Part shown: positions 1 to 64,000 of the stretch, piece by piece
Position numbering within the stretch: position 1 is the first letter of the stretch
Layout: the number at the start of each line of letters is the position of its first letter
Origin: Pelagomonas calceolata
Taxonomy: Eukaryota
NCBI GenBank assembly: GCA_918797485.1
Contig: CAKKNE010000002.1
Coordinates: forward strand, 1,054,001-1,118,000
DNA length: 64,000 nt
Direction of reading: 5' to 3'
The notes under the pieces: generated by a model
Database searches by the model: none
Told to the model about the DNA's origin: nothing
The model's input: only the letters and a program-made list of their open reading frames with translations
Translations under genes and position numbers: made by a program

Positions 1-195
1 GTAGTGGCACTCGCACGACGTCGACGCCTTCGGGTGTGCCTCGCCGTCGCCGTCGCGCAGCACCTTATACATGAGACCGCTCTCGAGCGTGACGACGCCA
101 TCTTCTTTAGCTTTCGCCTCGAGCCAGGTCTTGCCTTCCGGGCTCGTGCCCGCGTGCGCAGCGGCTAGTAGCAGGCATGCGATTGCCGAACGCAT
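1..195 (-). CDS. FKBP-type peptidyl-prolyl isomerase (FkpA/Mip-like), 5' part only
   Basis: Manual translation from ATG 195: MRSAIACLLLAAAHA (signal peptide) GTSPEGKTWLEAKAKEDGVVTLESGLMYKVLRDGDG...CECHY. This is the FKBP_N pattern (GV.tl.SGL.Y.vl..G.G) leading into the FKBP HY motif. Runs off the window edge. Confidence 0.85.
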   Translation of the reverse strand, partial: MRSAIACLLLAAAHAGTSPEGKTWLEAKAKEDGVVTLESGLMYKVLRDGDGEAHPKASTSCECHY

Positions 196-387
196 TGTGG
201 TAATGGATCAGTCTATATTTTTTAATGGATGCCGAAAGTGGGGACTTGCTGCTGTCACGCGCGAAGTTGCAAACTGATGGTTGCACACGTCTAACGAGGT
301 AGTGAGAGCAGCGATGTGAACCGCAAACGTGTAACTGGGCAGTGTGTGCAGTAATAACTCCAAAAAAGTCCAGCTGGAACTTAATAC

Positions 388-410
388 CTAGCGGCCTGTA
401 AGACACTAGC
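388..410. promoter_or_regulatory. Motif P copy (putative promoter element)
   Basis: CTAGCGGCCTGTAAGACACTAGC, about midway between divergent ATGs at 195 (-) and 620 (+). Confidence 0.6.
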
Positions 411-619
411 AAGCACAAAATCGGCTGTCGCGAGGCTGTTAGGAGCGATAGGCATCCAAATTGCCTGTAGAGAAGCGCCTGACATAAGCGCCGAGCGACG
501 CGACCTCAAGCCAAACACCAGTTGTCCGTCTCGACGCGGCAAAAATAGAGATTGCACAGAGCAGCTCAGGCCTGCAGTAATAACTCGCGACGCGGCACGC
601 CATCGATGCAGGAAGTAGC

Positions 620-1741
620 ATGAAGATAGCGCTGCTCCTCCTCGCCGTCCAAGCACAGGAAACACCGACGCACTGCGGCCACCCCTGCCCGGCACGAGGC
701 AGCCGCGGCCCGACGAAAAACGTCCACGGCTGGCGCAAGTGGAAGGACTTGGTGCACTACCACATCGCGAAGAACGCGGGCACAACATTAAGAAGCGTGG
801 TCACGAAGCGCTACGGCGGCTTGGAGCTGCACGGGCCCGGCAAGAAGGCGTATGGAGAATACTTTAATGATGCCGGCCGCAAGTGGGCGGGCCGCTACTT
901 CGTGGCCATGGCGCGCGAGCCCACCTCCAAGCTCATGTCGCAGTTCTTTTACGTGAGAGCGTCGCTCGGAGGTGATTTCGGCACGTGGCACCGGTGCGTG
1001 ACGTTTCATGAATATGTTGAGTCCAAAAGGGCGCGGCACAACCACCAGTTTTCCCAATTGGTCGCGGGTAGTAGATTAGCAGCTTGTGATCCGTCTCACA
1101 ATGTATCGTACTTCAAGCGCCCGCGGCACGAGGCCGGTATTACAAAAGCTCAAGATGTTTGTAAGGGAGGCGCTGCGGTCCTCAAGAGCCGCATCCTCGA
1201 GATCCTGAGACAGCCTAGATTATTTGTTGGTTTGGTGGAGGACTTCGACGCTTCATTAGTCTCATTGCAAAGAGAAACAGGTTTACCGGACGCGACGTAC
1301 TGCCACAAGCGCACGACGAAAGGTGCCCTAAACAAGCCGCGCCACTTGACGGAAGACACGCGGCACGCCTCATCAAGGCGCAACGAGCTGGACGAGATCT
1401 TCTACGAGGCGGCCCGAGAGGTGCACGCCTGGAAGCGGTGCTGCTACGGCGTCGACGACGCGGCCGTGGCGGACTTTCGTCGGAAGAATTTGGAGTTCCA
1501 GCACTCGACGGGCTGCCACGTGATTCATGATAGGAAACAGAAGGGTCTAGATAATAGAACGGTGGGAGACCCGAACTGGCACGGCCGCGGCACGGACCAG
1601 TACGGGGCCAAATGTGCGGCTTTGGATCCGAGAAAATACGCGTTGCCGGGCGACTCGGACCAGTGGCGGCCGAAGGAGGACTGGTGCCCGCCTTCCTCGA
1701 AGCTCGTGGACGGGGACTGCGTGCCTCGTGCTAGTGTGTAA
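620..1741 (+). CDS. Secreted/Golgi sulfotransferase-family protein
   Basis: Signal peptide, 5'-PAPS loop HYHIAKNAGTT, 3'-phosphate motif AREPTSKLMSQFFY, and FVGLVEDFDASL and NELDEIFYE segments typical of Sulfotransfer_2/Gal-3-O-sulfotransferase-like proteins. Confidence 0.8.
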   Translation: MKIALLLLAVQAQETPTHCGHPCPARGSRGPTKNVHGWRKWKDLVHYHIAKNAGTTLRSVVTKRYGGLELHGPGKKAYGEYFNDAGRKWAGRYFVAMAREPTSKLMSQFFYVRASLGGDFGTWHRCVTFHEYVESKRARHNHQFSQLVAGSRLAACDPSHNVSYFKRPRHEAGITKAQDVCKGGAAVLKSRILEILRQPRLFVGLVEDFDASLVSLQRETGLPDATYCHKRTTKGALNKPRHLTEDTRHASSRRNELDEIFYEAAREVHAWKRCCYGVDDAAVADFRRKNLEFQHSTGCHVIHDRKQKGLDNRTVGDPNWHGRGTDQYGAKCAALDPRKYALPGDSDQWRPKEDWCPPSSKLVDGDCVPRASV

Positions 1742-2107
1742 GTGGATGTTGTTGTTTTTCTGGCCGCGTCGATGGCGTAGGTGTGAGAGAGTCGCTTATT
1801 GAGCTAGCCCCTCGGGACCCTCACACGCAGGCGTCCAGCGGGTGCCCAGCCCGCACGTTGAAAATCGGGCGGCGCGGCGCGGCGCTGCGGCTGGCGCTGC
1901 ACGCGCAAAAGGGCCATCGCGCACTCTTGCGGCTGCACTGTGTGCACGTCGCACCACCCACAGTTGTTGCCGTGAGGAACTCTCCGAGGCTGCCCTTCGC
2001 GAACTCAGGACCTGTCCAGAGGGCAGCAGCCAAGACCTCACAGAGCCGCGGCCCGAGAGCTCGCACCACCGCGAACGCTTTCGACGCGCGACCACAACGG
2101 CCGGACC

Positions 2108-2497
2108 ATGTCGTCGACCGCCAAGCTCTTCTCGTCTCCCGGCTTCGGCCACATCGACCCGAGCGTCGAGCGCGGCCAGCTGCGCAAGGAGATCGACGCG
2201 GCGATGACTCGCGTCGACAAGTTGCTGAAGAACAGCAATATCGAGGCGGCCGAGCGCATCAAGAGGGTCGAGGACCTCAAAGACGAGATCAATCAGAAGA
2301 AGGCGCGCATCGCCGAGATCAAGGCGGCGGCGCGAAAAGCGTCGCGCGCGCCGACGCCGCCGGCGACGCCGCGCGAGCTCGCGCCCGTCGCGCCGCCGGG
2401 GTCGCGGTCGCCGCGGCCCGTCGTCCCGGTCCGGGTCGGCCCGCCCGGGCACACGCAGCCGTGGAGCCCGGACCGCGCGAAGGCGCTCAAGACGTAA
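2108..2497 (+). CDS. Small coiled-coil hypothetical protein
   Basis: 129-aa ATG ORF with GC3-rich codon usage, a K/E-rich heptad segment and a Pro-rich tail. Confidence 0.65.
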   Translation: MSSTAKLFSSPGFGHIDPSVERGQLRKEIDAAMTRVDKLLKNSNIEAAERIKRVEDLKDEINQKKARIAEIKAAARKASRAPTPPATPRELAPVAPPGSRSPRPVVPVRVGPPGHTQPWSPDRAKALKT

Positions 2498-2512
2498 TTA
2501 TTCAAGTTGTGC

Positions 2513-3589
2513 CTAGTGGTAGACGGGTCCGACGCCCGGCGCGACGCCCAGTGCCCCTAGCTCGGTCGCGTCTGCCGCCGTGACCTCGTGCTCGGGCTGC
2601 TTCGAGGCGAACTCCTTCCCGACCTTGTCGGCGTAGAGCGTCGAGTCCGTCCGCGGCGGCCGCGGGTGGCCCAGGTTGTCCTTGATGCGGTCGAGCGCCG
2701 CGAGCTCGGCGCCGGCCTTGACCTGCGCGGCGGCGCCGCGGTGACGGCGCTGCCGGCGAATCCGCGCGCAACCCGACCGTCGATGGCGTGCAGACACGGA
2801 GCTCGCACCGCCTTACAAAACGGCGCGACCTGGTCCTCGTCACTGAATTTGAGGACGTACTCGGCGCCGCCGTGCCTGTGCGGACAAGTCGACTTTCACG
2901 CCGCCATCGACGCGACGTCGCCTCGATGGCGTTTCGGTCCACGGACCCGAGTCGCTGGGATTCGACACAGCCTCGCGCATCTTCTTGTAAATGAGGACCT
3001 TGTGCGGGTCCGACTCGACCTCGGCCGCGAGATCCGCGAGGGGCACGGCGAACTTGGGCACGGCGCCCTTCGTCGAGCCCGGCGGGAAGGCGAAGAGGTG
3101 CGTGCCCTTGACGAGGACGTGGACGCCCTGGCGCGACGCGCAGCAGAAGCATAACGGCACGTCGCGTGCCAACTCGGCGTCGCCCTCGAAGTTGGCGCCC
3201 GTGCGGCCGCGGACGCTCTCGAGCGAGCCGAACTTTTGAGGTGTGCGCTTCGACGACGACAGTCCGAGTAAATCAGACGCGGACTTCATGAGGCCGCGGC
3301 CAAGCGAGCGCCGCGGCTTGACCGCGGGCTTGGCCGGCGGGAATTGTGCGGGCGTCTTGCCGGCGGGCGGCGTCGTTTTCTCCTCGGCGCCGTCGGCGGT
3401 GCCGTACTTGTCGAGGGCACCGGCCTCTGGCGCGTCGGCCGTGCGGTAGACGGCCTGCGGCGTGGCCGGCTTCGCGTCGTCGACCTCCGACAGCGTCGAG
3501 CCTGTCGGCGTCGGTGTCTTGTCGACCGGCGCGTCGGCCACGTCGACGTCGACGTCGATACCGTCGGTCTTGGATTCTGAGGCGCCCAT
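2513..3589 (-). CDS. N-myristoylated PH-domain-like protein; exons 3589-2979, 2875-2809, 2722-2513
   Basis: Starts MGASESK (myristoylation consensus). Removing two introns joins ...HVLVKGTHLFAF...PKFAVPL...KVLIYKKM|HGGAEYVLKFSDEDQVAPFCKA|VKAG..., a PH-like strand/helix pattern in one continuous frame. Confidence 0.7.
2723..2808 (-). mobile_element. Degenerate introner-like intron (86 bp, GT-AG)
   Basis: GTGCGAGC...CGCAG. Contains the ACGCCATCGACG core and its removal restores the frame. Inverted ends and duplication are mostly decayed. Confidence 0.55.
2876..2978 (-). mobile_element. Introner-like intron (103 bp, GC-AG)
   Basis: Ends CTGTGTCGAATC / ...CCGCACAG, 8-bp duplication GCGCGAGG vs GCACGGCG, internal hairpin CGCCATCGA...TCGATGGCG. 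Confidence 0.7.
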
Positions 3590-3812
3590 CTGTCTGCTAG
3601 CTACTTTTGACGCTGTCGAGCGAGAGTATCCCCGCCGGCGCAATCGGCTGCTTTATCAATGACCCCTCTTTATTGACCTATTTCTAGGCGATTTGTGGCC
3701 TAATCAACGCGCCAAAGTCAAGTGGGGAACGCAATAATTGGCGCAAGTCCGCGCAATCAACGGCGACTGCCAGTTTTGAGTCGCTAGGGTACGACGTGGT
3801 CTCAGGTTTGGA

Positions 3813-3836
3813 GCTAGCGGCATGTAAGGCACTAGC
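3813..3836. promoter_or_regulatory. Motif P copy
   Basis: GCTAGCGGCATGTAAGGCACTAGC between divergent ATGs 3589 (-) and 3948 (+). Confidence 0.6.
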
Positions 3837-3947
3837 AAGCCTGCCGTGAAAGCGCGCGCGCCAAGCGCTGCTGGTACGCAGGCTGCAGACTGTGCAAAGG
3901 ACCAATAAATCTCTCGCTCGCGCTGCGCGCACGCATAGCACAAATCG

Positions 3948-5519
3948 ATGCCGCCCTCCACGGCGACGCATGTGATCGATGCCGTCGAGCGTCGCGTCGC
4001 GGCCGCGGTCGCCGTCGCCGGCGGCGGCGCAGCGCTCGCCACAGTGCTCCTACGTCTACTCCTCTGGCAACCCCTCAACATAGCTCAAGCGCTGTGCGTG
4101 GGCCTGGCCGTCGCGGCGTCATTAGCGGCCTCGATGCTGCTCGCCGGGCCCGTGGCCTTCGCGGCGCGCGAGCCGGCGCGGCGCGCAGCATTCTCAATGC
4201 TAGGCCGCGCGGCGGCGGGCGGCGCGGCGGGCGCGATCATGGGACGGGGCGTCGCCGGTGAATTGCTGGGAGGCGCCGTCGCGGGTCTCAGTGATGCGGT
4301 GGCCCGGGGCTGCATGACCCTCGGCACGCGGCCGGACCGCCGCATGGTTTCTGATGTATTGATAGCTTCGTTCATCGCTGCTTTACGGTCGGCGTGCGGC
4401 GCATCCCTCATAGCGCGGGCCTACGGCGACGAATCGAGATATGTTGAGCTGTGGATAAGGAGCGCATTAAGTGCCCTGGCGACGCACCTCCTCTGCGATA
4501 TTTCAAGAAGGTGGCTCGCCTACGCGTGCCGCCAGCCCATTGATATGAGAAGCATTGCCGAGCGCGTGCCCGATAGACGGTTCCAGCCGAAGACGGAGTG
4601 GTCAGTAGCGCTGGCCGTCGAGGCATCAGAATTAGGCGACCCCATCACGGCAAAGACGAAGCGAATCAATGCAACAAAAAAACGGAGCGGCTTCGTCGCG
4701 CGGTCGTCAGCAGACCCCTTCGCGGCCGCGTCGAGTCAGACGCAGCCCTGGCGCGTGCGCATTGATATGCGGCGGCAGGCGTTGCAGGCGGCCGTCACCC
4801 AGGCCTTCGCCAAGGAGACGTCCGTGGACTTTCGAAGTGCGTGGCTCGCGCCCTTTTCAGCGCTCGACCTCGCGTCGGGCGGGTTAATTCTGGGCGACGC
4901 GGCGCTGGACGCGTCGCATCGGCTGGCGAAGTGGCTTTCATTAAGGGCGTTGGGGGACGGGTTGTTGGAGGTTGCGGACGATTCTGCGAGGGACCGGGCG
5001 CTGGACGTCGCGCTGCTCGTGTTGGACGGCCTCACGGTACGTGTAGATTTAGCCACGAACCACGTGGAACGGGACGCGCTGGGTACTGTTAGGGAAGACA
5101 CGCTGGCCTGTGCGATCCGGAAGGGGCGCGCGACCCCGAAAGACCGGTCCTCGCTGCCGGCGTGGCTCCTCGATCTCATTGATCCGCGGCCGCAGCCGCG
5201 CGTCGGCAATCTGATGGTGTCGGCGGCCGAGTGTTCGGCCTGCGCGGCGGCCGCTCGTATCGTGGCCACGTGCTCTTCCTTCAAGAGGGACGGCGCGGCG
5301 CGCGCGGCGGCATGCCTGAACTCGCTCGCCGGCGCGCAGCGGGCGCTGGGCGGCGTGCCGCCGTCTCCAGATAGAGACGCGCTCATGCTCGACGTGGCGC
5401 ACGCGACCGATTCGTTGTGCGCGGCGTTCCGCTCTGATTTATCTCGCTTCGCGTTCGCGCCGGAGTACGCGTCGACGCTGCGGCGGCACGCGGATGCGGC
5501 GGCGTATAACTATAACTAG
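3948..5519 (+). CDS. Multi-pass membrane protein, possibly Ndc1-like nucleoporin
   Basis: 523-aa ORF with several N-terminal hydrophobic helices and a helical C-terminal domain loosely recalling Ndc1. The family call is tentative. Confidence 0.5.
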   Translation: MPPSTATHVIDAVERRVAAAVAVAGGGAALATVLLRLLLWQPLNIAQALCVGLAVAASLAASMLLAGPVAFAAREPARRAAFSMLGRAAAGGAAGAIMGRGVAGELLGGAVAGLSDAVARGCMTLGTRPDRRMVSDVLIASFIAALRSACGASLIARAYGDESRYVELWIRSALSALATHLLCDISRRWLAYACRQPIDMRSIAERVPDRRFQPKTEWSVALAVEASELGDPITAKTKRINATKKRSGFVARSSADPFAAASSQTQPWRVRIDMRRQALQAAVTQAFAKETSVDFRSAWLAPFSALDLASGGLILGDAALDASHRLAKWLSLRALGDGLLEVADDSARDRALDVALLVLDGLTVRVDLATNHVERDALGTVREDTLACAIRKGRATPKDRSSLPAWLLDLIDPRPQPRVGNLMVSAAECSACAAAARIVATCSSFKRDGAARAAACLNSLAGAQRALGGVPPSPDRDALMLDVAHATDSLCAAFRSDLSRFAFAPEYASTLRRHADAAAYNYN

Positions 5520-5735
5520 CCCATGGCTTTCTTGCTTTCCTCCCGCGGTTCCTTGGATTTCCTTCCCGGACCTTCCGAGTCTCGAGTCGTCCCGGGCCGC
5601 GAACGCAGAACTTGCCAGAAGGAGGGCACAAGAGGCCCGGAGCAAGCCACGAAAGCTCATCACCCATCACGGGCGGACCTTTCTGCGGACGGGTACCCCG
5701 CGCCCAGCACCACTTAACCTCAGGCTCAGGCTCGT

Positions 5736-5759
5736 GCTAGTGTCTTACTGGCCGCTAGC
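5736..5759. promoter_or_regulatory. Motif P copy (reverse orientation)
   Basis: GCTAGTGTCTTACTGGCCGCTAGC, 180 bp upstream of ATG 5939. Confidence 0.6.
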
Positions 5760-5938
5760 GCGATTTCATTCACAGTTACTCGGGCTGCCAAGGAGCTGAA
5801 GCGGTGGTTGTTTCATTCGCCCAAGCGTTATTACTGCAGATCGCGATTAATTCTCGACTTCGGCGCAAAGCGGGTCACATCAGGTAGCTCCAACCGCTCC
5901 TCACAGAGGGAGAGAGAGCAGACATAGAGCAGCGCTAC

Positions 5939-6871
5939 ATGCGCGTGCTCCTCCTCCTCACAGCAGCAGGGAGTGCGCTGCGACCACCGAAGATGGCGAC
6001 CCTGAGACAGACGGCCCACGGCCTCGCCGCGAAGACCGTCGCCCGCGAGGACGCGACGACGTCTCGATTACTGGCCCTCGAGGCGGAGCGCCGCGAGTTG
6101 CAAGCCAGACTCGCCGCGAACGAGGAGCGGCAGCGGGCACTAGCTCTAGGCAAGGACGTCGAGCCCAAGCCGCCGCGCGTGCTCAAGAAGTCGTCTTCAG
6201 CGTCGTGCGAAGCGTCCCCAACGGTTTGGTCCGACGAGTGCGATATTGACTACGACGTCGAGGACTCGAGTCCAGCCCTGGCGCCGGACGAGTCGACGAC
6301 GGAGTTTTTACTAGGCGCCGCATCCCGGGGAAGCTGGCTGGTTGGTCTACTGGCGGCGCAGTCGCTGTCCAGTCTCGTCTTAGAAGCGAATGAGGTCGTC
6401 ATCCAGAAACACCCGGTCATCGTCTTCTTCCTGACGATGCTGGTGGGTGCCGGCGGCAACGCGGGCAACCAGGCGGCCGTGCGAGTGATCCGGGGGCTGG
6501 CGGTCGGCGCGGTCGTGCCCGGAGAAAATGGTGCGTCGTTCGTGTTACGGGAGGCGCGCATGGCCCTGGTGCTGGCTGCGGCGTTGAGTGTGGTGGGCTA
6601 CTGCCGCGTCATCGCCTTCACGGCGAACACGTCGTCGACCGAGGCGCTGGCGGTCGCGGCGTCGCTCTTTTTGATAGTGGCGCTCTCGATCGTGCTGGGG
6701 GCAGCATTACCCATCTTCCTCGAGAAGATCAATGCGGGCGCCTCGAATGCGGCGACGACGATCCAGGTGGTCATGGACGTCTCGGGCGTGCTCATCACGT
6801 GCGCGGTGTGCGGCTACCTGCTGGACGGGACGTCGCCTTTAGCGGTATTGCTGCCGGGGGTTGCGGGGTAA
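5939..6871 (+). CDS. mgtE: MgtE-family Mg2+ transporter, probably plastid-targeted
   Basis: RGSWLVGLL, FLTMLVGAGGNAGNQAAVRVIRGLA and TTIQVVMDVSG match the MgtE membrane domain. N-terminal signal plus transit-like peptide. Confidence 0.85.
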   Translation: MRVLLLLTAAGSALRPPKMATLRQTAHGLAAKTVAREDATTSRLLALEAERRELQARLAANEERQRALALGKDVEPKPPRVLKKSSSASCEASPTVWSDECDIDYDVEDSSPALAPDESTTEFLLGAASRGSWLVGLLAAQSLSSLVLEANEVVIQKHPVIVFFLTMLVGAGGNAGNQAAVRVIRGLAVGAVVPGENGASFVLREARMALVLAAALSVVGYCRVIAFTANTSSTEALAVAASLFLIVALSIVLGAALPIFLEKINAGASNAATTIQVVMDVSGVLITCAVCGYLLDGTSPLAVLLPGVAG

Positions 6872-6898
6872 GGTGTGGAGTCTATTCTTTCGCCTGGG

Positions 6899-6946
6899 CG
6901 CGTTGATGGCGTCGAGGGACGCTCTGTTACGGTGCTTGGACAAGTG
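6899..6946 (+). terminator. Motif C+B cassette (putative 3' boundary element)
   Basis: CGCGTTGATGGCGT...TCTGTTACGGTGCTTGGACAAGTG, 28 bp after stop 6871 and homologous to 38382-38439. Function is inferred only from position and orientation. Confidence 0.35.
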
Positions 6947-6958
6947 TTTGCTATTTTC

Positions 6959-6981
6959 GCTAGTGTCTTACATGCCGCTAG
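6959..6981. promoter_or_regulatory. Motif P copy (reverse)
   Basis: GCTAGTGTCTTACATGCCGCTAG upstream of ATG 7227. Confidence 0.6.
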
Positions 6982-7226
6982 TAATCAAACCGCGGCCGAA
7001 TCAAAATTTACTGTGCCCGAGGCTACATACGGGCTCACTGGTGCTTGCTTGTTGCTCACTGTATACCAGCCGGCGCACCGCGAAAGACGCGGTCGAAAGG
7101 CTCGCTCAGAGTGCTGTGCTTGCTCAAAAATACATTGCTGCGTGCTAGACGCCGCTGTGCGACGCCAAACTCACAGAAGTAGCGCGCGCCGCCAATTTAG
7201 CCCGCCGCCGCCAGCAACTAGCTAAA

Positions 7227-8618
7227 ATGCCGCCGCCGCGCAACGCCAGCACCTACAACGCGCGCCCGCCGACGCGCGAGCGCGAGGAGCTCGCGAAGCG
7301 ATGCCTCGAGCGCTCGAAAAACGCTCTACTGGAATTTCAGAAGAAGAGCGCCGCATTGGGCGTCGCCGTGGCGCCGATGACGGCGCCGGACGGGACGACG
7401 GTGGCGTACGACCACTTCGAGGGCGTGCGCGTCGCGCCGCCGGTGGAGAACGCCGTCATCAAGCTCGTGGAGGAGACCGCGCCAGCAATGCCCGCACCGA
7501 AACCGCGGCTGCCGCTCTCGCCGAAGAACACGACCACGACGTCGTCCTGGAAGACGGGGTTCCTCGAAACAAAAAAGACGGACGCGCGCGGCCGCTTCGT
7601 CGCGCCGCCGCCCGCGCCACCCCGCTCTACTGTAACGTGGAAGGCGCCGCCGCCGAAGTCTCCGTCCGCGGACGTGGCGGCCCTGCCGACGCCGACGCTC
7701 GTCGGCGCGCTCGAGGCGGACCTCGGCGCGCGCCTGGGGACCACGCCACAACCGGAGCCGGCCGCGCGCGCGGCGCCGGCGTTCTCGCCGATGCCCGTCG
7801 CTCCCGTCGTCGAGCCGGAGCCGGAGCCAGTCGTTCCCGCGCCGGAGGCGCCGGACGCCGCGCCGGTGTCGCCCGCGCCCGTCGTCGAGCCGGAGCCGGA
7901 GCCGGAGGCCGAGCCGCCCGCCGCTCCCGCGCCGGAGGCGGCGCCTCCGAGCGACGCAGGGGCCACCAAGCCCGAAGCCGAGGAGGAGGAGGACCTTCAG
8001 GCCTTCCTCCGCCGGGGCCGGCGCCTGATCGCCGGGTCCGCCAGCGCCGCGGCCGAGCGCGAAGCACTCCGGGAGCAGGCCGCGGCGGCGGCGGCCGAGC
8101 GCGCGGCCCTGAGCGCGCGCCTCGCGGCCGTCGAGGCCAGCGCCGCCGCCGAGCCCGTCGCGGCCCCGGCGCCCGCCGCAAGGACCGCCGCGGAGCTGCT
8201 CGCCGAGGCCATGGCCACGATCGCGAACGACGAGACGCTAGCGAGCGAACCGAAGGTGCTGCGCGCGGCGACCAAAGCGGCGAAGGTCCTCACGGGCGCG
8301 CCGGAGACGCCGCCGCCCCCCGCGCCGCAGCCGGCGCCCGCGAAGCCCGCGAAGACGCCGTGGGTGCCGCCGCCGGCGCGGTCGCGGAGCCGGTCGCCGC
8401 CGCGGCCCCGGTCGCCGCGGCCCCGGACCGTGCCCGCGCCGCCGCTCCCCGTGCCGTCCTCTTCGCCGCCGGTGCCGCGCGGCCGCACCGCCGACGACAC
8501 GTGGCGCCGGACCGCGGCGGCGTGGCGCAAGCGGCTCGCGGCCATCGAGGCGACGCACAAACGGCTGCGCGCGGGGCCGTTCCCCGAAATGCGGGAGCGG
8601 CCCTTTGTTACTTCTTAA
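7227..8618 (+). CDS. Pro/Ala-rich low-complexity hypothetical protein
   Basis: 463-aa ATG ORF in AAAATG context, with a duplicated PVVEPEPEP segment and short coiled coils. Confidence 0.65.
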   Translation: MPPPRNASTYNARPPTREREELAKRCLERSKNALLEFQKKSAALGVAVAPMTAPDGTTVAYDHFEGVRVAPPVENAVIKLVEETAPAMPAPKPRLPLSPKNTTTTSSWKTGFLETKKTDARGRFVAPPPAPPRSTVTWKAPPPKSPSADVAALPTPTLVGALEADLGARLGTTPQPEPAARAAPAFSPMPVAPVVEPEPEPVVPAPEAPDAAPVSPAPVVEPEPEPEAEPPAAPAPEAAPPSDAGATKPEAEEEEDLQAFLRRGRRLIAGSASAAAEREALREQAAAAAAERAALSARLAAVEASAAAEPVAAPAPAARTAAELLAEAMATIANDETLASEPKVLRAATKAAKVLTGAPETPPPPAPQPAPAKPAKTPWVPPPARSRSRSPPRPRSPRPRTVPAPPLPVPSSSPPVPRGRTADDTWRRTAAAWRKRLAAIEATHKRLRAGPFPEMRERPFVTS

Positions 8619-8694
8619 AGGCGGTCTTTTTGATCTTTTTGGCCGCGTCGGCGGCTTGTGCGAGTTTATATTGGGCTCAGAGGCTCCGCGCGTA

Positions 8695-8714
8695 GCTAGC
8701 TGTAAGACACTAGC
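8695..8714. promoter_or_regulatory. Motif P copy (shortened)
   Basis: GCTAGCTGTAAGACACTAGC upstream of ATG 8835. Confidence 0.55.
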
Positions 8715-8834
8715 CAGCAGGGCCAATTTTTGGCTTTGCGGCGCACGGGCTGCCCTCGCCCGTATAGATGCTCATGCGCAACGCGAGATGATGGCTACGC
8801 CCCCTCGACGACGAATAGTGAGCGCTATCAAAAG

Positions 8835-10045
8835 ATGAGGCTGCTGCTGCTCATCCTTAGCACCACCACAACACTGGTGCAGCCACGCACCGAGTTCCTC
8901 AAGTGTGCGCATCGACTCAAGGCGTACGGCGCGGCATGGCTCGCGCGCACGGAACTCCTCGCGCGCCAGCCCCTGTCTCAGAACAAGGACGCTCTTGAAT
9001 ACGCCTCGTTCCACATATTAATATACAGCATGAGATTGGGCGCTACGGCACTGAAGGCGGTGGACGACAGCTGGTGGGTGAACCACATCAGTGGCTACGA
9101 ACACGGCGTCTTCAGGATGAAAGGAAAAGAAGCGTCCGACACGAATGTGAACGCCATGGTAGAAATACTCACAAACAAACTGTGTGTACCCAGAACGACG
9201 CCGCCGACGTCGACGTTAGCATTAATACCCTTCTACGGCGGCCTCACGCGGGACGGCGCGCGCGACCGCGGAATCGACGAAGAAACGCCGAACACGGGGA
9301 CGGCCCATAGCGTGTCGAGTGGCGCGACGAAGCTGAAAACGCTGAAAGCCGTGCTTTGTTCGGCTCTATCGTTCTGCAAAGCCGCTCTGGTTGGTGTCCG
9401 TGTGGAAATCAAAATTTTACGGCGCGTTCGTGCTGAATCGTTGCGTCGTCCTCCACGCCATCGACGCGACGCTTGCTCGATGGCGTGGCGATGCTGGTTC
9501 CTCATCGCTCGACGGGGCCAGCACGGCCGTGTCATCGCCGTGAAATGACTTCGTGAAGAATTATTGGGTGCACCCAACGCACTGGTTTGATTTCCACACA
9601 GGTCGGCGTCTGTACCCCCGGAGACTACGAGTCTGTTAATGAATTAATAAGGACGCTGCCCGCCGGTCAAGCGCGGGCCGTGCTGTTGAACTGTGCGAAA
9701 GCACCGGCCTACACCCCATATAAACTTCTACGAATGGTCCAGCGCCACGCCAAGGGAAATTTGAACGCGTCGCAAGTCGCGCCGGCCGCGCGCGGTGTCG
9801 TGCCGTGGCTATCGTCTCTCGAGTACGAATTCGTTCTCTACGACGAGGCGGACCAGACGCTCCACTTCGAAGGCACGGCGTTGCGCGACGTCTTCGACGT
9901 TCTGACCCAGCACCCCGATTACTACGTGGCCCCGCAGCGCTACGAGAAGGGGTGGGGCGGCATCCCGCGGTTCGTTCTTCAGGGGAACTTGTCACGGTCG
10001 ATGAACAAGTGCGAGCGATCCTTGCCGCGGCTGGCGTATACATAA
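8835..10045 (+). CDS. Secreted hypothetical protein; exons 8835-9389, 9602-10045
   Basis: MRLLLLILST signal peptide. The spliced join ...CKAAL|VGVCTPGD... links two listed ORFs. A VLYDEADQ segment may be a glycosyltransferase-like acidic motif (weak). Confidence 0.7.
9390..9601 (+). mobile_element. Introner element intron (212 bp, GT-AG)
   Basis: Inverted ends CCGTGTGGAAATC (9398-9410) / GATTTCCACACAG (9589-9601), duplication GTTGGTGT vs GTCGGCGT. Interior is homologous to 27921-28076. Confidence 0.9.
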
Positions 10046-10179
10046 TGTGTAAGATACTTAGTACGAGTTCCCGTCACCGCGACTCCGAGTCGGAGACGAA
10101 GTGCGAGACACTTTGTGAGACGAGCCTGAGGGGCTTGGCGGACGTGGCGTCCACCAAGAGGGCGTTATTCTAAGTTAAT

Positions 10180-11805
10180 TTACGACGACTCGTCCTCGAC
10201 ACGCGGGAACACGGCCGACGGCTTCGGCAGAACAGTTCCGGCAGCGACGCCATCACGCCTTAGCGCGGCGAGATCCCGGTCGCCCTCCGCAACGCCTAGC
10301 AAGTCCAGCATTTTCGCCGCGGCGCCGGGCATGAAGGGCTGGTAGCTAATCGCGATACACCGGAGCGTTTCCTGGGCAACGGCCAGGACGACGCTCATAC
10401 GATCGGGGTCGCTCTTCTTGAGTTTCCAGGGTTCCTGGTTGTCAAAGTAGCGGTTCGCGTCGCGCACAACGGCCTCGACCTCGCCGAGCGCCTTGTTGAA
10501 GGCGAGCGCGTCCATGTGCGGCCGCATCGCGTCGGCCAGGGCGTGCGCCGAATCCAGCAGCGCCGTGTCATCTGCCGTCAGGTCAGATAATGCAGGCGTG
10601 CTTCCTTTCAAATTCTTACCGATCATGGAGCAACACCGCTGGCAGAGGTTGCCCACAGCATTCGCCAAAAATCCGTTACAGGCCGCGAGCATCGCCGTCC
10701 GGCTAAAATCGCCGTCGCCGCCGAAGGGAACCTCGGACAATAAGAAGTAGCGAGTCGCGTCGAGGCCGTAGTCGTCGATGAGCTCGGAAGGGATTACTAC
10801 ATTACCAAGCGACTTGCTGATCTTCTGGCCATCTTTTGTCCACCATCCGTGCGCGTATATCTTCTTCGGCACCGGCAGGCCCGCCGCCATGAGCATCGCC
10901 GGCCAGTAAATAGCGTGGAAGCGCAGAATGTCCTTGCCGACGACATGAGTGGCACCTCCCCAGGTCGCTTCCCAGTTGCCGTTCGGGAAGCCGATGGCCG
11001 TCAAATAATTCGTCAGCGCGTCGACCCAGACGTAGACGACGTGGTCCGGGTCGCCCGGCACCTGCAGGCCCCACTTGAACGACGTCCGCGAGATGGAGAG
11101 GTCCCGCAGCTCCTCCATTTTCAAAAAAGAGAGCACCTCGTTCTTGCGCGACTTGGGCCCGAGGATGTCCTCCTTCTCGTACAGCTCGATCAATTTGTCG
11201 CCCCAGTCGCTGAGCTTGAAGAAGTACGAGGGCTCCTTCGCGCGCCATTCAACCTCGGCGCCGGTCGGGGCCTTGCCGTCGACGAGCTCGCCCTCCGTGT
11301 AGTAGCACTCGTCGCGGACGCAGTACCAGCCCTCGTACGAACCGAGGTAGATCTGGCCGGCGTCCTCCAAGCGCTTCCACAGGGCCTCGACGGCCACCTT
11401 GTGGTCCGCGTCGGTCGTCCGGATAAAGCGGTCGTATTTTATATCAAACGAATCCGCCAACTCGCGAAACGTGTTCGACACGCTCGTCGCGAACTCCAAC
11501 GGCTCTACGCCCTTTGCCGCGGCGGACTCCTCGACCTTCTCGCCGTGCTCGTCAGTGCCCGTGACGAGCGTCGCCTCTCTACCATCCAACCTCGCGAACC
11601 TCGCGGCGGCGTCGCACGCAACCGACGTGTACGCGTGGCCGACGTGCGGCGCCGCGTTGACATAGTAGATGGGAGTCGTGACGTAGAGCGGGTCCGTCGT
11701 CGTGGCGGCGCGTCGCGTCATCAGCGCTGGCTGCCGCGCTAACGGAGCTCGCAGCGCCCGCGCCGTCCGCACCAGGAGCATGACAGCTGCAGTATACCGT
11801 CGCAT
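10180..11805 (-). CDS. metG: Methionyl-tRNA synthetase, organellar (bacterial type)
   Basis: YVTTPIYYVN, HVGH (HIGH), GTDEHG, YVWVDALTNY, GKDILRFH and KISKSLGN motifs, preceded by an N-terminal targeting peptide. Confidence 0.97.
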   Translation of the reverse strand: MRRYTAAVMLLVRTARALRAPLARQPALMTRRAATTTDPLYVTTPIYYVNAAPHVGHAYTSVACDAAARFARLDGREATLVTGTDEHGEKVEESAAAKGVEPLEFATSVSNTFRELADSFDIKYDRFIRTTDADHKVAVEALWKRLEDAGQIYLGSYEGWYCVRDECYYTEGELVDGKAPTGAEVEWRAKEPSYFFKLSDWGDKLIELYEKEDILGPKSRKNEVLSFLKMEELRDLSISRTSFKWGLQVPGDPDHVVYVWVDALTNYLTAIGFPNGNWEATWGGATHVVGKDILRFHAIYWPAMLMAAGLPVPKKIYAHGWWTKDGQKISKSLGNVVIPSELIDDYGLDATRYFLLSEVPFGGDGDFSRTAMLAACNGFLANAVGNLCQRCCSMIGKNLKGSTPALSDLTADDTALLDSAHALADAMRPHMDALAFNKALGEVEAVVRDANRYFDNQEPWKLKKSDPDRMSVVLAVAQETLRCIAISYQPFMPGAAAKMLDLLGVAEGDRDLAALRRDGVAAGTVLPKPSAVFPRVEDESS

Positions 11806-12008
11806 GGATGCGCGGCGCCGGCGCGCGTGAGAAGCACGGCAGCGTGAGGACAAGCCAGAACGCCCAAACTATGGACGTGTGCGAGAGATGCGTGCTCACA
11901 GCCGCGTAGGCGTCGGGCACAGCTCGCGGTTGCTGTGCCTACGCAGAGCGTGTCGAGAGAGGCAGACCTAGTTTTTGGCCGCGGCCTCGTAACTCTCACA
12001 ACAAAGCC

Positions 12009-12575
12009 ATGCAGACCAAAGCACTTGTCGTTCTCAGCCTATCGACAGCGGGAGCGCTGCAGTTGTCGCGGCGCGACCTCGCCCAGGCCATTGGCATTGG
12101 TGCAGCCTCTACTCTTGCGCCCGTAGCGAACGCAGCCGACATAAAGGCCTGCCAGAAGGGCGCAAATAATTGCTGGTCCACGGCGTCGACGGATAAGACG
12201 TCTCTGAAGCCCTGGACCTTCCCTAACAAAAAGACCGCGGCAAAAGAGCTGCGCGCGGCGCTCGAGGCGTACCCCCAGGCGGGCCAGAACAAGGCCGACG
12301 AGGGCGGCTGGTCCTTCGCCGTCGACGAGCTCGACAAGTCGGGCTACGCGCGGCTCGAGTACAAGTCGGGCCTCGGGAACATGGCGAAATATTTCAACGG
12401 GGGCAAGCCGTTCGTCGACGACCTGGAGGTGCTGGTCGGCGCCGACAGCGTGAGCGTGCGCTCGTCGTCGCGCGTCGGCGACAGCGACCTCGGCGTCAAC
12501 GCGAAGCGCCTCGCGTACCTCGCGAAGGACCTGAAGGCGAAGGGATGGGATGTGGTGACTCCGCCCGTGAAGTAG
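12009..12575 (+). CDS. DUF1499-family protein, probably thylakoid lumen
   Basis: Signal peptide, twin-Arg SRRDL and ANA cleavage site. ACQKGANNCWST, FVDDLE and RSSSRVGDSDLGVNAKR motifs. Confidence 0.85.
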   Translation: MQTKALVVLSLSTAGALQLSRRDLAQAIGIGAASTLAPVANAADIKACQKGANNCWSTASTDKTSLKPWTFPNKKTAAKELRAALEAYPQAGQNKADEGGWSFAVDELDKSGYARLEYKSGLGNMAKYFNGGKPFVDDLEVLVGADSVSVRSSSRVGDSDLGVNAKRLAYLAKDLKAKGWDVVTPPVK

Positions 12576-12752
12576 GTGGTGTGTAAGAGCTATAGTTGAG
12601 TAAAAACGGAGACGCTCGGGGCTGATCAAAACGGGTTTTACAGCAACACAATCGCGCTAGTCGCGGTTTTCGCCGCTTTAGGTGCCGTGTAAGTGGCGCT
12701 TTGGCGCAAAGCTACAGCCGACTTCACAGCGCTCGCGCTACGACAGTCAAGC

Positions 12753-13398
12753 ATGGAAACTCAGGCCATGATCGCGACAGCTCTCTGCTTTGGGGTTGGT
12801 CTTATCTTGGTCTGCGCAGGCAACAACACGAGGAAGGAGAAGGTGAGGACCCAAGGTCGCCTCGCGTCCGAATTTACACCACTGAACGATGGACTGGTGA
12901 AACTGGGAAACTCAATCGCCACCCCCGCGAAGGCGGCGAAGCAAAAAGACGAAGATTCTCGCAATCTTTGGCGTCTTCTTCGTTCCGATGGCCTTTGTGA
13001 ACTCGGGTCTGCCAAGTATGCTAAAGAAAGAATCCAAAATCCTTAGCTTTTGGGGCGCGGTGATCAGCGGGAAAGAGTGGACGGTCATCGGAGAGCCTAA
13101 GAATCGCATCAAACCGAAAGACGCTTTCTACCGTATGTGCGCGGACGTTCTCATTAACTTCGTATATCCGACGTGCGTCCCGCGTCTCACTACGAGTATC
13201 TTCGCGATGATTTCCGGCCACAGGTTCCTTTTCATGGTTCTCCCCGTTTTCATTGCTCGCTCCGCGTCTTACATGGACGCGATAACCGCGGCGACCGGCG
13301 TCTTCTTTGCCGTGCAATGGGACGCGGAATCGGAGGGGGAAGAGTTCCGAGTCAAGCTTCCCATATCGGAGCCGGAACCCAACCGCAGCGAAGCATAG
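12753..13398 (+). pseudogene. Membrane protein gene with an apparent 1-bp frameshift near 12945
   Basis: METQAMIATALCFGVGLILV...AKAAKQK continues as TKILAIFGVFFVPMAFVNSG...FFAVQWD if one A is removed from the A5 run at about 12943-12947. Pseudogene or assembly error. Confidence 0.5.
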
Positions 13399-13507
13399 TC
13401 TTAGCCTGTGGTGGACGATAGGCCCGCACCCCGCGCGCCAACCCATGCTGTATAAAATTGCTTGCACGTACCCCCTTGTAGTAGCCCTTGAAATGAAAGA
13501 ACTTATC

Positions 13508-16500
13508 TCACCGCCAAGCCGGCGAATCCGCGACCGGCTGCTGGAGCACGCGCCGCGCCCGCCGCTTGATTTTCCCGGAGCGCGGCGGCGCCGGCGGCGG
13601 CGGCCCGTCCGCGCCGTCGTTGACCTCGTCCGCCGCAATACTCTCTATGAACGCGCAGATCGTCGAGTTGAACGTCTTCAAATTGTTGACCTTGCCGTCT
13701 TTTTGATCTAATGCCCGCCGCGCGATTTCCAAATCCTTCTCGAGCGCGTCGGCGCGGTCCCGCGCCCGCGCGAGCTCGCCCCGCAGCTCCTCCTCGGGTG
13801 CCGAGTAGCCGCCCGCGGCCCGCTTCGCCTCGGCGGCGGCGACGGCCCGGCGAGCTGACGCCGCGTCGCGCTGCGACGCGTCCAGCGACCGCGCCAGGGC
13901 GCGCAATTCCACGGCTACGGGCCCCGTCGCGCTCGCGTTCAGGCTCTGGAGCCGCTTCGCCAGCGTCTTCGCCGCTCTATCGGACGCGGCCAGGCCGTCG
14001 GCGACCCTTGTGAGTTCCGCGCCGGCCGCCTCGGCGGCCTGGCTCCGCTTCCGCGCTTGGACCTTGGTCTGGGATCGAGCAGCAGCACACGCGGCGTCGG
14101 CCGCGGCCTTGGCCTTTTGTACCGACACAAGCTCGGCGCGCGCCTTCCTGCAATCCTCGCGCGCCTTCTTCAGCTCGCACGCCAACGCGTCGCGCGCGGC
14201 GACGGCCGCGTCGCGATCCAGCGAGATGGCCTGCCGTTCCCCAATCAAACGCTCGCCGAGCTTCTCCGCGTCTCGCAAAGCCCTTTCAGCCTTCAACCTC
14301 ACAATCTCGGCCTCGTGGAGCTGCTGCGCGAGATGCGTCGCCCGCGCTTCCGCCGCGTCGGCGCGCGTGTCGGCATCTGATAAAGCTCGTTCCGTCCGCA
14401 GCCGACAGCCTTCCTCCTCCCTTAATGCATGGACGGCCTCCTCGGCGCGCTCCTCCGCATTGAGCGCGCGCGCCGCCGCATCCACCACTTTTTTATCAGC
14501 GGCAGTTTCCAACCTTTTGACTTGCTCGGGGAGCTCGCGCGCGATCGCCTCGACGCGGCCGCCCATGGCCTCCATCTCGGCCTCGACCTTGCGCGCCCGA
14601 TTCTCGTTCATCGCCGCCCGTTTCTGCTCCTTATCAGCATCGCGCGCCACCCGTAGCAAGTTAGACGAGACGTCCTCCGTCGCGCCTCGCAATGCGTCGT
14701 TCTCCCGCGACAACGTCAACAGATCATGAGCTAAATGTTCGGCTTCCATGTTCGAGTCATCCCTACCCCGCAGCGCGGCGCTCAAACGCTCGACCTCGTC
14801 CTCGAGCCTCAATGCTTCGCCGCGCGCCGACGCGACCGCAACCTCCGCGTCGGCCCGAGCTTCCGCCGCCTGTTCCGCGGCCTCCCGCACCTCCCGCTTC
14901 AGGGCCTTCTTGATCTCAACTAACTTAGAATCGGACTCGGCCATCCTCGCCCTTGCGTTTTCCAGCTCCGCGCGATGCCTCCTGACGAAGTCGTCCTTGT
15001 CTCGCAATTCAGCAAGGCACTTCTTGAGCTGCTCCTCCGCTTGGATGCGGCCCTTGTCGCTCTTGGACAGTTCTCGCCTAGCTTCGGCTCGGACCGCCGC
15101 CACAGCTAGTGCAGCTTCTCGCCTTAGAGTGTCCGCGGATAAGGACGTGGCCTTGTGGGACTCCAGCCGCTTCACGTCCTCCCTTAGTGACTCGCAGACG
15201 GCTTGTAACGAAGAAAATTCGGCATCTCTGCTCTTCCGCGCCTGCGCCAATTCCATCAGGGCCCGGCGGTCGCCATGATCCGCCCGCATCAGGTCGTCCC
15301 GTTCCTTCTCCAGGGCCAGCACGCGCGCCTCGGCCACCTCGAGGGCCGCCTTCGTTTTCTCATTCTCGGCGTCGGCTCGAGCTGACGCGTCCAGGGCCCG
15401 GAAGCCGTCGGCGTCCGCGTCCTGGAGCTGCGCTTCCTTCCTTCTTAGTTCATCGGTCAAGCGCGCGACTTCCGCCGTCACAAGATCTAAGGAAGCCTTC
15501 TGCGCGTCGCGGTCTCTTTGAATGGCATCAAAATTCTTGGAGAGCTGATCGTTGGCTCTACATTGCCTCAGTTCACCGTTTGCTTGCACATCAACTTCCT
15601 CCTGGAGCGCAACCAACTCCAACCCCAACCGCTCGCTCTCGAGTCGTAACTGGGCCGCCTCCGCGTGCGACGACCGCTGCAATTGATCCAAGGCGTCCTC
15701 GGCTTCTCTGCACCTAGCCTCCGCCGCCTTGGCGTGGGCCTCCGCCCGTCGCGCGTTCCGGACTTCGTCGGCCGCGCGGTCGTTCGCCGCTATTGAACGC
15801 TGCCGAAAGACTTCGCAGTCGCGCCGCGCCTCGCTCAAAGCGTCCGACGTTGTTCCAGCGGCTGCCACAGCTAACAGTCTCGAAGCGTCGCCGGCGGCCC
15901 GCTCCGCCCTTAAAGCTTCGAAGCGCTTCGCATCGGCGGCCGCAACTAATGCGGAAGTAGAGGCCGCCGCCGCGCGATCGCTGTCCGACAATCGTTTCGC
16001 GAAGACGGCCTCCGAAGCAGCCAGGGCTTTGCGCGTCGCCGCGGCGCCGGCGCGCTCCGCCTCGTACTGGGCGTCGTCGCGCTCCGCGGCGGCGTCGTCG
16101 GCGCGCCGCACGGCCGTGTCGATGGTCTGCCTGAGTCGTTTCTCGGACGCGTCGCGGGCCGCGCGGTTCGCGACGCGCTCCGCTAGCGTCGCCTCCCGCA
16201 TCGCATCATTGTGACTCGCTTCCGCGGCCGCGTACCGCCTCTCGTGATAGGCCGCGTCGCGCCTTCTAGATGCCTCGGCCTCCTGCCTCGCTCGCTGCAA
16301 AGCCGTCTCAAGTTCAGTAGCGTGCGTCTTGTGGGCTTCTCGTAACTTATTTTCGAACCGTTTCTGGGCGCCAGCGACCGCTGAAGCGTGCTCGATATCT
16401 CGAGCCTGCAGGGCCTTCTCATGCGCTCGACATAATTCATCGGCGTGCTCTTGATCTTTCTGGGCCCGCGAAGCACCTTTTTCGAGCTGGGCCTCCAATC

Positions 16501-18361
16501 GTGAGATTTGCCGGTCCCGGGCCCGCAGCTTCTCGTCAAGCTCTCGCTCCGAAATATCAATAGCCTCCTGCAACGCCTGCTTGGCCTCCTTCACTCGCTC
16601 GCTTTCCGCGCGCATGGTCTCGAAGTCGCGAGCCGACTGGTCCAACGCGTCCTCGAGCTCATTGCACCGAGACTCCCACTGCGTCGCCTTGCGCGCCGAG
16701 TCATTTCGTTGCCTCGATACGGTCGCTTCGAGCTCGGACACTTTGCGCTCGATGATCTGCGACGTTTCCTCGAAGTCTTGGGCCGACCGCTTCCACTCGG
16801 ACGCGTCCCGTTGAGCCGTCGTGAGTTCCGCATCTAGTTCTTGGCAGCGCCTCTCAGCATGATCGCAGCGCTCGGCTAACGCAGCTTCCCGTTCGGAGTA
16901 GGCGCCCTCCGTGCACGCGAGGTCGCTCCGGGCCTCCTTCAGTGAAGCTCTCACTTCGAGCAGCTCGCTCTTCACAACGTCGCGCTCGCGTCGCGCCTCA
17001 TCAACCGCGCCCCGAAAGGCCTGGGCGGCCTGCTGGGACATGTTCGCGGCCCTTTGTAAACGCTCGTCGCAGTCCCGCTTCAGATCATTTAGTTCTTGTT
17101 CACTCTGCGCCTTGTGCGTCCTCAGGGCTTGAGACGCCTCTTCACTCAAGCGGCGAGCCTGCGCCAGATCTTCTCCCGCACTTCGCTGGGACGCGAGCTC
17201 GTCCTTGGCCCTTCTGAGGGCTTCCGCTACTCTCTGCGCGAACACAGCCAGATCTTCGTCTGACGACGGGCGCTTCTCCGGCGACAGAGCGTTGGCGAGA
17301 CTCGACTGGGCCTCGCGCTCCTGGCGCCGTTGGCGCTCCAGCGCGTCCGCGAGCGACACGTTATCAGACGCGGCGACCGCGAGCTCGTCGTGCAGCGCGC
17401 GCAGCTCCGCGGCCAACAACGGCGTCGCGAAGGTTTCGTTCGAGTCGTGGCTCTTCGGGGCCGTTTGATCCCTATCATCATATTGAGGCATGGCCGCCAT
17501 CCTCGCGTGAGCCGAACCGGTGGAAGGGACAGGCATGGCCGTCTGCAGATCTTCTATTTTCGCGCACGTCGAAAACAGCGCGAGGTCCGCGGCGCCCTTC
17601 GCGTCGAGGGCCGCCCTCGGCGTGTCCTTCATAAATAACGACTTCGAGGGCTCTTTCACGGATGTGGTCTCGAACGTGGCTTTACAAGGATCAGGTCTCA
17701 TTTTGAGAGCTTCGACAATTCTAGAGAAGGGCCAATCTTTCGTGGACACAGAATCGATGGCCGTCAGCACATCACCAGGGCGCAAGCGATAGCGCGACGC
17801 GTCGTGGACGCGCACGACGACGCAGCCCACTTCACAACCGTCGCCGTCCAGTTCTTCGGGTTCGAACTCGACGCCTAGCGGCCCGCTCGCGAAGTCGACG
17901 GTCTTGGCACCTTCTGGCGTCGCCTCCTCCCTCCTCGATCGCAGCGTCAAAATATGCGACGCCGCCGCCGCTAGAGCTTCCGCCTTCGAGAACGGCGTCC
18001 CGTCCACATCTTGGGGCGGCGGCGTGTCTTTTAACTTCAACATATGCGCGGCAGCAGCAGCCATGGCCTCGGCCTTGCCGAAGGGCGTCTCGGGCTCCGT
18101 GGAGATGCGTCTCGCAATGGGTTTCGTGTCAGCGGAGGACGACCGCGCGGTGCTAATCGTCGAGTTGGACCGGGGCCGCCCGCGTTTGCTGTCGGCCGAG
18201 GCGCTGCGGCGCGGGCGCGGCGTCGTCTTCTTGGTCTTGACCGGCGTCTTCCTCAAAGTCTGGGACGGCGTGTTCTTGCGGTCGCTGAGGACGATGCGGC
18301 CGCCGATGGAACTTCGCCGGCGGCCGGCGCGCTGCGGCGTCGTCTTGGCGACGGCGGGCAT
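13508..18361 (-). CDS. PDZ-domain giant coiled-coil protein (1617 aa)
   Basis: FASGPLGVEF...LRPGDVLTAIDSVS...IVEALK is a PDZ pattern, followed by about 1200 aa of A/E/R heptads. Confidence 0.85.
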   Translation of the reverse strand: MPAVAKTTPQRAGRRRSSIGGRIVLSDRKNTPSQTLRKTPVKTKKTTPRPRRSASADSKRGRPRSNSTISTARSSSADTKPIARRISTEPETPFGKAEAMAAAAAHMLKLKDTPPPQDVDGTPFSKAEALAAAASHILTLRSRREEATPEGAKTVDFASGPLGVEFEPEELDGDGCEVGCVVVRVHDASRYRLRPGDVLTAIDSVSTKDWPFSRIVEALKMRPDPCKATFETTSVKEPSKSLFMKDTPRAALDAKGAADLALFSTCAKIEDLQTAMPVPSTGSAHARMAAMPQYDDRDQTAPKSHDSNETFATPLLAAELRALHDELAVAASDNVSLADALERQRRQEREAQSSLANALSPEKRPSSDEDLAVFAQRVAEALRRAKDELASQRSAGEDLAQARRLSEEASQALRTHKAQSEQELNDLKRDCDERLQRAANMSQQAAQAFRGAVDEARRERDVVKSELLEVRASLKEARSDLACTEGAYSEREAALAERCDHAERRCQELDAELTTAQRDASEWKRSAQDFEETSQIIERKVSELEATVSRQRNDSARKATQWESRCNELEDALDQSARDFETMRAESERVKEAKQALQEAIDISERELDEKLRARDRQISRLEAQLEKGASRAQKDQEHADELCRAHEKALQARDIEHASAVAGAQKRFENKLREAHKTHATELETALQRARQEAEASRRRDAAYHERRYAAAEASHNDAMREATLAERVANRAARDASEKRLRQTIDTAVRRADDAAAERDDAQYEAERAGAAATRKALAASEAVFAKRLSDSDRAAAASTSALVAAADAKRFEALRAERAAGDASRLLAVAAAGTTSDALSEARRDCEVFRQRSIAANDRAADEVRNARRAEAHAKAAEARCREAEDALDQLQRSSHAEAAQLRLESERLGLELVALQEEVDVQANGELRQCRANDQLSKNFDAIQRDRDAQKASLDLVTAEVARLTDELRRKEAQLQDADADGFRALDASARADAENEKTKAALEVAEARVLALEKERDDLMRADHGDRRALMELAQARKSRDAEFSSLQAVCESLREDVKRLESHKATSLSADTLRREAALAVAAVRAEARRELSKSDKGRIQAEEQLKKCLAELRDKDDFVRRHRAELENARARMAESDSKLVEIKKALKREVREAAEQAAEARADAEVAVASARGEALRLEDEVERLSAALRGRDDSNMEAEHLAHDLLTLSRENDALRGATEDVSSNLLRVARDADKEQKRAAMNENRARKVEAEMEAMGGRVEAIARELPEQVKRLETAADKKVVDAAARALNAEERAEEAVHALREEEGCRLRTERALSDADTRADAAEARATHLAQQLHEAEIVRLKAERALRDAEKLGERLIGERQAISLDRDAAVAARDALACELKKAREDCRKARAELVSVQKAKAAADAACAAARSQTKVQARKRSQAAEAAGAELTRVADGLAASDRAAKTLAKRLQSLNASATGPVAVELRALARSLDASQRDAASARRAVAAAEAKRAAGGYSAPEEELRGELARARDRADALEKDLEIARRALDQKDGKVNNLKTFNSTICAFIESIAADEVNDGADGPPPPAPPRSGKIKRRARRVLQQPVADSPAWR

Positions 18362-18625
18362 GATTTGTCAATTCCTAGCTGTCCCGCGTGTCGCCTGAGC
18401 TGGCGCAGGGCCGCGCAGTCGTCTTTTGCCCACCAGCGGCTTTTTCAGTTTTGTTAACCCACACGAGTTGCGCGGGGCGAAATACGGGCGCCGATAGTCC
18501 CGTGCGACAGTCTGGCGTTGTGCAGCGCCACCACTGCGCAGCTGTACGGCAGCTCGCCGGAGCAGAGCTTGTGAACGGCGGGCAGCTCAAATCGAGTACA
18601 CTAGCCAAGCACACTAGCTTTCAGT

Positions 18626-18764
18626 CGGGGGGGAGCGGGAGGGGTACGGGGAACCCTGCGACGTAACTAGCCTCAGCCTCAGCCTCAGTCCTCCTTGCCA
18701 TGTCCTCCGCCCACTAGTCCTCCTAGCACGGTAACAATATATCTCCAAGTCCTAGCACCGTAAC
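18626..18764 (-). repeat. Dispersed intergenic repeat, blocks A then B (B partly duplicated)
   Basis: Block A (18626-18681) GGGGGAGCGGGAGGGGTACGGGGAACCCTGCGACGTAACTAGCCTCAGCCTCA is essentially identical to 36324-36378. Block B CTCCGCCCACTAGTCC...TAGCACCGTAAC matches 36272-36299. Confidence 0.85.
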
Positions 18765-18928
18765 AGAGAAGGGCAGCGAAGTCAGTCTCAGGAGCAGTCG
18801 GAGCGCCCGGACTTTTATGTTGCCCATACGCCGTCGAGCAGACGCGCAAAACGCCAGCAAGTACTAGTGATATACGAAAAGGCGGCAGGTTACACTAATG
18901 GATACGTTTTGGGCCCAGGGAGGAATTT

Positions 18929-20119
18929 CTACTCAGAGATGACGCCGTCGCGCGCCGCACTTGATTCGAACTCCTTCAGTAGCTCCGAGGCGTTGGGCAC
19001 GTCGCAGGTCAAATCTTGCAAAGCATCGTTCAACCGCGCGAAGCCCCGTTTCGCTTGCGTCGTCGACACCACTTCCTCCAGTACTAATTTCTTCAGGAGC
19101 TCGCTCATGGCCTTCCTATCCGCGTCACCTTTCGGCAAGGCCGCCGTCACGGCCCGCTTGACGACCTCATGCCCGAAGGCCGGCGCCGCCAACTCGCGCA
19201 CGCACTTCGTCGCCTCCGTTAAGTCGTGACTGGTGAGATACTCGCCCACGAGGTCGTCTACCGCGTGCTTGAGCTCTCCCACGTCGCGGCCGTCGCCCGG
19301 GCCCCAGATCCTTTCTAGTTTCGACAGGGCGTGTTCCCTGCTCAACAGGCGTCTAGCTCGCGTAACTACTTCACCGCCGAGCGCCGCGAAGACGCGATCA
19401 CCGAGGTAGCGCGGAGGTAACGCTTCATCTACCACGCTTCTCACGAGGAAGTCACTCACAATCGTAGGAGCGTTCGGCGCATCAATAGACAAATCATCCA
19501 CGGCCTCGAATAACCGCTCGAAGCCTCTCCCTACATCTCGCTCCGAGAGCAGTCTCGGCGTCGACGCTGATAATAATCGCGACGCCAGTTCACATTCTTT
19601 GGCGCGTCGATCCAGCGCCTTCGATATCACCTTCTTGACGATCTCGAACGAGAACTCCGGGCACTGGAGCTCCAGGAGCGACCGGACGCACTCCTCGACG
19701 TCCTCGGACGCGAACAACTCGTCGATGCACTCCGATAAGCGCCGCTTGAATTCAGCTAAAGTGTACTGGGGACCGATTAATGAACAGCCGTGCTCCTGAC
19801 TGTAGGACTTGTGCGGTGCTTGTACAGGCACTTCGCCCGACACGAGGACGTAGTTGCCGTCGTCTTCGCCGCCCGACGAGTACATGGGGTCGCCCGCATC
19901 TAACGCCACGGCCGCAGGACTGGTAGTGCCGTCGTTCGTTCTATCTTTCCACTCGTACTTGTGGCCGCCCGAACCGCTTGGAGCTTTATGCCCGTGCTGC
20001 TTCGTGCCCGCGCGCAGCGTCCCGCCCTTGTGGTGGCCTCCCACCCTATCCTCTAACGGTTTAGGTACCTTCTTGTGGCCGTTGCTCGCGTTCGCAGGTT
20101 GTACTTCCGCCGCCGGCAT
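18929..20119 (-). CDS. PDCD4-like MA3-domain translation regulator
   Basis: Two MA3 repeats (IDELFASEDVEECVRSL, FERLFEAVDDLSIDAPNA, VGEYLTSHDLTEATKCVREL, LQDLTCDVPNA) and an N-terminal KxxSGSGGHKYEW motif. Confidence 0.9.
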   Translation of the reverse strand: MPAAEVQPANASNGHKKVPKPLEDRVGGHHKGGTLRAGTKQHGHKAPSGSGGHKYEWKDRTNDGTTSPAAVALDAGDPMYSSGGEDDGNYVLVSGEVPVQAPHKSYSQEHGCSLIGPQYTLAEFKRRLSECIDELFASEDVEECVRSLLELQCPEFSFEIVKKVISKALDRRAKECELASRLLSASTPRLLSERDVGRGFERLFEAVDDLSIDAPNAPTIVSDFLVRSVVDEALPPRYLGDRVFAALGGEVVTRARRLLSREHALSKLERIWGPGDGRDVGELKHAVDDLVGEYLTSHDLTEATKCVRELAAPAFGHEVVKRAVTAALPKGDADRKAMSELLKKLVLEEVVSTTQAKRGFARLNDALQDLTCDVPNASELLKEFESSAARDGVISE

Positions 20120-20148
20120 CGTGGTCCTACGCTGCGCCGTCGCGCTGC

Positions 20149-20257
20149 GCTATGCGTCCTCGACGCGGTTCGTGCGCGGCGCTGTGGCTACGCGTCCTCG
20201 ACGCGGTTCGTGCGCGGCGCTGCAGCTACGCGTCCTTGACGCGAATCGTGCGCGGCG
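20149..20257. repeat. 38-bp tandem repeat x~2.9 in the PDCD4-like 5' leader
   Basis: Units start at 20149, 20187 and 20225: GCTACGCGTCCTCGACGCGGTTCGTGCGCGGCGCTG.. Confidence 0.9.
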
Positions 20258-20680
20258 TCGTCGCGAAGAATTTTGGACTTGGAGGGCTGCAAAGCTCTGG
20301 GCCTGATAACGAGCACAGGCGTCGTTGCGGGCGCGAGAAAGTGAAGGGGAGGGCTTTGCGGCGAGGTCGAGCTCCTGCTGAGGCTCGCGCAGGGCTGGAA
20401 AGTCCCGCGCTGTGGATTGCAAGGGGCTAAAGCCGTCGAGCTCTGCCTGCCTCCATGGGATTCGCGGCCCTCTGAATCATACGGGGAGTGGTCTTGGGGC
20501 ATTGAGAGGATATGGGAGAGCGAGCAGGGCAGGTAAGCCTGATCGGATTCGCGCAAAACCCGAACGTGCTAGAGACTTGCACGCTAGCTGACAGCCTGCT
20601 CGGCTTTTCCCAACCAAGTGGGTCCGTAGCCGCAAGCAGAGAGTTAGAGTGGCGTTTCTGAGGCCTGCCCTACCGCAGCG

Positions 20681-22584
20681 ATGCGGCGCCAAAAGCTCGT
20701 CGCAGTGCTGCTGCTGGTGGCCCACACTCAGCACTGCACCGCACTGCTGGCACCGCAAGCGGCACGCAAAACCGCACCGCTGCGAGCCGTACGCATCGAA
20801 GGCCTCCTCGACGAAGACGTAATCAGCAAGCGAACAAATACGCACCGCTGCCTCAAGGAGCTGCGGAAAAGGGGCGCCGTCGCCGACGCCCTCGCAACAA
20901 ATGCAGTAGTAAAATCCCAATTCGGCGACCCCCTCGCGACGGGCGCCGAGGACGCCATCAAAATCAACAACGTGCTAGCCCAGGCGATCACGGAGACGGA
21001 TGCTCCCGACTACAATGGCGTGAACGCCACGCAGAGCTGGCGCCTCAAGCGCGGCCCGCTGCGGCTCGAAGGACTGACGAAAGTCAGCTTCGATAATGAT
21101 GGATGCGCTTCAATAATAGAGCTGGGCGTCTCGAACGTCAACGGGCTGGAAGTGGACGCGACGAGCGCGCAGGCGCGGCAGGCCCTCGTCGGTTTTTTGG
21201 GCGGCGCCTCCTCCGAGCGCTACAACGCCGTCGCGGACTTCGGCCAGCGGGCTTTGGCGACGACGCTGGGGCTCGTCTCGACCGCCTCGACGACAGATGA
21301 GGAGGACTCGAGCAGCGAGGGGCCGTGTGGAAATCAACCAGTTCCGGGGACGACGTCGCGTCGATGGCGTGGGGCGCCCGAAATTTGATTGCCACACAGG
21401 CGAAGAGGCGGCGCCGAACTCGTCGAAGCTCGGCGACGCGGCCTTCGACGCCTACGTTACAATCGACGCGACGGCGCGCGGCGCCCTGGCGTCGCTCGAC
21501 TTAGCGTTGGGCCGCGACGATGCCGCCGCGGACGCGGCCGCGCGCGACGCGTGTTCGCCAAACCTCCGAGTGTACGGGTTGGCCGGCGAGGAGGTCGCGG
21601 GTTTGGATGGCGACCTCGACGCCGTTTTAAGGACGTTGCGGGCGGCTCGCGGCGCTCGTTCGACACTAGAGAGCACGAACGCCCTCGAGACGACGACGGC
21701 GTCCGTGCGGAAAGCAAAAGCCGACGTCGAGGCCCGCTGCCTCGAAGCGACGGTGGTAATCAAGGCGGTACCGTCGCCGGGCGGCGCCTTCCTCGCGGCG
21801 GCGCTCGGCTTGAGCAACGCGACGGTCATAGAGGCCGACGTGGTGTACGACCTCGATAATCTCGCGACGGCCGTGACGCTCGAAGGTTTAAGGGTGGACG
21901 GCCGGGCGCTTGAGGCGCCCGGATTCTATAAGTGGGCCGCGGCGGCGCGCGCGGCGTTGGCCCCGGCCTGTGTGGAAATCAACAAGCTACGGAGCGTCGG
22001 CGGCGTAGGGCGCCCAAAATTTGATTTCCACACAGGCCCCGGCGGCGCCTCAAATAAAACCTGCGCCGCCACCCTCGAAGAAAATCGGCGAGCCCGACGC
22101 AGTCGCTATCCTCAGAGCGGCGGACGCGCTGCACGCGCTGCCGGACATGCTCATCGTCGGCGGATTAAGTGTAGACGCGTGGCTGGACCGCGCCGGTGTC
22201 GCGGAGGGCGTCGTCGCGACGGCCGGCCCTGCGCCCTTATTCCGCGGGCGGCGCGCGCTCGGCGACTCACTAAGGGCGGCCAAGGCGCTGCTGGCGCTGG
22301 GGCCGACGGCGACGTGCGCCGTCGAGCGCGTGTCGATCGAGAGGGACCGCTCGCTTACGGTAAAGATGACGCTGGCGCGGCCGGCCCTGCCGGATATTGT
22401 GTTGGTCGTGCGGCTGACCGTGGACGGCTCCATTAATGCAGTCGACACGACGTCGGTGACCGTCGGCGGCGCGGAGCTCTCGCCGAAGGCGCTGACGGAC
22501 GCGCTCGACCGCGCGCGGGCGCTGGCGACGGCGCGGCGGGACCTGGCGTCGCTCTTCTCCTCCCGGGGGGGCGGCGGGGATTAA
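20681..22584 (+). CDS. Probable plastid-targeted hypothetical protein; exons 20681-21314, 21400-21959, 22036-22584
   Basis: Signal plus transit-like N-terminus. Removing two introners joins three listed ORFs in frame (DSSS|EEAAP and AAL|APAAPQ). Confidence 0.75.
21315..21399 (+). mobile_element. Introner element intron (85 bp, GC-AG)
   Basis: CCGTGTGGAAATC / GATTGCCACACAG ends, duplication GCGAGGGG vs GCGAAGAG. Confidence 0.88.
21960..22035 (+). mobile_element. Introner element intron (76 bp, GC-AG), youngest-looking copy
   Basis: Perfect 13-bp inverted ends CTGTGTGGAAATC / GATTTCCACACAG and a perfect 8-bp duplication GCCCCGGC (21960-21967, 22036-22043). Confidence 0.92.
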
Positions 22585-22652
22585 CTTGTTGGTTGTGTGT
22601 AAATCGTCGTTAGGTGCTAGGAATGTGAGGCACAGTGTTTACAAAATCACAT

Positions 22653-22676
22653 GCTAGTGTCTTACAAGCCGCTAGC
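22653..22676. promoter_or_regulatory. Motif P copy (reverse)
   Basis: GCTAGTGTCTTACAAGCCGCTAGC, 186 bp upstream of ATG 22862. Confidence 0.6.
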
Positions 22677-22861
22677 TATCACAGCCGCCCGCTTTGCATT
22701 TTAAGCACAAGGCTGCGCTACGCAGCGGCACGTCGATTAGCGATTTGAATCCGCGAAACAAGTGCCAAGACCAAATTTGCCAGCAAACGCGTCGTAAGAG
22801 CGCGCCCTGGGAGCAAATTTGCTCTTTTGAACTGAAAGACCAAGAGCTGCTGCGCGAATCG

Positions 22862-25800
22862 ATGGAGGCCCTGGTCAACTCCCTCGACACCGCCGCGCTG
22901 TCGCGCGAGCAGCTCGAGGCCGAGGTGACCAGGCTGCGGTCCGAGAACGGCCAGCTGCGGATGGACACCGACGATCCCTTCCAGCTCCTGCGCGATTTAC
23001 CAGAAGACGAACCGCGGCCGTCGCCATCGAAATTTAATAGAGGCAAGGCCAGCGCGTCCGGCGAGCGGCGCGCGAGCACCGCGCGCCGCGAGCCCCTCGG
23101 ACCGCCACCGCCGCGCCGCGGCACGCTCGACATCACGAAGTTCTTCGCCCCCGACGAGGCGGCGCGCTACCGCCGGTGCGCCGACAAGGGCGCCGCCGAG
23201 GCCGCCGTGCGAGCGGCTCGAGCCGCGGAGAAGGAACGCGCGAAGCCGCCCGACGTCATCGGGGAGTGGGCGGCGCGCCACCCCAGCAGCGGTGAGATCG
23301 CCCAATTAGGTGGAGAGATGGTCGCGGCCGTTAGCCGAGGCACGACGTCATTACCCCTGGACCAGCTCGTGCAGATGGGCTTTGAGCGAGGAGCGGCGGC
23401 CGCAACTTTAGTTGCTTGTAGTAATGATGTGGCCCAGGCCGCTACTCTGTTGACTGAGGCTTCTGAAATGGCACGTATAAAAAGGGAGGAGCATCTGCGG
23501 CGCGATAAGACGTGGCGCAAGCGTGGGCAGTACGAAGCCAAACAGGCGGGCCTCGACCACAAGGGCCCGCAGCATGTCGCTGCTCTCGCATTAACACAGC
23601 CGACGATCCCTCTGGCATTGCTGGAGGCGCCGTCCGTGGACTGCGTCTGGGACTTTATTGAACAGACGAATCAGGAGTACGACCGGCTGCACGAGGCTTA
23701 TGAGCGGCAGTTCTGGGGCGAGCGCATGGCTCTGTCGTCGTCAGACTACTCTCCTGAGAATGAGTCTGCTTCAAAGGAGGCCCTGGAGGCCTTCTTACGA
23801 GATTCTGATCGATTAGCGAAGTGCCATTCACTAAAAGAGGGCCTGTTCACGACGGAGAGACAGAAAAGAATACTAGACGGCTTCGTGCGCGTCTTTGATG
23901 CTTACCAGATGGACCCGGCCGCTGTGAGCATGAGAAGCGACTGCGTGCCTCTGGAACGGGCGCTCACGGAGGCCCGCAAAGCATTAATACTTTCGGTCGA
24001 CGGCCCGAAGTCGGCGCCGCAACTACGGACTCTGTTAAGGACGTCTGCCGATGAGAACACGAGGGAACGGGCCTGGAAGGAACTGCGGAAGGTCGGGCCC
24101 TGTATTGCGGACGGATTGTGCGCGTTAGTAAAAAGACGCAATGCGATGGCGCGCGCGCTCGGCTTCGAAGATTTTTACGACTACAAGGTCTCAAAAACTG
24201 AAGGCTTCGGGAAAAAGAAATTGTTCGGCATGTTGGACGCGTTGAGAGACGGCACCACTACTCTCAATGATCGAGCTAGAGCGTCACTATCCGAAGATGA
24301 TAGGAAGCCGTGGAACGTTTCGCGAGCAACTTCTGGAGACGAGGCGCAACTAGACGCCTACTTCCCCTTCGGCAAGGCGCTGGAGGCCTGGGGGCGTTCC
24401 TTCGCCCAGATGGGTATTCGGTATAGGGGGAGTACGATGACCCTAGATCTACTAGAAAGACAAAACAAGTACAGTAATGGCTTCTGCCACTGGCCTCGCT
24501 GTGCTTACGTGCGACGCGACCATTCGTTACGACCCTCGTCCACGAACTTCACGTCGTTGTGTGATCCTCTGCAGACCGGCTCCGGTAGAGTAGCGTTGAA
24601 GACGCGCGTGCCGGTGTGGAAATCAACCAGTGAGTCAGGTTGTCTTCGCGTCGACGGCGTCTGAGCGTCGTCGAGCCCTCCACGCCATCGACGCGACGTG
24701 TTTCCCACTTCTCGCTGAGTGAGAGCGGTCGCGTCTCGCGATCTCGGCACCGCGGCCATGTTTTCGGCTCAAACGCGGACACGACCGCCGAGCGATGCAC
24801 GCAAACCCCGAGAGACCCCGAGCTGAAGCTTGAACTCACGCAGGCTCATGCACGAGGCCGGCCACGCCGCGCACTTCGCGAACGTCGCGCAGGAGTCTCC
24901 TTTATTTGCGCAGGAACGAGCACCAACATCAATAGCCTACGCCGAAACCCAAGCCATGTTCCTGGATTCTCTTGTGAGTGACGCGTCGTGGCGGTGTCGA
25001 TACGCCCTCAATGCGAGTGGTGAGCGCTTACCCTTTGCGTTGCACGAGGCCGATCTACGCTCAAGGCACCCGTACCAAGTGTTTCAGCTGCGAGCGTTGC
25101 TGGCGGTACCCTACTTCGAGAAGGCGCTCTACGAGCACGCTGATTTGACGCCGGAATCCATCATAGCATTGGCCGATCAGGTCGAGCATGACATCGTCGG
25201 CGGCTTGGCCCCGCGACCGCTCCTCAGCGTGCCGCACATTCTGAGGGATGAGTCGTCGTGTTATTACCACGGTTATGTATTGGCCGAGATGGCCGTGCAG
25301 CAAACGCGAAGACACTTTGGGAGTAGTATCGTGGACAACCCGTCGGTCGGCGAAGCGCTCACGCAAGCTTATTGGAGGCCCGGCAACACGGCGGACTTTT
25401 TTGAGTTAGTAGAGAAATTGACGCATGAACCGTTATCTGGTAATGCGTGGATTAGCTCATTGAATAGGGACGTGGATGAATTAGTGGCGAGCGAGCGCCG
25501 AGCGTACGATGACGCTATCGTCACAAGAGAGGACGTCGACCTAGATATGAGGATTCGGATTGTGGACGGCGATGATGTCATAGCGGACTCGGACGAGTGC
25601 GGTTCATTTCTAGCGACGTGTCGAGTCTTCGAGGCGTACCTCGAGAAAAGGTATGGCGATGGTATGGATAGAGGTCATGTTATGAAGGAGACAATTGTAC
25701 AAAGAGAGGAAGTCCCTGTGGAAGAGCCGCGCCGCAAACGAAGTGCAGCAATAGCGTGGGGCCTCGACAGGCCCGACAAGGCGTCGGTCATCATCACGAA

Positions 25801-27283
25801 GGTTGGGTATGACATGGTCGAGTCCTTTCATATCGAAATGACGGAAGGCGACACGCTCGAGCAAGGTGGAAGGATCAAGGGTGAGACCGTTTCAAGTGTA
25901 AAGCCGTTCCGGGCGTATAAGCGACCGAAGCCGACGGATCGGACGGAGTGGACGCGCTGGAATAATGATCAGGAACTTCTGATCGGGCGGGGCGAGGACA
26001 CCCAACCGGAGGAGTGGCGCTTTAAGTTTGCCTGGCGCGGGTGCGACTTTGTGGTGGCGGGGCCGTCCTGTCTCGATCGAAGGAGGAAGAAGTTTCAAGA
26101 GGACAGTGAGAAGAAGCGGCTGAGGGCATTGCCGAAACGCATCAGAACGCTGGGCGACGCCGCTACCGACGCGTTTCTCAACGGCGATATGCAACGGGCC
26201 GCGGACTTGAGGACCGTCCGGTCTTCACTGGTCGAGGAACATGCTTCCCTGAAGGAGAAGCACCCCTCCGACAAGCTCCTCAAAAAACTGAAAGCAATAA
26301 ATGCGCGCATCGACATGGTCTCGAAACCGATTGGGGGCGCCGTCAAGGGTGGGTACGGGGATCAGGCCCGTTTTTGTGGAAGATCTCTCTTACCGTTGTT
26401 CGACGAACGGGACAAGCTCGAGGGCCAGCTCGCGGAGCGCCTCGGGTTAAAAAGAAAGATCCCGGAACTTCGCGACCGAAGTGGACTCGAGGCGAAAATG
26501 GCGTCGGACGGCTGGACGACGGAGGAATCGATGAGGGAAGATAATGGGCGCGTCGACCGCTTCTACCTGTCGCCGAGCGGCGGCAAGAAGCTGCGGTCGA
26601 TCCTGGAGGTCGCGCGCCACGCCTACCCGGAATTTCTCGTGGAGCCGGTCAAGAGCGACGAGGGCGGCCCGGCCCTCTGGCACGGCCGCGCGGGCCCCGT
26701 CGTGCCTTTGGCTGCGCCGGCGGTGCCCCAGGGCGGCCGCGTGCGCAAGCAGCCGCGGCTCCAGACGGGGCCGGCGCCCGCCCAACTGCGCCTCGCGACG
26801 CGCCAGGGCGGCGTCGCCCTGGGGCCGGCCACGGCCCTGCCGGCGTGGCGCGAGGCGGGCCTGCTGCGGACGGCTTCTGGGTATAACCCGCTCGTCCGCC
26901 TGCCCAAGAGCGTGCTGCCGAAGAGCCTCTTCCCTTCCGTAGAACTGCCTCCATCAAAGTGGCGGCCGGGCATGCGCGTCGTCGTTCCCGCGCGGGCCTT
27001 CGGCGAGGAGTGGGCTTTGGAAAACCCGGGCGACTACCCCGGGACGATCGTGGAGCTCGACGAGGAGTGCGCCGCGGGGCGGACGTGGCTCGTCGACTAC
27101 GAGGACGGGCCGACCTCGACGGACGAGGCCTTCTTCGTCGAGGCGCCGTCGCCGATGGAGGAGGACGAGGCCTCCGAGGCGCCGGCCGCGCCGCCGGACC
27201 CCGCGTACCAGGACCTCCCGCTCTGCCGCGACGAGGGGGAGGCGCTGCTGCGCGGCGCGCTCCAGGATTTGATGGAATTGTAA
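22862..27283 (+). CDS. UBA + M3-family zinc oligopeptidase + MBD-like + Tudor-like fusion; exons 22862-24603, 24844-27283
   Basis: UBA LDQLVQMGFERGAAAATLVACSNDVAQAATLL. Spliced ALKT|LMHEAGHAAH (HExxH), AETQAMFLD and YYHGYVLA are M3 peptidase motifs. GWTTE...RVDRFYLSPSGGKKLRSILEVARH is MBD-like and WRPGMRV...YPGTIV...WLVDYEDG is Tudor-like. Confidence 0.8.
24604..24843 (+). mobile_element. Introner element intron (240 bp, GC-AG)
   Basis: CGGTGTGGAAATCAACCAGTGAGTCA start shared with the 46127 element, duplication GCGCGTGC vs GCTCATGC. It contains an in-frame stop and sits just before the HExxH motif. The 3' inverted end is decayed. Confidence 0.85.
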
Positions 27284-27285
27284 TG

Positions 27286-28769
27286 TTATGTGGAGATACT
27301 TAGCATCGCGCTCGCGGGCGCGACCACTCCCTCTCCCCAGCCGACCTCGCCGACGCCCGGCACGCAGGAGTACTGCTTCGCGACGTAGGGCGGCAGCATG
27401 TGCGTCAGGTCCGGCCGCCGCGGATTCACGTCGTAGAACGCAGACCAGCCGCACCGGTAGCGCGGCACGAAGGCGCCGCCCTCTCCGAGGAGCAGCGGCG
27501 CCGGCGCGACCGGAAACGGGGTGCACGGCGGGCACGTGTCGCGGTCGGGCGCGTCCGCGGGGCAGCAGACGGCGGCGACGGTAGTGAGCCGGTCGCGGCG
27601 CTCCCGCGGATAAGCCAGGCACGCCTGGACGTAGCGCACGCCATCTATAGTAGCATCCCAGCCGAAGTGCGTGTGGCCGAAGACGTGCACGTCCGGCTGC
27701 AGGCGCGCGACGCGCCGCTCGAGGAACGTCGAGCCCACGGCCTTCGCGAGCGCCGGCACGAACAGGTACCGCTTCTCAGGAACTAATTCAGGGCGCGGGA
27801 CGAAGTGCGAGAAGGTCACGAGCGGCAGTGAGGGATGTGCCCGGCGCAGCGCGGCGATGGCGCCATCATCGTTGCGCGCGTCCAGGGCCTCCGCGACCGA
27901 GTCATCCGTTTGCGAGAGGCCTGTGCATAAATCAAAATTTCACGGCGCGTTCCACGCCATCGACGCGACGCCTGCTCGATGGCGTGGCGATGCCGGTTCC
28001 CCATTGCTCGACGGAGCCAACACGGCCGCGTCATCGCCGAGAAGTGCACCCGACACACTGGCTGATTTCCACACAGAGACAGACCCGGGAACTTGCAGAG
28101 GTAAAAGTCCGAGATAACCTGGGATGCGGGCGGCAGGCCCGCCCAGCCCGTCACCTCGGGCTCGCGGTCGAAGGCCGCGTGGTGCCAGGCGCAGAGCGGC
28201 GCGACCACACAACCGCCCATGATGGCTGGTGTGCGGCGCACGCCGAGCTCGTCGCACAGAGCGTCGACCGCTCGCAATTTGCTGAGCGAGTCGGCCCAGG
28301 GCTCGCCGCGCGTGACCCAGACGTCGTGGTTGCCCGGGACAAAACTCACGTCAGCGAAGGCGCGCTTGCACAGTTGTAACGTCTCCCTTAGAATCGAGAA
28401 GCGCGACGACACGTCGCCGGCCAAGATGAGGCCGTCCCGTCGCAAGTCCGTCCTTGAACACATACGTTTTAACCAGTCCAGGTTCTCCCCATGGTCCGTG
28501 TGCACGTCGGAGAGGGCCCAGAGCCGCGGCGGCGGCTCCGGACCGGCTTCCGGCGGCGGGGGCGGCGGCAGATCAACTGGCGCGTCGGCGAGGCACTTCG
28601 CCGACGCCCAGCCTTTCAACGGCGCCAGCACTTCCCGCCGCGCGACGCCGTCGTGGAACGCGGACTCGCCGCAAGTCAGCACCGTCCCCTTCGGCAGCTC
28701 GCCTATGACGTCGGACGCCAACGAAGGCCCCGCTCGGACCAGCGCCGCCTTGTTCTTCACGATCAGCAT
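27286..28769 (-). CDS. SH3-like + calcineurin-like metallophosphoesterase; exons 28769-28085, 27920-27286
   Basis: SDVH, LAGD, PGNHD, FSHF and FGHTH motifs. N-terminal VRAG...GELPKG...GWAS is an SH3b-like module. Spliced join FPG|LSQTDDS. Confidence 0.88.
27921..28084 (-). mobile_element. Introner element intron (164 bp, GT-AG)
   Basis: Ends CTGTGTGGAAATC / GATTTATGCACAG, duplication GTCTGTCT vs GCCTCTCG. Same subfamily as 9390-9601 but in the opposite orientation relative to its host gene. Confidence 0.9.
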
Positions 28770-29041
28770 CACTTCCTCGGTTGGGCATCGGGCGCCTCCG
28801 GATCGCCCCCGGGAACCATCATGGCCACGTTGTTGCCATTCAACAAAATCTGGTCGAGTTTTGTTTTTTCCCGACCGCGCGCCGTCACGACGTACTCCGT
28901 CACATCATCTAAGACCATATTAACAAATTCGTCGAAGCCGCGCAACGTACCCACCACTTCCTTGTCGCCCTTCATGATGACCCAGATCCTAGAACCGATG
29001 CACTTGTCTACCAACTCGAGGGGGAGGAGGCGGCCGGCCAT
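28769..29041 (-). CDS. LSM5: U6 snRNA-associated Sm-like protein LSm5
   Basis: [46 protein letters not shown]...[18 protein letters not shown]. Confidence 0.97.
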
Positions 29042-29237
29042 TTTTTTGTCGTTTGTGGCGTGTTTGGTGCGGCGCGGCTGTCGAGATGTTGTCGCTGCTG
29101 CTGGATTGGTGCGGCGCAGCGCTTGTGGAGATGCCGTGGCGTGCTGTGGGCAACGCTGTCAGTCTGTCAAAGGCACGAGTGGTGCACGTAGCGCGTCGTA
29201 TTCGCTGGCGCGGCAATTTGGTCCCAGGAGGCTTTTT

Positions 29238-29259
29238 GCTAGTGTCTTTCAACGCTAGC
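29238..29259. promoter_or_regulatory. Motif P copy (reverse, variant)
   Basis: GCTAGTGTCTTTCAACGCTAGC, 197 bp upstream of the LSM5 ATG. Confidence 0.55.
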
Positions 29260-29331
29260 CGCGCGCACGTACTCGGGTTTCCAACGCCATCGACGCGAAG
29301 GAATCCACACACAGCCACCACAAAAAAACAC

Positions 29332-30375
29332 TTACGCGCGCGCCGCGTCCTTCCCCGCGTACCACTCGGCCTCGGCCGCGGCCTTCTTCCGGTGCCTCTT
29401 CAGTAATTGCTCCCGTCGACTTTCGACGCGCGCCGCGAGCGTCGATGAATTCAGAGGCGACGGCGAGGCGACCTTGCGCGCCTTGTCGCCCGCACCGGGC
29501 GGCGCGGTGCCGCCGTGGCACACTGTAGAAACGCGGAACGTCGACAACAGCTCCGGCGTGATGTTTAAGGGAGCGTCGATCAGCACGTCGTCGACGTGGC
29601 GGCAGGCCAAGACACTGAGGACGCGTTCCTGCAGGTTCATGAGCGGCAATCGATGACGTCTCTCTTTTACACATTCATCCCCATGGACACCCACCAACAG
29701 GTAATCGCCACATGCTCGACAGGCCTCGAGGAATTTTGAATGGCCGGGGTGGAAGAGGTCCCAGGCGCCGGCCACATACACTACTCTTTCCGTTGGACGA
29801 GGCGCCCGCAGGCCCTCGGAGAATGATGAAAGGATGCGCGCCGTGCCGAGGAAGGCCCGCGACGTGCCGTCCAATTTCAATAATCGACCAACTAAGTCGG
29901 TTGTGGACACGCCCTCCGTCCGCGGTATCGTTTTATACCTTCCCAGGTCCTTCGCGGCCTGGTAGACGTCCTTCCCGTCCACGATGCACGGGTCGTCGCC
30001 GTGCACGATGTAGTCGATACCCTTGTTCTCGAGCAGGTCTCTGACATACGCCTCGTTCATCACATAAGGGACATGAGGTACGACGTCGTCCACAAATTTA
30101 CAAGCTTTGACCGCGGCGCATCTTTCTTCATCTGTGAGTAAGGGTGGCGCGCCCTTCGCCTGCTCGATGGTGCTCGACGAGTTCACGCCCACGACTAGAC
30201 GCGTGCCGAGCGTGCGGCCCTGGCGGAACGCGTTCGCGTGCCCAAAATGCATCACGTCGAAGGCGCCGTCCATCCAGACGGTCGTTTCCTTTGTGGTCGA
30301 GCTTCCTAGGGCGGCGAGGGCCTGCTGCGTCTGCTCCGCGGCGTAGTCGAGCGCGTCTTGGACGAGGCTGGCCAT
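29332..30375 (-). CDS. PCYT2: Ethanolamine-phosphate cytidylyltransferase
   Basis: Two cytidylyltransferase repeats (DGAFDVMHFGHANA, GAWDLFHPGH), HGDDP and RTEGVSTTDLVGR. Confidence 0.93.
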   Translation of the reverse strand: MASLVQDALDYAAEQTQQALAALGSSTTKETTVWMDGAFDVMHFGHANAFRQGRTLGTRLVVGVNSSSTIEQAKGAPPLLTDEERCAAVKACKFVDDVVPHVPYVMNEAYVRDLLENKGIDYIVHGDDPCIVDGKDVYQAAKDLGRYKTIPRTEGVSTTDLVGRLLKLDGTSRAFLGTARILSSFSEGLRAPRPTERVVYVAGAWDLFHPGHSKFLEACRACGDYLLVGVHGDECVKERRHRLPLMNLQERVLSVLACRHVDDVLIDAPLNITPELLSTFRVSTVCHGGTAPPGAGDKARKVASPSPLNSSTLAARVESRREQLLKRHRKKAAAEAEWYAGKDAARA

Positions 30376-30514
30376 CGCTGTCTCCTGCACTGTGGTTGCA
30401 GCGATTGACGGGTGATCGCTTTCGCAGGATTGACGGAGGCGTTTGGGAGGCCAAACTTAAACCGTTGCCGAACAGTGAGCGATAAGGGCTGTCTTTTGTC
30501 CGGCTGCTGCAAAT

Positions 30515-30537
30515 GCTAGTGTCTTACAGGCCGCTAG
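30515..30537. promoter_or_regulatory. Motif P copy (reverse)
   Basis: GCTAGTGTCTTACAGGCCGCTAG between divergent PCYT2 and NHP2. Confidence 0.6.
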
Positions 30538-30861
30538 GTCGTGCTCTCTCGCCTGTTTTGCCTCAAAACCACCACCCTCGCTGCCCAATTATCGTTGCGA
30601 GTAGCCTGATACGAACCTAAGACCCAGACGAGTTTACCAGAGACGCAGCGTATTGCGCCGTGTCCGCTTTTTGGCCTTCGCTCCTGGGCTGCAGTAAGGC
30701 TGAAAGCTGCCGCGGAGGGGCTGCGGGGCCGCTTTACGCCAGCGCTGCGAAGCTACGGCACCGCGATTGAAACGCATAATCGCTGCGACGCCAGCGCTGC
30801 GGCGCTCGCGCACCGCGACGCCGTCGCCGCCGCCACGAGACACCGCGCGCAGGCACCGCCC

Positions 30862-31347
30862 ATGGGCAAGCGCAAGGCCGAGGGCGAGTCGAAGCCCAAG
30901 TCGAGCAAGAAGGAGAAGACCGACGACGACGACGAGGGAGCGCCGCCCAAGACGTACCAAGAGCGCCTCAAGGCACTGAGCCCGATCTCGTCGCCGCTCG
31001 CCGACGAGAAGCTGACCAAAAAGCTGCACAAGCTCGTGAAGAAGGCCAGTCAAGGCAAAGCTTTGAGACGGGGCGTCAAGGAGGTGGTGAAGAGCCTGCG
31101 GCAAGGCACGAAGGGCATGTGCATCCTCGCGGGCGACGTCTCGCCCGTCGACGTCATCGCCCACCTGCCCATTCTGTGCGAGGAGCAGGACGTGCCCTAC
31201 ATCTACGTGCCCTCGAAGCAGGATCTTGGCTATGCGGCTCTCACCAAACGGCCGACGTCGGTCGTGCTGGTCGCGCCGAAGGGCGGCGCGGCCTTCGAGC
31301 ACCAGGACCTCCTCGACAAGGCGATCTCGGCGGTCGGGAGCAAGTAA
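30862..31347 (+). CDS. NHP2: H/ACA snoRNP subunit NHP2 (L7Ae family)
   Basis: SPISSPLADEKLTKKL, LRRGVKEVVK, LAGDVSPVDVIAHLPILCEE and LGYAALTKRPTS. Confidence 0.93.
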   Translation: MGKRKAEGESKPKSSKKEKTDDDDEGAPPKTYQERLKALSPISSPLADEKLTKKLHKLVKKASQGKALRRGVKEVVKSLRQGTKGMCILAGDVSPVDVIAHLPILCEEQDVPYIYVPSKQDLGYAALTKRPTSVVLVAPKGGAAFEHQDLLDKAISAVGSK

Positions 31348-31547
31348 GGCTCGTTTTCTTTTACTCCTTAAAAAACCCGGGTGGTAAAATGAGTCGAGTT
31401 TTCATTCATCAGCTCGGTGCTGTCCGCAGCCGTGATTATTAGCTCGTGAAAGTGCAGGAGTTTGCGATTTTATTCATTGCTCTTGCATTTGCGCAGTGCT
31501 TGACAGCACTGCTGTGCCCTGCGAGCCCTGCAGACTGCTGCACACAT

Positions 31548-33542
31548 ATGGCAGAGGACTTCCCGGACGTGTGGACCCTGGCGGGGTGGCATGGACCGCC
31601 GCCGGAGGTAAAAGACGCGCTGTGGGCGGCGTGGCCGGAGAACAGCTTCTCGCGCAAGATGCGCTGGCACGAGGCCTTCCTTTCGCAGATCCCGTTTGAA
31701 GACGAGGAGAGAGGCATCGTGGTCGAAGTGCTGTGGCCCGGCGGAGGTCTCGCGAACTGGGTGCCGCTGGCGCACATCAAACCGCGCGGCGGCCTGGGCG
31801 AGACTGCGCAAACGGCGATGGCACGTTTTGGGCCGCCGGCGCCCGAGCCTGATTGCTACGTGCGACTGCCCGGTGGACCGGACTCGCCGCCGCCGAAACG
31901 GGCGCGGGTGGACGAGGCCGCGCCCGCGCCGGCTCCGCCGCGACGGCCGCCGCGGGCCGCAGCGCCGCGATCACCGCCTCCACAGCCTGCAGCGCGACAA
32001 CTACCAGTCGCCGCGCCGCGAGCACCAGCCGACGTGCCGCCGCCGCCGCGACGACCAGCCGCAGCGCCCGTGCCGCCGCGAGCACCAGCCGCTGCGCCGC
32101 GGCAACCACCGGCCGCCGCGGCGCGGCCGCCGGCCGTCGCGCCCACGGCGCCGCCTCAGCGAGCACCGCCGGTCGTGAGACCCGCGCCGCCGCGGCCGCC
32201 CGCACAGGATATCCAGGAGTTCTTCGTCGAAAGGCAGGAAGACGTCGAGCGCCTCGGCGAAGGCGCGGGTGGCGCGCTCATGCCCCACGAAATCGAGGAC
32301 CTGCCCACTGTGCCGTCGGAAGGCCAGTACGACGTGTACTACCTCGGCGACGAACCCGGCCAAGCCAAGCCACTCGTCCGCTTCGCGCCCATCATACCCA
32401 ATTCCGGGTTACATCGGTGCGCGGCCCGCATCGCGCGACTCACGGTCGGGCGGATGTGGCTCACGGACCCGACGCCACGGGGACACGACGGTGGCGCCTC
32501 GGAATACCGGATGGTCGGTTTCAGCCGCGTTAACCGGAAAGACGGAGTGGGCGAGGGCGTCACCTTCTACGGTCCCCTGCGAAACGCATTGGGCCGAGAC
32601 GGCTCCAGCCCGAACAATCGCCACTTCCACAGAGAGATCGAGTTGCGGCTCGACAGAGCGCGCGCGGACATGGCGGCCGAGATCGAGAAGGTTTGGCCCG
32701 ACGATGTCGGCGCCGAGCTCGACACAGTCTCTCAGCTCCGCGCCACGGTCGAGTACGAGGGCCAGCGCGCGCCCACGGCCATGAGCTGCACGTTCGCGCT
32801 CATAAATAAATGGCACCGCGACACGGGGGACGAAAGGGACACCGACGAGCTCGCCTGTACCACGGTCGTCACCCTCGACCTCGCGACCGTCGGCGACCTC
32901 GAGGCGCCGCCGGAGCTGCCGCGCCGCGGCAAACGGCAGGAGCGCGGCCAGGCGCCCTCCGAGTCCCAGTTCTACGCTTTTTTGCGGAAGGCCTGGAACG
33001 CGCACCTCGGCACACACGTTCTCGCGTACCCGCCGCCGCCTGCCGGAACCGTGGGAGGGCCGATGTGGAACTTCGTGGTCGGCCGCGCCGTCCGCTTGAA
33101 CCTAGGCGGCACCGGCGTCGGCGCGGCGGTACGCTTCCGGGCCGCCGAGACGTGGCACTCGACGGTCCACGACGCCCCGGCCTCGCGCGCGCGGTGCCTT
33201 TGCGGCATGGGCTTCTACAACAAGGCCTCGATTGTGGGACCGCTCTGGTACCGCCTGGACACGTTGATGCGGGAGGTGATCGCTCGGGCCAGCTTGCCCG
33301 TCGACGACCTCGCCGCCTACGGTTCGAACGCCTACGAGTTTGACACGGTCGAGGACCGCTACTTGGAGGCCTTGCACGCGTTGGATAGGGAGCCGGGCAC
33401 GCATCCGCGCGACGCGCTCGCGCGCCTCGATCGGGGCGGCGCGGCGCCCGAGGAGCCGGCGGAGCCCCCCGAACGCGTCTACGACGACGCCGAGGACGCC
33501 GTCGACGATATGGGGTTCGACTCGGATGGTCTCATTGAGTAA
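31548..33542 (+). CDS. Tudor-like N-terminus + Pro-rich linker + putative TET/JBP-like 2OG-Fe(II) dioxygenase
   Basis: Long ORF with WHRDTGD (HxD), VRFRAAETWHST (distal H) and RCLCGMGFYNK (R...aromatic) in DSBH order. The family assignment is inference. Confidence 0.6.
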   Translation: MAEDFPDVWTLAGWHGPPPEVKDALWAAWPENSFSRKMRWHEAFLSQIPFEDEERGIVVEVLWPGGGLANWVPLAHIKPRGGLGETAQTAMARFGPPAPEPDCYVRLPGGPDSPPPKRARVDEAAPAPAPPRRPPRAAAPRSPPPQPAARQLPVAAPRAPADVPPPPRRPAAAPVPPRAPAAAPRQPPAAAARPPAVAPTAPPQRAPPVVRPAPPRPPAQDIQEFFVERQEDVERLGEGAGGALMPHEIEDLPTVPSEGQYDVYYLGDEPGQAKPLVRFAPIIPNSGLHRCAARIARLTVGRMWLTDPTPRGHDGGASEYRMVGFSRVNRKDGVGEGVTFYGPLRNALGRDGSSPNNRHFHREIELRLDRARADMAAEIEKVWPDDVGAELDTVSQLRATVEYEGQRAPTAMSCTFALINKWHRDTGDERDTDELACTTVVTLDLATVGDLEAPPELPRRGKRQERGQAPSESQFYAFLRKAWNAHLGTHVLAYPPPPAGTVGGPMWNFVVGRAVRLNLGGTGVGAAVRFRAAETWHSTVHDAPASRARCLCGMGFYNKASIVGPLWYRLDTLMREVIARASLPVDDLAAYGSNAYEFDTVEDRYLEALHALDREPGTHPRDALARLDRGGAAPEEPAEPPERVYDDAEDAVDDMGFDSDGLIE

Positions 33543-33659
33543 GTTTAACTTGTTGTACTTAGTTCCTTTTTTTTTCTACTGCGCGCCTCTTCCGCACCCG
33601 ATCAGCCACTCATCTATCGCCGTGCATCGCAGTGCGAGCAACCATCGCCTCGCGCTCGC

Positions 33660-33947
33660 CTACTTGAAATGCACGAACTGCGACCCGATGATGATGATCA
33701 GCGCGAAGGCGAAGGGCGGCCCGACGACGCGCAGGGCCGTGTCCTCGGGGAGGTCGTCCGACACTTCCTGCGGCCGCTCGCCCGTGCCGTCGTAGTTCAG
33801 TCGCGTCGTGTCGAGGCGGTCAGGCGTCGACGAGAAGTCGATGGGCGAGAAGTCCGCCCGGGCGAGGGGCCGCGTCGTCGCCCGCGCGGGCGGGCCGAAG
33901 GCCTCGACGAGAGCTGCAGCTCCGAGCAGTGAAAAGAGGAGGCGCAT
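33660..33947 (-). CDS. Small plastid-targeted single-TM protein
   Basis: MRLLFSLLGAAALVEA-F (ASAFAP-like), a transit peptide and a C-terminal hydrophobic helix. Confidence 0.7.
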   Translation of the reverse strand: MRLLFSLLGAAALVEAFGPPARATTRPLARADFSPIDFSSTPDRLDTTRLNYDGTGERPQEVSDDLPEDTALRVVGPPFAFALIIIIGSQFVHFK

Positions 33948-34166
33948 TGCGATATGTCACGATTGTATAGCGTCACGTCTATGGCTTGCGGCGTGCAGCG
34001 CTGCTGGGCTGGAAGGCTTGCAGCAGCTCTGGTTTGCAGCAAATAACAGATCGCACAGTTGCGCAATCGATTCAGCAGCAATAAAGCTAACTTTTGTACG
34101 ACAGATCTAGCCTCTGACGTGCTCCAAAGCTCAGCTTAGGTAACTGTCTCCCCGATCCTGCAATTA

Positions 34167-34189
34167 GCTAGCGGCATGAAGACACTAGC
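34167..34189. promoter_or_regulatory. Motif P copy
   Basis: GCTAGCGGCATGAAGACACTAGC, midway between divergent ATGs 33947 and 34392. Confidence 0.6.
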
Positions 34190-34391
34190 CTCGACACATC
34201 ATCGCGAAAAAGCGGTTGCTACGCTGCTATTTTTGCAGACTCAGCACGTCATTATTTGCTTCAGGCCCCAGTGGCCCCACGCGTCGCGCGCGCCAGCTTC
34301 TCGTTGCAGCTGCAGGGCGTGAGCTTGCTATTTGCACAGCTGCAGGAGGTAGCACAGGGCAGCAGCGGCCGCAAGACGCCGTCGCGCCAAG

Positions 34392-35489
34392 ATGTTCTTA
34401 ATCACCTGGCTCCTCGGCGGCACCGTCCCGACCAAAAAGACGATCAAGACCTACGAGTACAAGAGCCCGCCCTTGTCCCTCTTCGAGCGCCTCTTCCTCG
34501 ACCGGTTCTGGGCCGCGCTGCCCGGTGCGGTTTATCCGCCCTGGCTCGCACCCAACGTCATCACGCTCGCCGGCCTGGTGTGCATTATTGTCGCGATCGC
34601 GCTTGTGCTGCACCACAGCCCTGCTTTGGACGGCGCCGCGCCGACCTGGGTCTACGCCGCCGTCGGTGTGTTGATCTTCTTGTATCAAACGCTCGACGGG
34701 AGCGACGGCAAGCAGGCCCGAGCGACGGGCACCGGCTCTGCATTGGGCGAGCTTTTTGATCATGGCGTCGACTCGATCACCGTGGTCTTAATAGCGGTGT
34801 GCGTGCAGGACGCGGCGCGCGTTAGTTATACTGATGAAACGCTCTGGCTGTGCGTGGCCGCCTCCACCTGTACCTTTTACTTATCAAATTGTTCCTTAGT
34901 GGCCTTCGGGCGGCAGCAGTTTTTTGATGTCGACGTGCAAGAACTCATAGTGTGCCTCACGGTACTATGCCTGTACTGCGGGATAGTCGGAGCGACGTCA
35001 GCGCCGCGCTGGATGATCACGGGGTCTCTCTGTTGCATGGTCCTCAACTGCCTGCAACTCATCTGGAAATTGCGCGACACCGAGTATTTAGGGCGGCGCT
35101 GCAAGGCCCTCGCGGCTATAGCGGGAGGCGTGGCGATCAACGCGGCGACCATCAAACAAGTCTCGAAGGAGCCCTTCTTTGCGACAGTACCATTAGTGTG
35201 TTGCATCGCGGCGGCGGCCGGCGACCTGAGTAGGCGATTGTTGCTGCAGCGCGTCGCGGACCTGCCGGAAATTGTCGATTTCGTCACGCCGACGGGCCTG
35301 CTCCTCTGGGCCCTCGCGCTCTGGCCGGGGCGCACGCGCGTCGTCGCGGCGGCGGCGTCGTTGGCGTTCTACGGCGTCGCCGCGTCTCGAACTGTCGTCG
35401 CCACCGCGGGCGCGCTGGGCGTGAGAGCGCTTACAGTGCCTACCGTGCGGCGGTCAGCGCGTGCCAGGACGCCGCGGAAGCTCGACTAG
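34392..35489 (+). CDS. Choline/ethanolamine phosphotransferase (CDP-alcohol phosphatidyltransferase)
   Basis: YEYKS, WLAPNVITLAG and DGSDGKQARATGTGSALGELFDHGVD (CDP-alcohol motif), with multiple TM helices. Confidence 0.92.
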   Translation: MFLITWLLGGTVPTKKTIKTYEYKSPPLSLFERLFLDRFWAALPGAVYPPWLAPNVITLAGLVCIIVAIALVLHHSPALDGAAPTWVYAAVGVLIFLYQTLDGSDGKQARATGTGSALGELFDHGVDSITVVLIAVCVQDAARVSYTDETLWLCVAASTCTFYLSNCSLVAFGRQQFFDVDVQELIVCLTVLCLYCGIVGATSAPRWMITGSLCCMVLNCLQLIWKLRDTEYLGRRCKALAAIAGGVAINAATIKQVSKEPFFATVPLVCCIAAAAGDLSRRLLLQRVADLPEIVDFVTPTGLLLWALALWPGRTRVVAAAASLAFYGVAASRTVVATAGALGVRALTVPTVRRSARARTPRKLD

Positions 35490-35523
35490 TAGAAGTTTTA
35501 TATTTAACCTTAACACAACATGA

Positions 35524-36082
35524 CTACTTCGGCAACAGCTTGACCAAGGCGTCGAGCTTTTCGGACGCCTCCTTGAGGTTCGGCAGCGCGCGCTCGTAGT
35601 AGCGCGTCGCGACGTCCGGGCCGCCGCCGTCGCCCTTGCTGAGCACCGCCTGTGTGATGAGACGCCGTCGGCGCGACGTCCGCGCGATGGTGTGCGCGGA
35701 CGCCGGGGCTTGCGAGCTTCACGAGATCCTTCGCGTCCTTGTACGTCTCGGCGTATTCAATAGCTGCGCCCATGAAGTCGTCGCCGCAATCCTTCTCGAG
35801 CTTCTGGAAGGTTATGAAGCTGACTGCTATCGGCAGCTTGCCGCTACCCTCGACGAGAACCTTGAACCGCAGCGCGTCCTCGTTCTTAAGCAATTCGGTG
35901 AGCTCGCGTGACGCCACCCTAACTTTCTCCGCCTCGGCATTCGTCGCGGCGACGGCGCGTTGAGCGCTGGTAAGACTGATCGCACCGACCGACAGCTTTT
36001 TGAGAGCGGTGCGACGGCGCGTCGGCGCCAGCGCATCGCTGAGTGCAGCACTGATGATGCAGAGTGCCAAGGAGAGCTGCAT
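35524..36082 (-). CDS. Probable thylakoid-lumen protein; exons 36082-35714, 35649-35524
   Basis: Signal peptide, TRRRTAL twin-Arg and AVA site. Removing a 64-bp intron gives ...DLVKL|AVLSKGDG...LVKLLPK*. Confidence 0.7.
35650..35713 (-). mobile_element. Degenerate introner-like intron (64 bp, GC-AG)
   Basis: GCAAGC donor, ...CATCACACAG acceptor resembling the inverted end, internal CCATCGCGCGGACGTCGCGCCGACGGCGT core relic. Confidence 0.55.
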
Positions 36083-36203
36083 GGTGCGAATGATGGAAAA
36101 AGCTAGCGCGCGCCGGTCTCACGGTCACGTTCTCTCCTCCGCTTGACGGATGTGGTCTCTAGTGCTCCGAGTCGCGCGTTCACGGCTGCAACCAGCTGTG
36201 AGA

Positions 36204-36227
36204 GCTAGCGCCCAGTAAGATACTAGC
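36204..36227. promoter_or_regulatory. Motif P copy (variant)
   Basis: GCTAGCGCCCAGTAAGATACTAGC upstream of ATG 36082 (-). Confidence 0.55.
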
Positions 36228-36242
36228 AAACACGGACGGGTG

Positions 36243-36378
36243 GGCGACGCGCGGTGTCTCCCCCCCAGGGGCTCCGCCCACTAGTCCTAGCACCGTAACC
36301 TCGACTTCTCTCACGGGTGGGCCCGGGGGGAGCGGGAGGGGTACGGGGAACCCTGCGACGTAACTAGCCTCAGCCTCA
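36243..36378 (-). repeat. Dispersed intergenic repeat, blocks B then A
   Basis: 36243-36299 is the reverse complement of 38413-38472 with mismatches, and 36324-36378 matches 18626-18681. Confidence 0.85.
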
Positions 36379-36388
36379 CACAGGGATC

Positions 36389-37051
36389 TCATTTCTTAGC
36401 CCCCGACCCGTAGACCGTCGTCGCCCGGCCGTGGTCCGGCGGCGACTTGCGCACGGGGCCCACGGCTCTTCTATTCACCGAGACCGACTCCCAGTAGGCC
36501 TTCTCGAAGACCTTGAGCATGGACACGACGACGCGGTCCTTCTTGACTCTGACTTTAGTTTTGGCGGGCACGACGTGCTCGAACAAGATAGACTCGTGGA
36601 AGCGGTACGCGGTGTTGCCCACCCGGGCGACCACTTCCAAGGCTTGCACTCTAACGGTAGCCACGACGGCGTTCTCGCCCAACAACTCCATGGCGTTCGG
36701 CAGGCCGAAATATAAAACCACTCGTTTGCCCTCGTCGCTCAGCGCGAAGGACGGAAACGGCGCGGTCTCGACGTGCTCTTCCCGCTTTGCGGAAGCGAGC
36801 TTCTCCGGCTCGGCGGCATCAGCGGCCGGTGGCGCCTGGTCGCCGGCGGCCTTGGGGTGCCACCAGCCCTCGGGTTTGATGGCCTCCTCGCCGGCGACGA
36901 CCTCGGTCGACGGCCGGCCCTGCGTCGGCGGTAATGCATCCGGTGCCGGCGCGGGGGCCATTGCTTTGTCTAGATCATCAAGATTGTCCAGTCCCAGACT
37001 CTTGGCCATCTCGCCGATGCCGCCCGGGAGCGCGCCGCCGAAGCCAGCCAT
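36389..37051 (-). CDS. CS (p23/HSP20-like) domain protein
   Basis: FPSFALSDEGKRVVLYF...LFEHVVPAKTKVRVKKDRVVVSMLK...WESV fits the CS fold. Start MAGFGG was chosen. Confidence 0.7.
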   Translation of the reverse strand: MAGFGGALPGGIGEMAKSLGLDNLDDLDKAMAPAPAPDALPPTQGRPSTEVVAGEEAIKPEGWWHPKAAGDQAPPAADAAEPEKLASAKREEHVETAPFPSFALSDEGKRVVLYFGLPNAMELLGENAVVATVRVQALEVVARVGNTAYRFHESILFEHVVPAKTKVRVKKDRVVVSMLKVFEKAYWESVSVNRRAVGPVRKSPPDHGRATTVYGSGAKK

Positions 37052-37203
37052 GGTGTGTGCCTTTGAGTAATCACTGGAGCGCGTCGCTCCAAATCTGCTG
37101 GCACGTGGCGAAGCAGCGTACGGCTCTAGTAGCAACTTAGATCGCTTCGTTGCTCCTTGCGGAACTCTATGTGCCTGTTTTCGATTCGAGCTCGACACGC
37201 CGA

Positions 37204-37228
37204 GCTAGCGTCCTTTAAACACACTAGC
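37204..37228. promoter_or_regulatory. Motif P copy (variant)
   Basis: GCTAGCGTCCTTTAAACACACTAGC between divergent ATGs 37051 and 37446. Confidence 0.5.
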
Positions 37229-37445
37229 AAACAGGCCGGCCGCAGCCGTACGCCCGCGCTGGACGTCTGTTCGCGAGCAACGGCCGCATACGTCGTCGTA
37301 CCAACTCCAGCTCTCAGCCGCACACGCCTCGCCGCCAGCGGCTGCCAGGTACATAACCAGGCAGGGCTCTCTCAGCTCCCCTGAGACGCCATCGACGCAG
37401 CGAGACGCCATCGACGCCACACTACTAGAGACGCCACCGATCAAA

Positions 37446-38279
37446 ATGGCCGACCGCGGCGCGCAATCAACGCCCTTCACCACCCAACTCACCGACTTCG
37501 ACGATGCCCTCATAAAAAGAGGCATCTGCAGCCGCGAGCAGTGCCTGCTGGCCAAGGGCATGTCCGAGGACCAGGTGCTGGATACACTCGTAGCTGAAGA
37601 AGTAGAACTCCAAACTAGAGCAGCGGAGGACACGTTGCGAGCGAGCTTGCTAGATCGAGAGCTGAATCCGGAGAGAGTGCGAGAGGAGATCGCCGCAAAT
37701 GCCACCGCGCAGCAATTAGACGAGCTCGAGGAGGACGACGACTTCTGCGACGACGCGTTTCTGGCGAAGTACCGGGAACAGCGCATTTCCGAACTTAAGG
37801 TAAAACAAAAAGCAAAAGTGCACGGTGAAGTCGTAGAAATAGCACGGGACCAGTGGACGCGGGAGATCAATGCTGCTTCCAATTTATCTTGGGTCTTCGT
37901 GCACCTTTACGAGGACCACGTTAGGGACTGCGTCGTGTTAAATCGGGTCTTGGCGGAAATTGCGAAGAGGCACGCCCAAGTCAAGTTCGTTAAAATAAGG
38001 GCGAAGACGGCGGTGCCCGACTGGCCCGACGGCAACCTGCCGGCCGCGTATCTCTATAAAGATGGCGAGATGCGCACGCAGCTCGTGGGCTCGCGGGAAA
38101 TTGCAACGGGGCCGCCGCCGTTCACGGCGTTATCTGTTGAGCGGAAGCTTGTTGAATTGGGCGTGCTTGCCGCGGCGGACGTCGAGGAGGATGGGTCTGA
38201 AGACGAGGAGCGCGAGGCGAGCCATAGGCGGTCCGCGTATTCGCGGGACGACGGGGCGACGTGGGACGCGTCTTCTTAG
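37446..38279 (+). CDS. Phosducin-like protein (PhLP2/PDCL3 type)
   Basis: TDFDDALIKRGI, LDELEED, FLAKYREQRISEL, VFVHLY, VKFVKI and PDGNLP. Confidence 0.9.
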   Translation: MADRGAQSTPFTTQLTDFDDALIKRGICSREQCLLAKGMSEDQVLDTLVAEEVELQTRAAEDTLRASLLDRELNPERVREEIAANATAQQLDELEEDDDFCDDAFLAKYREQRISELKVKQKAKVHGEVVEIARDQWTREINAASNLSWVFVHLYEDHVRDCVVLNRVLAEIAKRHAQVKFVKIRAKTAVPDWPDGNLPAAYLYKDGEMRTQLVGSREIATGPPPFTALSVERKLVELGVLAAADVEEDGSEDEEREASHRRSAYSRDDGATWDASS

Positions 38280-38381
38280 ATTGGTTGTGTAATTGTTCGG
38301 TTTGTTGACTTTCTGTTTTAGGACCAGTCGGTGGCGCGTCGCCGGTTCCATCGGTGGCGGGCGCGGGCTACTTGTAAACGT

Positions 38382-38472
38382 CGCGTCGATGGCGTAAAGT
38401 GGACCGCATTCTGTTACGGCGCTAGGGACTAGTGGGCGGCGCCCCCCTGGGGGTGAGACACTGCGCGTCGCC
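38382..38472 (+). repeat. Motif C+B cassette / dispersed repeat
   Basis: CGCGTCGATGGCGT...TCTGTTACGGCGCTAGGGACTAGTGGGCGGCGCCCCCCTGGGGG after stop 38279. Confidence 0.75.
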
Positions 38473-38840
38473 GATTCATCGGCGGCGGCCGCGTGTCGCG
38501 TTTTTCATAACAGCATACCTCCTTCCAAGCCGACCCGCCTCGGCACCCCCCCCCCCCCTGAACAATGCGCAACGTTCGCCCGTTCAAGCGACTTCGCAGA
38601 CTACCAAACCGAGCTAGCGTATCATACATACTAGGTGGCCCAGCCAGCGAGGCGGCCAAGCGACGGCCATACGCTAGTCTAGGCCAGCGCGACTGCACAC
38701 AGACGTGTCCAGCGCCACACAGCAGCGGACGAATCTCAAAGTTCGGCCAGGTTCCCCGCTCGCTGTCGCCTTTGAGCTTCATCGCTGGAGGAGCCAAGCA
38801 GCGCCATACGCCGCCGCAGCGGCCGACAAACAAAGGAAAG

Positions 38841-39872
38841 ATGCGCCCCATCCTCCTCAAGGGCCACGAGCGCTCCATCACCTGCGTCGTCTACAACCGG
38901 GACGGCGACCTGATTTTTACCGCCGCAAAAGACGGGAGGCCCACGTTATGGCTTAGTGAAGACGGGACGCGCGTCGGCACGTACGAAGTGCACAATGGTG
39001 CGGTGTGGCACTTGGATGTGTCCTGGGACTCGAAGTTACTCGTGTCTGGATCGGCGGACATGCACGCGAAGGTCTGGGACGTGGAAACGGGTTCGGAATT
39101 AACGACTTTCGAACACACGGGAAGTGTCCGAAATTGTACGTTTGATGAAAGCGGCCGACGTATTCTCGTGCACTGCGACGCCTTCGGTGGCTTAGATCAA
39201 AATAGGCCTCCCTTGGTGAGCATCTACGAGAACGAGCCCATGTGGGGCGATGTCACATCGTGGAGAAGGGCCGCGCAGTTCCAACTACCGCACCCGGAGG
39301 CCGGCGAGGTCAAGTGTCAATTGGTGAGATGGTTACCCTTGGGGAAACAGATCCTTTGTGCTTTTGAAGATGGTATGATGAAAATTATGGACTCGATGTC
39401 CTTTTCTACCGTCAAAGAAATCCAGGCCCACGACAACAAGATCCAGTGCTTGTCGTACAACCTGCACCAGACCTTTTTGCTGTCGGCTTCCACAGATCAC
39501 ACGTGCAAGATGTGGGACCTGGAAACGTGGGATTGCGTGAAGACGTATAGATCTGATAGACCTCTGAACGCTTGCGTCTTCTCTCCCACCAAGGAACATG
39601 TATTATTGGGTGGCGGCCAGGACGCCATGTCCGTGACCACCACAGCAGGCAGACAAGGGCGCTTCGAAACGCAGTTTTATCACCTCGCCTACGAGGAGGA
39701 GTTCGGCCGCGTCAAGGGCCACTTCGGGCCGATCAACGCGTTGGCCATCTCGCCGCTGGGCAAGTCCTACTGCTCGGGCGCGGAGGACGGCTATATTAGG
39801 TTGCACCACTTCGACGCGGACTACCTCGACATGAAGGACCCCGTGCCCGAGGACGAGCCGGCCGCGGAGTAA
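38841..39872 (+). CDS. EIF3I: Eukaryotic translation initiation factor 3 subunit I
   Basis: MRPILLKGHERSIT...YNRDGDLIF, LLGGGQDAMSVTTT, GRVKGHFGPIN and GAEDGYIRLHHFD. Confidence 0.97.
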   Translation: MRPILLKGHERSITCVVYNRDGDLIFTAAKDGRPTLWLSEDGTRVGTYEVHNGAVWHLDVSWDSKLLVSGSADMHAKVWDVETGSELTTFEHTGSVRNCTFDESGRRILVHCDAFGGLDQNRPPLVSIYENEPMWGDVTSWRRAAQFQLPHPEAGEVKCQLVRWLPLGKQILCAFEDGMMKIMDSMSFSTVKEIQAHDNKIQCLSYNLHQTFLLSASTDHTCKMWDLETWDCVKTYRSDRPLNACVFSPTKEHVLLGGGQDAMSVTTTAGRQGRFETQFYHLAYEEEFGRVKGHFGPINALAISPLGKSYCSGAEDGYIRLHHFDADYLDMKDPVPEDEPAAE

Positions 39873-40125
39873 GTGCGCGGTTCAGATTCTCTGCTACGGT
39901 GACATATCCCGTCGACGGGGTATGTTACGCTAGGACTCGTGGGCGGAGCCCGGCGCGCGACGGGACCCCGGACGACCCTGCCGCCCGCGAGGGCTCCTAG
40001 CTGTCGGAGAGCCCCTCTATGGCCCGGTCGAGAGCTGCGCGCGGCCCGCGCGATCCCCGCACGCAGCAGCGCTCTCGCCGCGCCTCAAGATTTTGGGCAG
40101 CCATTGCGTTGCCGCGGTGGGTACG

Positions 40126-42621
40126 ATGGAGCGCGAATGGCTGCCCGAGGAAGGCGAAGTGGCCCTGGAGGCAGAACAGGGAGCGCCAGCGGCGGAGAGC
40201 CCCGGCGTGACCCGGCGACGCCAGGAAATGCAGGCTTTTGCCGCACGAAGGGAGGCGCCGCCGCCGCCGCCGGCTCAGGAGCAGACGGTGGAGGTCCACG
40301 CGCCGCAGGGTCCGCTCGGCATCGTGTTCGAGCGCAGCAGCACCGTGCTCTCCCGAGTTAAGGACTCGTCGCCGTTGCTCAACAAAGTGCAGGTCGGCTG
40401 GACGCTCGTTAGCGTCGACGGCCAGGACGTGAGCCGCATGGACGGCTGGGCGGTCACAAAAGAAATCAGTGCGCGCATGCACGACCCGGACGGGCGGCGG
40501 TTAAAATTCAAGACGGTTGACGGCAAAGCGCTGCCCGCGGAGGCCGCCGGCGAGGCGCTGCCCGCGGCCGAGCCCGCGGCGCCCTCGAAGAGCCCGCGCC
40601 TGGGCTTCTGGGCCGCGGGCATGGCGGCCTCGGCCGGCGCGCGCGCGCGGACATCGATTGAAGAACAGCCAGTCGACGGCGAGGTCGTGACGAGCCCCAT
40701 CTCGTCCGAGAACGCCGTCGTCGTCGACGCGGAGGCGCTGGAACCCGGAGAAACGGCGCAGATGGTCAACGTCGATGCACCGCCGGGCCCGCTAGGTCTT
40801 GATTTCCAGCGCGGCAGCACTGTGCTCTCCGAAGTTGAGGACTCATCGCCGTTGCTCAACAAAGTGCAGGTGGGCTGGACCCTCGTCAAAGTAGATAGTG
40901 AAGATGTGTCTCACATGAACGGCTCGCAAGTCGCGACACGGCTGAAGATGCGCTCGCGCAACCCGCGTCGCCACCTCGAATTCAAGCCTGCGTCGTCCAA
41001 TATAATCGTCGACGCGGAGCCCGCGTCGCCGGCGCCGGACCCCGCGTCGCCGGCGCCGGACCTCACTGAGGAGCAGCGCGCCGCGCTGGCCGCGTTCGCC
41101 GAGATGGACACTGATGGCGACGGCGAGCTCTCAGCGGACGAGATCCACCAGGCGCTCTCCAAGAAGAACGACGTAAGCCTCGCGCGCGTGAAGGAACTCG
41201 TCGCCAAGGCCGACACCGACGGCAGCGGCCTGGTGAGCAGAAAAGAGTACGTCGACGCCATCGCCGCGGACCTCGTGCCGGAAGGTTGGCTCGGATTCTT
41301 GGGCCGGCGCCTGACGCAGCTCACGGAGCGGGCGGAGCCGGCGGGCCTCGTCACCATCGACGCGCCGCCGGGCTCCCTGGGGCTCGTCTTTGAACGCGAG
41401 AGCACGGTCATTAAAAAGGTGCTGGAGTCTTCGCCTCTACTTAACAAAGTGCAGGTGGGGTGGACGCTCGTGAGCCTGAACGCCTTCGACGTGGTCGACC
41501 TCGACGGCTGGGCCGTCACGAAGGTCCTGCAGTCGCGAGCGGACAACCCGCAGAGGAAACTAATATTCCGCCAGGAGCAGCCGCGCCGCGCATCATCCGA
41601 CCAGGAGCAGCCCGGCCTGCTCGGCCGCGCCGCCGCTGCATTGCAGGCGCTGTCGCCGCGCGGCCGGTCCGAAGCCGTTAAAACGGCCGGTGAGTGGCGC
41701 GACGAGTTTGATACAGAGATTGAGCTGCCGCGGCCGTTGCGGGAGAACGATCACCTGCGGATCTCGGGATCTGGCGGCGTCGCCACGCTGAACTTGCTCG
41801 TGGGCAAGCTGGGCGACAAGCCCGTCGGCCCGCCGTTCTCTCAAGGCGAGAGAATCGAGGCCGACTGGCAGGGCCGTAATTGGTACTACCCGGGCAGGAT
41901 CGCGAGTGTGAACACCGACGAGACTTATAATATTAAGTACGATGATGGCGACAGCGAGAGTAACGTACCCTCCCGCCGCATTCGGCCGCACCCGAAGAAT
42001 CGCGACATAGTACTTCACTTCAACCCGCGGCATCCGGAGGGTTGCGTCGTGCGCGACAGCCGTGTGCAGGGCCGCTGGAAACATCAGGAGCGCGACGGCG
42101 GCTATCCGTTTCCGCACTCTGAGACTTGGAGCTACGAGATCTGGGTGAAGGATAGATCCGTGACGATGAGTGTCAACGGCCGCCTGTTTGGCACCTTCGA
42201 CTTTCGTGACGGGCGCTCGGCAGGCGACATCCTCTATGCGTCCGTGGATAAAAAGCATGGTTGCCAAGACGGCGAGACGCGTGCGTTTGTGCTCAAATTT
42301 GTCGAAGACGAGCCGGTGCCTCAAATGCCACCGGCTCGTGTTGAGACGACCATCAGCATCGACGACCGACGCAATATGGGGTTAACCCTCGGTAACGTGT
42401 GTACAGGAGGAGAACCACGCACCTTCGACGAGAGAGCCGCGGTGCGTGCGCTGCAACCTGCTTGGCCCGAGAAGCGCGCGAGAGAGTTCGCCAGTGACAT
42501 CAGCGACCTTGTGGAGAGCTATGAGTCGGAGGCTAGTGCGGGACCGTGGATTATGCTCGCCACGCTCGTTCTTTGGGCCATCATTGTTATCGTGATGGTG
42601 ACCACATTGTCCCTTCTCTGA
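40126..42621 (+). CDS. 3xPDZ + EF-hand pair + galectin-like domain with Tudor insert + C-terminal TM
   Basis: Three AP.G.LGx.F...SSPLLNKVQVGWTLV repeats, EF loops DTDGDGELSADE and DTDGSGLVSRKE, galectin pattern DIVLHFNPR...VVRDS...W..QER, and a hydrophobic C-terminus. Confidence 0.85.
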   Translation: MEREWLPEEGEVALEAEQGAPAAESPGVTRRRQEMQAFAARREAPPPPPAQEQTVEVHAPQGPLGIVFERSSTVLSRVKDSSPLLNKVQVGWTLVSVDGQDVSRMDGWAVTKEISARMHDPDGRRLKFKTVDGKALPAEAAGEALPAAEPAAPSKSPRLGFWAAGMAASAGARARTSIEEQPVDGEVVTSPISSENAVVVDAEALEPGETAQMVNVDAPPGPLGLDFQRGSTVLSEVEDSSPLLNKVQVGWTLVKVDSEDVSHMNGSQVATRLKMRSRNPRRHLEFKPASSNIIVDAEPASPAPDPASPAPDLTEEQRAALAAFAEMDTDGDGELSADEIHQALSKKNDVSLARVKELVAKADTDGSGLVSRKEYVDAIAADLVPEGWLGFLGRRLTQLTERAEPAGLVTIDAPPGSLGLVFERESTVIKKVLESSPLLNKVQVGWTLVSLNAFDVVDLDGWAVTKVLQSRADNPQRKLIFRQEQPRRASSDQEQPGLLGRAAAALQALSPRGRSEAVKTAGEWRDEFDTEIELPRPLRENDHLRISGSGGVATLNLLVGKLGDKPVGPPFSQGERIEADWQGRNWYYPGRIASVNTDETYNIKYDDGDSESNVPSRRIRPHPKNRDIVLHFNPRHPEGCVVRDSRVQGRWKHQERDGGYPFPHSETWSYEIWVKDRSVTMSVNGRLFGTFDFRDGRSAGDILYASVDKKHGCQDGETRAFVLKFVEDEPVPQMPPARVETTISIDDRRNMGLTLGNVCTGGEPRTFDERAAVRALQPAWPEKRAREFASDISDLVESYESEASAGPWIMLATLVLWAIIVIVMVTTLSLL

Positions 42622-42694
42622 GTGTCGTCACTCACCACCCTTCCCCCCGCAATAAAAACTACTCGCTACGAGCACTAGTCCTTAGTGCCCCGAG

Positions 42695-43189
42695 TCAGTC
42701 GTCGAACTCGCTCGCGGCAGCTGATTCCGCAGCCTTCGCCGCGGCCCGTTCCGCCTTCATGTCCTCGAACTGCTTCCGCGACTCGAGCATGCGCTCGCGG
42801 AACTTGTCCTTGTCGTTGATGATCTCGTCGAAGCCCGGCATGGACTTCATCATGTTCATGGCCATGGGGTTGTTGAGCAACGCCTGGCGCGACTGCTCGA
42901 TCTTTTCCGGGTCCCCCAGAAACTCGTTCATCATCGGCGAGTCCAGCAGCTGCTCCATGGCCGCCTCGTACTCGGCCGGGTCCGTCGGCATGCCGGGCAT
43001 CCCGCCGAGGCCGCCCATCATGTCGCCCATGCCGCCCATCGCCGGCGGCGCGGCCGCGGCGTCGTCGCCGCCGAACAACGAATCGTCGTCGTCCTCGGCG
43101 CCGCCGCGGTAGCGCAGGGCTTTGATTTGTGTTGGTGTGTGTATTGCCGCGGCGGCGCCGGCGAGCAGTGCTATCAGCGCGAGCTTCAT
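42695..43189 (-). CDS. Signal-peptide STI1/DP-repeat-like protein
   Basis: MKLALIALLAGAAAA...LRYRGG and Met-rich LLDSPMM, LGDPE, LLNNPMAMNMM repeats. Confidence 0.75.
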   Translation of the reverse strand: MKLALIALLAGAAAAIHTPTQIKALRYRGGAEDDDDSLFGGDDAAAAPPAMGGMGDMMGGLGGMPGMPTDPAEYEAAMEQLLDSPMMNEFLGDPEKIEQSRQALLNNPMAMNMMKSMPGFDEIINDKDKFRERMLESRKQFEDMKAERAAAKAAESAAASEFDD

Positions 43190-43399
43190 GGTTTAGCTAT
43201 TGACGCAGCGGCTGGCGTACGCTTGCCTGTTGCAGGTTGCAGCCTTTGCAGCTACCGCGGGGTCTGGGGGTGCGCTAAAGAGTAGAGCGCTTGTGGTGTG
43301 GTCGCGCACTGTGCTAGGGCTCAACGCAGTCGCTGGTAGCTGGTTGCTAATCGAGTATAGAGATGACAAGTGGAGGCTCTCTGCAGCAGCATAATCACC

Positions 43400-43423
43400 C
43401 TAGCGGCCTGTAAAGACACTAGC
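43400..43423. promoter_or_regulatory. Motif P copy
   Basis: CTAGCGGCCTGTAAAGACACTAGC between divergent genes. Confidence 0.6.
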
Positions 43424-43709
43424 AAGCAACATTCGGGTGCTCAAAGCCGGCGCACAACCATTGTAGCCCTCGCCGACCCTTCGGAGCCTTCATGAGGAGT
43501 CCGGCATCAATACACGCAATCCTGCCATTTTCGGGTCGACCCTAGTTTCGGCTGGTGGTGCCCACAATACATTCGTGCCAATTAGCAGCGAGTGCCATCC
43601 GCGTTCACCACGACACGGACACCCGCCTCTAACTCCCGAAGGGCCAGAGCGCGGCCGTCGCACGCAGCGCAACCAATGCTCTTACAATAATTGCCAAGAC
43701 AGTGACCCA

Positions 43710-45059
43710 ATGGTTGCAGCACGCACAACAACAACCACCACGGGCACGCGCGGCCGTCGCCCGCACAAGGCCCGCACCTTCCTCACCTACAGCGTCCCGG
43801 GCGGCGCGTCCCGGGCCGCCGAAAGCATCTCGCTGCGGGCGCTCCGCGTCGCCGCACCGCGGACCCTGACAAGCCCAGCCGTCGACGCCGTCGCGCACAC
43901 GCCCGAGCTCGTCGCCCAAGTCTTCGCGGTCCTCCGCCACGACGAGGTCCAGCAGGCCAAGCGCGCGACGCGCTGTTGGTTTGAGGTCTCGCGCACCGTA
44001 CAGACGGCGGCGCGGCTCCTCGTCGCGTCGCCGTCGCGCGTGCGCCTCGAGGCGAGCGACGGGGCCACGACATCGCATGGGATGGCGCGCCGGCCGGCGC
44101 ACCGCCGCTCCCGGTCCGCGCCGCCGCAGCCGCGCAAAACGATTGACCCGCGGCACTGGTGCTCGTCGATGGCGCGCGCGCGGCGTCCCCAGCATTTTCC
44201 TCGCGTCGATGATAGACCCTATCGTCGCGCCGCCCACCAAGGAGACCCGCCGCAGGCCCTCGGCGACTGGGACGCCGCGACGAAGTCGCGCGCCCTCTAC
44301 GTCGCGAACTGGGAGGGCGACGCCATCCTCGAGTACGGCGTCGGCCTCGACGACTCCGTGGCCTTCCGCGGCGTCTTCGCTTCGGATCCAAGACTGCGCC
44401 ACCCGGAAGGCATGGTCTTCTGGAAGGGCGCGCTGCGCGTCTGCGCGTCCTACCACTCGACGATCGTCGCGCTCGGGCCCGACGGCCGCGTCGACGACAA
44501 GCGCGCCGTCCGCCTCCGCAGCACGGACTGGTGCTGGGGCCTGGCCGTGGACCCCGCTTCCGATCGCTTACTCGTGTCGTCGTCGCCGCCCTACGACTTC
44601 CAGGCGGACCTGCCCGGCGAGAACCCGCACGTCAACAAAAGGGGCGCCGTCTTGGAAATTGACGAGGTCCGCGAGGCGTCCAAGTACCGCCACGCCGTGC
44701 GCGTCCGCTGCCCCGGGCTCACGCGGCCGGGCGGTTTAGCGGTGGCTCCCCCAAAGCACCCGAAGGCCGGCCAGGTCTTCGTCACGGAGTACGGGAGCGA
44801 GGGCCGGTCGGGCCGCGTCCTCGCCTTGTCTGGGGGCGGCTCGTCCGTGTACCTCGACTTCACGGACCTGCCCTGCCACGCGGGCACGCCGCAAGATTTG
44901 GTGAACCCCTGGACGCTCGCCTTCGGGCCCGCCGGCGATTCTTTGTATGTTGCGACGGATCCCAACCACCGCACGGTGCACCGCTTCGACGCCGCGGGCA
45001 AGTTGGTCAGGGCGGAGCGCTGCGCCGACGAGGCGCCGAACTACCTGCTGTGCGTCTAG
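43710..45059 (+). CDS. F-box-like + NHL/beta-propeller protein
   Basis: PELVAQVFAVL...AKRATRCWFEVS (F-box-like) and blades LYVANW, PEGMVF, WGLAVDP, PGGLAV, NPWTLAFGP. Start uncertain. Confidence 0.7.
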   Translation: MVAARTTTTTTGTRGRRPHKARTFLTYSVPGGASRAAESISLRALRVAAPRTLTSPAVDAVAHTPELVAQVFAVLRHDEVQQAKRATRCWFEVSRTVQTAARLLVASPSRVRLEASDGATTSHGMARRPAHRRSRSAPPQPRKTIDPRHWCSSMARARRPQHFPRVDDRPYRRAAHQGDPPQALGDWDAATKSRALYVANWEGDAILEYGVGLDDSVAFRGVFASDPRLRHPEGMVFWKGALRVCASYHSTIVALGPDGRVDDKRAVRLRSTDWCWGLAVDPASDRLLVSSSPPYDFQADLPGENPHVNKRGAVLEIDEVREASKYRHAVRVRCPGLTRPGGLAVAPPKHPKAGQVFVTEYGSEGRSGRVLALSGGGSSVYLDFTDLPCHAGTPQDLVNPWTLAFGPAGDSLYVATDPNHRTVHRFDAAGKLVRAERCADEAPNYLLCV

Positions 45060-45121
45060 ACCCGACGCTACTAACCATCGTTCGATAAATAATAGTGCCT
45101 TACCACCCGGACCCCCAAAAC

Positions 45122-47088
45122 CTACCCGGCCTTGATCAGCTTCACGATGCCCCGGACCTTGCCCGCCACGCCGTCGCCGTAGAACAACTCGACCAGCCCC
45201 ATGGCGAAGTCCTGGCCCTTGCCTTTTGAGGGGTAGTGCAGCGGCGGCGGGATCGACGTCCGCGCGAAACCCAATTTATCTTCGCAGCACGACCGTGCTA
45301 AGCAGAGCCCGCGCAGGCCCTCCGGGCCCGCAAATTTATCAAATCCCGACTCGCCGACGCCGCCGAACGGTAGCGATTGCGACAAATAAGTCGTGCCCTC
45401 CAAATCGTTCACCGAGGACATACCCGCCTTGAGGCGCGACGCGACGGCCTTGGCCCGAGCGGTAGAAGCCGCGAAAGCGCACGACGACAACCCAAACGAA
45501 CAGGCGTTGGCTTTCGCAATGGCATCCTCGTCCGACGACGTGGGAGCGAAGACGCACATGATGGGCCCGAAGATCTCCTCCTGCGCGATGCGCGCTGTCG
45601 TCGGCACATCTACTAACACGGTGGGCGGGAAGAACGACGTCCCCACTAACTCCTGAGGCGGGATCTTGCCCTGCGATAAGATTCTCGCGCCCTTGCTCAC
45701 CGCATCATCAACTAAACCCTGCAATCGGTCTCTGGACAGCGACCCCATCGTCACCGCGCCGCAATCCACTTTGACATCCTCATTCGACGCACCCACGACC
45801 AATTGATCGGCTAACGGCTTGATCCTCGATAAAAACCCCTCGTAGACCGTCGACCCCACGAAGAACCGCTCGGGACCGGCGCAATTTTGGCCCATGCTCT
45901 GGAAGACGCCTCTCAGAGCAATCTGCGAGATCCGATCCAAGTCGGACGCAGAGCAGTCGTCGCAGACGACGAAGGGGTCCTTGCCGCCCAACTCCAAGAC
46001 TACCGGCGTTAGCGTTTTCGACGCCGTCTCCATGACTATCTTTCCTACTTCCGGAGAACCCACAAAGATGCACTTGTCAATTCCACCACTGACGAGAGCG
46101 GCACCGGCGGCGCCGTAGCCGTGGACCTGTGTGGAAATCAACCAGTGAGTCACGTGGACTTCGCGAACCTCCACGCCATCGAGCCGACGCGGTCACGGCG
46201 ACAACGTCGCGTCGATGGCCTGGAAACTCCACGCCATCGAGCAGACGCAGCTACGGAGACAGCGTGGGCCGCCCGAAATTTGATTTCCACACCGCTCTGA
46301 ACGATCTGCACAAGATCCTCGGGCGCGCCCACGGCCTTCAGGCATTCTCTGAGAGCCGCGCCGAAGTACCCAGCAGCGGACCAGGACGCGTAGGGCGACA
46401 CTTTCACCACAATCCCGTTCCCCGCCATCAGCGCCGCACTCACGGGATTGAAGACGTTGTGGAACGGGTAGTTCCAGGGCACGATCGCGCCGATGACGCC
46501 GAGCGGCCGGTACTCGACCCAGACGTTCTTCGTGAACCACACGAGACTTCCCGTGGCCCGCTTCTCATTCCGTAGTACAGATTCGCCGTTCGCCGCGAGC
46601 CATTTCAGTTTTTCGCAGGTCACGAGCACTTCCCCGAAAATTGCATCAGTGACGGTCTTGCCACTGTCCCTCACGGCCACCTTCGCGATCGTAGCTTGAT
46701 TTTCTACTACAAATCTAAGCATGGTCTTCATGAGTTGTCTCCTTTGTGAGAAAGAAGATTTAGCCCAGACCTCCTGCGCGGCGCGGCATTTTTTAATTTT
46801 GAGCTCGACGGTGTCCTTCGTGTCGGCTCGGACTTCGCCCAGGTAGGTGAGCGTACTCGGGTCCCAACACTTTACCACGGAGAAATCCGGCTTCGCCTTC
46901 TCGTGCTTCAATAAGTCAAATTTCGTCTCGGGCGCCGGCGGCTCGGCGAGCTCCTCGCTCACTACGACCTGCTTGCCGCCGATTGGTAGTAGGATGCTGG
47001 AGAACTGGAGGGCGTAGTAGGTGGCCACGGCCGCGGCGGCGTAGTAGAGGAGCTGCCCGATATCCACGGTGATCTCGTGGGAGTACAT
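45122..47088 (-). CDS. Membrane-anchored aldehyde dehydrogenase (ALDH22/Msc7-like); exons 47088-46303, 46126-45122
   Basis: IVPWNYPFHN, FVGS, LELGGKD, GQNC, EEIFGP and PFGG motifs, with an N-terminal TM. Join LVQI|VHGYG. Confidence 0.93.
46127..46302 (-). mobile_element. Introner element intron (176 bp, GT-AG)
   Basis: CGGTGTGGAAATC / GATTTCCACACAG ends, duplication GTTCAGAG vs GTCCACGG. Shares the GCCCGAAATTTGATT end with 21315 (GCCCAAAATTTGATT in 21960). Confidence 0.9.
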
Positions 47089-47222
47089 CTTTGCAGCCGT
47101 GGAGTTGTTCTGGTGGCGGTGCAGCGCGGAGCGGTGAGCTATAACAAGGATTGATCCTTCGCTGTACTGTTACCTGTCACACGCGCCGCGAATAGCCGCT
47201 CGCGAGCGCAATCCACCGGGGT

Positions 47223-47246
47223 GCTAGTGTGTTACAGCCCGCTAGC
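47223..47246. promoter_or_regulatory. Motif P copy (reverse)
   Basis: GCTAGTGTGTTACAGCCCGCTAGC between divergent ATGs 47088 and 47456. Confidence 0.6.
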
Positions 47247-47455
47247 TCGATTTTACGGCAGGTCCGGCGCGTCGGCCTAGGCGGGACATTGCGCTGCGCT
47301 TTAGCTGCACGTGACCAGCGCTGCAGCCTTGTTGCACTGGTCGCAACGAGTAGTGGCTCAACGCCGGCTTGTGCCCTAGCTCAGGTAGAGGTGTGCCGGG
47401 TCCTGCGGCAGCCGTCGTCGTTGTGGCCACCACTGCACGCTATACATCACTCGTG

Positions 47456-48730
47456 ATGGAGGCCCGCGCCGCGCAGTGGTTGGATGACCCGCCTTACGAT
47501 ACAGCCTTGATTTCCGCGGTGCCGATCGAGCGCTGCCACGTAATGGCAGAAATCTTCGCTGCGTGTAAGGACGGCAACGTCTTCGCGGTGCGGGATTGGC
47601 TCGAGGAGGCGTACGACCGAGACATGGGACTCACGATGGCCTTGTCGTTGAACCCGCTACATCGTGTTGACCCCGACCCATTCACAACCACGCCTCTGCA
47701 CGTCGCGTGTTACCAGGGTCACGTGGACGTCGTCCGATTGCTCCTCAGCCGCCTTGTCGCCGACGACCCTCATCTAGACCGAGTGGGCGGCCTCGCGATC
47801 AAGGGTTCCACGCTGCTCCATGCCGCTTGCACACGGAACGGTCCTGAACGCACTGACGGCAAAATTGCGGTGGTGAGGCTGCTGATGGAGTTTCTTGGTC
47901 ACGTCGCGACGGGCACGGGTTGGGTAGAACTTCTCCCACTCTCGGCGACACCCGACCGCGCCAAGGAGGCTGCCGAGTTTCGGGGCGCGGGCGAGCCGCA
48001 GACACCGCTGGAGATCGCGTGCGCGAGTGGCTACGCCGAGATTGTGCGAGCTCTCATCGCAGGCGGCGCCGACGCCGACGCGGTGAATAATGAGTGCATG
48101 GGCGTGACACCGCTGATGCTGGCGTGCCGGTCGGACGAGCGGGGCGCGCTCGCGGTAGTCAAGCTCCTCCTCGAACTTGGCGCCGATCTTACCCGGACGG
48201 GGGGAGTCGATGGCAACACGCCCTTGCACTTTGCATGCCGTTCCCTGAGAGCGTCGAGTTGCGAACGCTCCGAGGTCGCACGCTTACTATTGGCGCGGGG
48301 CGCTGCGTTTGACCTGGAAAACACGAAGGGCAATACTGCGTTAAGCTATGGGTCAAGGAGACTCTTCGACGACGAGATGCGCCTCGCGCTCTGGCGCCGC
48401 CTCAAGCTCTACGCCTTCGGGAGACCCTCCAAGTATACGCAGTCGGCGTTGCACCGCGTCGCGGGCCTGCCCGAGCTCTCGCACCACATTGGTTCGTTCT
48501 TGGTTCTCCGCTCCGTGGATCTCATGCTTTCGAACCGCGAGCGTGCCGCCGTCCTCCGCGCCATCGCCGAGATCGACGGCAAGGCCACGCAGAAGACGAT
48601 CCGCCGGAATGCCGAGGCAATCCTTGGCATGACCAGCGGCGGCCTCGACGCCAAAAAGGTGGGGGTCAGGCACATCTGCTTCAAGGAGGTCTGGAAGTTG
48701 GGGCTAGAGGGCGTTGGCCCTGCTGCGTAA
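47456..48730 (+). CDS. Ankyrin-repeat protein with possible C-terminal DEK-C-like domain
   Basis: Repeated TPLHVAC, TPLEIAC, TPLMLAC, TPLHFAC, and C-terminal ATQKTIRRNAEAILG...LDAKK. Confidence 0.85.
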   Translation: MEARAAQWLDDPPYDTALISAVPIERCHVMAEIFAACKDGNVFAVRDWLEEAYDRDMGLTMALSLNPLHRVDPDPFTTTPLHVACYQGHVDVVRLLLSRLVADDPHLDRVGGLAIKGSTLLHAACTRNGPERTDGKIAVVRLLMEFLGHVATGTGWVELLPLSATPDRAKEAAEFRGAGEPQTPLEIACASGYAEIVRALIAGGADADAVNNECMGVTPLMLACRSDERGALAVVKLLLELGADLTRTGGVDGNTPLHFACRSLRASSCERSEVARLLLARGAAFDLENTKGNTALSYGSRRLFDDEMRLALWRRLKLYAFGRPSKYTQSALHRVAGLPELSHHIGSFLVLRSVDLMLSNRERAAVLRAIAEIDGKATQKTIRRNAEAILGMTSGGLDAKKVGVRHICFKEVWKLGLEGVGPAA

Positions 48731-48744
48731 TGTCTAGTGAATTG

Positions 48745-49437
48745 TTACCTCTTACGCTTCCGTGCCAACAAGTCACCCGGCGCCCTGAACTGGCGGAACG
48801 TCCACGAGATCCGGCGCCCCGGTTCTCCTTCATCTTTCTTGCGGCGCTTCGGGACCCCATGCACGTGTGTCTGCTGGCAGCTGCCGCCCATAATCAGCAG
48901 ATCGCCGTCGCCCAAATACAACTCGAGCGGCACCGAGTCCGCGGCGTCCGCTTCGAGGGACGCGGGCACCTTCTTCCGCGGCTTGAGCGTGAAGCGCCGT
49001 GAAGCGCCCCACGACACGGACGCGACGGGCGCGCTCGGAACCAGCGCGCGCTCGTCGTCTCTATGATCTCCGAGCCAGTGGTCGGGCTCGTACCAGTTCT
49101 GGAGGCAACTGTTCAGGTCGGACCCGGACCCGAGGGCTTCGTTACATTCAGAGAGCAGTTCGCCGCACGCCGTCGTCGATTCAATAGGCGTCGCCTGGGC
49201 GACCTGCCCTGCATACGCGTAGGACACGTCGCCGAAGGCCCGCGAGTAGCGGTTCTCGTAGCAGCGGCGGTTAAACACGACGACTTCCCGCCTCTCGGCC
49301 GGATGCAATTCCCACTCCGCGTCGAAGCGCGCCGGCGTCGACGGCCGCCAGCGGGATACATGCAGCGCCCACGACGCGGCCGAGAGTGTGTGCAGCGTGC
49401 CGCCCAGCCTCGCGTGGAGCTCCGTCGCCTTCATCAT
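48745..49437 (-). CDS. AlkB-family 2OG-Fe(II) dioxygenase (ALKBH2/3-like)
   Basis: NSCLQNWY, HRDDE, VASVSWGASRRF, GDLLIMGG, HGVPK and RISWTFR. Confidence 0.9.
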   Translation of the reverse strand: MMKATELHARLGGTLHTLSAASWALHVSRWRPSTPARFDAEWELHPAERREVVVFNRRCYENRYSRAFGDVSYAYAGQVAQATPIESTTACGELLSECNEALGSGSDLNSCLQNWYEPDHWLGDHRDDERALVPSAPVASVSWGASRRFTLKPRKKVPASLEADAADSVPLELYLGDGDLLIMGGSCQQTHVHGVPKRRKKDEGEPGRRISWTFRQFRAPGDLLARKRKR

Positions 49438-49646
49438 GTGAATTTCTCGAACAAGATGGCCAGCACGATGGCCGCGGCGAAGAACCCGCTCTTTTCGACG
49501 ATGGCTTTCCCCACGACCGGATCGATGCCGCGCCGCTCGTCGGAGTCAGGCTGGGCGTCGAGTCGCGGCGTCCGCACACGCGGCGGCAGCGTGAATGCAG
49601 TGGCAGCGGCCGCAGCGATGGCGAGCAGCCCGTAGCACCGTCGCAT
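49434..49646 (-). CDS. Small plastid-targeted single-TM protein (70 aa)
   Basis: MRRCYGLLAIAAAATA-F (ASAFAP-like), transit peptide and C-terminal hydrophobic helix. Motif P lies upstream. Confidence 0.65.
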   Translation of the reverse strand: MRRCYGLLAIAAAAATAFTLPPRVRTPRLDAQPDSDERRGIDPVVGKAIVEKSGFFAAAIVLAILFEKFT

Positions 49647-49814
49647 TGAGTCGCGATGCACGCACAGTCCAGGCTCGAGCACTCAAGTAGCGTATGTCTG
49701 ATGCCAGGACCGAGCTGTGTGTGCGGTGCGAAAAAGGACTTGATAATAGAGAACCCGAACTCACCCTAGGGGGTCCGCCTCGGTTGAAGCGTCTGCGGTG
49801 CTGCCTGTCTGCTG

Positions 49815-49837
49815 GCTAGCGGCTGTAAGACACTAGC
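49815..49837. promoter_or_regulatory. Motif P copy
   Basis: GCTAGCGGCTGTAAGACACTAGC between divergent ATGs 49646 and 50057. Confidence 0.6.
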
Positions 49838-50056
49838 AAACCACAAACCCGTGATTAAGGCATATGGTTCGTCTATTAGCTATGGGACATGCTGCCCGAG
49901 GGCTGGGAACGGGCGACTTTTCAGGGCGAGCTGGATACAGGCTTGTTGTTACCCAAGCTGTGCTGGGAGTGGGAGCGTTGTTGTCGTCCGAGCGTTCAGC
50001 AAGCTGCCCCGTGGTCCCTGTGGTCTGTCCTCGGGCGCTGGTGGGCGGGCAGCCCC

Positions 50057-53000
50057 ATGGCCCACGGCCCCTGGGGATCATTGTCTCTGGTGTTTGCTGC
50101 TCTTAGTGTTTGCGGCGCCCTGGGTGGATCCTGCCTCTTCGACTTCGAAGACACCGCCATCGACAGCTGCCCCAGCGGGTGGACCTGCACGGGCGACGCG
50201 CGCGTCGTCTCCCGATACACGTGCGTGTCCGGTTGCGGGACGCCGCTGCCCAACGCCCAGGGCGAGCAGTACTTTTCGATTGGCGGGGACGGCGACACGG
50301 GCACGGCGCAGTCGCCGACGTTCGAACTCCCGTCCGACGCCCAAAGCCTTGAATTCCTGCGGTGCGGCGGCGCGGATTCCCCCTCCGGCGTTTCGGTTCA
50401 CCGCGAGAGCGGCAGCGTGGTCTGCTCAAGCAGTCGCGGCGACGACACGGATTCGTTCTTCTGGGATTCCTGCGACGTCTCCAGCGCCGACGGCGAGAGA
50501 GTCTACGTGCGGATCGTCGACACTCAATCTTCCTCTTGGGGAAAGGTCTTCGTGGACAACATTCGCCTCGACGGCGGCGGCGATGGGTGCGATGATAGCG
50601 GCGATTCTTCGGGTTCAAACTGCGACCGTAGCCTATGCTCGAGCGTCGCCGACGACTGCTGCGCGCCGCTGAGCATTGGCGAGGCGGCGACGTGCCGGAA
50701 CGGCTACGTGGCGCAGCGGACCGGAAACGGGTGCTTTGGGTACGGCGAGGGCGATTACACGTGCTGCTCGACGTCCGCTAGTGATTCAAACTGCGCAGCG
50801 GCGAGCACCGGCGCTTGCCTCGAGGGCGGCGGTGTCGACAACGACTGCTGCGCTACTTGCGGCAACGGGGGCTGCGCGTCTGGTTATACCTATGCTGGTC
50901 AAGTTGTCATCGACAGCGGGACGCTCTCTTCGACGTACCCTGACTTCTACCCTCATTGTGGCACGATGTACTGCGGCAACACGTGCTGCGTGCCGTCGAG
51001 TGGTGGTTCGGAGCCAGACGAGGGCGAGGCCGCGCCCTGCAATGGAGGCCACGATGACGCGGAGCGGATACTAAGCTGTATCAAACAATTCTCCGCCTCG
51101 GAGTGGCTCGGCTGCACCTCAGATGGGAGATACGAGTGCCACTGCAGCAATGACGATGGGGTCAACTACTGCTGCGGTAGCCAGAACCAAGCTGAGGCCA
51201 TCGCGATATGGGAACAATGCCTCGGGGAAGGTGGCTCCTCTACTACTGGATTTACGATCACAAGCTCAAACGTGCATTGGGACGAATGTCCCGGCGAGTG
51301 TGCCGCCATTGGGGGCACATTCGCTTGCATCAGCGACGAGTCGCAGAATGGGCAAGCCTTGGCGGCGTTCGGGGGCAGTTGTCCCGACGGAGCGGACGAC
51401 TGCGGGGCATGGATCGCGGTGAACGATAAGGCGTCGGAGGGCAACTGGATCTGCACGGCCGACGGCAGCACACAAACCTATCAACCTTGGTCTGCCATTG
51501 GTAGTGAACCCAACGGCGGCTCCGGCGAGAATTGCGCGAATATGTGGGGCCCAAACTCGGGAAGAAACGACGGGGCGTGGAACGACTACGGCTGTACCGA
51601 TGCTCGCATGCCATGCATATGTAGGGGCGGGGGCGATGACGAGGACTACTCCTTAACGTACTACGATGACGGGTCGCGCCAGACGTACGAGTGGATGAAG
51701 AGCAGCTGCGCAACAAAGGGCAAGCGCCTGTGCACGTACGGCGAGATTTGCCCCAATGGAGGCCCGCACCAGGCCCCGTACGGCGGACAGCAAGCAAGCA
51801 CTGATATGTGGGCGCCAATAACTCCCGATGCGGGCGAGGGCGGCAGCAGGAACCAGGATTGGGTTCAGATCGGGACGCGTGACGGTGGTATGTGCAACAA
51901 ACACAGCTCGTTTTACGGTGGCGTGCATCCTGACGAGTGCTGCTGTGGAGACTGGTGCAATACGAACGTGCAACAGGTGGCTAAGCGCATATATGCGTGC
52001 TGTGACGGGGAAGGTGGCTCCTCTACTACTACGACCGGTACGAACTGCCGAAGCGACATCTGCACGGACTACGCAGAGGACTGCTGCGCGCCGGACGACG
52101 AGCCCCGCGGGTGCAGCCTCGCGGGCTACGAGGTGCAAGATGACTGGGTGGGCTCGTCGGGCTGGCCATCATGCGTCAGCACGTACGGCCAGGAGTCGGT
52201 GTATCAATGCTGCTCGACGTCCTCGACTGGCTCCTCCGATGCGCTCTTCGTCGCCGGGCCCTCGGGCGGCGACTATCGACGGCGGCGGCGGCGACGACAT
52301 CCGGGCGACGTGTCAGTGCGCCTCGGAATACGAGTGGTGGGACGACCGCCGGCTCTCCGCCGTCGACGAGCCGCGGCGTCTGGGTCACTGCTGCGACTAC
52401 GGTGCGTACTGCTCCTGCATGGAGTCGGAGCTCGGCGCCGGCTGCACTGCGCCCGACTGCGGCGACTGGGACGAGGACGAGGACTGCGGCTCCGACGCAA
52501 CCAGTGGCTCGGACGCAGACGTGACGTGCTCCTTGGTAATCAACGACGAAATTACCGCCGTGTACGTCGACGGGCAGGACGTCACGGACTCTCTCTGCGG
52601 CGAGTGGCCGGCGACGCTCAGATTCTCCAGCGCGGCGAGTCTCTTCGCAATCAGCGGCTACGACAATCAGGGCGGATGCCAGTACGGCGGATTCGCGATG
52701 CGCTGCTCCACGGCGGACGGAACCGGGCCGTGGCACGGCCTGACGGCCGACACGCAGAACTGGCGCGGGACCAACTGGGTCTCTGGGAGCAGTTGGACGC
52801 AACTCGGCTTCGACGACAGTGCCTGGCAGACTCCCTCCGTGGGTGGCGAACCGCAGTACGGGTCCGAACTCGTCGGGGGCGGCGACACGATTTGCGTCGA
52901 GGGCGATTTCTACTTCCGAAGAGAGGTTGATCACCCGACGCCCCTCGAATCGCCCTTCCTCGTCACCGGCGACCTCACCTTCGAAGGCATGACGTACGAA

Positions 53001-53906
53001 GCGGCGCTGGACAACACCAACGTCTTCCTCGCCGCCGTCGCCGATCTCTGCGGCGTGGCCGCGTCCGCCGTGACCGTGGAAATCTCGAGGGCCCGCCGCC
53101 GTCGTCGCCTCGCGGAGGGAATCGTGGTGACGTACACCGTGGGCGTCGCGTCCGCGAACGAAGCTCAGACGGTCACGAGCGCGATTTCGAGCAGCTCGAC
53201 AGCAGACGTCGACGCCGCAATCAGCAAAGCCGCGACGAACGCGGGCGTCGACGACGATTTCGACGGCGTCACGACGACCAACGTGGGTACGCCCACGGCG
53301 ACGGCGTCCGACGACGACGGTGGGTCCTCCAGCGGTAAAGACGACGGGCCGGATGCTGCGTCGGCGGCGACGATCATAGCGTCCGTCGCGGCGGCTATGT
53401 GTGTGGTCTTGATTGGAGTCGTCGGTCTTCTTTACTGGAAGACGCAGCAGGTCCAGGGCCGACCGGTGAGGCCCGTGGGCGCGGTCGCGGTGGAGATGGC
53501 CACGTACGGACAGACGATGGTCGCCCCCAGCTACGTCCTCAAGGCGAACAGCGACGAGGTCTGGCGGGACCCCGCCCCCCGGGCGTCGGCGCCGCCCGGC
53601 CGAAGCTTTTGCATCGACTGCGGTGCGGCGATCCAGGGCCGGTTCTGTGGCGCATGCGGGCGGAATCAGCCCGCGGCGGCTCAGCCCGTGGCGGAACAGC
53701 CACCCTTTGTGGCGCCGACGCTTTTCCGGCGGCAGCCAATGGACAATAATCAAGGCGCGCCGCACAGCCTTCCCGTAGAGATCATCAGCGCCGCCGGACA
53801 AGGGCCGCCGGCCGGCGCTCGACCCGTCCCGCAGGGGTCCGTGGTACAAGGCTCCGTGGTGCAGGGGCCCGCCGTGCAGGAACCCGCCGAGCAGGGGTAC
53901 CTTTAG
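50057..53906 (+). CDS. Cys-rich C-type-lectin type-I membrane receptor, copy 1 (frame break near 52276)
   Basis: Signal peptide MAHGPWGSLSLVFAALSVCGA, beta-sandwich-like FDFE...VFVDNIRL module, CTL with EPN/WND, RRRRRL stalk, TM and cytoplasmic CxxC-x8-CxxC zinc ribbon. Encoded by two overlapping ORFs. Confidence 0.7.
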
Positions 53907-54096
53907 GTCCGTTCGCTTTGTCGAAGAAGAATGATCACTCCCCCTCCCCGCGGCAGATGGTGTTGCCGGCGTCCGCGTATATACCTTTTCTGACAATTGA
54001 CCCAGAGGGGGGCCAACTTAGATCTCGCGAGCAGCCTGTAGCACAGTCCAGGACTCAAGCACTTAAGACTTTTTTGGCAAAACTTGGCTTGGCATG

Positions 54097-54118
54097 GCTA
54101 GCGGCGTAAGACACTAGC
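54097..54118. promoter_or_regulatory. Motif P copy
   Basis: GCTAGCGGCGTAAGACACTAGC, part of the duplicated 5' region. Confidence 0.6.
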
Positions 54119-54361
54119 AAGCAAAATCTGGGGCAAGGCGTATGGTTCGTCTATTAGCTATGGGACGTCGTCCGGAGGGCTTGGGACGAGCGATTTTTTA
54201 GCGCGGATATACAGGCTGATAACACTGAGGAGCTTGGCTTGGGCAACAAGCGCCAAGGAGTAGAGCTTTGTTTATCGTCCGAGTGGTTCGAGAAGCTGCT
54301 TCGTGGTCCCTGTGGTCTGTCCTCGTGCGCTGGTGGGCGCTGGGATCGCTGGGGCAGCCCC

Positions 54362-57300
54362 ATGGCCCACGGCCCCTGGGGATCATTGTCTCTGGTGTTT
54401 GCTGCTCTTAGTGTTTGCGGCGCTATTGACTCTCTCGGCGCACGGCCATCCGTGTCGTGGAACGCCGCGCGCGCAGAGTGCGAGTCCCGAGGCCAGGGAC
54501 TCTGCTCGTCCGAAGAGCTCTGTCCGACCGGTGCGCCGTTCGATGGCGGCGTTGACAGCACGGACACGTGGGTGCCCGTGTCGGACGGCAGCGACGAGTG
54601 GCTTCAGTACGGGAAATGGGCGAACTCGTGGCAGCCAGGACCACTCTGCAGTCTGCACAGCGTCCAGTACGCGCCCGACCCGCATCCCTGCCACACCCAT
54701 CCAGATCCGGCGCGGTACCCAGACGCGGCGAGCTGCGGCCACTCCTTCTTGTACTGCTGTAGCGGCGACGGCAACGATTCCGGGAGCTGCGCCGACGGTC
54801 TCTGCTACACGCTCTACTCGGGCGAGGACTCGCCATCGGAAGCTGAGGACAGATGCGAAGACCGCGGCGGGCACCTCGCCAAGGTGACTACGGCCGGGCA
54901 GGTCGCGACGGTGAAGGACGTGCTTAAGAATGTGCCCGACGGTAACTGCGTCCGCTTCGGCGCGATCAAGGAGGCTGGGTCCTGGCGGTTACTGCGATCG
55001 ACGTTATCGAGAACAATGGCGGGGAATACTGTAGCTGTTACTGGGTAGCGGACGACAACGTCTACGACGCGCCTTGCCACGGAGGGTGGGGCCAGGGCGA
55101 CTACTACCTCTGCGCGACAAGCGAGGGCGATGGCGAGGACTACTCCTTAACGTACTACGATGACGGGTCGGGCCAGACCTACGAGTGGATGAAGAGCAGC
55201 TGCGCAACAAAGGGCAAGCGCCTGTGCACGTACGGCGAGCTTTGCCCCAATGGAGGCCCGCACCAGGCCCCGTACGGCGGACAGCAAGCAAGCACGGATA
55301 TGTGGGCGCCAATAACTCCCGATGCGGGCGAGGGCGGCAGCACGAACCAGGATTGGGTTCAGATCGGGACGCGTGACGGTGGTATGTGCAACAAACACAG
55401 CTCATTTTACGGTGGCGTGCATGCTGACGAGTGCTGCTGTGGAGACTGGTGCAATACGAACGTGCAACAGGAATGGAAGCGCATATATGCGTGCTGTGAC
55501 GGGGAAGGTGGCTCCTCTACTACTACGACCGGCACGAACTGCCGAAGCGACATCTGCACGGACATTGCGAACGACTGTTGTGCGCCGGGCGGCGAGGCCC
55601 GCGGGTGCAGTATTACGGGCTACGAGGTCCAGCCGGATCCGACGGGGACCTCGGGCTACGGGCCTTGCGTCAGCACGTACGGCCAGGAGTCGGTGTATCA
55701 ATGCTGCGCGACGTCCTCGACGTCTGCTGGCAGCGGCTCCTTCGTGTACGTCGATCAAGCGAAGAGCTTCGACGACGCGCGCGCGTACTGCCGCGCGAAC
55801 TATCACGACCTCGCGTCGATCCACAGCTCCAGCGAGAATGCGGCAGTAGCGGCGCTTTGTCCCGGTGAATCATGCTGGATCGGGGGCTCCGACGCGGCCC
55901 AAGAGGGCACGTGGACCTGGTCGGACGGCACGGCGTGGGACTACGACAACTGGGAAAGCGGAGAGCCCAACAACTGGGGAGGCGACGAGCCCTACACCGT
56001 GATCTACGACTCAGGACGATGGAACGACGAGAGCCGCTATGGTACTTACCCATTCGTGTGCGCGACTACATTTACGATCACAAGCTCAAACGTGCATTGG
56101 GACGAATGTCCCGGCGAGTGTGCCGCCATCGGGGGCACATTCGCTTGCATCGACGACGAGTCGCAGAATGGGCAAGCCTTGGCGGCGTTTGGGGGCAGTT
56201 GTCCCGACGGAGCGGACGACTGCGGGGCATGGATCGCGGTGAACGATAAGGCGTCGGAGGGCAACTGGATCTGCACGGCCGACGGCAGCACACAAACCTA
56301 TCAACCTTGGTCTGCCATTGGTAGTGAACCCAACGGCGGCTCCGGCGAGAATTGCGCGAATATGTGGGGCCCAAACTCGGGAAGAAACGACGGGGCGTGG
56401 AACGACTACGGCTGTACCGGTGCTCGCATGCCATGCATCTGTAGGGGCGGGGGCGGTGGCTCCTCTGAGGATCTCTTCGTCGCTGGGCCCTCGGGGGGCA
56501 ATTACTACGACGCGACGGCCTACTGCTCAAGCATAGGCGCATCGATCGCCACCATCTATAGCGCGACCGAGAATGAGCTGGCGCGCCAAGCGTGCGGCGG
56601 CTCGTCGTGCTGGATAGGCCTCGAAGAAGTCGGCGGCAGCGCGTCGACGCCCAAGGCGAGCCAGACGTGGCGGTGGATGGATGGATCGACAGCCAGTTAC
56701 ACGAACTGGGATGATTGGGAACCGAATAATCACGATGGGAACGACGAGAGGAACGCCATGATGAATTGTTGCGGCACAGACGGCGTTGACGCGTCGGGCA
56801 TGTGGCACGACGCGCCGTACAACTACGACGAACCGCGACCCCTCTGCCGCACCGATGATTGCGGCCCATCCTCCGGCGGCTGCGATCCGATCTACAATTT
56901 CGCCGGCGCCACGCGGACGTGCACCTCGTCGAACTACCCCGAAAACTGCATCGTGGTGGTCGAGAACTCGCAGCATGCCGACTGCAATGCGTGGTGCGCT
57001 GCCGCCGGGTCTTGGTGTATTAATGGATGGGACTCCCACGGCGGCAGCTGCGATAACATAGACCAAACGGACGACACTTGGCCCCAGGGCTGCGGCGGCG
57101 ACAACCTTTTTCACGACGGAATATGCATGTGCGCTCCAGTCGGCGGCACGTCGTCCCAAACGGACGGCGGGCCGTGCACGCCGCAGCGCGCCGACAACCT
57201 CGATGACGACGGGCCGGACGCGGCGTCGGCGGCGACGATCATCGCGTGCGTCGCGGCGGCGATGTGTGCGGTCTTGATTGGAGTCGTCGGCTTTCTTTAC

Positions 57301-57771
57301 TGGAAGATGCAGCAGGTCCAGGGCCGGCCGGTGCGGCCCGTGGGCCAGGCGATCGCGGTGGAGATGGCCACGTACGGCCAGACGATGGCCGCCCCCAGCT
57401 ACGTCCTCAAGGCGGCGTCGGCGCCGCCCGGCCGAAGCTTTTGCGTCGACTGCGGTGCGGCGATCCAGGGCCGGTTCTGCGGCGCGTGCGGGCGGAATCA
57501 GCCCGCGGGGGCTCAGCCCGCGGCGGAGCCACCGTTCGTGGCGCCGACGCCGAACCTTTTCCGGCGGCAGCCAATGGACAATAACCAAGGCGCGCCGCAG
57601 AGCCTTCCCGTAGAGATCATCAGCGCCGCCGGACAAGGGCCGCCGGCCGGCGCTCGACCCGTCCCGCAGGGGTCCGTGATACAAGGCTCCGTGATACAAG
57701 GCTCCGTGGTGCCGGGGTCCGTCGTGCAGGGGTCCGCCGTGCAGGAATCCGCCGAGCAGGGGTACATTTAG
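54362..57771 (+). CDS. Cys-rich multi-C-type-lectin type-I membrane receptor, copy 2 (frame break near 54988)
   Basis: Same signal peptide, several CTL domains (WIG, WxWxDG, EPNN, WND/WHD), and the same TM, zinc ribbon and QGSV tail. The frame changes inside a CTL domain (GSWR / VIENNGGEYC). Confidence 0.72.
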
Positions 57772-57942
57772 GTCCTTTGTCGAAGAAGAAGGACCAAGCA
57801 GATATTTACTGCGCCGTCGAATCGCCAGTCCCTTTCACCCCCCCTCCCCGCGGCAGATGGTGTTGCCGGCGTCCGCGTATATACCTTTTCTGATTAATTA
57901 CCTAGAGGCCCGGGGGGCCCAACATAGTTCATAAGACAATCG

Positions 57943-58935
57943 TTAGTCCAGCGACCCCAGGCACTGCTCGAGGCACCCGCACGCCGCGTTCCGGTAGCCG
58001 CCGCCGAAGAGGTTGTAGTGGTTCAGCTGGTGGTAGGCCTCGTAGAGCGGCCGCCGCATTCGAAATTTCGCCGCCTCGGGGATCAGTTCGCGGTAGCCGG
58101 CCCAGAAGCCCGATCCCAAAGAAGCGCACCAGGACATGCCCCACTCGGCCTCGTGGTGGCCGTAGTAGCACGCCGGGTCGAAGACCGACGGCGCGCCCGC
58201 GGCGGTGCCGATGTTGCCCGACCACAGGTCGCCGTGCAGGATGCACGGTTGTATGTCTTCATCCTCGTCGAAGAACTCATGCATTCGCGGTTTTAGTTGT
58301 TGCCACAGCCTGTCTATGGACGCGTCGCCCGCCAAATTCACCTGGTGGCCCATGCGCTGCTCCGACCAGAACTTTATCCAGTCGTCGTCCCAGCCGTTCG
58401 GCTGGGGCGTCGCCCCAATCGTATTATCGACGGGGAAGCCGAATTTACCGGAAGCGGCTTCGGGGTCGTCGGGCGTCGCGAGGTGCATGCGCGCCATGGC
58501 CCGGCCGAAGGTCTCGGCGTCGCCGCCGCGGCCCATGGTCAAAAACTCCATGACGATAAATGAACCTTTCCCGTCGTCGAAATCCGCCGCGTGGAAGACC
58601 TCGGGGATCCTTAGAGCGGGTTCGCCTCCTGATTCACTGGCCAGGCGCATGGCCGTCAGGCCGGCAGCTTCACCAGCAAACATCGATTTATAGGACTGGC
58701 TCGTCTGCTTGACGAAGTACTGCGCATCATTGGTAACCCACTTGCCCGTCTGGGCCCAGCCGGAGCCGCCCAACGAGCCGCCGCTCGGCTTCGCGTCGCC
58801 GCGGCCGGAGTCCGCGAACCACTTCTTGACGTCGCCGGCGCCGCCCATGACGACGGTGCTTCTCCGATGGCGTATCGGTGCGAGCGCGGCTGCCGAGCCT
58901 AACGTGGCCAGGAGCTGGAGCGTGCGGTGCATCAC
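57943..58935 (-). CDS. Fructosamine/ribulosamine 3-kinase family protein, probably plastid-targeted
   Basis: YFVK, MFAGEAAGL, FGFPVDNTIGATPQPNGW, LHGDLWSGN, FDPACYYGHHEAE and YHQLNHYNLFG. Confidence 0.93.
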   Translation of the reverse strand: MMHRTLQLLATLGSAAALAPIRHRRSTVVMGGAGDVKKWFADSGRGDAKPSGGSLGGSGWAQTGKWVTNDAQYFVKQTSQSYKSMFAGEAAGLTAMRLASESGGEPALRIPEVFHAADFDDGKGSFIVMEFLTMGRGGDAETFGRAMARMHLATPDDPEAASGKFGFPVDNTIGATPQPNGWDDDWIKFWSEQRMGHQVNLAGDASIDRLWQQLKPRMHEFFDEDEDIQPCILHGDLWSGNIGTAAGAPSVFDPACYYGHHEAEWGMSWCASLGSGFWAGYRELIPEAAKFRMRRPLYEAYHQLNHYNLFGGGYRNAACGCLEQCLGSLD

Positions 58936-59365
58936 TGTGCCGAGCAGTGCGGTGCGGATGCAGCAAAACTGGTCTGAGCTATCGCACTCGACTGCGCGTC
59001 AAAGGCGGGCGCGGACGCAATCCTCGGGCTCCTCCCTCGCACTCAAGCACAGCTGCCGGTACACTAGCCGAGTTTTTGGCCTTGTGCTCTCTCTCTCAAC
59101 AAAAAGCTAGCAACTAAGCACGACGCTTCGTCGTGGAGTCTCGGAGAGCTGGTCTATAATGCTAAGCCCATGGATACGTTTCGTGTGGGGCCGGCCTCCA
59201 GGGAGAGCAGCGCCGGCAGCCAATTTGCCTGGGCAGGCGCCCACAGTCCCGCAGTGCTGCCCAAAACGCCAAAGCCACGGCCCTATGGGCCACCGGACGC
59301 TTTTCGTAGGATAGGGCCAGTCTCGCTCCCCCTGGGACGCCAAAAGCGCTGCCCCACGAGACAAG

Positions 59366-62300
59366 ATGGGCAGGGGCGCGGGCGCCAAGCGACGGGGCCA
59401 CGACGGCTCCCAGACCGAGGGCGAGCGGCGCTACGAGATGCTCGCGGAGTCGCGGAATTTGATGAGGCGCATCGACGCGAAGCTGCAAGACGTCGTGAGT
59501 GGCCCGCCCTCGTTAAAAGGCTCGGACGTCTACGGCCAGCAGATGGACACGTCGGCGGCTTTGAACAGGACCGAGGATTCCCGGAGAGAGCTCGAGGCGC
59601 TGCTGAAGTCCGTCGCGGAGGCCGTGCGGCCGAAGGATGACGAGGATGTTTTGGAGGAGCCCATTGACTTGGAAGTGACGGAGCAGCCCTTTGAGGACGG
59701 GAAGCGAGCCATCGCGAAGGCTAGAGAGGAGCTCCTGGAGGCCGCTTCACGAGCAAAAGAAGACGTGGCGACGGGCAGCTCCTCGCAGCGCCTCAAGGAG
59801 ACATTAATGGAGACGACGGAATCCCTCAAGTCGAAGGAGCGGGCTCTGGCCGACGCGCGGAAACGAGCCAGCGAGCTCAAGAATGAAGCTTCGTTGGAAA
59901 AGAGTTCGGCTGATCAAGCTAGGAAGGCCTTTGCAACTGTCGAAGAGAAACGTTCTTTGAGAGAGGGCCAGTGGCTGGACGTTGTCGAGAAGTACGAAGA
60001 CACGATCGCTAGTCTCGAGGCTGAAAGGGCAGCACTGGACCAGAAGCTAAGAGTGCTGGAGCAGACGTCCCGCGATAAGGATCTCCAAGTGCATCTCGAG
60101 GGCGAAGGGGGCTTTGGCGCCGAGGATTCGAAATACGCCGCATTGCAAGCGGAGATCGACCGGCTGCACGACGAGATCGATCGACTCATGAACGAGCCCG
60201 GGTCCGGCGCGGAGCTCATGAAGCGCAAGTTCCTCGAGGAGCAGCGGCGGCGCGAGGAGCTCGAGGCCAGGCTGCGCGAGTTGGAAGCGCAGAGTCGTTC
60301 AATGAAGGACCAGCTCGCGGCGGAGGCACGGCGCGCCGACGAGCTGAGCGCAAAGCTCATGTTCGCCTCGGCACCGACGGAAGACCCTGCGTTGCAGGCG
60401 CGCCTCCGCGACCTCGAGGCCCAGCTGGCGGCTATTCCACAACCGGAGCCGCCTCCACAAAAGGTCGAGACTATGGAGCGGGGCTCCCTGGCCACGGACC
60501 ACGAGCTGGAGATCTGCGTCTTGCGCAAGGAGAACGCGGATTTAAAGCTGTCGCTCGAGAAGGCGCAGCAGACCCTCGCGAAGGCCCAGAAGGTCCTGAA
60601 GCAGGCGCCCGACGCCGCGGCGGCGGCGGCCAGGGACGAGGAACTCGAGCGTCTGCGGGAAGCGCTGGCGCAGGCGAAGAGAGCCGCCGAGGAGACCGCC
60701 GCCGCGACTCCAGTCGAGGCCCCCACAACCGGCGCCACCACACCAGTCGACGACGACCGCGAGGCGCAGCTCGACGAACTAAGGAAGCTACTCGAGAAAT
60801 CGTCGGACGAGAACAAACAACTCAAGCAGCAATACTCAGAAGAGCTAGAATTAGAACGCAAGCGCGCCAAGGCGCGGGAGACGGCCGCGATGCGCGCGCA
60901 TCAAAAACTAATCGCGGAGCTCGAGCACCGCGCCAAGCTCGCCGAGAAGGAGTCCAGCAACGCGACGGCTTTGTCTGAGGCTCTACGCGGGGAAGTGTCG
61001 CATTTATCGACACGGTTGACGAAAGGTACTGATCTCCTAGAGAACGTCCTCGAGGACGACGATTTCGAGCGACGGCCCATCGAGGTCTTCCTGGACGAGG
61101 CCGACCGGTTGCGGAAGGCGAAGACGTCTCAGAGGTTGGAGAAGGCGGAGCGGTCTCTCCAAAGGGCGACGATGCGCAAGACTAATCTAGCTGCTGTTTT
61201 TGCATCTAGATTAGCTAAAAAAGCTCGCGTGTCGTTTGATGATGCCGCTGCTGGCTTAGAAGAGGAGGATCCCGAAGTCGCTAAGAGACGGCGGATTCGC
61301 GAGGCTATATTGTTGTTTGCCGTTCGATTGAAAAGGATGCAGGATCTCGCCGAGGAGACTGGGGAGAAGATGGCGGACATCATGGACTGCGGCGCGCCGC
61401 CTGTTAAGGAGGAGCCGGAGGTCGTACCCAAGGAGCCTGTTGTCGAGCCGCCGCCCGAGGAGGCGCGGCCGACGACGCCCGCTTCCACTGGTAGCAAGGC
61501 CCCGCCGAACACGCCCTTCCCGGCCGTCGAAAGTAGCGATCCGGAGCTGCGAGAGCGGCTCGGCGACCTCGAGGAGCAGCTGCGCGGCGCGGCGGCGGCG
61601 CGCGAGGATCTCGAGCGGGAGCTGGCGGAGGCGCGCAGCGCGAAGGATTCATTAACAGCGGACTACGAGGCGCGGCTCGCGGAGGCGCAAAGCATGTATG
61701 ATGCGCTCGTCGCGGACCACGAGGCGGCGGCGCGCGGCGCGGCGGACCGCGCCGACGCCGACCTCGCGTGCGTCCGGGCGAAGGACCACTTTCTACAATC
61801 GTGCGAGGACGCGGCGGCGGCGGCCGCGGCGGCGGCGCACGAGCGCGACGCCGCGCTCGCGGAAGCGCGCACCGCGGCGGCGCGCGCCGAGGAGCGCGCG
61901 CGCGCGGCGCTGGGGAACGTCGAGGGCGCGGCGGGCGCGCGCCTCGCCGAGCTCGAGGACCTCGTCGCGTCCTATGATTTGAGGTTCGGGGCGGAGGCGG
62001 CCGTCGTGCGCGCCAAGGACGGCGAGCTGGCGCGGCTGGCTCCATTATTATCTCGGGCGGCCGCCGAGGCCGTCGTCGTGGACGCCAAGGACGCGGAACT
62101 AAAACGTGCTGGTGCTGCGCTGGCCGAAGCGCGGAGCGACGCGGACAAAGCGGCTGAAGAGCTCGGGAAAGCGCGCGACGCCGCCGCTCGGAGCGAAGAC
62201 GCGACGGAACCCGAGGCGGCCGCGCCCGACACCAGGGACGAGGAACTCGCGCGGCTGCGGGCGGAGCTCGCCGACGCGCGCGGGCGGGAAGCTACCGAAA

Positions 62301-64000
62301 CCACTGCCGCCGAGGCGACGGACTCCGCCGAGGAGCCGCCGGTGCCTCCATTGGTAAGCCGCGCGCCGCGCGACCTCAGGGGGGACCTCGTCGCGTCGGT
62401 CCGGTCGCTGGGCTCGCCGCGGCGCGACCCCGCGGCGGAGGCCGCGGCGATCGCCGCGGCCGTGCGCGTCGCGCGCGCGGCGAGCCGGCGCATCAAGTCG
62501 CACGGCGACGAGCCCGACGACGCGCCGGCGCCCGTGGCGGCGCCCGCCGCCGATGGCACGGACGGCGAGCCGTCGGCGCTACGTCTCGCCGTCGCCGCCA
62601 GGGCCGAGGCGAGCCGCATCAGGGCCGACGCCGAGGCCGAGGCGGCGCGCATCGTCGACGCCGCGACCGCCGAGGCGGCGCGCATCACCGGAGACGCGGC
62701 GGCTCTGATGAGACGCGAGGCCGTCGAGGCGCGGGACGGCCCGTCCGAGGAGTTGACCGACGCCGCGGCTGAGGCCAAGCGTTTACTTTCCGAGGCCGAG
62801 GCCGAGGCGACACGCGTCAAGACCGAGGCCGCGGAGGCCGCCGCGCGCATCCGGGCCGAGGCCGCCGCCACTGGCGGCGGCGACCCCGCCGCCGTCGAGG
62901 CCGCCGTCGCCGAAGCTTTAGCGGCCGCCGTGCCCGAGGCGGTGCGGACGGCGCTCGCGGCGAACGACGCCGCGCACCGCGAGGAGGCCGAGGCCCTGGC
63001 GCGGCGCGTCCAGGCGAAGCTCGAAGCATTAAAGAAGCTGACGCGGGCCCTCGCGAAGCTACGGATGCAGGTTTCTCAGGAAGCGGCGCCGGAGGAGACA
63101 ACTTCCATAAAATGTTCCGCGGACGCGAAGACGGCGCTGTTCCGGTCGTCGGACGCCTGGGCCGCGGCCATGGAGGCCATCGAGCCCTCGATTGCTGCTT
63201 TACTAGATTCCTTAGCCGCGGCGGCGCGGGAGAACGACGAAGACCGAGTATCTTCCTTAAAAGCGGCCCTCGCCGAGCAGGACGTGGCGGAGCTAGGGAG
63301 AGCCCTCGCGAGGTTGCGCGACGGTCGCTGGGCGCAGGCGCCGGGCAACCCTGACGGTACGCAGTGGGACGTGGAATTCCGGGATACGTTCAGCGATGCC
63401 AAAGAAGGCAGAAAGGACGAGCGCATGGTCTGGCGGCCGCGCATCCCTGCTGTTAAGAACGACGGCCCGCGCGAGGTGGCCCTTGTAGAAGCTCTTGCTA
63501 AACAGCCGCTCGGGGAACTAGCCGCGGCGGCGAGCGTCGAGTACAAGAAGCTCGTGGCGCAGTGCGCGTCGGCGGAAACGTCGCGAAGAGATAAGATCGA
63601 CGTCGCCGACGATTTGAGGTTGGGTTGCCGGAGCTACCACGCGTTGCGGGACGCCGTCGACGCGGTCGGTGGGTGGGCTGCAGCAATATTAACTGAAGAC
63701 GGCACGCCCGACGACGCAATCGAATTGGACACGTGGCCCTGTGATGATCGGGCGAGGATGCAGCATGTATTGTTAGAGCATTTACGGGGCGAGACGAGTC
63801 GTCTCGAGGAGAAGGCCCGGGAAACATCTAGGAAGCTACGGGAAGCTAGGGGCGCGTCGCACGCCCAGGCCGACGAATTGGTCTCCAATAAACTAAGGAA
63901 GGCCCTGGCGCGGGAGGCCGACCGCATCTCCCAAGCGGCGGTGGCCGCGGAGAGAGCTAGAGTGGCTTCGGAGTTTGGGGTTCATACACTGCCAGAAATC
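59366..64000 (+). CDS. Giant coiled-coil protein, 3' end beyond the window
   Basis: ATG 59366 (MGRGAGAKRR...). Spot checks at about 60002, 61022, 62042, 63062 and 63962 all read as coding in the same frame with A/E/R heptads. Absent from the ORF track, consistent with no stop before the window edge. Confidence 0.8.
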   Translation, partial: MGRGAGAKRRGHDGSQTEGERRYEMLAESRNLMRRIDAKLQDVVSGPPSLKGSDVYGQQMDTSAALNRTEDSRRELEALLKSVAEAVRPKDDEDVLEEPIDLEVTEQPFEDGKRAIAKAREELLEAASRAKEDVATGSSSQRLKETLMETTESLKSKERALADARKRASELKNEASLEKSSADQARKAFATVEEKRSLREGQWLDVVEKYEDTIASLEAERAALDQKLRVLEQTSRDKDLQVHLEGEGGFGAEDSKYAALQAEIDRLHDEIDRLMNEPGSGAELMKRKFLEEQRRREELEARLRELEAQSRSMKDQLAAEARRADELSAKLMFASAPTEDPALQARLRDLEAQLAAIPQPEPPPQKVETMERGSLATDHELEICVLRKENADLKLSLEKAQQTLAKAQKVLKQAPDAAAAAARDEELERLREALAQAKRAAEETAAATPVEAPTTGATTPVDDDREAQLDELRKLLEKSSDENKQLKQQYSEELELERKRAKARETAAMRAHQKLIAELEHRAKLAEKESSNATALSEALRGEVSHLSTRLTKGTDLLENVLEDDDFERRPIEVFLDEADRLRKAKTSQRLEKAERSLQRATMRKTNLAAVFASRLAKKARVSFDDAAAGLEEEDPEVAKRRRIREAILLFAVRLKRMQDLAEETGEKMADIMDCGAPPVKEEPEVVPKEPVVEPPPEEARPTTPASTGSKAPPNTPFPAVESSDPELRERLGDLEEQLRGAAAAREDLERELAEARSAKDSLTADYEARLAEAQSMYDALVADHEAAARGAADRADADLACVRAKDHFLQSCEDAAAAAAAAAHERDAALAEARTAAARAEERARAALGNVEGAAGARLAELEDLVASYDLRFGAEAAVVRAKDGELARLAPLLSRAAAEAVVVDAKDAELKRAGAALAEARSDADKAAEELGKARDAAARSEDATEPEAAAPDTRDEELARLRAELADARGREATETTAAEATDSAEEPPVPPLVSRAPRDLRGDLVASVRSLGSPRRDPAAEAAAIAAAVRVARAASRRIKSHGDEPDDAPAPVAAPAADGTDGEPSALRLAVAARAEASRIRADAEAEAARIVDAATAEAARITGDAAALMRREAVEARDGPSEELTDAAAEAKRLLSEAEAEATRVKTEAAEAAARIRAEAAATGGGDPAAVEAAVAEALAAAVPEAVRTALAANDAAHREEAEALARRVQAKLEALKKLTRALAKLRMQVSQEAAPEETTSIKCSADAKTALFRSSDAWAAAMEAIEPSIAALLDSLAAAARENDEDRVSSLKAALAEQDVAELGRALARLRDGRWAQAPGNPDGTQWDVEFRDTFSDAKEGRKDERMVWRPRIPAVKNDGPREVALVEALAKQPLGELAAAASVEYKKLVAQCASAETSRRDKIDVADDLRLGCRSYHALRDAVDAVGGWAAAILTEDGTPDDAIELDTWPCDDRARMQHVLLEHLRGETSRLEEKARETSRKLREARGASHAQADELVSNKLRKALAREADRISQAAVAAERARVASEFGVHTLPEI

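What the first reader, a model, noticed from the sequence alone, without database searches (positions are those of the whole stretch)
388..54118. A ~24-bp quasi-palindromic motif (P) marks most promoters and no convergent junction
Seen: the consensus GCTAGCGGCMTGTAAGACACTAGC occurs in either orientation at 388, 3813, 5736, 6959, 8695, 22653, 29238, 30515, 34167, 36204, 37204, 43400, 47223, 49815 and 54097. Weaker or partial versions are at about 18597, 20568, 38613 and 59060. There is one copy per intergenic region, about 110-250 bp from the nearest ATG, and often near the middle of divergent pairs. I saw none at convergent junctions (2497/2513, 10045/10180, 13398/13508, 27283/27286, 35489/35524, 45059/45122, 48730/48745) or inside CDS. 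The ends GCTAG(C/T)G...C(A/G)CTAGC form an inverted repeat around an asymmetric core, and the flanking DNA is unrelated between copies except for the duplicated 49815/54097 pair. Inference: an unusually long, near-universal, orientation-independent promoter element, such as a site for a general regulatory factor that opens a nucleosome-free region. A domesticated miniature transposon end is the alternative. I know of no described motif like this.
Basis: partly seen in the sequence, partly recalled or inferred. Interest (0 to 1): 0.9.

Follow-up and report, generated by a model that had tools for sequence, protein, structure and literature searches.

The report
Long two-way promoter motif in alga
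A 22-30-letter DNA motif lies between genes just upstream of where messenger RNAs begin, on either side of it, at about 6 in 10 gene starts in this stretch of a small marine alga's genome, and is likely the docking site of an unknown protein that sets up the alga's promoters.

Summary
The motif is real. All 15 strong copies are present and intergenic, and none is expected by chance. A metagenome scan added 145 copies from marine contigs. The unit is CTAG-(mostly 12-16 nt)-CTAG with a short asymmetric flank consensus. The two CTAG feet are nearly invariant while the middle drifts, which fits selection. In stranded RNA reads, 8 of 10 promoter-type 5' pile-ups lie 16-45 nt outside a copy, on either side, much closer than the ATG. 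A CpG trough and peak phased 140-205 nt from the motif appear on gene-start sides only. I found no target duplication, no shared flanks, no excess of empty sites, no hairpin and no lone half-sites. Corrections: 'near-universal' is 23 of 36 gene starts, and well-expressed genes can lack the motif. Absence from convergent junctions is weak once their shortness is counted (p 0.41 in the window, 0.048 over all loci). Best reading: the site of an unidentified general regulatory factor that anchors a very compact two-way promoter, probably in Pelagomonas. A transposon origin stays open, because the 3' CTAG carries a polymorphic footprint-like 10-bp insertion. I did not find the motif in print.

The parts
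387..410 (+). P, strong copy, divergent junction
3813..3836 (+). P, strong copy, divergent junction
5736..5759 (-). P, strong copy, tandem junction; + RNA 5' pile-ups at 5780 and 5791
6959..6982 (-). P, strong copy, tandem junction
8693..8714 (+). P, short-spacer copy, tandem junction; + RNA 5' pile-up at 8747; orthologue L074 has a full-length P at the same place
18598..18620 (+). marginal P-like site (9-nt spacer, 0.1 bits)
20568..20588 (-). weak P (11-nt spacer, 13 bits), divergent junction; the - RNA 5' pile-up at 20432 is 136 nt away
22653..22676 (-). P, strong copy, tandem junction
29238..29259 (-). P, 12-nt spacer, tandem junction upstream of an LSM-domain gene
30515..30538 (-). P, strong copy, divergent junction; + RNA 5' pile-ups at 30554 and 30562 (NHP2-like gene, 203-nt 5'UTR intron 30650-30852)
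34167..34189 (+). P, 13-nt spacer, divergent junction; - RNA 5' pile-ups at 34146, 34150, 34152
36204..36227 (+). P, strong copy, tandem junction, followed by repeats Q and R
37204..37228 (+). P, 15-nt spacer, divergent junction; 5' pile-ups on both sides (- 37175/37177, + 37247), about 71 nt apart
38613..38635 (+). weak P (9 bits) upstream of the eIF3i gene; + RNA 5' pile-ups at 38660, 38666, 38672
43399..43423 (+). P, 15-nt spacer, divergent junction; - RNA 5' pile-ups at 43355, 43361, 43366; the + gene has almost no reads in these runs
47223..47246 (-). P, strong copy, divergent junction
49815..49837 (+). P, 13-nt spacer, divergent junction; paralogous to 54097
54097..54118 (+). P, 12-nt spacer, tandem junction; paralogous to 49815

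Best explanation
P is a conserved 22-30-bp promoter element lying 16-45 nt upstream of the RNA 5' ends seen on either side of it, and is likely the binding site of one abundant, still unidentified DNA-binding factor that would anchor a very compact two-way promoter. Shown: the anatomy (G/T)AG-CTAG-CGGCCTGTAAGACA-CTAG-CAAGCA with a spacer of mostly 12-16 nt, selective conservation of the two CTAG feet and the central AA and ACA, its place beside RNA 5' ends whichever way it points, and a CpG trough and peak phased 140-205 nt away on gene-start sides. Inferred: a protein with two tethered modules (a dimer or a multi-finger array) grips the two feet and tolerates small spacer indels. It would keep about 70-100 bp free of nucleosomes, let RNA polymerase II load on either side, and set the +1 nucleosome, whose far edge or first linker would be the CpG feature. 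It would be permissive, not instructive: partner genes differ widely in RNA level, and tandem junctions show no poly(A) RNA running back into the upstream gene.
For: 8 of 10 promoter-type 5' pile-up clusters lie 16-45 nt from an outer CTAG (26-56 nt from the centre), 5 on P's 5' side and 3 on its 3' side. For the 7 beside strong copies, the chance of all falling in a 36-nt window of their junctions is about 5e-8 (window chosen after seeing the data). In 41 copies scored without needing the CTAGs (15 window, 26 not picked by the scan pattern), both CTAGs are intact in 39, against a mean of 21.5 (maximum 31) in 300 uniform-decay simulations; chi2 110, reached by 0 of 300. 1 of 160 sites lies in a called ORF, the weakest call of its locus, while about 71% of bases are called coding. 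Of 80 sites with both neighbours called: 42 start/start, 37 mixed, 1 end/end. The halves are not found alone in 106 kb of non-coding DNA outside P (TGTAAGACA 0, right half 1). Orthologous pair L008/L114: P 22/22 identical, flanks 33/43 and 34/41; paralogues 49815/54097: 20/21 against 20/43 and 28/43. CpG contrast: p 4e-13 on 151 start arms, same position in 20 of 20 split halves, falls from 1.59 to about 0.64 under 40-nt jitter, absent on 43 end arms (p 0.82) and when anchored on the ORF edge.
Against: No protein, footprint or chromatin data were obtained. RNA-seq pile-ups only approximate start sites, come from one sample, and only the best-supported rows were shown (15 and 1 rows hidden). 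No pile-up was listed beside the strong copies at 3813, 6959, 22653, 29238 and 36204. Two pile-ups (11961, 20432) have no P within 45 nt. The MA3-domain gene (bins up to 250-420 deep) and gene 13508-18361 (bins up to about 335 deep) have only weak or marginal sites. No 160-190-nt periodicity follows the first CpG feature. Depletion at convergent junctions is modest after length correction. The window's own copy at 8695 is only 18/22 identical to its orthologue. The 3' CTAG carries footprint-like insertions.
Confidence: 0.65

Rival explanations
1. P is itself the core promoter: a basal-machinery element that directly recruits the pre-initiation complex in place of a TATA box or initiator, and can fire either way.
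For: P covers roughly -50 to -20 of the 5' ends, where TBP and TFIIB sit in model eukaryotes (own knowledge). At 37204 the two divergent 5' ends are only about 71 nt apart. No strong TATA or initiator word stands out 18-70 nt from P; only weak T-runs and GCATT.
Against: Distances scatter over 26-56 nt from the centre and do not depend on P's orientation, looser than expected for a basal element (expectation from own knowledge). About a third of gene starts lack a strong P, some of them highly expressed.
Confidence: 0.17
2. P is a neutral footprint or minimal remnant of a CTAG-duplicating transposon that prefers open promoter DNA, so its place reflects insertion bias and not function.
For: CTAG stands on both sides like a target duplication, and indels cluster in the middle. 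A 10-bp insert ending in a new CTAG follows the 3' CTAG in L083 but not in its allele L005, recurs identically in L029 and L107, and its 6-nt core occurs in both orientations, in 6 of 6 loci directly at P. Replitron HUH transposons with short direct terminal repeats occur in Pelagophyceae (PMC10288648, passages).
Against: Uniform decay is rejected and the feet are nearly invariant. No duplication or inverted repeat beyond chance outside the CTAGs; the flank consensus is asymmetric and fades gradually. No excess of empty-site words (5 vs 3.3 and 3 vs 2.7 expected). P is present in all 3 orthologous pairs and the 1 paralogous pair examined, though most of these were found through P.
Confidence: 0.1
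3. P is mainly a boundary in a gene-dense genome: a bound protein stops read-through from the upstream gene, or marks replication origins, and start sites merely share the space.
For: In tandem junctions P lies a median 130 nt from the upstream ORF end. Yeast Reb1, Rap1 and Abf1 act as polymerase roadblocks (PMC5052057, passages).
Against: P is most frequent at divergent junctions, where no transcript ends, and rare at convergent ones. The phased CpG signal is on start sides only. One per 4-10 kb is dense for origins (own knowledge).
Confidence: 0.06
4. P works as a DNA or RNA hairpin or cruciform.
For: The ends are complementary over about 5 bp.
Against: 5 of 5 copies fold no better than shuffles as single-stranded DNA (z -0.5 to +1.5). 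No Rfam match in the window. P lies upstream of the RNA 5' ends seen.
Confidence: 0.02

Closest known systems
Human ZNF143/Staf binding site (SBS) with the adjacent RRACTACAN motif (PMC3082894, passages read)
   Same: Long site, enriched at bidirectional promoters, able to drive transcription both ways, sometimes with a second module just upstream (P has family S upstream in about 6 of 160 sites).
   Different: No sequence likeness. SBS is a degenerate 18-bp site, in the intergene of 24% of 839 bidirectional promoters. P is near-invariant at both ends, has a variable spacer, serves 23 of 36 gene starts here, and has no known protein.
Yeast general regulatory factors Reb1, Abf1, Rap1 (roadblock role: PMC5052057, passages; promoter-opening role recalled)
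   Same: One abundant factor at many unrelated promoters, independent of orientation, organising flanking nucleosomes.
   Different: Yeast sites are shorter, fixed in spacing and usually farther from the start site (recalled). P lies 26-56 nt from the 5' ends, without poly(dA:dT) tracts longer than short T runs.
Oomycete INR+FPR and DPEP core promoter elements (PMC3599244, abstract and section 12)
   Same: Lineage-specific core-promoter motifs of a TATA-less stramenopile.
   Different: They are directional, lie at or after the start site, and INR+FPR is in about 13% of genes. The INR pattern is not clearly enriched near P, and the sequences differ.
Toxoplasma TgAP2XI-5 GCTAGC motif (PMC6631176, one passage)
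   Same: Same palindromic hexamer as each foot of P, bound by a transcription factor at promoters.
   Different: A single 6-bp site in an alveolate. In this alga GCTAGC alone is not enriched outside P (76 vs 88 expected). A lead only.
Drosophila DRE/DREF (recalled, not checked here)
   Same: A promoter motif read by a transposase-derived protein; a precedent for a domesticated origin.
   Different: An 8-bp perfect palindrome; no transposase link is shown for P.

Membership tests
General-regulatory-factor promoter element | Recurs at many unrelated promoters, outside coding DNA | tested here: met
   159 of 160 sites outside called ORFs; flanks unrelated except for neighbouring P copies, small repeat families and duplicated loci
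General-regulatory-factor promoter element | Limited range of distances to start sites, independent of orientation | tested here: met
   8 of 10 pile-up clusters 16-45 nt from P, on both sides; RNA-seq proxy, one sample
General-regulatory-factor promoter element | Position-specific purifying selection | tested here: met
   orthologue L008/L114
General-regulatory-factor promoter element | Nucleosome-depleted region with phased arrays | tested here: inconclusive
   one phased CpG feature but no array periodicity; no MNase or ATAC data
General-regulatory-factor promoter element | Bound by a sequence-specific protein; needed for initiation | not testable with these tools
   no binding or reporter data
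MITE / cut-and-paste transposon | Terminal inverted repeats and a target duplication that differs between copies | tested here: not met
   duplication and inverted-repeat lengths match shuffled pairs for 157 sites; only the fixed CTAG could count
MITE / cut-and-paste transposon | Empty sites or presence/absence polymorphism | tested here: inconclusive
   no excess of empty-site words; P present in 4 of 4 related pairs, mostly ascertained through P; a 10-bp add-on is polymorphic
Helitron / Replitron (HUH) end | Subterminal hairpin and shared internal sequence between copies | tested here: not met
   no stable fold; flank information falls to background within about 6 nt
Oomycete INR/FPR core promoter | YCAYTYY-type initiator at the start site, one orientation | tested here: not met
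   P has another sequence and both orientations; the INR pattern is sparse near P
Structured RNA family | Rfam covariance-model match | tested here: not met
   0 matches at gathering score in 64 kb

The most novel reading that the evidence does not exclude
A transposon-derived CTAG-bounded element was domesticated into the dominant core promoter of this algal lineage: one factor bound to it nucleates polymerase II both ways, about 70 bp apart, for most genes, and its 3' CTAG is still being hit by a mobile element.
Probability: 0.2. Interest if true: 0.9.

Novelty: new variant of a known kind. Interest (0 to 1): 0.72.

Why it matters
How non-model eukaryotes without TATA boxes choose start sites is largely unknown. 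Here one long, nearly invariant word stands at an estimated 3,000-7,500 places (1 per 4.3 kb in the window, 1 extra per 10 kb in 33 loci, scaled to 32 Mb) in what is probably one of the most abundant ocean picoalgae. It gives a ready probe for pulling down the factor, an anchor for mapping promoters and chromatin without 5'-end data, a lineage marker for binning metagenome contigs, and a candidate minimal two-way promoter for genetic tools.

Tried and rejected
No whole genome was held, so genome-wide counts are extrapolated. Viral contigs: 0 hits with two patterns. Prokaryote genomes: 4 hits. L121 looks like a short algal piece inside a chimeric bacterial contig, so its 77 kb (fetched) were not analysed further. 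L122 and L123 are single short MAG contigs, probably mis-binned, and were not tested further; L124 (27% GC) is probably chance. Hairpin, Rfam, target duplications and longer inverted repeats, empty sites and lone halves: all negative. Nucleosome-length periodicity of CpG, GC or WW along 111 arms: none at 160-190 nt; some power at 110 and 240-250 nt that I do not interpret. A directional element that picks the productive side: only weak k-mers, not corrected for multiple testing. Huff and Zilberman 2014 could not be read; linker methylation in Aureococcus is cited second-hand (PMC9998398, passages), and CG enrichment of linkers is recalled. Earlier findings of the scan: nothing in 3 look-ups. 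Distant pelagophytes such as Aureococcus could not be reached. L083 and L114 were dropped from counts as duplicates of L005 and L008. bioRxiv supplements (genome paper) were not seen and may hold repeat tables that include P, Q, R or S.

Full report
Setting. The window is gene-dense eukaryotic DNA of about 63% GC, with spliced introns of 203 and 212 nt (GT..AG) and 85 nt (GC..AG). Two of 3 proteins looked up lie on a 6.14-Mb contig. This fits Pelagomonas calceolata as described (32.4 Mb in 6 contigs, 63% GC, introner introns near 210 nt; bioRxiv 10.1101/2021.10.25.465678, passages and section 17). No tool named the organism, so the name is my inference. No whole genome was held.

Observation. 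The consensus has 8 matches within 3 mismatches against 0 expected. A gapped scan finds all 15 strong copies, 9 on + and 6 on -, with 0 in Markov controls. Of the four weak sites, 20568 and 38613 are plausible, 18597 is marginal and 59060 is a half-site. By my hand-made gene list, P is in 8 of 11 divergent, 7 of 14 tandem and 0 of 10 convergent junctions, which is 23 of 36 gene starts. Convergent junctions hold only 6% of usable intergenic bases, so their emptiness in the window proves little (p 0.41).

Wider sample. After dropping 2 duplicates I scored 160 sites: 15 in the window, 119 picked by the pattern and 26 further copies. Genes were called with a codon model that got the strand right for 29 of 29 window genes in cross-validation. 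One site of 160 falls in a called ORF, the weakest call of its locus. Of the 80 sites with both neighbours called, 42 lie between two starts, 37 between a start and an end, and 1 between two ends; 4.7 were expected by length, p 0.048. Viral contigs gave 0 hits; prokaryote genomes gave 4, which look like contamination or chance.

Anatomy. The extended consensus is (G/T)AG CTAG CGGCCTGTAAGACA CTAG CAAGCA, and information fades to background within about 6 nt. Spacers in 38 copies (window copies plus those not picked by the pattern): 14 nt in 23, 13 or 15 in 5 each, 12 in 3, 10 and 16 in 1 each. In the 41 copies scored without needing the CTAGs, both are intact in 39, against 21.5 under uniform decay with the same score filter, while middle positions vary with several alleles each. 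The window's copies shaped the original consensus, which slightly favours this result. The halves do not occur alone and empty-site words are not in excess. There is no hairpin, no target duplication and no longer inverted repeat.

Transcript starts. Stranded poly(A) reads of one sample were laid on 28400-44400 (4 runs) and 3001-23000 (2 runs). Twelve 5'-type pile-up clusters were shown. I set aside 21394 (multi-mapping intron repeat) and 15556 (inside a gene). Of the other 10, 8 lie 16-45 nt outside an outer CTAG, 26-56 nt from the centre, 5 on P's 5' side and 3 on its 3' side. At 37204 both directions start about 71 nt apart. The two exceptions are 11961 (no P) and 20432 (weak site 136 nt away). 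So P sits beside the start of the RNA, not 110-250 nt from it; the ATG distance mostly reflects long 5' UTRs. P is neither necessary nor sufficient for expression. Genes with only weak sites reach depths of 250-420, the + partner at 43400 has almost no reads, and tandem copies at 5736 and 29238 show almost no poly(A) RNA running backwards. Limits: these are fragment ends, not caps, and 16 rows were hidden.

A phased signal. On gene-start arms, CpG frequency drops to about 0.065-0.07 at 140-170 nt from P's centre, with TG and CA rising, and peaks near 0.14 at 185-205 nt. The windows were chosen after the fact. But the position repeats in 20 of 20 split halves, on both sides of P, in the window alone (22 arms, p 3e-4), in 76 uncalled arms (p 0.01) and in all three classes of ORF distance, most weakly in the nearest. 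It fades under 40-nt jitter, and it is absent on end arms and when anchored on the ORF edge. The related pelagophyte Aureococcus has heavy linker methylation linked to DNMT5 (PMC9998398, passage). A +1 nucleosome followed by a CG-rich first linker would fit, but this is inference, and no array periodicity was found.

Conservation. The orthologue L074 (83-94% identical to window 8253-9113) keeps a full P at the same place across a 430-nt difference next to it, where the window's copy has a shortened spacer. L008/L114 keep P at 22/22 with flanks near 80%. Distant pelagophytes could not be tested.

The transposon question. P fails the tests for a current element. Yet its 3' CTAG can carry a 10-nt add-on that ends in a new CTAG. 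It is present in L083 and absent in the allele L005, identical at L029 and L107, and its 6-nt core appears in both orientations and only at P, in 6 of 6 loci. This looks like the footprint of an element that targets P, or a clue to how P arose. Three other small repeat families (Q, R, S) sit near P in fixed orientation. Replitrons with direct terminal repeats are reported in Pelagophyceae (PMC10288648, passages). Origin and present function are separate questions; the selection test speaks to function.

Comparison and novelty. P works like a ZNF143 site or a yeast general-regulatory-factor site, but shares no sequence with them, and membership cannot be shown without the protein. A full-text search for four 11-15-letter pieces of the motif listed 1 paper, on yeast diphthamide genes, which I did not open. 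Searches for Pelagomonas or pelagophyte promoter motifs listed nothing relevant (one listed Aureococcus paper reports only viral promoter motifs in the passages seen). The genome preprint has 0 occurrences of 'motif' or 'promoter'. The library lacks most subscription papers and bioRxiv supplements.

Verdict. Real, functional by sequence evidence, promoter-proximal and two-sided; not found in print. Most likely the site of a general regulatory factor (0.65), then a basal element (0.17), a neutral footprint (0.10), a boundary or origin (0.06) and a hairpin (0.02). Interest 0.72.

Noticed in passing
window 6926-6945, 18712-18765, 22609-22626, 36243-36300, 38413-38470, 39924-39945; L022, L023, L056, L061: Repeat Q and its tail TCCTAGCACCGTAAC point toward a gene's 3' end in 10 of the 10 cases with both neighbours called (9 start/end, 1 end/end; 11 found), often between that end and P. 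The tail resembles P's left part and is fused to P's 3' CTAG in L061. The head looks Helitron-like (recalled), but folds no better than shuffles. A possible terminator or boundary partner of P.
   Followed up: partly
window 18627-18680 and 36315-36380; L004: Repeat R (G-rich, ending in AACTAG), also facing a gene 3' end in 3 of 3 cases; reads from other loci carry it.
   Followed up: partly
L005:1349, L009:752, L023:1439, L049:734 (also L015, L022): Repeat S, about 25 nt, lies some 10-25 nt before P's 5' foot in the same orientation with unrelated spacers: a possible second module.
   Followed up: partly
L083 vs L005; L029, L107, L030, L040, L069: Polymorphic footprint-like 10-nt add-on at P's 3' CTAG, core in both orientations.
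   Followed up: partly
window 17008-18341: Plus-strand RNA at depth about 14-30, antisense to the long minus-strand gene 13508-18361, and a plus-strand pile-up at 15556.
   Followed up: no
window 28769-28784: The LSM gene ends only about 15 nt before the ATG of the next minus-strand gene, and minus-strand RNA has similar depth in the bins on both sides: overlapping UTRs or a shared transcript.
   Followed up: no
window 9389-9600, 21315-21399, 24605-24842, 27934-28075, 46127-46295: Introner-type introns with shared terminal repeats; splicing is seen for the first two. None holds P.
   Followed up: partly
window 22862-27283: A long gene joining a peptidase M3-like part with a weak methyl-CpG-binding-domain hit (E 9e-5).
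   Followed up: no
window 49889-57771: Tandem pair of duplicated C-type lectin / DUF7495 genes, with frame breaks in the ORF list.
   Followed up: no
L121 (G001:C13): A 77-kb bacterial MAG contig appears to hold a short algal piece with one P: likely a chimeric assembly.
   Followed up: partly

Follow-up and report, generated by a model that had tools for sequence, protein, structure and literature searches.

An out-of-frame stop/start overlap between LSM5 and a metallophosphoesterase gene in a pelagophyte: a candidate nuclear dicistron

Overlapping nuclear dicistrons are already known, as illustrated by a Drosophila catalogue and by the UGAUG overlap of mouse GAD (available sections of PMC4528330 and PMC5972666). 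As far as its available sections go, the Drosophila catalogue comprises 159 dicistronic pairs with distances of -34 to 319 nt, including 28 'overlap' entries, among which CG33649/DNApol-gamma35 is listed as 'OVERLAP 4 nt' (PMC4528330). For green algae, the accessible text describes bicistrons translated by leaky scanning, with a weak start of the first ORF (ORF1) and few AUGs ahead of the second (ORF2) (PMC11892635), and gives a median inter-ORF distance of 212-260 nt (excerpts of PMC7896298). Termination-reinitiation is represented, in the portions of the literature at hand, by the TURBS of caliciviruses and influenza B and by the cellular cases of mouse GAD and human CASQ2 (PMC5972666, PMC10275272, PMC3923131). 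In the same portions, coupling is demonstrated for five human mRNAs (PMC5972666, PMC3923131), the nascent-peptide sequence is reported to matter for CASQ2 (PMC5972666), and cellular reinitiation after long ORFs is called very rare (PMC5972666, PMC10275272). A literature search conducted mostly outside subscription journals yielded no report on nuclear bicistrons in pelagophytes.

The DNA considered here, referred to as the window, is a 64,000-nt stretch of the Pelagomonas calceolata genome, a GC-rich and gene-dense eukaryotic sequence whose genes have named homologs in Pelagophyceae, including Chrysophaeum. On its minus strand, an intronless LSM5 gene of 90 aa (28769..29041) directly abuts a metallophosphoesterase (MPE) gene. 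LSM5 is identified by Pfam LSM (E=1.5e-22) and by solved structures (PDB LSm5, E=4.6e-36): the seven PDB sequences that reach E<=1e-15 are LSm5 without exception, and its Sm fold sequence is closest to LSm5. The coordinates of the shared A proposed in an initial annotation are confirmed from the sequence, with the LSM5 TGA at 28771-28769 and the MPE ATG at 28769-28767 having the A at 28769 in common, which forms a TGATG overlap of -1 (28767..28771). The overlap is real. RNA reads at a depth of about 48-71 display no alternative letter, indel or joint at this point, and an assembly error at the junction was rejected on these grounds. Since pelagophyte LSM5s elsewhere measure 87-92 aa and have their C-terminal end at about the same point, the overlap does not stem from an extended LSM5 tail. 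The initial annotation had also held that the junction ATG is required, and indeed the next in-frame Met, at 28463 (residue 103), lies past the DxH motif (residues 88-90).

The first MPE exon (28085..28769) encodes an SH3-like N-terminal region, a Pro-rich linker and the first half of a calcineurin-like phosphoesterase (Pfam Metallophos, E=3.4e-7); the earlier 'SH3' label corresponds to a sub-threshold Pfam match (SH3_3, 20.7 bits, where the cut-off is 27). It is followed by a 164-nt GT..AG intron (27921..28084) and by a second exon (27286..27920) containing the GHTH motif and the stop TAA at 27288-27286, so that the spliced product is a calcineurin-like metallophosphoesterase of 439 aa. For the full-length homolog P0126 (residues 79-338), the best solved-structure match is PDB 6unc (E=1.3e-18), with the DxH, GD, GNH, HF and GH motifs lining up. 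We take 6unc to be the mycobacterial phosphopantetheinyl hydrolase PptH. Compared with it, MPE adds the SH3-like N-terminus and a C-terminal extension, and any likeness in substrate would be a prediction from sequence. No functional link between MPE and LSM5 is evident.

The intron joint is documented by 75, 52, 46 and 32 reads in the RNA runs X21 to X24, respectively. The intron belongs to a repeated, introner-like family, with a 91% copy at 9452 in the window, and the relative described below (locus L002) is continuous at the intron site. The repeat (27921-28084, 9452-9547, 2902) has an internal palindrome, and thousands of reads from other copies match the intron, indicating that the family is large. 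Downstream of MPE, a single long plus-strand gene (22862-27283) encodes, within one frame, a UBA domain, an M3 peptidase and an MBD-like domain, and pieces matching this gene occur on the same strand in L002. The convergent stops of the M3 peptidase and MPE genes (27283/27286) are merely 2 nt apart, and their 3' UTRs must therefore overlap each other's coding regions.

In its organization the pair resembles the Drosophila dicistrons, in so far as the catalogue excerpts describe them, since two unrelated nuclear genes overlap out of frame at stop and start; unlike LSM5/MPE, for which short reads are available, the fly pairs have cDNA support, and they concern another lineage and other genes (PMC4528330). 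With the green-algal loci, as represented in the excerpts, it shares a small upstream and a larger downstream ORF, an algal nuclear location and a conserved pairing, but the distances here are -1 and, for a second pair described below, -4, LSM5 as ORF1 has a strong start context, and there is an excess of AUGs. Like the termination-reinitiation cases in the sections cited, it displays an out-of-frame stop/start overlap after a full protein-coding ORF; unlike in those cases, both ORFs are conserved stand-alone genes, for which coupling would be a sequence-based proposal. LSM5/MPE is likely a nuclear dicistron of a known kind.

Conservation of the arrangement was assessed by a metagenome scan that returned ten loci, two of which (L001 and L002) do not differ along the length they have in common and represent one relative; the other eight contain distant phosphoesterases and no LSM5 match. 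Scans of viral and prokaryotic genomes provided nothing useful on orthologous junctions. The relative, with 70% MPE identity, retains the LSM5-MPE gene order. Its LSM5 stop lies one codon later than that in the window and still overlaps the MPE ATG, giving an ATGA junction, while the ATG aligns exactly, 2 nt after LSM5 codon 90 in both species. Conservation in relatives, which the initial annotation had proposed as a check, is thereby found, in this one relative, at the level of both the overlap and the ATG position. The split from the relative is old, given an LSM5 dS of about 2.5 (dN/dS 0.017). For MPE, dN/dS against L002 is 0.20 over residues 1-63, 0.22 in the core and within 0.11-0.22 elsewhere. 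A dN/dS of ~0.2 points to purifying selection on the MPE N-terminus, and the value over residues 1-63 argues that the region after the junction ATG is translated. The Pfam and PDB matches together with the dN/dS values (0.017 and 0.11-0.22) characterize LSM5 and MPE as two independent functional ORFs.

Protein homologs provide a broader view. Among 36 homologs with the MPE N-terminal region, 32 start 1-4 residues ahead of IV[KR]N/VVRN (18 as MIV, eight as MLIV, five as MNAVV and one as MSLIV); gene callers write M for GTG and TTG starts too. Three of the remaining four start within the region; the fourth is an LSM5 read that carries a frameshift and in which Thr takes the place of the Met. A TGATGA junction in the 'MIVK' clade, which makes up 18 of the 36 homologs and is known from proteins alone, is a guess. 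P0060 has the same junction in another assembly. The singletons P0043 and P0058 imply a lost junction ATG, P0043 through loss of both stop and start, and these losses are likely errors.

Two features count against the argument from conservation: the relative's MPE carries an in-frame Met in the linker and a 1-nt deletion ahead of GHTH (L002 ~4933-4942), the latter present in all five cluster members (P0008, P0114-P0117). Past the deletion the original frame is intact (dN/dS 0.2), so the deletion is either recent or an unrecognised recoding site; judged from sequence, the relative's MPE may have been broken recently before GHTH. In L002, a TrmO-family tRNA methyltransferase gene (2750-3439, minus strand) lies between the cytidylyltransferase gene and LSM5, divergent from LSM5, and is absent at the matching place in the window.

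The frameshift in the relative is one of two observations compatible with a quite improbable explanation, namely that ribosomes slip by -1 close to the end of LSM5 and produce an LSM5-MPE fusion or that MPE is a barely translated passenger; the other is that the MPE frame is open for 46 codons ahead of its ATG. However, inspection revealed no canonical slippery heptamer, the upstream extension lacks conservation at the protein level, and a search with the extension plus N-terminus against longer proteins, albeit a weak one, returned no proteins other than MPEs, whose matches begin at the ATG. The dN/dS of 0.11-0.22 along MPE also speaks against this explanation.

RNA evidence was drawn from four stranded poly(A) runs, X21-X24, all made from a single sample; 6-12% of each was compared with positions 27100-29500. 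Reads of X21 and X24 were additionally compared with 28100-29330, together with contigs from two other studies (X2 and X8) whose RNA status is a guess. Transcription proceeds on the minus strand from one clear 5' edge covering LSM5 at about 29206..29227, where five X23 molecules end at 29206 and an X2 contig starts from 29227. Same-strand depth stays above zero throughout from this edge to the MPE end, and falls to about zero at 29234-29275, on which basis read-through from the upstream cytidylyltransferase gene was rejected. The only loose end in the 374 + 422 reads compared is at 29200. Within 28100-29330, no joints occur in these 796 raw reads and the two contig sets among forms with at least three reads. 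Accordingly, fusion of the ORFs by splicing was rejected, and splicing to the AG at 28773-28772, which the initial annotation had named as evidence that would speak against its reading, was not seen in the 796 reads or either contig set. X8 supplies a single 1709-nt contig from 29193 to past 28100, although a contig is not proof of one molecule.

Depth along the pair is uneven, ranging from 24 to 131 over LSM5, from 7 to 35 over MPE positions 28315-28557 and from 57 to 131 over 27748-27909. All four runs share a dip at 28558-28645, with depth falling to 2-10 at 28558-28638, and in all of them LSM5 is covered about three times as deeply as the part of MPE next to it. Fragment 3' ends form small pile-ups at 28608 and 28684, and X2 contigs break at 28543-28562. 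The dip and the LSM5 excess are what would be expected if there were two overlapping monocistronic transcripts, with LSM5 polyadenylated inside the MPE coding sequence and an MPE start site in the 3' half of LSM5, from which MPE would be initiated directly or after a 16-17-codon uORF (LSM5 AUGs 28822/28819), the overlap being a by-product of compaction. This explanation, which we consider unlikely though the most serious competitor, also draws on the climb in depth that X21 and X22 show inside LSM5 as 28800-28880 is approached, on the flies, where alternative monocistronic isoforms are recorded at 114 of the 159 dicistronic loci in the catalogue sections available (PMC4528330), and on the presence of 11 gene starts out of 32 that lack the promoter-like motif P (below) anyway. 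On the other side, X23 and X24 display no such climb, LSM5 has no listed 5' pile-up and no loose ends in its interior, and around 28600-28700 no loose end with poly(A) was seen, though these short-read tests are weak. A 90% GC tract encoding the Pro-rich linker (28530..28570) adjoins the dip, and depth collapses likewise at a second place inside the MPE coding sequence with 73-74% GC (27424-27585), so the libraries do suffer from GC dropout. Separate transcripts also offer no reason why the relative's ATG should have stayed tied to the stop.

Depth was further simulated with GC and 3' bias for five isoform sets, one GC parameter lying at the edge of its grid. One long mRNA reproduces the dip (SS 6.4, 6.4, 8.9 and 8.4), and two isoforms or two transcripts do slightly better (SS 5.2-8.3), the lowest SS in three of the four runs being obtained by a model with an MPE start site at 28800; no model fits well, and the modelling does not discriminate between the five sets. 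A single molecule with both ORFs is compatible with the depth data. A short LSM5-only mRNA ending at about 28600-28700 may coexist with it, and a start site inside LSM5 may be present. The AT content after the LSM5 stop is 0.36 against a range of 0.28-0.66, and LSM5 is not marked as being without a 3' end signal.

A motif of about 22 nt, motif P, occurs in 15 window copies (at most one mismatch over 11 nt), at 410, 3836, 5736, 6959, 8714, 22653, 29238, 30515, 34189, 36227, 37228, 43423, 47223, 49837 and 54118. It is located 50-350 nt ahead of gene starts in either orientation, is often common to divergent pairs, and precedes 21 of 32 hand-picked gene starts by no more than 500 nt; it is likely a core promoter element. 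The copy at 29238..29259 (plus strand, reverse to LSM5) lies some 10-50 nt before the 5' edge of the LSM5 transcript and would serve as its promoter. In 28501-29230 the best match has three mismatches, in agreement with the earlier claim that the only motif P is upstream of LSM5; as evidence for a single promoter this is weak, given that 11 of 32 starts are without the motif. No close motif P copy was found in L002.

Start contexts, scored with a matrix built from 30 hand-picked window starts only, bear on the manner in which ribosomes would reach the MPE start. The start of LSM5 reaches 4.8 bits (4.1 in L002), where the 30 window genes have a median of 2.3, and does not have the weak ORF1 start of green-algal leaky scanning. 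Nor are AUGs depleted ahead of ORF2: nine are observed against 5.3 expected, and seven against 4.1 in L002. The initial annotation had argued against leaky scanning from internal ATGs in LSM5. Eight are present between the LSM5 and MPE starts (four in the LSM5 frame, four out of frame), yet the argument is weaker than stated, because all of them score below the median start context (-4.2 to 0.65 bits). The stronger argument is the very good start context of LSM5 itself.

Translation of MPE by leaky scanning of the green-algal type, or by internal entry, from one bicistronic mRNA and independently of LSM5 termination is an alternative that we regard as improbable. It would benefit from the weakness of all eight internal AUGs and is the mechanism tested in green algae, as the accessible text has it (PMC11892635), and it accounts well for a second overlapping pair in the window. 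It is opposed by the strong LSM5 AUG in both species, by the excess of AUGs, by the weak MPE AUG (0.4 bits) and by an out-of-frame AUG at 28788 that opens a 71-codon ORF spanning the MPE start. A strong LSM5 start and an AUG excess are the opposite of the green-algal signature, and stop-restart is favoured for this reason.

The LSM5/MPE junction shares the overlapping out-of-frame stop and start with TURBS; no known helper of restart is present there. No TGGGA (TURBS motif 1) occurs in the last 150 nt of LSM5 in either species, and a TURBS motif was rejected on that basis. The last 20 LSM5 codons encode 100% identical amino acids while their synonymous sites are saturated (pS 0.79), and no shared RNA fold was detected near the LSM5 end (z -1.6 and +1.1). 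An Asp-rich tail of the CASQ2 type is likewise absent. In lacking UGGGA, a conserved RNA sequence or fold and an Asp-rich C-terminus, the pair differs from the published termination-reinitiation cases as described in the sections cited above. By analogy with the nascent peptide of CASQ2, the perfectly kept LSM5 tail peptide could be important.

The second pair, also on the minus strand, consists of a conserved 70-aa protein (49434..49646) and an AlkB-like 2OG-Fe(II) oxygenase (48745..49437; Pfam 2OG-FeII_Oxy_2, E=3.6e-22), which begins with ATG ATG and thereby overlaps the TGA of the upstream ORF in both manners, as ATGA and as TGATG. The 70-aa protein has a signal-peptide-like N-terminus, a C-terminal hydrophobic stretch and no internal AUG; its 16 relatives in a 50%-cluster library share 37-90% identity and a common DPVxGKAI motif, and it belongs to a 10-member cluster. 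Its AUG is weak (0.7 bits), and a motif P copy lies upstream at 49837. From these sequence features, the pair fits leaky scanning. P0186, a protein from an error-rich contig, reads through the junction. Nearby, at 49889-57771 (plus strand), two tandem gene copies encode Cys-rich secreted or membrane proteins with a DUF7495 domain, partly 97-98% identical.

Both pairs were retrieved in a scan of the window that matched every ATG-led ORF 70 or more codons long with coding-like ORFs of at least 60 codons whose stop fell -12 to +7 nt from the ATG; two loci fit, and both are overlaps. Gaps between same-strand neighbours, across 14 hand-annotated pairs, are -1 and -4 at these two loci and 200-567 nt at the other 12. 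At five of 30 ordinary starts, the first stop in the frame that LSM5 has relative to MPE overlaps the ATG, so an overlap is cheap once ORFs abut in this frame, and the anomaly is the abutting of the ORFs more than the exact pentamer. For the relative, the chance that the overlap would be kept after the stop moved is near 1 in 6, and selection on LSM5 length could be the cause.

Taken with an even chance of being correct, our preferred explanation is that restart on a shared LSM5/MPE mRNA supplies MPE. LSM5 and MPE, separate conserved genes, would be transcribed from a single start upstream of LSM5; ribosomes would finish LSM5 and then restart on the overlapping ATG to produce MPE, probably at low efficiency. 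The in-frame LSM5 AUGs, five in all, share one TGA, so that leaky starts would also bring ribosomes to the restart site. LSM5/MPE reverses the green-algal leaky-scanning pattern. Restart is the simplest route if MPE is made from the long mRNA, and the second overlapping pair within the same 64 kb is counted in its favour. We infer a single mRNA bearing LSM5 and MPE together, with MPE supplied by restart and not by leaky scanning. The coupled-bicistron reading of the initial annotation is partly supported, in that the arrangement is maintained in the relative, and its stop-restart component is at the level of a proposal.

A more far-reaching and rather doubtful extension is that pelagophytes routinely couple nuclear genes in the bacterial way, through -1/-4 overlaps, signal-free restart and relaxed ribosome recycling. 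If this were true, a substantial share of tandem pairs (2/14 here) would overlap by 1 or 4 nt, and restart after a 90-codon housekeeping ORF without TURBS or a peptide signal would imply relaxed recycling in the lineage. A practical warning is that, in genomes of this type, gene callers may fuse the two partners or miss one of them, and RNA-seq counts may do likewise.

The value of the locus lies in its features favouring reinitiation and in a paired contrast within one window, where LSM5/MPE has a strong start and many AUGs and the 70-aa/AlkB pair has a weak start and no internal AUG. Signal-free reinitiation after a full ORF in cellular mRNAs is regarded as an open question in the sections available (PMC5972666, PMC10275272). 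If one mRNA makes both proteins, nuclear dicistrons would be extended to pelagophyte algae, and LSM5/MPE would provide a natural case pointing to stop-restart, as opposed to the leaky scanning of green algae.

Follow-up and report, generated by a model that had tools for sequence, protein, structure and literature searches.

Two open reading frames meet end to end on the minus strand of the 64-kb window, by which we mean the whole stretch of 64,000 nt analysed here, a GC-rich (57-70%) and gene-dense region of eukaryotic DNA. Bipartite presequences, matches in marine metatranscriptomes and intron features point to a pelagophyte alga, most likely Pelagomonas calceolata. The first frame, ORF1 (49434..49646), encodes 70 aa comprising a signal peptide, a basic transit-like stretch and a conserved core with one hydrophobic helix, while the second, ORF2 (48745..49437), encodes a predicted ALKBH2/3-like Fe(II)/2-oxoglutarate dioxygenase of 229-230 aa, referred to below as AlkB. 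They join at an ATGATG (49432..49437), where the minus strand reads ...TTC ACA TGA TGA AG.... The TGA of ORF1 (49436-49434) sits within this hexamer and ORF2 has two starts there, at -4 (49437, 230 aa) and at -1 (49434, 229 aa), so the stop/start overlap with a double start that an earlier note had claimed for this locus is confirmed (49437-49432, minus strand). Ahead of ORF1 lies a 5' leader of 143 nt without AUG (49647..49789), and one copy of a motif that we call motif P (49815..49837) stands 26 nt ahead of the RNA 5' end at 49789. No second copy occurs from there to the AlkB stop, in agreement with the single motif that the note had placed ahead of the pair.

A similar arrangement is found on the minus strand at LSM5 (90 aa, 28769..29041), which has a strong start context and eight internal ATGs. 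Its TGA overlaps the next ATG (TGATG at 28769), which opens a calcineurin-like phosphoesterase frame (27300..28769, 3' end approximate; Pfam Metallophos, E 6e-07) with an intron at 27920-28083. This GT-AG intron is 164 nt long, holds a high-copy repeat to which foreign reads map by the thousand, and resembles the introner elements of pelagophytes.

The earlier note had left room for ORF1 being unconserved, which is not what we see. We find 114 near homologues, all with the same end point, along with a set of distant ones, and on the codon evidence ORF1 is a genuine conserved gene under purifying selection. Alignment and codon variation delimit a conserved mature core (aa 39-70, 49437..49532 on the minus strand) with 12 invariant columns among 13 aligned sequences, and the front two thirds of the near homologues carry many in-frame indels. 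In the last 30 codons of 13 DNA copies the variable sites fall 7/1/22 by codon position, and pN/pS is 0.16 in frame, whereas the two remaining sense frames give 0.94 and 7.7; for the whole of ORF1 it is 0.37. A profile search in 1.84 billion proteins gave 15 matches. These include eight distant proteins, P0192-P0199, in which the mature core is retained behind unrelated presequences (signal plus transit). The wild populations from which the near copies derive (L001-L012, P0001-P0114) show very high allelic diversity, with pS about 0.3 and many in-frame indels in the transit region, and some wild ORF1 alleles have a 23-26-aa insertion.

Bipartite plastid presequences consist of a signal peptide, then F or L at +1, then a basic, acid-poor transit stretch. 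The signal peptide of ORF1 covers about aa 1-17 and is followed by an 'AF' junction. Further, a hydrophobic N-terminus with 0-1 acidic residues in aa 15-30 is present in 8/8 lineages, and ASAF-type junctions occur in P0195, P0197 and P0204. The predicted ORF1 presequence fits the plastid-type bipartite rule, and its product is likely to be a small single-helix plastid membrane protein, as judged from these sequence features. It resembles the small nuclear-encoded single-helix thylakoid proteins (PsbW, PsbJ, PsbR and PsbM types) in its bipartite presequence, short mature part and single hydrophobic helix, but differs from them in having no sequence match in Pfam or PDB. No family name could be given to ORF1 from Pfam, from a profile search of PDB (best E 1.8) or from the ESM Atlas, where named matches score 0.80 or lower. 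The nearest named Atlas clusters (0.76-0.80) are in the chance range, and we therefore claim no membership in a thylakoid family. The ORF1 profile gave no match in viral contigs. In prokaryote genomes the lone weak match (L014) has no matching small ORF and is taken as chance.

Two further candidates around ORF1 were rejected. Upstream Met extensions of its homologues (e.g. P0005) arise from a GTG read as Met by gene callers, since L007 has GTG and the JGI calls print V, and an antisense ORF of 190 aa (49063-49635) has no Pfam match and lies in a frame that is not the selected one. Protein records of ORF1 come from metagenomic sources only, while the exact 230-aa AlkB sequence is present in NCBI/UniRef. 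This fits the annotation pipeline of P. calceolata, which removed 1006 short single-exon models (PMC9481584).

ORF2 matches the Pfam family 2OG-FeII_Oxy_2 (PF13532) with E 3.6e-22. Against human ALKBH2 (E 1.7e-10) the N-x-Y, the H-x-D, the distal H and both R (R-x5-R) are aligned, hence we regard ORF2 as an ALKBH2/3-like dioxygenase whose catalytic residues are, by alignment, intact. Its C-terminal tail is basic, resembles a nuclear localisation signal and is kept in most close homologues, and pN/pS is 0.19 in 10 copies, the cut sequences L010-L012 being left out. With the ALKBH2 and ALKBH3 DNA demethylases it shares the fold family, the aligned metal and 2-oxoglutarate ligands and the basic tail; in contrast to them it is a distant match and belongs to a protist clade, with matches in bolidophyte, diatom, oomycete and haptophyte records. 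We infer from its sequence that the ORF2 product may act in DNA repair and be located in the nucleus.

Transcription of the pair was followed in four stranded poly(A) runs with one sample label, of which 6-12% of each run was read and 110-212 reads per run were placed. Minus-strand depth was unbroken from 49790 to about 48740 in all four runs and never zero. The RNA 5' end at 49789 was given by 7 molecules (run X22), with depth upstream of it at or below 0.3 in 4/4 runs. These short reads, at low depth, showed no splice joints, no indels and no clustered internal begins or ends within the pair in any of the four runs, and hence assembly error and any major spliced fusion are excluded. The ORF1/ORF2 depth ratios per run were 1.64, 1.14, 0.73 and 1.70, and depth dipped at 49294-49435 in all four (lowest 1.8), with a loose correlation to GC (rho -0.35 to -0.58, p 0.03-0.22). 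At the LSM5 pair the RNA 5' end is at 29206, and reads continue from there across both ORFs, with spliced reads at the intron. Depth there is continuous but uneven, at 24-126 in LSM5 and its leader and 3-15 at 28528-28695, rising again further on, and the second ORF contains two clusters of RNA 3' ends, at 28608 and 28684.

Beyond the pair, the AlkB RNA and the RNA of a convergent ankyrin gene overlap at their 3' ends (window 48726-48870), the two stops being 15 nt apart. Just past the AlkB stop, the window shares a short element, ACTAGACATTA, with 7/9 loci reaching it, even with differing downstream sequence. A sigma-70 scan found no promoter; it should be noted that this is a bacterial-type model and not relevant to a eukaryote.

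The two genes also stay together in relatives. ORF1 lies directly ahead of AlkB in 12/12 close metagenome loci, with L013 left out. In a sister lineage (AlkB 84%), the longest contig given for P0201 and for P0179 alike measures 96,994 nt, and the upstream part of P0153, decoded in the shifted frame, equals P0201 at 34/34 positions and ends in a -1 overlap. A divergent relative has an ORF1 homologue (P0193, 69% over 42 aa) and an AlkB (P0130, 70%) that are both named ORFs of MMETSP Transcript_10716 (g.33043 and g.33041), names that do not show order or spacing; as an assembled transcript it can be a merge of neighbours. For the ORF1 lineages P0194, P0195, P0197, P0198 and P0199 no AlkB partner was assignable, the candidate links being distant or better-explained matches.

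The common RNA that the earlier note had proposed for the two ORFs is likely, given one 5' end at 49789, unbroken depth and both ORFs on one assembled transcript in the divergent relative. We consider a bicistronic nuclear mRNA of about 1050 nt covering ORF1 and ORF2 to be probable, and infer single molecules that span both. The other possibility is that there are two mostly separate transcripts, the AlkB start site lying inside ORF1 and the ORF1 RNA ending inside AlkB, in which case the overlap would be tight packing. In its favour, depth dips just beyond the junction, the ORF1/ORF2 ratio varies among runs (0.73-1.70), the 3' ends at LSM5 fall in the second ORF, and short-read assemblies can merge neighbours. 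Several window genes are also without motif P, so its absence inside the pair leaves room for a promoter there. On the other hand there is no step up in depth and no clustered begin or end in the pair, depth never reaches zero, and the last 90 nt of ORF1 show free variation at synonymous sites. In the divergent relative the two ORFs bear the name of a single transcript. Overlapping transcripts would, moreover, add to the depth at the junction, and since depth there is flat or low this speaks against them. We regard two separate transcripts as quite unlikely, noting that fragmented RNA-seq is compatible with a minor internal start.

Motif P (GCTAGTGTCTT...GCTAG) is built of two CTAG arms flanking GTGTCTTACA. 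The window holds 17 copies, mostly 100-300 nt ahead of gene starts and often between divergent genes, for example at 388-410, 22653-22676, 29238-29259 and 47223-47246 in addition to the one at 49815-49837. The distance to mapped RNA 5' ends is 26 nt at ORF1/AlkB and about 32 nt at LSM5. In the wild loci the motif is upstream of ORF1 in 10/12 and inside the pair in none. The motif is associated with promoters in general and does not single out overlapping pairs; it appears to be a core promoter element used throughout the lineage. Depending on the allele (L004, L010 and L006 included), it lies between 25 and 168 nt from the ORF1 start, and owing to this variation some ORF1 leaders may be very short.

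Elsewhere in the window another small ORF (33660-33947, minus strand, 95 aa) has a signal peptide, an AF junction, a C-terminal hydrophobic helix and its own motif P. On the plus strand (30862-33542) an NHP2-like gene precedes a 664-aa ORF, separated from it by 200 nt that contain no motif P; this and other tandem pairs were considered as overlaps and rejected, as gaps and internal ATGs rule them out. Also on the plus strand, 49889-57771 holds tandem duplicated Cys-rich DUF7495/C-type-lectin genes, and the promoter region upstream of this locus has a second copy near 54100-54390.

As for the junction itself, an ATG touches the stop at 406/2748 stop triplets of the window and at 6/31 hand-picked gene ends. 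This is commonplace, and the overlap motif alone is therefore no evidence. At two of the same 31 ends, LSM5 and ORF1/AlkB, the overlapping ATG is the start of a long ORF that has a Pfam domain. The junction is polymorphic among wild loci: its spelling is ATGA in 6, GTGATG in 3 and ATGATG in 2 of 12, and one locus (L004) has a 54-nt spacer; L013 (46% over 52 aa) was left out of these counts, and L008 is without the ORF1 start. As four junction forms occur across the 12 loci, the double start represents one of several alleles, and with ATGATG in only 2/12 of them the suggestion that the -4/-1 double start is a special device does not hold. The distance from stop to start is within about 20-30 nt in the window and in 11/12 wild loci, compared with 54 nt in L004. 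The L004 insertion has a 3-nt repeat on its flanks and GT...AG inside (L004 301-346 and 577-631), and judging by these letters the spacer might restore an overlap if it were spliced.

Since the two frames abut, one may ask whether the pair makes one fused or recoded protein, through a frameshift, a hidden intron, read-through or an assembly error, sending AlkB to the plastid. One AG in the L004 spacer would join the frames if used, and there are two predicted chimeric proteins, P0147 and P0200, both of which resemble indel-ridden gene calls. Against this stand the reads without joint or indel, the one end point shared by all 114 near ORF1 homologues and the differing frame relation in L004. 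Followed upstream, the AlkB frame runs into a stop within 4-37 codons in 13/13 copies, no intact fusion was found among 390 proteins searched, and the AlkB homologues retain their basic nuclear-type tail. A fused product is highly improbable.

We favour an explanation in which the ALKBH2-like enzyme would be made by ribosomes that skip a weak first start codon. The majority of ribosomes would initiate at ORF1 and give the protein with the bipartite presequence, bound for the plastid. A minority would scan past the U(-3)/C(+4) context, cross 209 AUG-free bases and initiate at the junction, yielding a little of the nuclear enzyme. In that case the overlap would be the minimum spacing in a compact genome, not a required signal. 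If the mRNA is bicistronic, leaky scanning of this kind is in our judgement the probable main route. To the whole explanation, namely a bicistronic mRNA with a plastid-type ORF1 protein and an ALKBH2-like ORF2 reached by leaky scanning, we assign a probability of about 0.5.

Several observations point to leaky scanning. The ORF1 start context in the window is weak, with U at -3 and C at +4; U stands at -3 in 10/12 full ORF1 copies and G at +4 in none of the 12, and in a small, hand-picked control both positions are weak in 3/29 other window starts. The 5' leader has no ATG, and no AUG lies between the ORF1 start and the junction in 12/12 full copies. The ORF1 family has no internal Met in 689 residues from 8 lineages, where 9.9 are expected at the window rate; for its 430 presequence residues, 5.5 are expected on the basis of 12 signal-peptide controls. 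Pelagophyte-like AlkB homologues are themselves Met-poor (9 in 1459 residues), and on that basis the expected ORF1 count falls to about 4. The 54-nt spacer of L004 is also counted for leaky scanning. Synonymous variation ahead of the junction is not reduced (pS 0.31-0.32 versus 0.31 in AlkB), and the covariation term near the junction is -0.23, with a double change in 1/33 pairs.

Other observations tell against leaky scanning. As the first 204 nt are free of ATG in 11/30 window genes too, AUG scarcity at one locus alone is weak evidence. An internal Met is present in 9/106 close ORF1 homologues, a purine stands at -3 in 2/12 alleles, L006 has an additional upstream AUG, and in the 6 ATGA alleles AlkB, too, has a weak start context. 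The overlap is retained in 11/12 loci, and the LSM5 pair is not easily served by leaky scanning. It should be noted that the alleles are related, hence counts over them are not independent. Taken together, the case for leaky scanning is moderate.

Since 11/12 wild loci retain the overlap, the chief rival is termination-reinitiation on one mRNA, where a fraction of ribosomes would restart at the overlapping AUG after the ORF1 stop, and likewise at the LSM5 pair. Those wild loci have the overlap in three spellings, the sister lineage has it as well, and AUGA/UGAUG is the geometry classically associated with reinitiation. At LSM5, where the first start is strong and 8 ATGs lie inside the frame, the overlapping Met is the only in-frame one before the first phosphoesterase motif. 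The core motif of the viral reinitiation element TURBS is TGGGA. This generic core, as opposed to one derived from the host 18S, is absent within 110 nt in 13/13 copies and at LSM5, which argues against reinitiation, as do the lack of synonymous constraint and of any covariation-supported structure. Neither the weak ORF1 start nor Met-free presequences far from the stop are predicted by reinitiation. As described in one account of TURBS (PMC10275272), reinitiation after long ORFs usually requires an additional element, and the 54-nt gap of L004 exceeds the roughly 30-nt limit given there; on the supporting side, Kozak context is irrelevant for the TURBS type, in keeping with the weak context that AlkB has in ATGA alleles. 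We regard reinitiation as rather unlikely.

For LSM5 the balance is different. Its strong start and 8 internal ATGs make leaky scanning implausible there, and the phosphoesterase would need either reinitiation on read-through RNA or a separate transcript. On sequence grounds the LSM5 pair appears to be a better candidate for true reinitiation than the AlkB pair. The earlier proposal of one reinitiation system for both loci does not follow from these data, as the AlkB pair carries the marks of leaky scanning whereas the LSM5 pair has the opposite marks along with 3' ends in the second ORF.

In the open-access literature we found no published nuclear bicistrons in pelagophytes or other stramenopiles, and the word 'cistronic' does not occur in the main text of a pelagophyte pangenome preprint. 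The present case would thus carry nuclear bicistrons, if true, into a second supergroup of eukaryotes and into an alga that is very abundant in the ocean. It also brings to light a conserved family of small plastid-type proteins dropped by standard annotation, and the wild junction alleles (-4, -1, both, and +54) are a ready natural test separating leaky scanning from reinitiation. Further, we speculate that pelagophytes have a genome-wide class of nuclear bicistrons, some of which, e.g. LSM5-phosphoesterase, would use stop/start-coupled reinitiation without a TURBS-like element. We consider this unlikely. If true, 2 of about 31 genes scales to several hundred or about a thousand loci, and there would be a eukaryotic nuclear counterpart of prokaryotic translational coupling, hiding many small unannotated plastid proteins.

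Among known systems, viral TURBS reinitiation in caliciviruses and influenza B (PMC10275272) shares with our locus the AUGA/UGAUG geometry and an out-of-frame second ORF behind a long first one. It differs in that the present case is a cellular nuclear gene where no TURBS core or conserved structure was found; furthermore, one allele has a 54-nt gap and there is no evident functional stoichiometry between the products.

The closer comparison is with green algae, where nuclear bicistronic mRNAs are pervasive and translated by leaky scanning (Gallaher 2021, PMC7896298; Duenas 2025, PMC11892635). These papers give medians of 291-357 nt for ORF1, 40-183 nt for spacing and 54-83 nt for leaders. In common with these, our locus has a short ORF1 (213 nt) and a longer ORF2 with separate start and stop codons, a weak ORF1 context with few AUGs ahead of ORF2 (PMC11892635), probable transcription from the upstream gene, conserved colinearity and ORFs often without assigned function. 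It differs from them in its host, a stramenopile with a secondary plastid, in its spacing of -4/-1 as opposed to their median 40-183 nt, and in a leader of 143 nt (much shorter in some alleles) compared with their 54-83 nt medians; it is known, moreover, from sequence and short RNA reads. The ORF1/AlkB locus is likely to be a bicistron of the green-algal type in a new lineage.

What the first reader, a model, noticed from the sequence alone, without database searches (positions are those of the whole stretch)
49815..57930. Tandem lectin receptors with constant ends and shuffled ectodomain cassettes
Seen: both genes share the promoter region, signal peptide, TM, cytoplasmic zinc ribbon and 3' flank, but their ectodomains are mosaics. 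Module X (CTL, 51251-51635 ~ 56071-56455) precedes module Y (51631-52227 ~ 55125-55721) in copy 1 and follows it in copy 2, with private modules between. Module borders fall in Gly/Ser linkers sharing GGTGGCTCCTC-like sequence (51224, 52007, 52228, 55501, 56452). No introns are evident at the borders. EPN/WND motifs suggest Ca-dependent mannose/glucose-type binding. Inference: a diversifying surface-receptor family recombining through linker microhomology, perhaps for virus, bacteria or partner recognition.
Basis: partly seen in the sequence, partly recalled or inferred. Interest (0 to 1): 0.75.

Follow-up and report, generated by a model that had tools for sequence, protein, structure and literature searches.

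The report
Shuffled surface-lectin genes in ocean alga
In the abundant ocean alga Pelagomonas calceolata, these two neighbouring genes belong to a family of predicted cell-surface proteins whose lectin-type and cysteine-rich blocks occur in many different orders in cultured and wild samples, likely reshuffled by DNA recombination in short shared linkers; both copies here carry a reading-frame break, and what the proteins bind is untested.

Summary
The mosaic is real. The window is Pelagomonas calceolata. The two tandem genes share a 62/62-nt signal peptide and a 95% identical transmembrane/zinc-ribbon tail, and carry modules X and Y (98%) in opposite order; independent short-read contigs confirm the main junctions. 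Public proteins and two wild contigs show a much larger family: the same modules, 80-100% identical, behind different signal peptides, beside up to five different neighbours, and on four tail types; the copy-1 position holds a different ectodomain in a wild contig. 30 of 39 homology breakpoints fall in Gly/Ser/Thr or acidic linkers, not in one motif. X, W and Z are C-type lectin domains; only X and W keep all calcium-site residues. N-glycosylation sites are strongly avoided (1 seen, 14.7 expected). pN/pS is below 1 everywhere, so positive selection is not shown. Best reading: intron-free ectopic recombination at shared linkers, filtered by selection, diversifies an algal surface-recognition family. 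Ligand and function are inferred only.

The parts
49813..50056 (+). 5' region shared with copy 2 (54095-54361); begins with a short motif that is dispersed in the genome
   Evidence: many contigs with loose ends at 49815/49839
50057..53906 (+). Copy 1: SP1-A1-C1-C2-D-X-Y1-Y2-(Z stub)//(half F)-G-S-tail T1; frame change near 52276
   Evidence: NCBI model P0004 bridges the break with an intron 52199-52316
50057..50119 (+). Predicted signal peptide SP1, 62/62 nt identical to copy 2 (54362-54424)
   Evidence: signal-peptide nature read from the sequence, no predictor run
50129..50572 (+). Module A1, no Pfam family
50615..50995 (+). Small Cys-rich modules C1 (50615-50773) and C2 (50786-50995)
51026..51250 (+). 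Module D and the GEGGSSTT linker; 25 nt identical to the linker behind Y1
   Evidence: P0043 has D-linker-Y2
51251..51625 (+). Module X, C-type lectin domain with EPN, E and WND
   Evidence: tetranectin, E 1.6e-11
51641..52006 (+). Module Y1, DUF7495; fold unresolved, weak hints of a lectin/Link-like fold
52040..52219 (+). Module Y2, small Cys-rich module; 98.5% to the copy-2-type wild locus L001, 87.8% to copy 2 of the window
52241..52295 (+). 12-codon stub of lectin Z joined out of frame to a short linker and the second half of module F
52296..53300 (+). Modules F (half, 52296-52460), G (52512-52925) and stalk S (52947-53300, with an Arg run)
53352..53906 (+). Tail T1 of copy 1: predicted TM 53373-53438, CxxC-x8-CxxC zinc ribbon 53610-53657, QGS repeats
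   Evidence: (DZR E 0.003, under cut-off)
54362..57771 (+). Copy 2: SP1-A2-B2//Y1-Y2'-W-X-Z-E-tail T1; 19-bp deletion in B2
54443..54763 (+). Module A2, DUF7495-like
54785..55119 (+). Module B2, degenerate lectin-like domain without EPN/WND; 19-bp deletion at about 54984 between GGCG repeats
   Evidence: deletion present with 0 gaps in contigs of X1, X2, X3, X5, X10; intact in L001, P0005, P0130, P0131
55135..55713 (+). Y1 (55135-55500) and diverged Y2' (55534-55713)
55738..56064 (+). Module W, C-type lectin domain with EPN, E, WND; lacks the inner Cys pair; absent from L001, present in L002
56071..56445 (+). Second copy of module X; absent from L001
56473..56850 (+). Module Z, C-type lectin domain, EPN or EPQ and WHD or WYD among versions; variable in the binding-loop half
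56878..57138 (+). Module E, Cys-rich, one version in 9 of 9 sequences
57217..57771 (+). Tail T1 of copy 2: predicted TM 57238-57303, zinc ribbon 57442-57489
57772..57908 (+). 3' flank shared with 53907-54008

Best explanation
These two genes are frame-broken members of a Pelagomonas family of predicted single-pass surface proteins whose ectodomain modules occur in many orders and are likely exchanged by ectopic DNA recombination in short linkers shared between genes, the intact products likely serving glycan-based recognition or adhesion at the cell surface. Shown: the module mosaic; near-identical modules beside different neighbours, signal peptides and tails; different ectodomains at the same genomic position; breakpoints concentrated in linkers; no introns at module borders in the window, L001 or L002; out-of-frame products. 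Inferred: a break in one family gene is repaired off another family gene, using a shared linker, a shared module or a few bases of microhomology, which inserts, deletes or swaps whole modules; the process is blind to frame, and selection in the wild keeps joins that spare the domains and the frame. Copy 1 looks like a recent, heavily rearranged dead end (its SP1-A1, D-X, X-Y1, F-G and Z-stub joins were seen in no other protein); copy 2 is the L001 arrangement with W-X added and a later 19-bp lesion. Inferred function: Ca-dependent sugar binding by X and W, spacing and other contacts by the Cys-rich modules, and signalling or trafficking through the zinc-ribbon tail; biotic partners (viruses, bacteria, grazers, mates) are the likely selective force, none tested.
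For: Neighbour counts at 80% identity or more in 117 of 145 sequences (clusters merged by eye where two were the same module): C1 has 4 upstream (9 cases) and 5 downstream (10 cases) neighbours, W 4 upstream (5), X 3 downstream (7), Z 3 upstream (10) and 3 downstream (8), F 4 downstream (9), S 5 upstream (15), SP1 3 downstream (12), tail T1 4 upstream (22). L001 has the copy-2 flank, an open 894-aa frame and no W-X; L002 has the copy-1 flank (84% over 978 nt) with another signal peptide and ectodomain ending in W. P0105 is 98-100% identical to W-X-Z-E-T1 behind a different 5' half; P0120 on the same 6.14-Mb contig has Z and G-S on tail T3. RNA reads join a third X copy to Y2 (47, 47 and 10 reads in X21, X22, X23), as in P0055 (69 members). 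30 of 39 breakpoints within 3 aa of a linker against 12-16% of positions. Shared linkers at joins: D and Y1 both reach Y2 through GEGGSSTTT; X-Z and L001's B2-Y1 share 10 nt at the point where copy 1 goes X-Y1; the 19-bp deletion lies between GGCG repeats. X, W, Z match solved C-type lectin domains. N-x-S/T sequons 1 against 14.7 expected in the window's ectodomains, 22 against 18.6 in 15 other ORFs, which fits selection on a protein that passes through the secretory pathway.
Against: No ligand, location or phenotype was tested. pN/pS is 0-0.95 in all 14 comparisons. The excess of change in Z's binding half drops from p=4.5e-6 (4 versions) to p=0.03 (7 versions); X shows none (p=0.46), W is borderline (p=0.07). 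The linker test is partly circular (I drew the module borders, partly from the same data; some breakpoints are counted from both copies) and 9 of 39 fall inside modules. Several joins never vary (A2-B2 4 of 4, B2-Y1 5 of 5, Y1-Y2 4 of 4, E-T1 7 of 7), so shuffling is not free. Most relatives come from short-read metagenome assemblies, whose whole architectures may be chimeric, and L002 may be a diverged lineage rather than an allele. Both local copies are broken, which also fits plain decay. DNA was available for only four genes, so microhomology was read at base level for few joins.
Confidence: 0.7

Rival explanations
1. Neutral birth and death: repeat-rich tandem genes recombine and decay; the variety of orders is a by-product with no benefit from diversity itself.
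For: Both window copies are frame-broken; pN/pS below 1 throughout; copy-1-specific sequence has very low RNA depth.
Against: Wild versions are long open frames with clusters of 40, 49 and 69 members; breakpoints spare domains; sequons are purged; purifying selection acts on modules. These show that the family functions, not that its diversity is selected.
Confidence: 0.2
2. The same recombination serves evasion rather than detection: the proteins form a variable coat or adhesin that viruses or grazers attach to, and new module orders or loss of function remove the attachment site.
For: Null-like alleles at both loci in cultures; avoidance of N-glycan sites would also deny handles to viral or grazer lectins (inference); a pelagophyte giant virus packages lectin/glucanase proteins and some resistant host strains resist attachment (PMC10720644, passages; Aureococcus, not Pelagomonas).
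Against: Intact calcium-site residues in X and W and a conserved cytoplasmic zinc ribbon suggest active binding and a downstream role. No virus data for Pelagomonas were found.
Confidence: 0.2
3. Assembly artefact: near-identical repeats were mis-joined in the window and in metagenome contigs.
For: No listed contig bridges 52276, Y2'-W or W-X; P0003, P0062, P0072 and P0075 look frameshifted by error; the best DNA holder may be the window's own sample.
Against: X-Y1, X-Z, B2-Y1 and the inter-gene spacer are bridged with 0 differences in runs of several studies; X has about twice single-copy depth in X3 (329.8 against 157-189); W-X recurs in P0040 and P0105 and Y2-W in P0088; a join between two different modules needs reads that hold it.
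Confidence: 0.04
4. Exon shuffling or splicing as in brown-algal ROCO genes: modules move as exons, and the frame breaks are hidden by introns (NCBI's model P0004 splices 52199-52316).
For: The NCBI model has a GT-AG intron that restores the frame; copy-1 RNA depth is too low to exclude it.
Against: L001 and L002 are single open frames across 6 and 5 modules; no splice joint was listed in three raw RNA runs or one RNA-guess contig set; X10 carries the 19-bp deletion unspliced; the modelled intron would cut the last two Cys of Y2.
Confidence: 0.05

Closest known systems
Plasmodium falciparum var / PfEMP1 (PMC4270465, abstract and outline seen)
   Same: Single-pass surface protein with a constant tail and a modular ectodomain diversified by ectopic recombination inside one long exon.
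   Different: There crossovers are error-free, in frame and preserve domain architecture; here module order and number change, crossovers sit in linkers, and out-of-frame joins occur. No sequence relation; mitotic rate and expression switching not tested here.
Sea-urchin SpTransformer (Sp185/333) (PMC5491942, abstract and outline seen)
   Same: Clustered genes, mosaic of shared elements in one exon, family size varying among individuals, frequent truncated products.
   Different: SpTrf elements keep patterns within a disordered protein; here the units are folded disulfide-rich and C-type lectin domains with TM and zinc ribbon. Immune induction is shown there, untested here.
Brown-algal ROCO LRR exon shuffling (PMC11378527, abstract and outline seen)
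   Same: Stramenopile candidate recognition proteins diversified by shuffling repeated units, with constant core.
   Different: ROCO units are one exon each, intracellular, alike (LRR) and under diversifying selection; here units are unlike, extracellular and intron-free, and pN/pS is below 1.
Animal multi-CTLD receptors (mannose receptor, DEC-205/LY75, PLA2R, Endo180)
   Same: Best solved-structure matches of W and Z; type I topology with tandem C-type lectin domains, only some with full calcium sites.
   Different: No fibronectin-II or ricin domain in Pfam scans; fixed architecture there, variable here; zinc-ribbon tail here.
DUF7495 (PF24325)
   Same: Y1 and A2 pass the curated cut-off; look-alikes in haptophytes and diatoms.
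   Different: Function unknown; here it is one mobile module among many.

Membership tests
C-type lectin domain | Sequence match to the CTLD fold | tested here: met
   X E 1.6e-11, Z E 1.3e-10, W E 1.1e-22; Lectin_C 3 stretches in copy 2. X alone gave no Pfam hit at E 0.05.
C-type lectin domain | Five calcium-site residues E-P-N, E, W-N-D (motif recalled, not from a call) in X and W | tested here: met
   Read from the sequences; W lacks the inner Cys pair.
C-type lectin domain | The same five residues in Z and B2 | tested here: not met
   Z has WHD or WYD and EPN or EPQ; B2 has neither motif.
C-type lectin domain | Ca-dependent mannose/glucose binding | not testable with these tools
   Needs a binding assay.
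C-type lectin domain | Y1 (DUF7495) has the CTLD/Link fold | tested here: inconclusive
   No PDB sequence hit; model pLDDT 46.7; best Foldseek rows are Link modules and CTLDs at E 0.25 or worse.
Mannose receptor family | Ricin-type Cys-rich domain plus fibronectin-II domain before the CTLDs | tested here: not met
   Not found in Pfam scans of 8 and 17 proteins.
Brown-algal exon-shuffled receptors (ROCO) | One module per exon, introns at borders | tested here: not met
   Open frames across modules in L001, L002 and the window; no splice joints listed.
Brown-algal exon-shuffled receptors (ROCO) | Diversifying selection on the shuffled units | tested here: inconclusive
   pN/pS below 1 per module; loop concentration in Z only, p 0.03; too few DNA sequences for a site test.
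var-like antigenic variation (works-like test) | Constant tail with recombined modular ectodomain | tested here: met
var-like antigenic variation (works-like test) | Crossovers in frame and architecture preserved | tested here: not met
   Order and number of modules vary; copy 1 holds an out-of-frame join.
var-like antigenic variation (works-like test) | High mitotic recombination rate and one-at-a-time expression | not testable with these tools
   Needs clone trees and single-cell RNA.
SpTransformer | Gly-rich, RGD, His-rich disordered protein of elements | tested here: not met
   Folded Cys-rich and CTLD modules with TM.

The most novel reading that the evidence does not exclude
Pelagomonas keeps a genome-wide pool of interchangeable receptor cassettes with deliberately shared linkers and rearranges them at a high rate during clonal growth, so that a population of single cells carries a combinatorial, immune-like repertoire of surface lectin receptors, free of N-glycans so as not to bind themselves; broken copies such as these two are the waste and the cassette store of that system.
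Probability: 0.15. Interest if true: 0.92.

Novelty: new variant of a known kind. Interest (0 to 1): 0.68.

Why it matters
[quoted passage not shown] A polymorphic, intron-free, combinatorial surface family gives named loci, modules and junction markers that can be followed in cultures and ocean metagenomes, and makes the question testable: do arrangements or null alleles track virus susceptibility, grazing or mating? It would also add a free-living picoeukaryote to the short list of organisms that diversify surface proteins by cassette recombination, by a route (linker crossovers, no exons) unlike the brown-algal case. A practical point: single-strain annotation hides the family, because breaks are patched with introns and most members are unnamed.

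Tried and rejected
No whole genome was held, so family size per genome could not be counted. Idea of a spliced last exon in the shared 3' flank: no such joint in X21-X23 or X10; dropped. L003 matched only through the zinc ribbon and is unrelated; dropped. Of 26 hits in the representative search, I read 12; the rest were not read as sequences but were in the module map, where most show only low-complexity or zinc-ribbon matches. Viral or phage origin of modules: no match for X-Z DNA in phages or Y1 in viral contigs. Atlas: no usable hit for Y2; Y1 gave unnamed clusters and DUF7495 at a recognition value under the tool's threshold. Y1 model and fold search were low-confidence. Positive selection by pN/pS: not found; non-synonymous change between copy 2 and L001 is higher in B2+Z than in other parts (24.5/535 against 19/1267 sites, p 0.0003) but synonymous change trends the same way (12.5/170 against 14/407, p 0.075), which fits patchwork conversion from diverged paralogs as well as selection. 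Sequon control: in a second set of three ectodomains N-x-S/T was 0 against 16.6-18.8, but Q-x-S/T was also low (3 against 10.2), so specificity is clean only in the 19-module set. Earlier findings of this scan: none in three look-ups. No complex prediction was run.
Full report
Setting. No genome was held for the window. A protein search with the copy-2 tail returned the database model of copy 1 (P0004), labelled Pelagomonas calceolata, on a 6.14-Mb contig. The flanks are ordinary genes: a 2OG-Fe(II) oxygenase and an ankyrin protein upstream, a fructosamine kinase downstream.

What the sequence shows. Copy 1 reads SP1-A1-C1-C2-D-X-Y1-Y2-(Z stub)//(half F)-G-S-T1 and copy 2 reads SP1-A2-B2//Y1-Y2'-W-X-Z-E-T1 (letters are my labels). 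In copy 2 a 19-bp deletion between two GGCG repeats breaks module B2 (against L001); it is present without gaps in contigs of five of the five contig runs laid (X1, X2, X3, X5, X10), and intact versions exist in L001, P0005, P0130 and P0131. In copy 1 twelve codons of lectin Z are joined out of frame to the second half of module F; relatives show F with a longer N-terminal part. The database model bridges this with a GT-AG intron, 52199-52316; no read joint for it was listed, but copy-1 RNA depth was low, and no listed contig bridges 52276, so that break rests on the window's assembly alone. Unspliced, the products would be 957 aa without TM and 228 aa. One preprint reports the species as haploid (10.1101/2024.10.30.620910, passages), so a second intact allele is unlikely (inference).

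Is it an assembly artefact? Contigs with 0 differences bridge X-Y1 (X5), X-Z (X10), B2-Y1 (five runs) and the spacer between the genes (X1, X2, X3, X5); D-X is covered by an X1 contig that reaches 29 letters into X, just under the tool's 31-letter rule, and by linker-X joints in X3, X5, X10. X has about double depth in X3. Y2'-W and W-X are not bridged in what was listed (610 and 218 records not shown) but recur in other proteins. The four DNA runs come from three studies; one may be the window's own sample.

The family. A metagenome scan with the tail gave 3 loci from 152 candidate stretches, 2 relevant. L001 has the copy-2 upstream flank and one open 894-aa frame, SP1-A2-B2-Y1-Y2-Z-E-T1, without W-X; its Y1 is closer to copy 2 (99.5%) but its Y2 is closer to copy 1 (98.5% against 81.9%). 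L002 has the copy-1 upstream flank (84% over 978 nt, so possibly a diverged lineage) with another signal peptide, other modules and W (93%) before T1. Three homolog searches, one representative search and one cluster look-up gave 139 proteins; with six window and locus frames, 145 sequences were tiled against 24 modules; 117 remained after dropping 4 duplicates of the window or L001 and those without a 70% match. Examples: SP1-C1-lectin-A1-C1 (P0034), SP1-C1-Y2-Z (P0050), D-Y2 (P0043), A1-I-F (P0036), X-Y2-Z on a fourth tail without zinc ribbon (P0055, 69 members), and W-X-Z-E-T1 at 98-100% behind a different 5' half (P0105). P0120, on the same contig as the window, carries Z and G-S on tail T3. 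After merging clusters that were the same module, C1 has 4 upstream and 5 downstream neighbours, W 4 upstream, X 3 downstream, Z 3 and 3, F 4 downstream, S 5 upstream, SP1 3 downstream, T1 4 upstream. Some joins never vary (A2-B2 4 of 4, B2-Y1 5 of 5, Y1-Y2 4 of 4, E-T1 7 of 7). I count joins, not whole architectures, because short-read assemblies can be chimeric across shared modules. Raw RNA of sample S5 holds a third X copy joined to Y2 (47, 47 and 10 reads in X21, X22, X23), not listed in the four DNA contig runs; loose read ends match P0006 and P0007, so those types occur in cultures too.

Mechanism. Of 39 points where homology to a relative ends while both proteins go on, 30 lie within 3 aa of a linker, against 12-16% of positions (binomial p 6e-17 at 16%). 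The test is partly circular and some points are counted twice; of the 9 inside modules several look like alignment overrun or frameshifted database proteins. The linkers are shared between contexts: D and Y1 both lead into Y2 through the same Gly/Ser/Thr linker (this explains the 25-nt match at 51223 and 52006); F and G overlap in an acidic linker; C1, C2 and Y2 start with like residues up to their first Cys; X-Z and L001's B2-Y1 share 10 nt where copy 1 passes from X to Y1. No introns lie at borders in the window, L001 or L002. I infer homology-guided repair between family genes, blind to frame, with selection keeping joins that spare domains; the out-of-frame join in copy 1 and the GGCG-bounded deletion in copy 2 are the expected failures. 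Whether it happens in mitosis or meiosis is open; the species has 18 of 23 meiosis genes (PMC9481584, passages).

Function. X, W and Z match solved C-type lectin domains. By the recalled five-residue rule, X and W keep a full mannose-type calcium site; Z and B2 do not. Y1 and A2 are DUF7495; a low-confidence model gave only weak Link/CTLD rows. Tails T1-T3 end in or carry a CxxC-x8-CxxC zinc ribbon. N-x-S/T sequons are nearly absent: 1 against 14.7 expected in the window's ectodomains, 1 against 10.5-11.4 in 19 distinct modules with control patterns near expectation, 22 against 18.6 in 15 other ORFs; in a second set Q-x-S/T was also low. This supports passage through the secretory pathway under selection; avoiding self-binding by the mannose-type domains is my inference. 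Selection for diversity is not shown: pN/pS is 0-0.95 in 14 of 14 comparisons; variation in Z gathers in the binding half (17 of 46 against 2 of 63 columns with 4 versions; 17 of 47 against 14 of 79 with 7 versions, p 0.03) but not in X. Copy-2-specific contigs in X10 had depth 47-80 against 6-7 for copy 1; the tool warns that this is a poor measure and that X10 is only guessed to be RNA.

Relation to known systems. It works like var genes (constant tail, recombined ectodomain; PMC4270465, abstract and outline) and SpTransformer (mosaic elements in clustered genes; PMC5491942, abstract and outline), but fails their defining features, and differs from brown-algal ROCO shuffling, which is exon-based (PMC11378527, abstract and outline). 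I found no description of this family: searches for the species with 'lectin' (2 papers), for domain shuffling of algal lectin receptors, for phytoplankton resistance with lectins, for pelagophyte lectins (10 papers) and for modular mosaic surface families in microalgae (2 papers) were seen as listings only and none is on this; the two genome papers have 0 hits for 'lectin' and 'shuffl' in their main text. Their supplements were not read and subscription papers are not in the library, so a mention may exist.

Verdict. The two local copies are probably non-functional. Interest 0.68.

Noticed in passing
P0120 (same contig as the window), P0006, P0124: A family member carries a whole choline-transporter-like domain (PF04515) between its TM and its zinc ribbon, in one open frame of up to 1843 aa, with different N-termini in the three versions.
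   Followed up: partly
window 49815-49837, 34167-34189, also near 388-419, 22652-22676, 54098-54126: A short motif of about 23 bp lies upstream of several unrelated genes; 2 matches against 0.00 expected for the exact pattern, further variants by BLAST, and many contigs from elsewhere in the genome match only there. Possibly a common promoter element or small mobile element.
   Followed up: partly
window 50057-53340 and 54362-57216: N-glycosylation sequons are almost absent from the ectodomains of the whole family.
   Followed up: yes
window 53088-53115 (stalk S): An Arg run that fits a furin-type site sits in the stalk and varies in length among relatives; the ectodomain may be shed. Resemblance of S to a SEA-type stalk is recalled, not tested.
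   Followed up: no
window 56262-56849 and 54204-54790: Reads from paralogs of Z and A2 map on the opposite strand at high depth in X21-X23, suggesting antisense transcription over some family members elsewhere in the genome.
   Followed up: no
P0058: A Logan protein has Y1 at 75% with another ectodomain, TM and a zinc-ribbon tail, hinting at the same design in another organism.
   Followed up: no
window 9452-9547 / 27951-28046, 18628-18681 / 36325-36378, 36243-36299 / 38413-38472: Short dispersed repeats of 54-96 bp; the first pair lies inside predicted ORFs and may be introner-type insertions, which are reported for this species (PMC9481584, passage).
   Followed up: no
window 45122-47088 and 22862-27283: An aldehyde dehydrogenase and a probable peptidase each appear as two consecutive ORFs, probably split by an intron (peptidase label read from the sequence, no call).
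   Followed up: no
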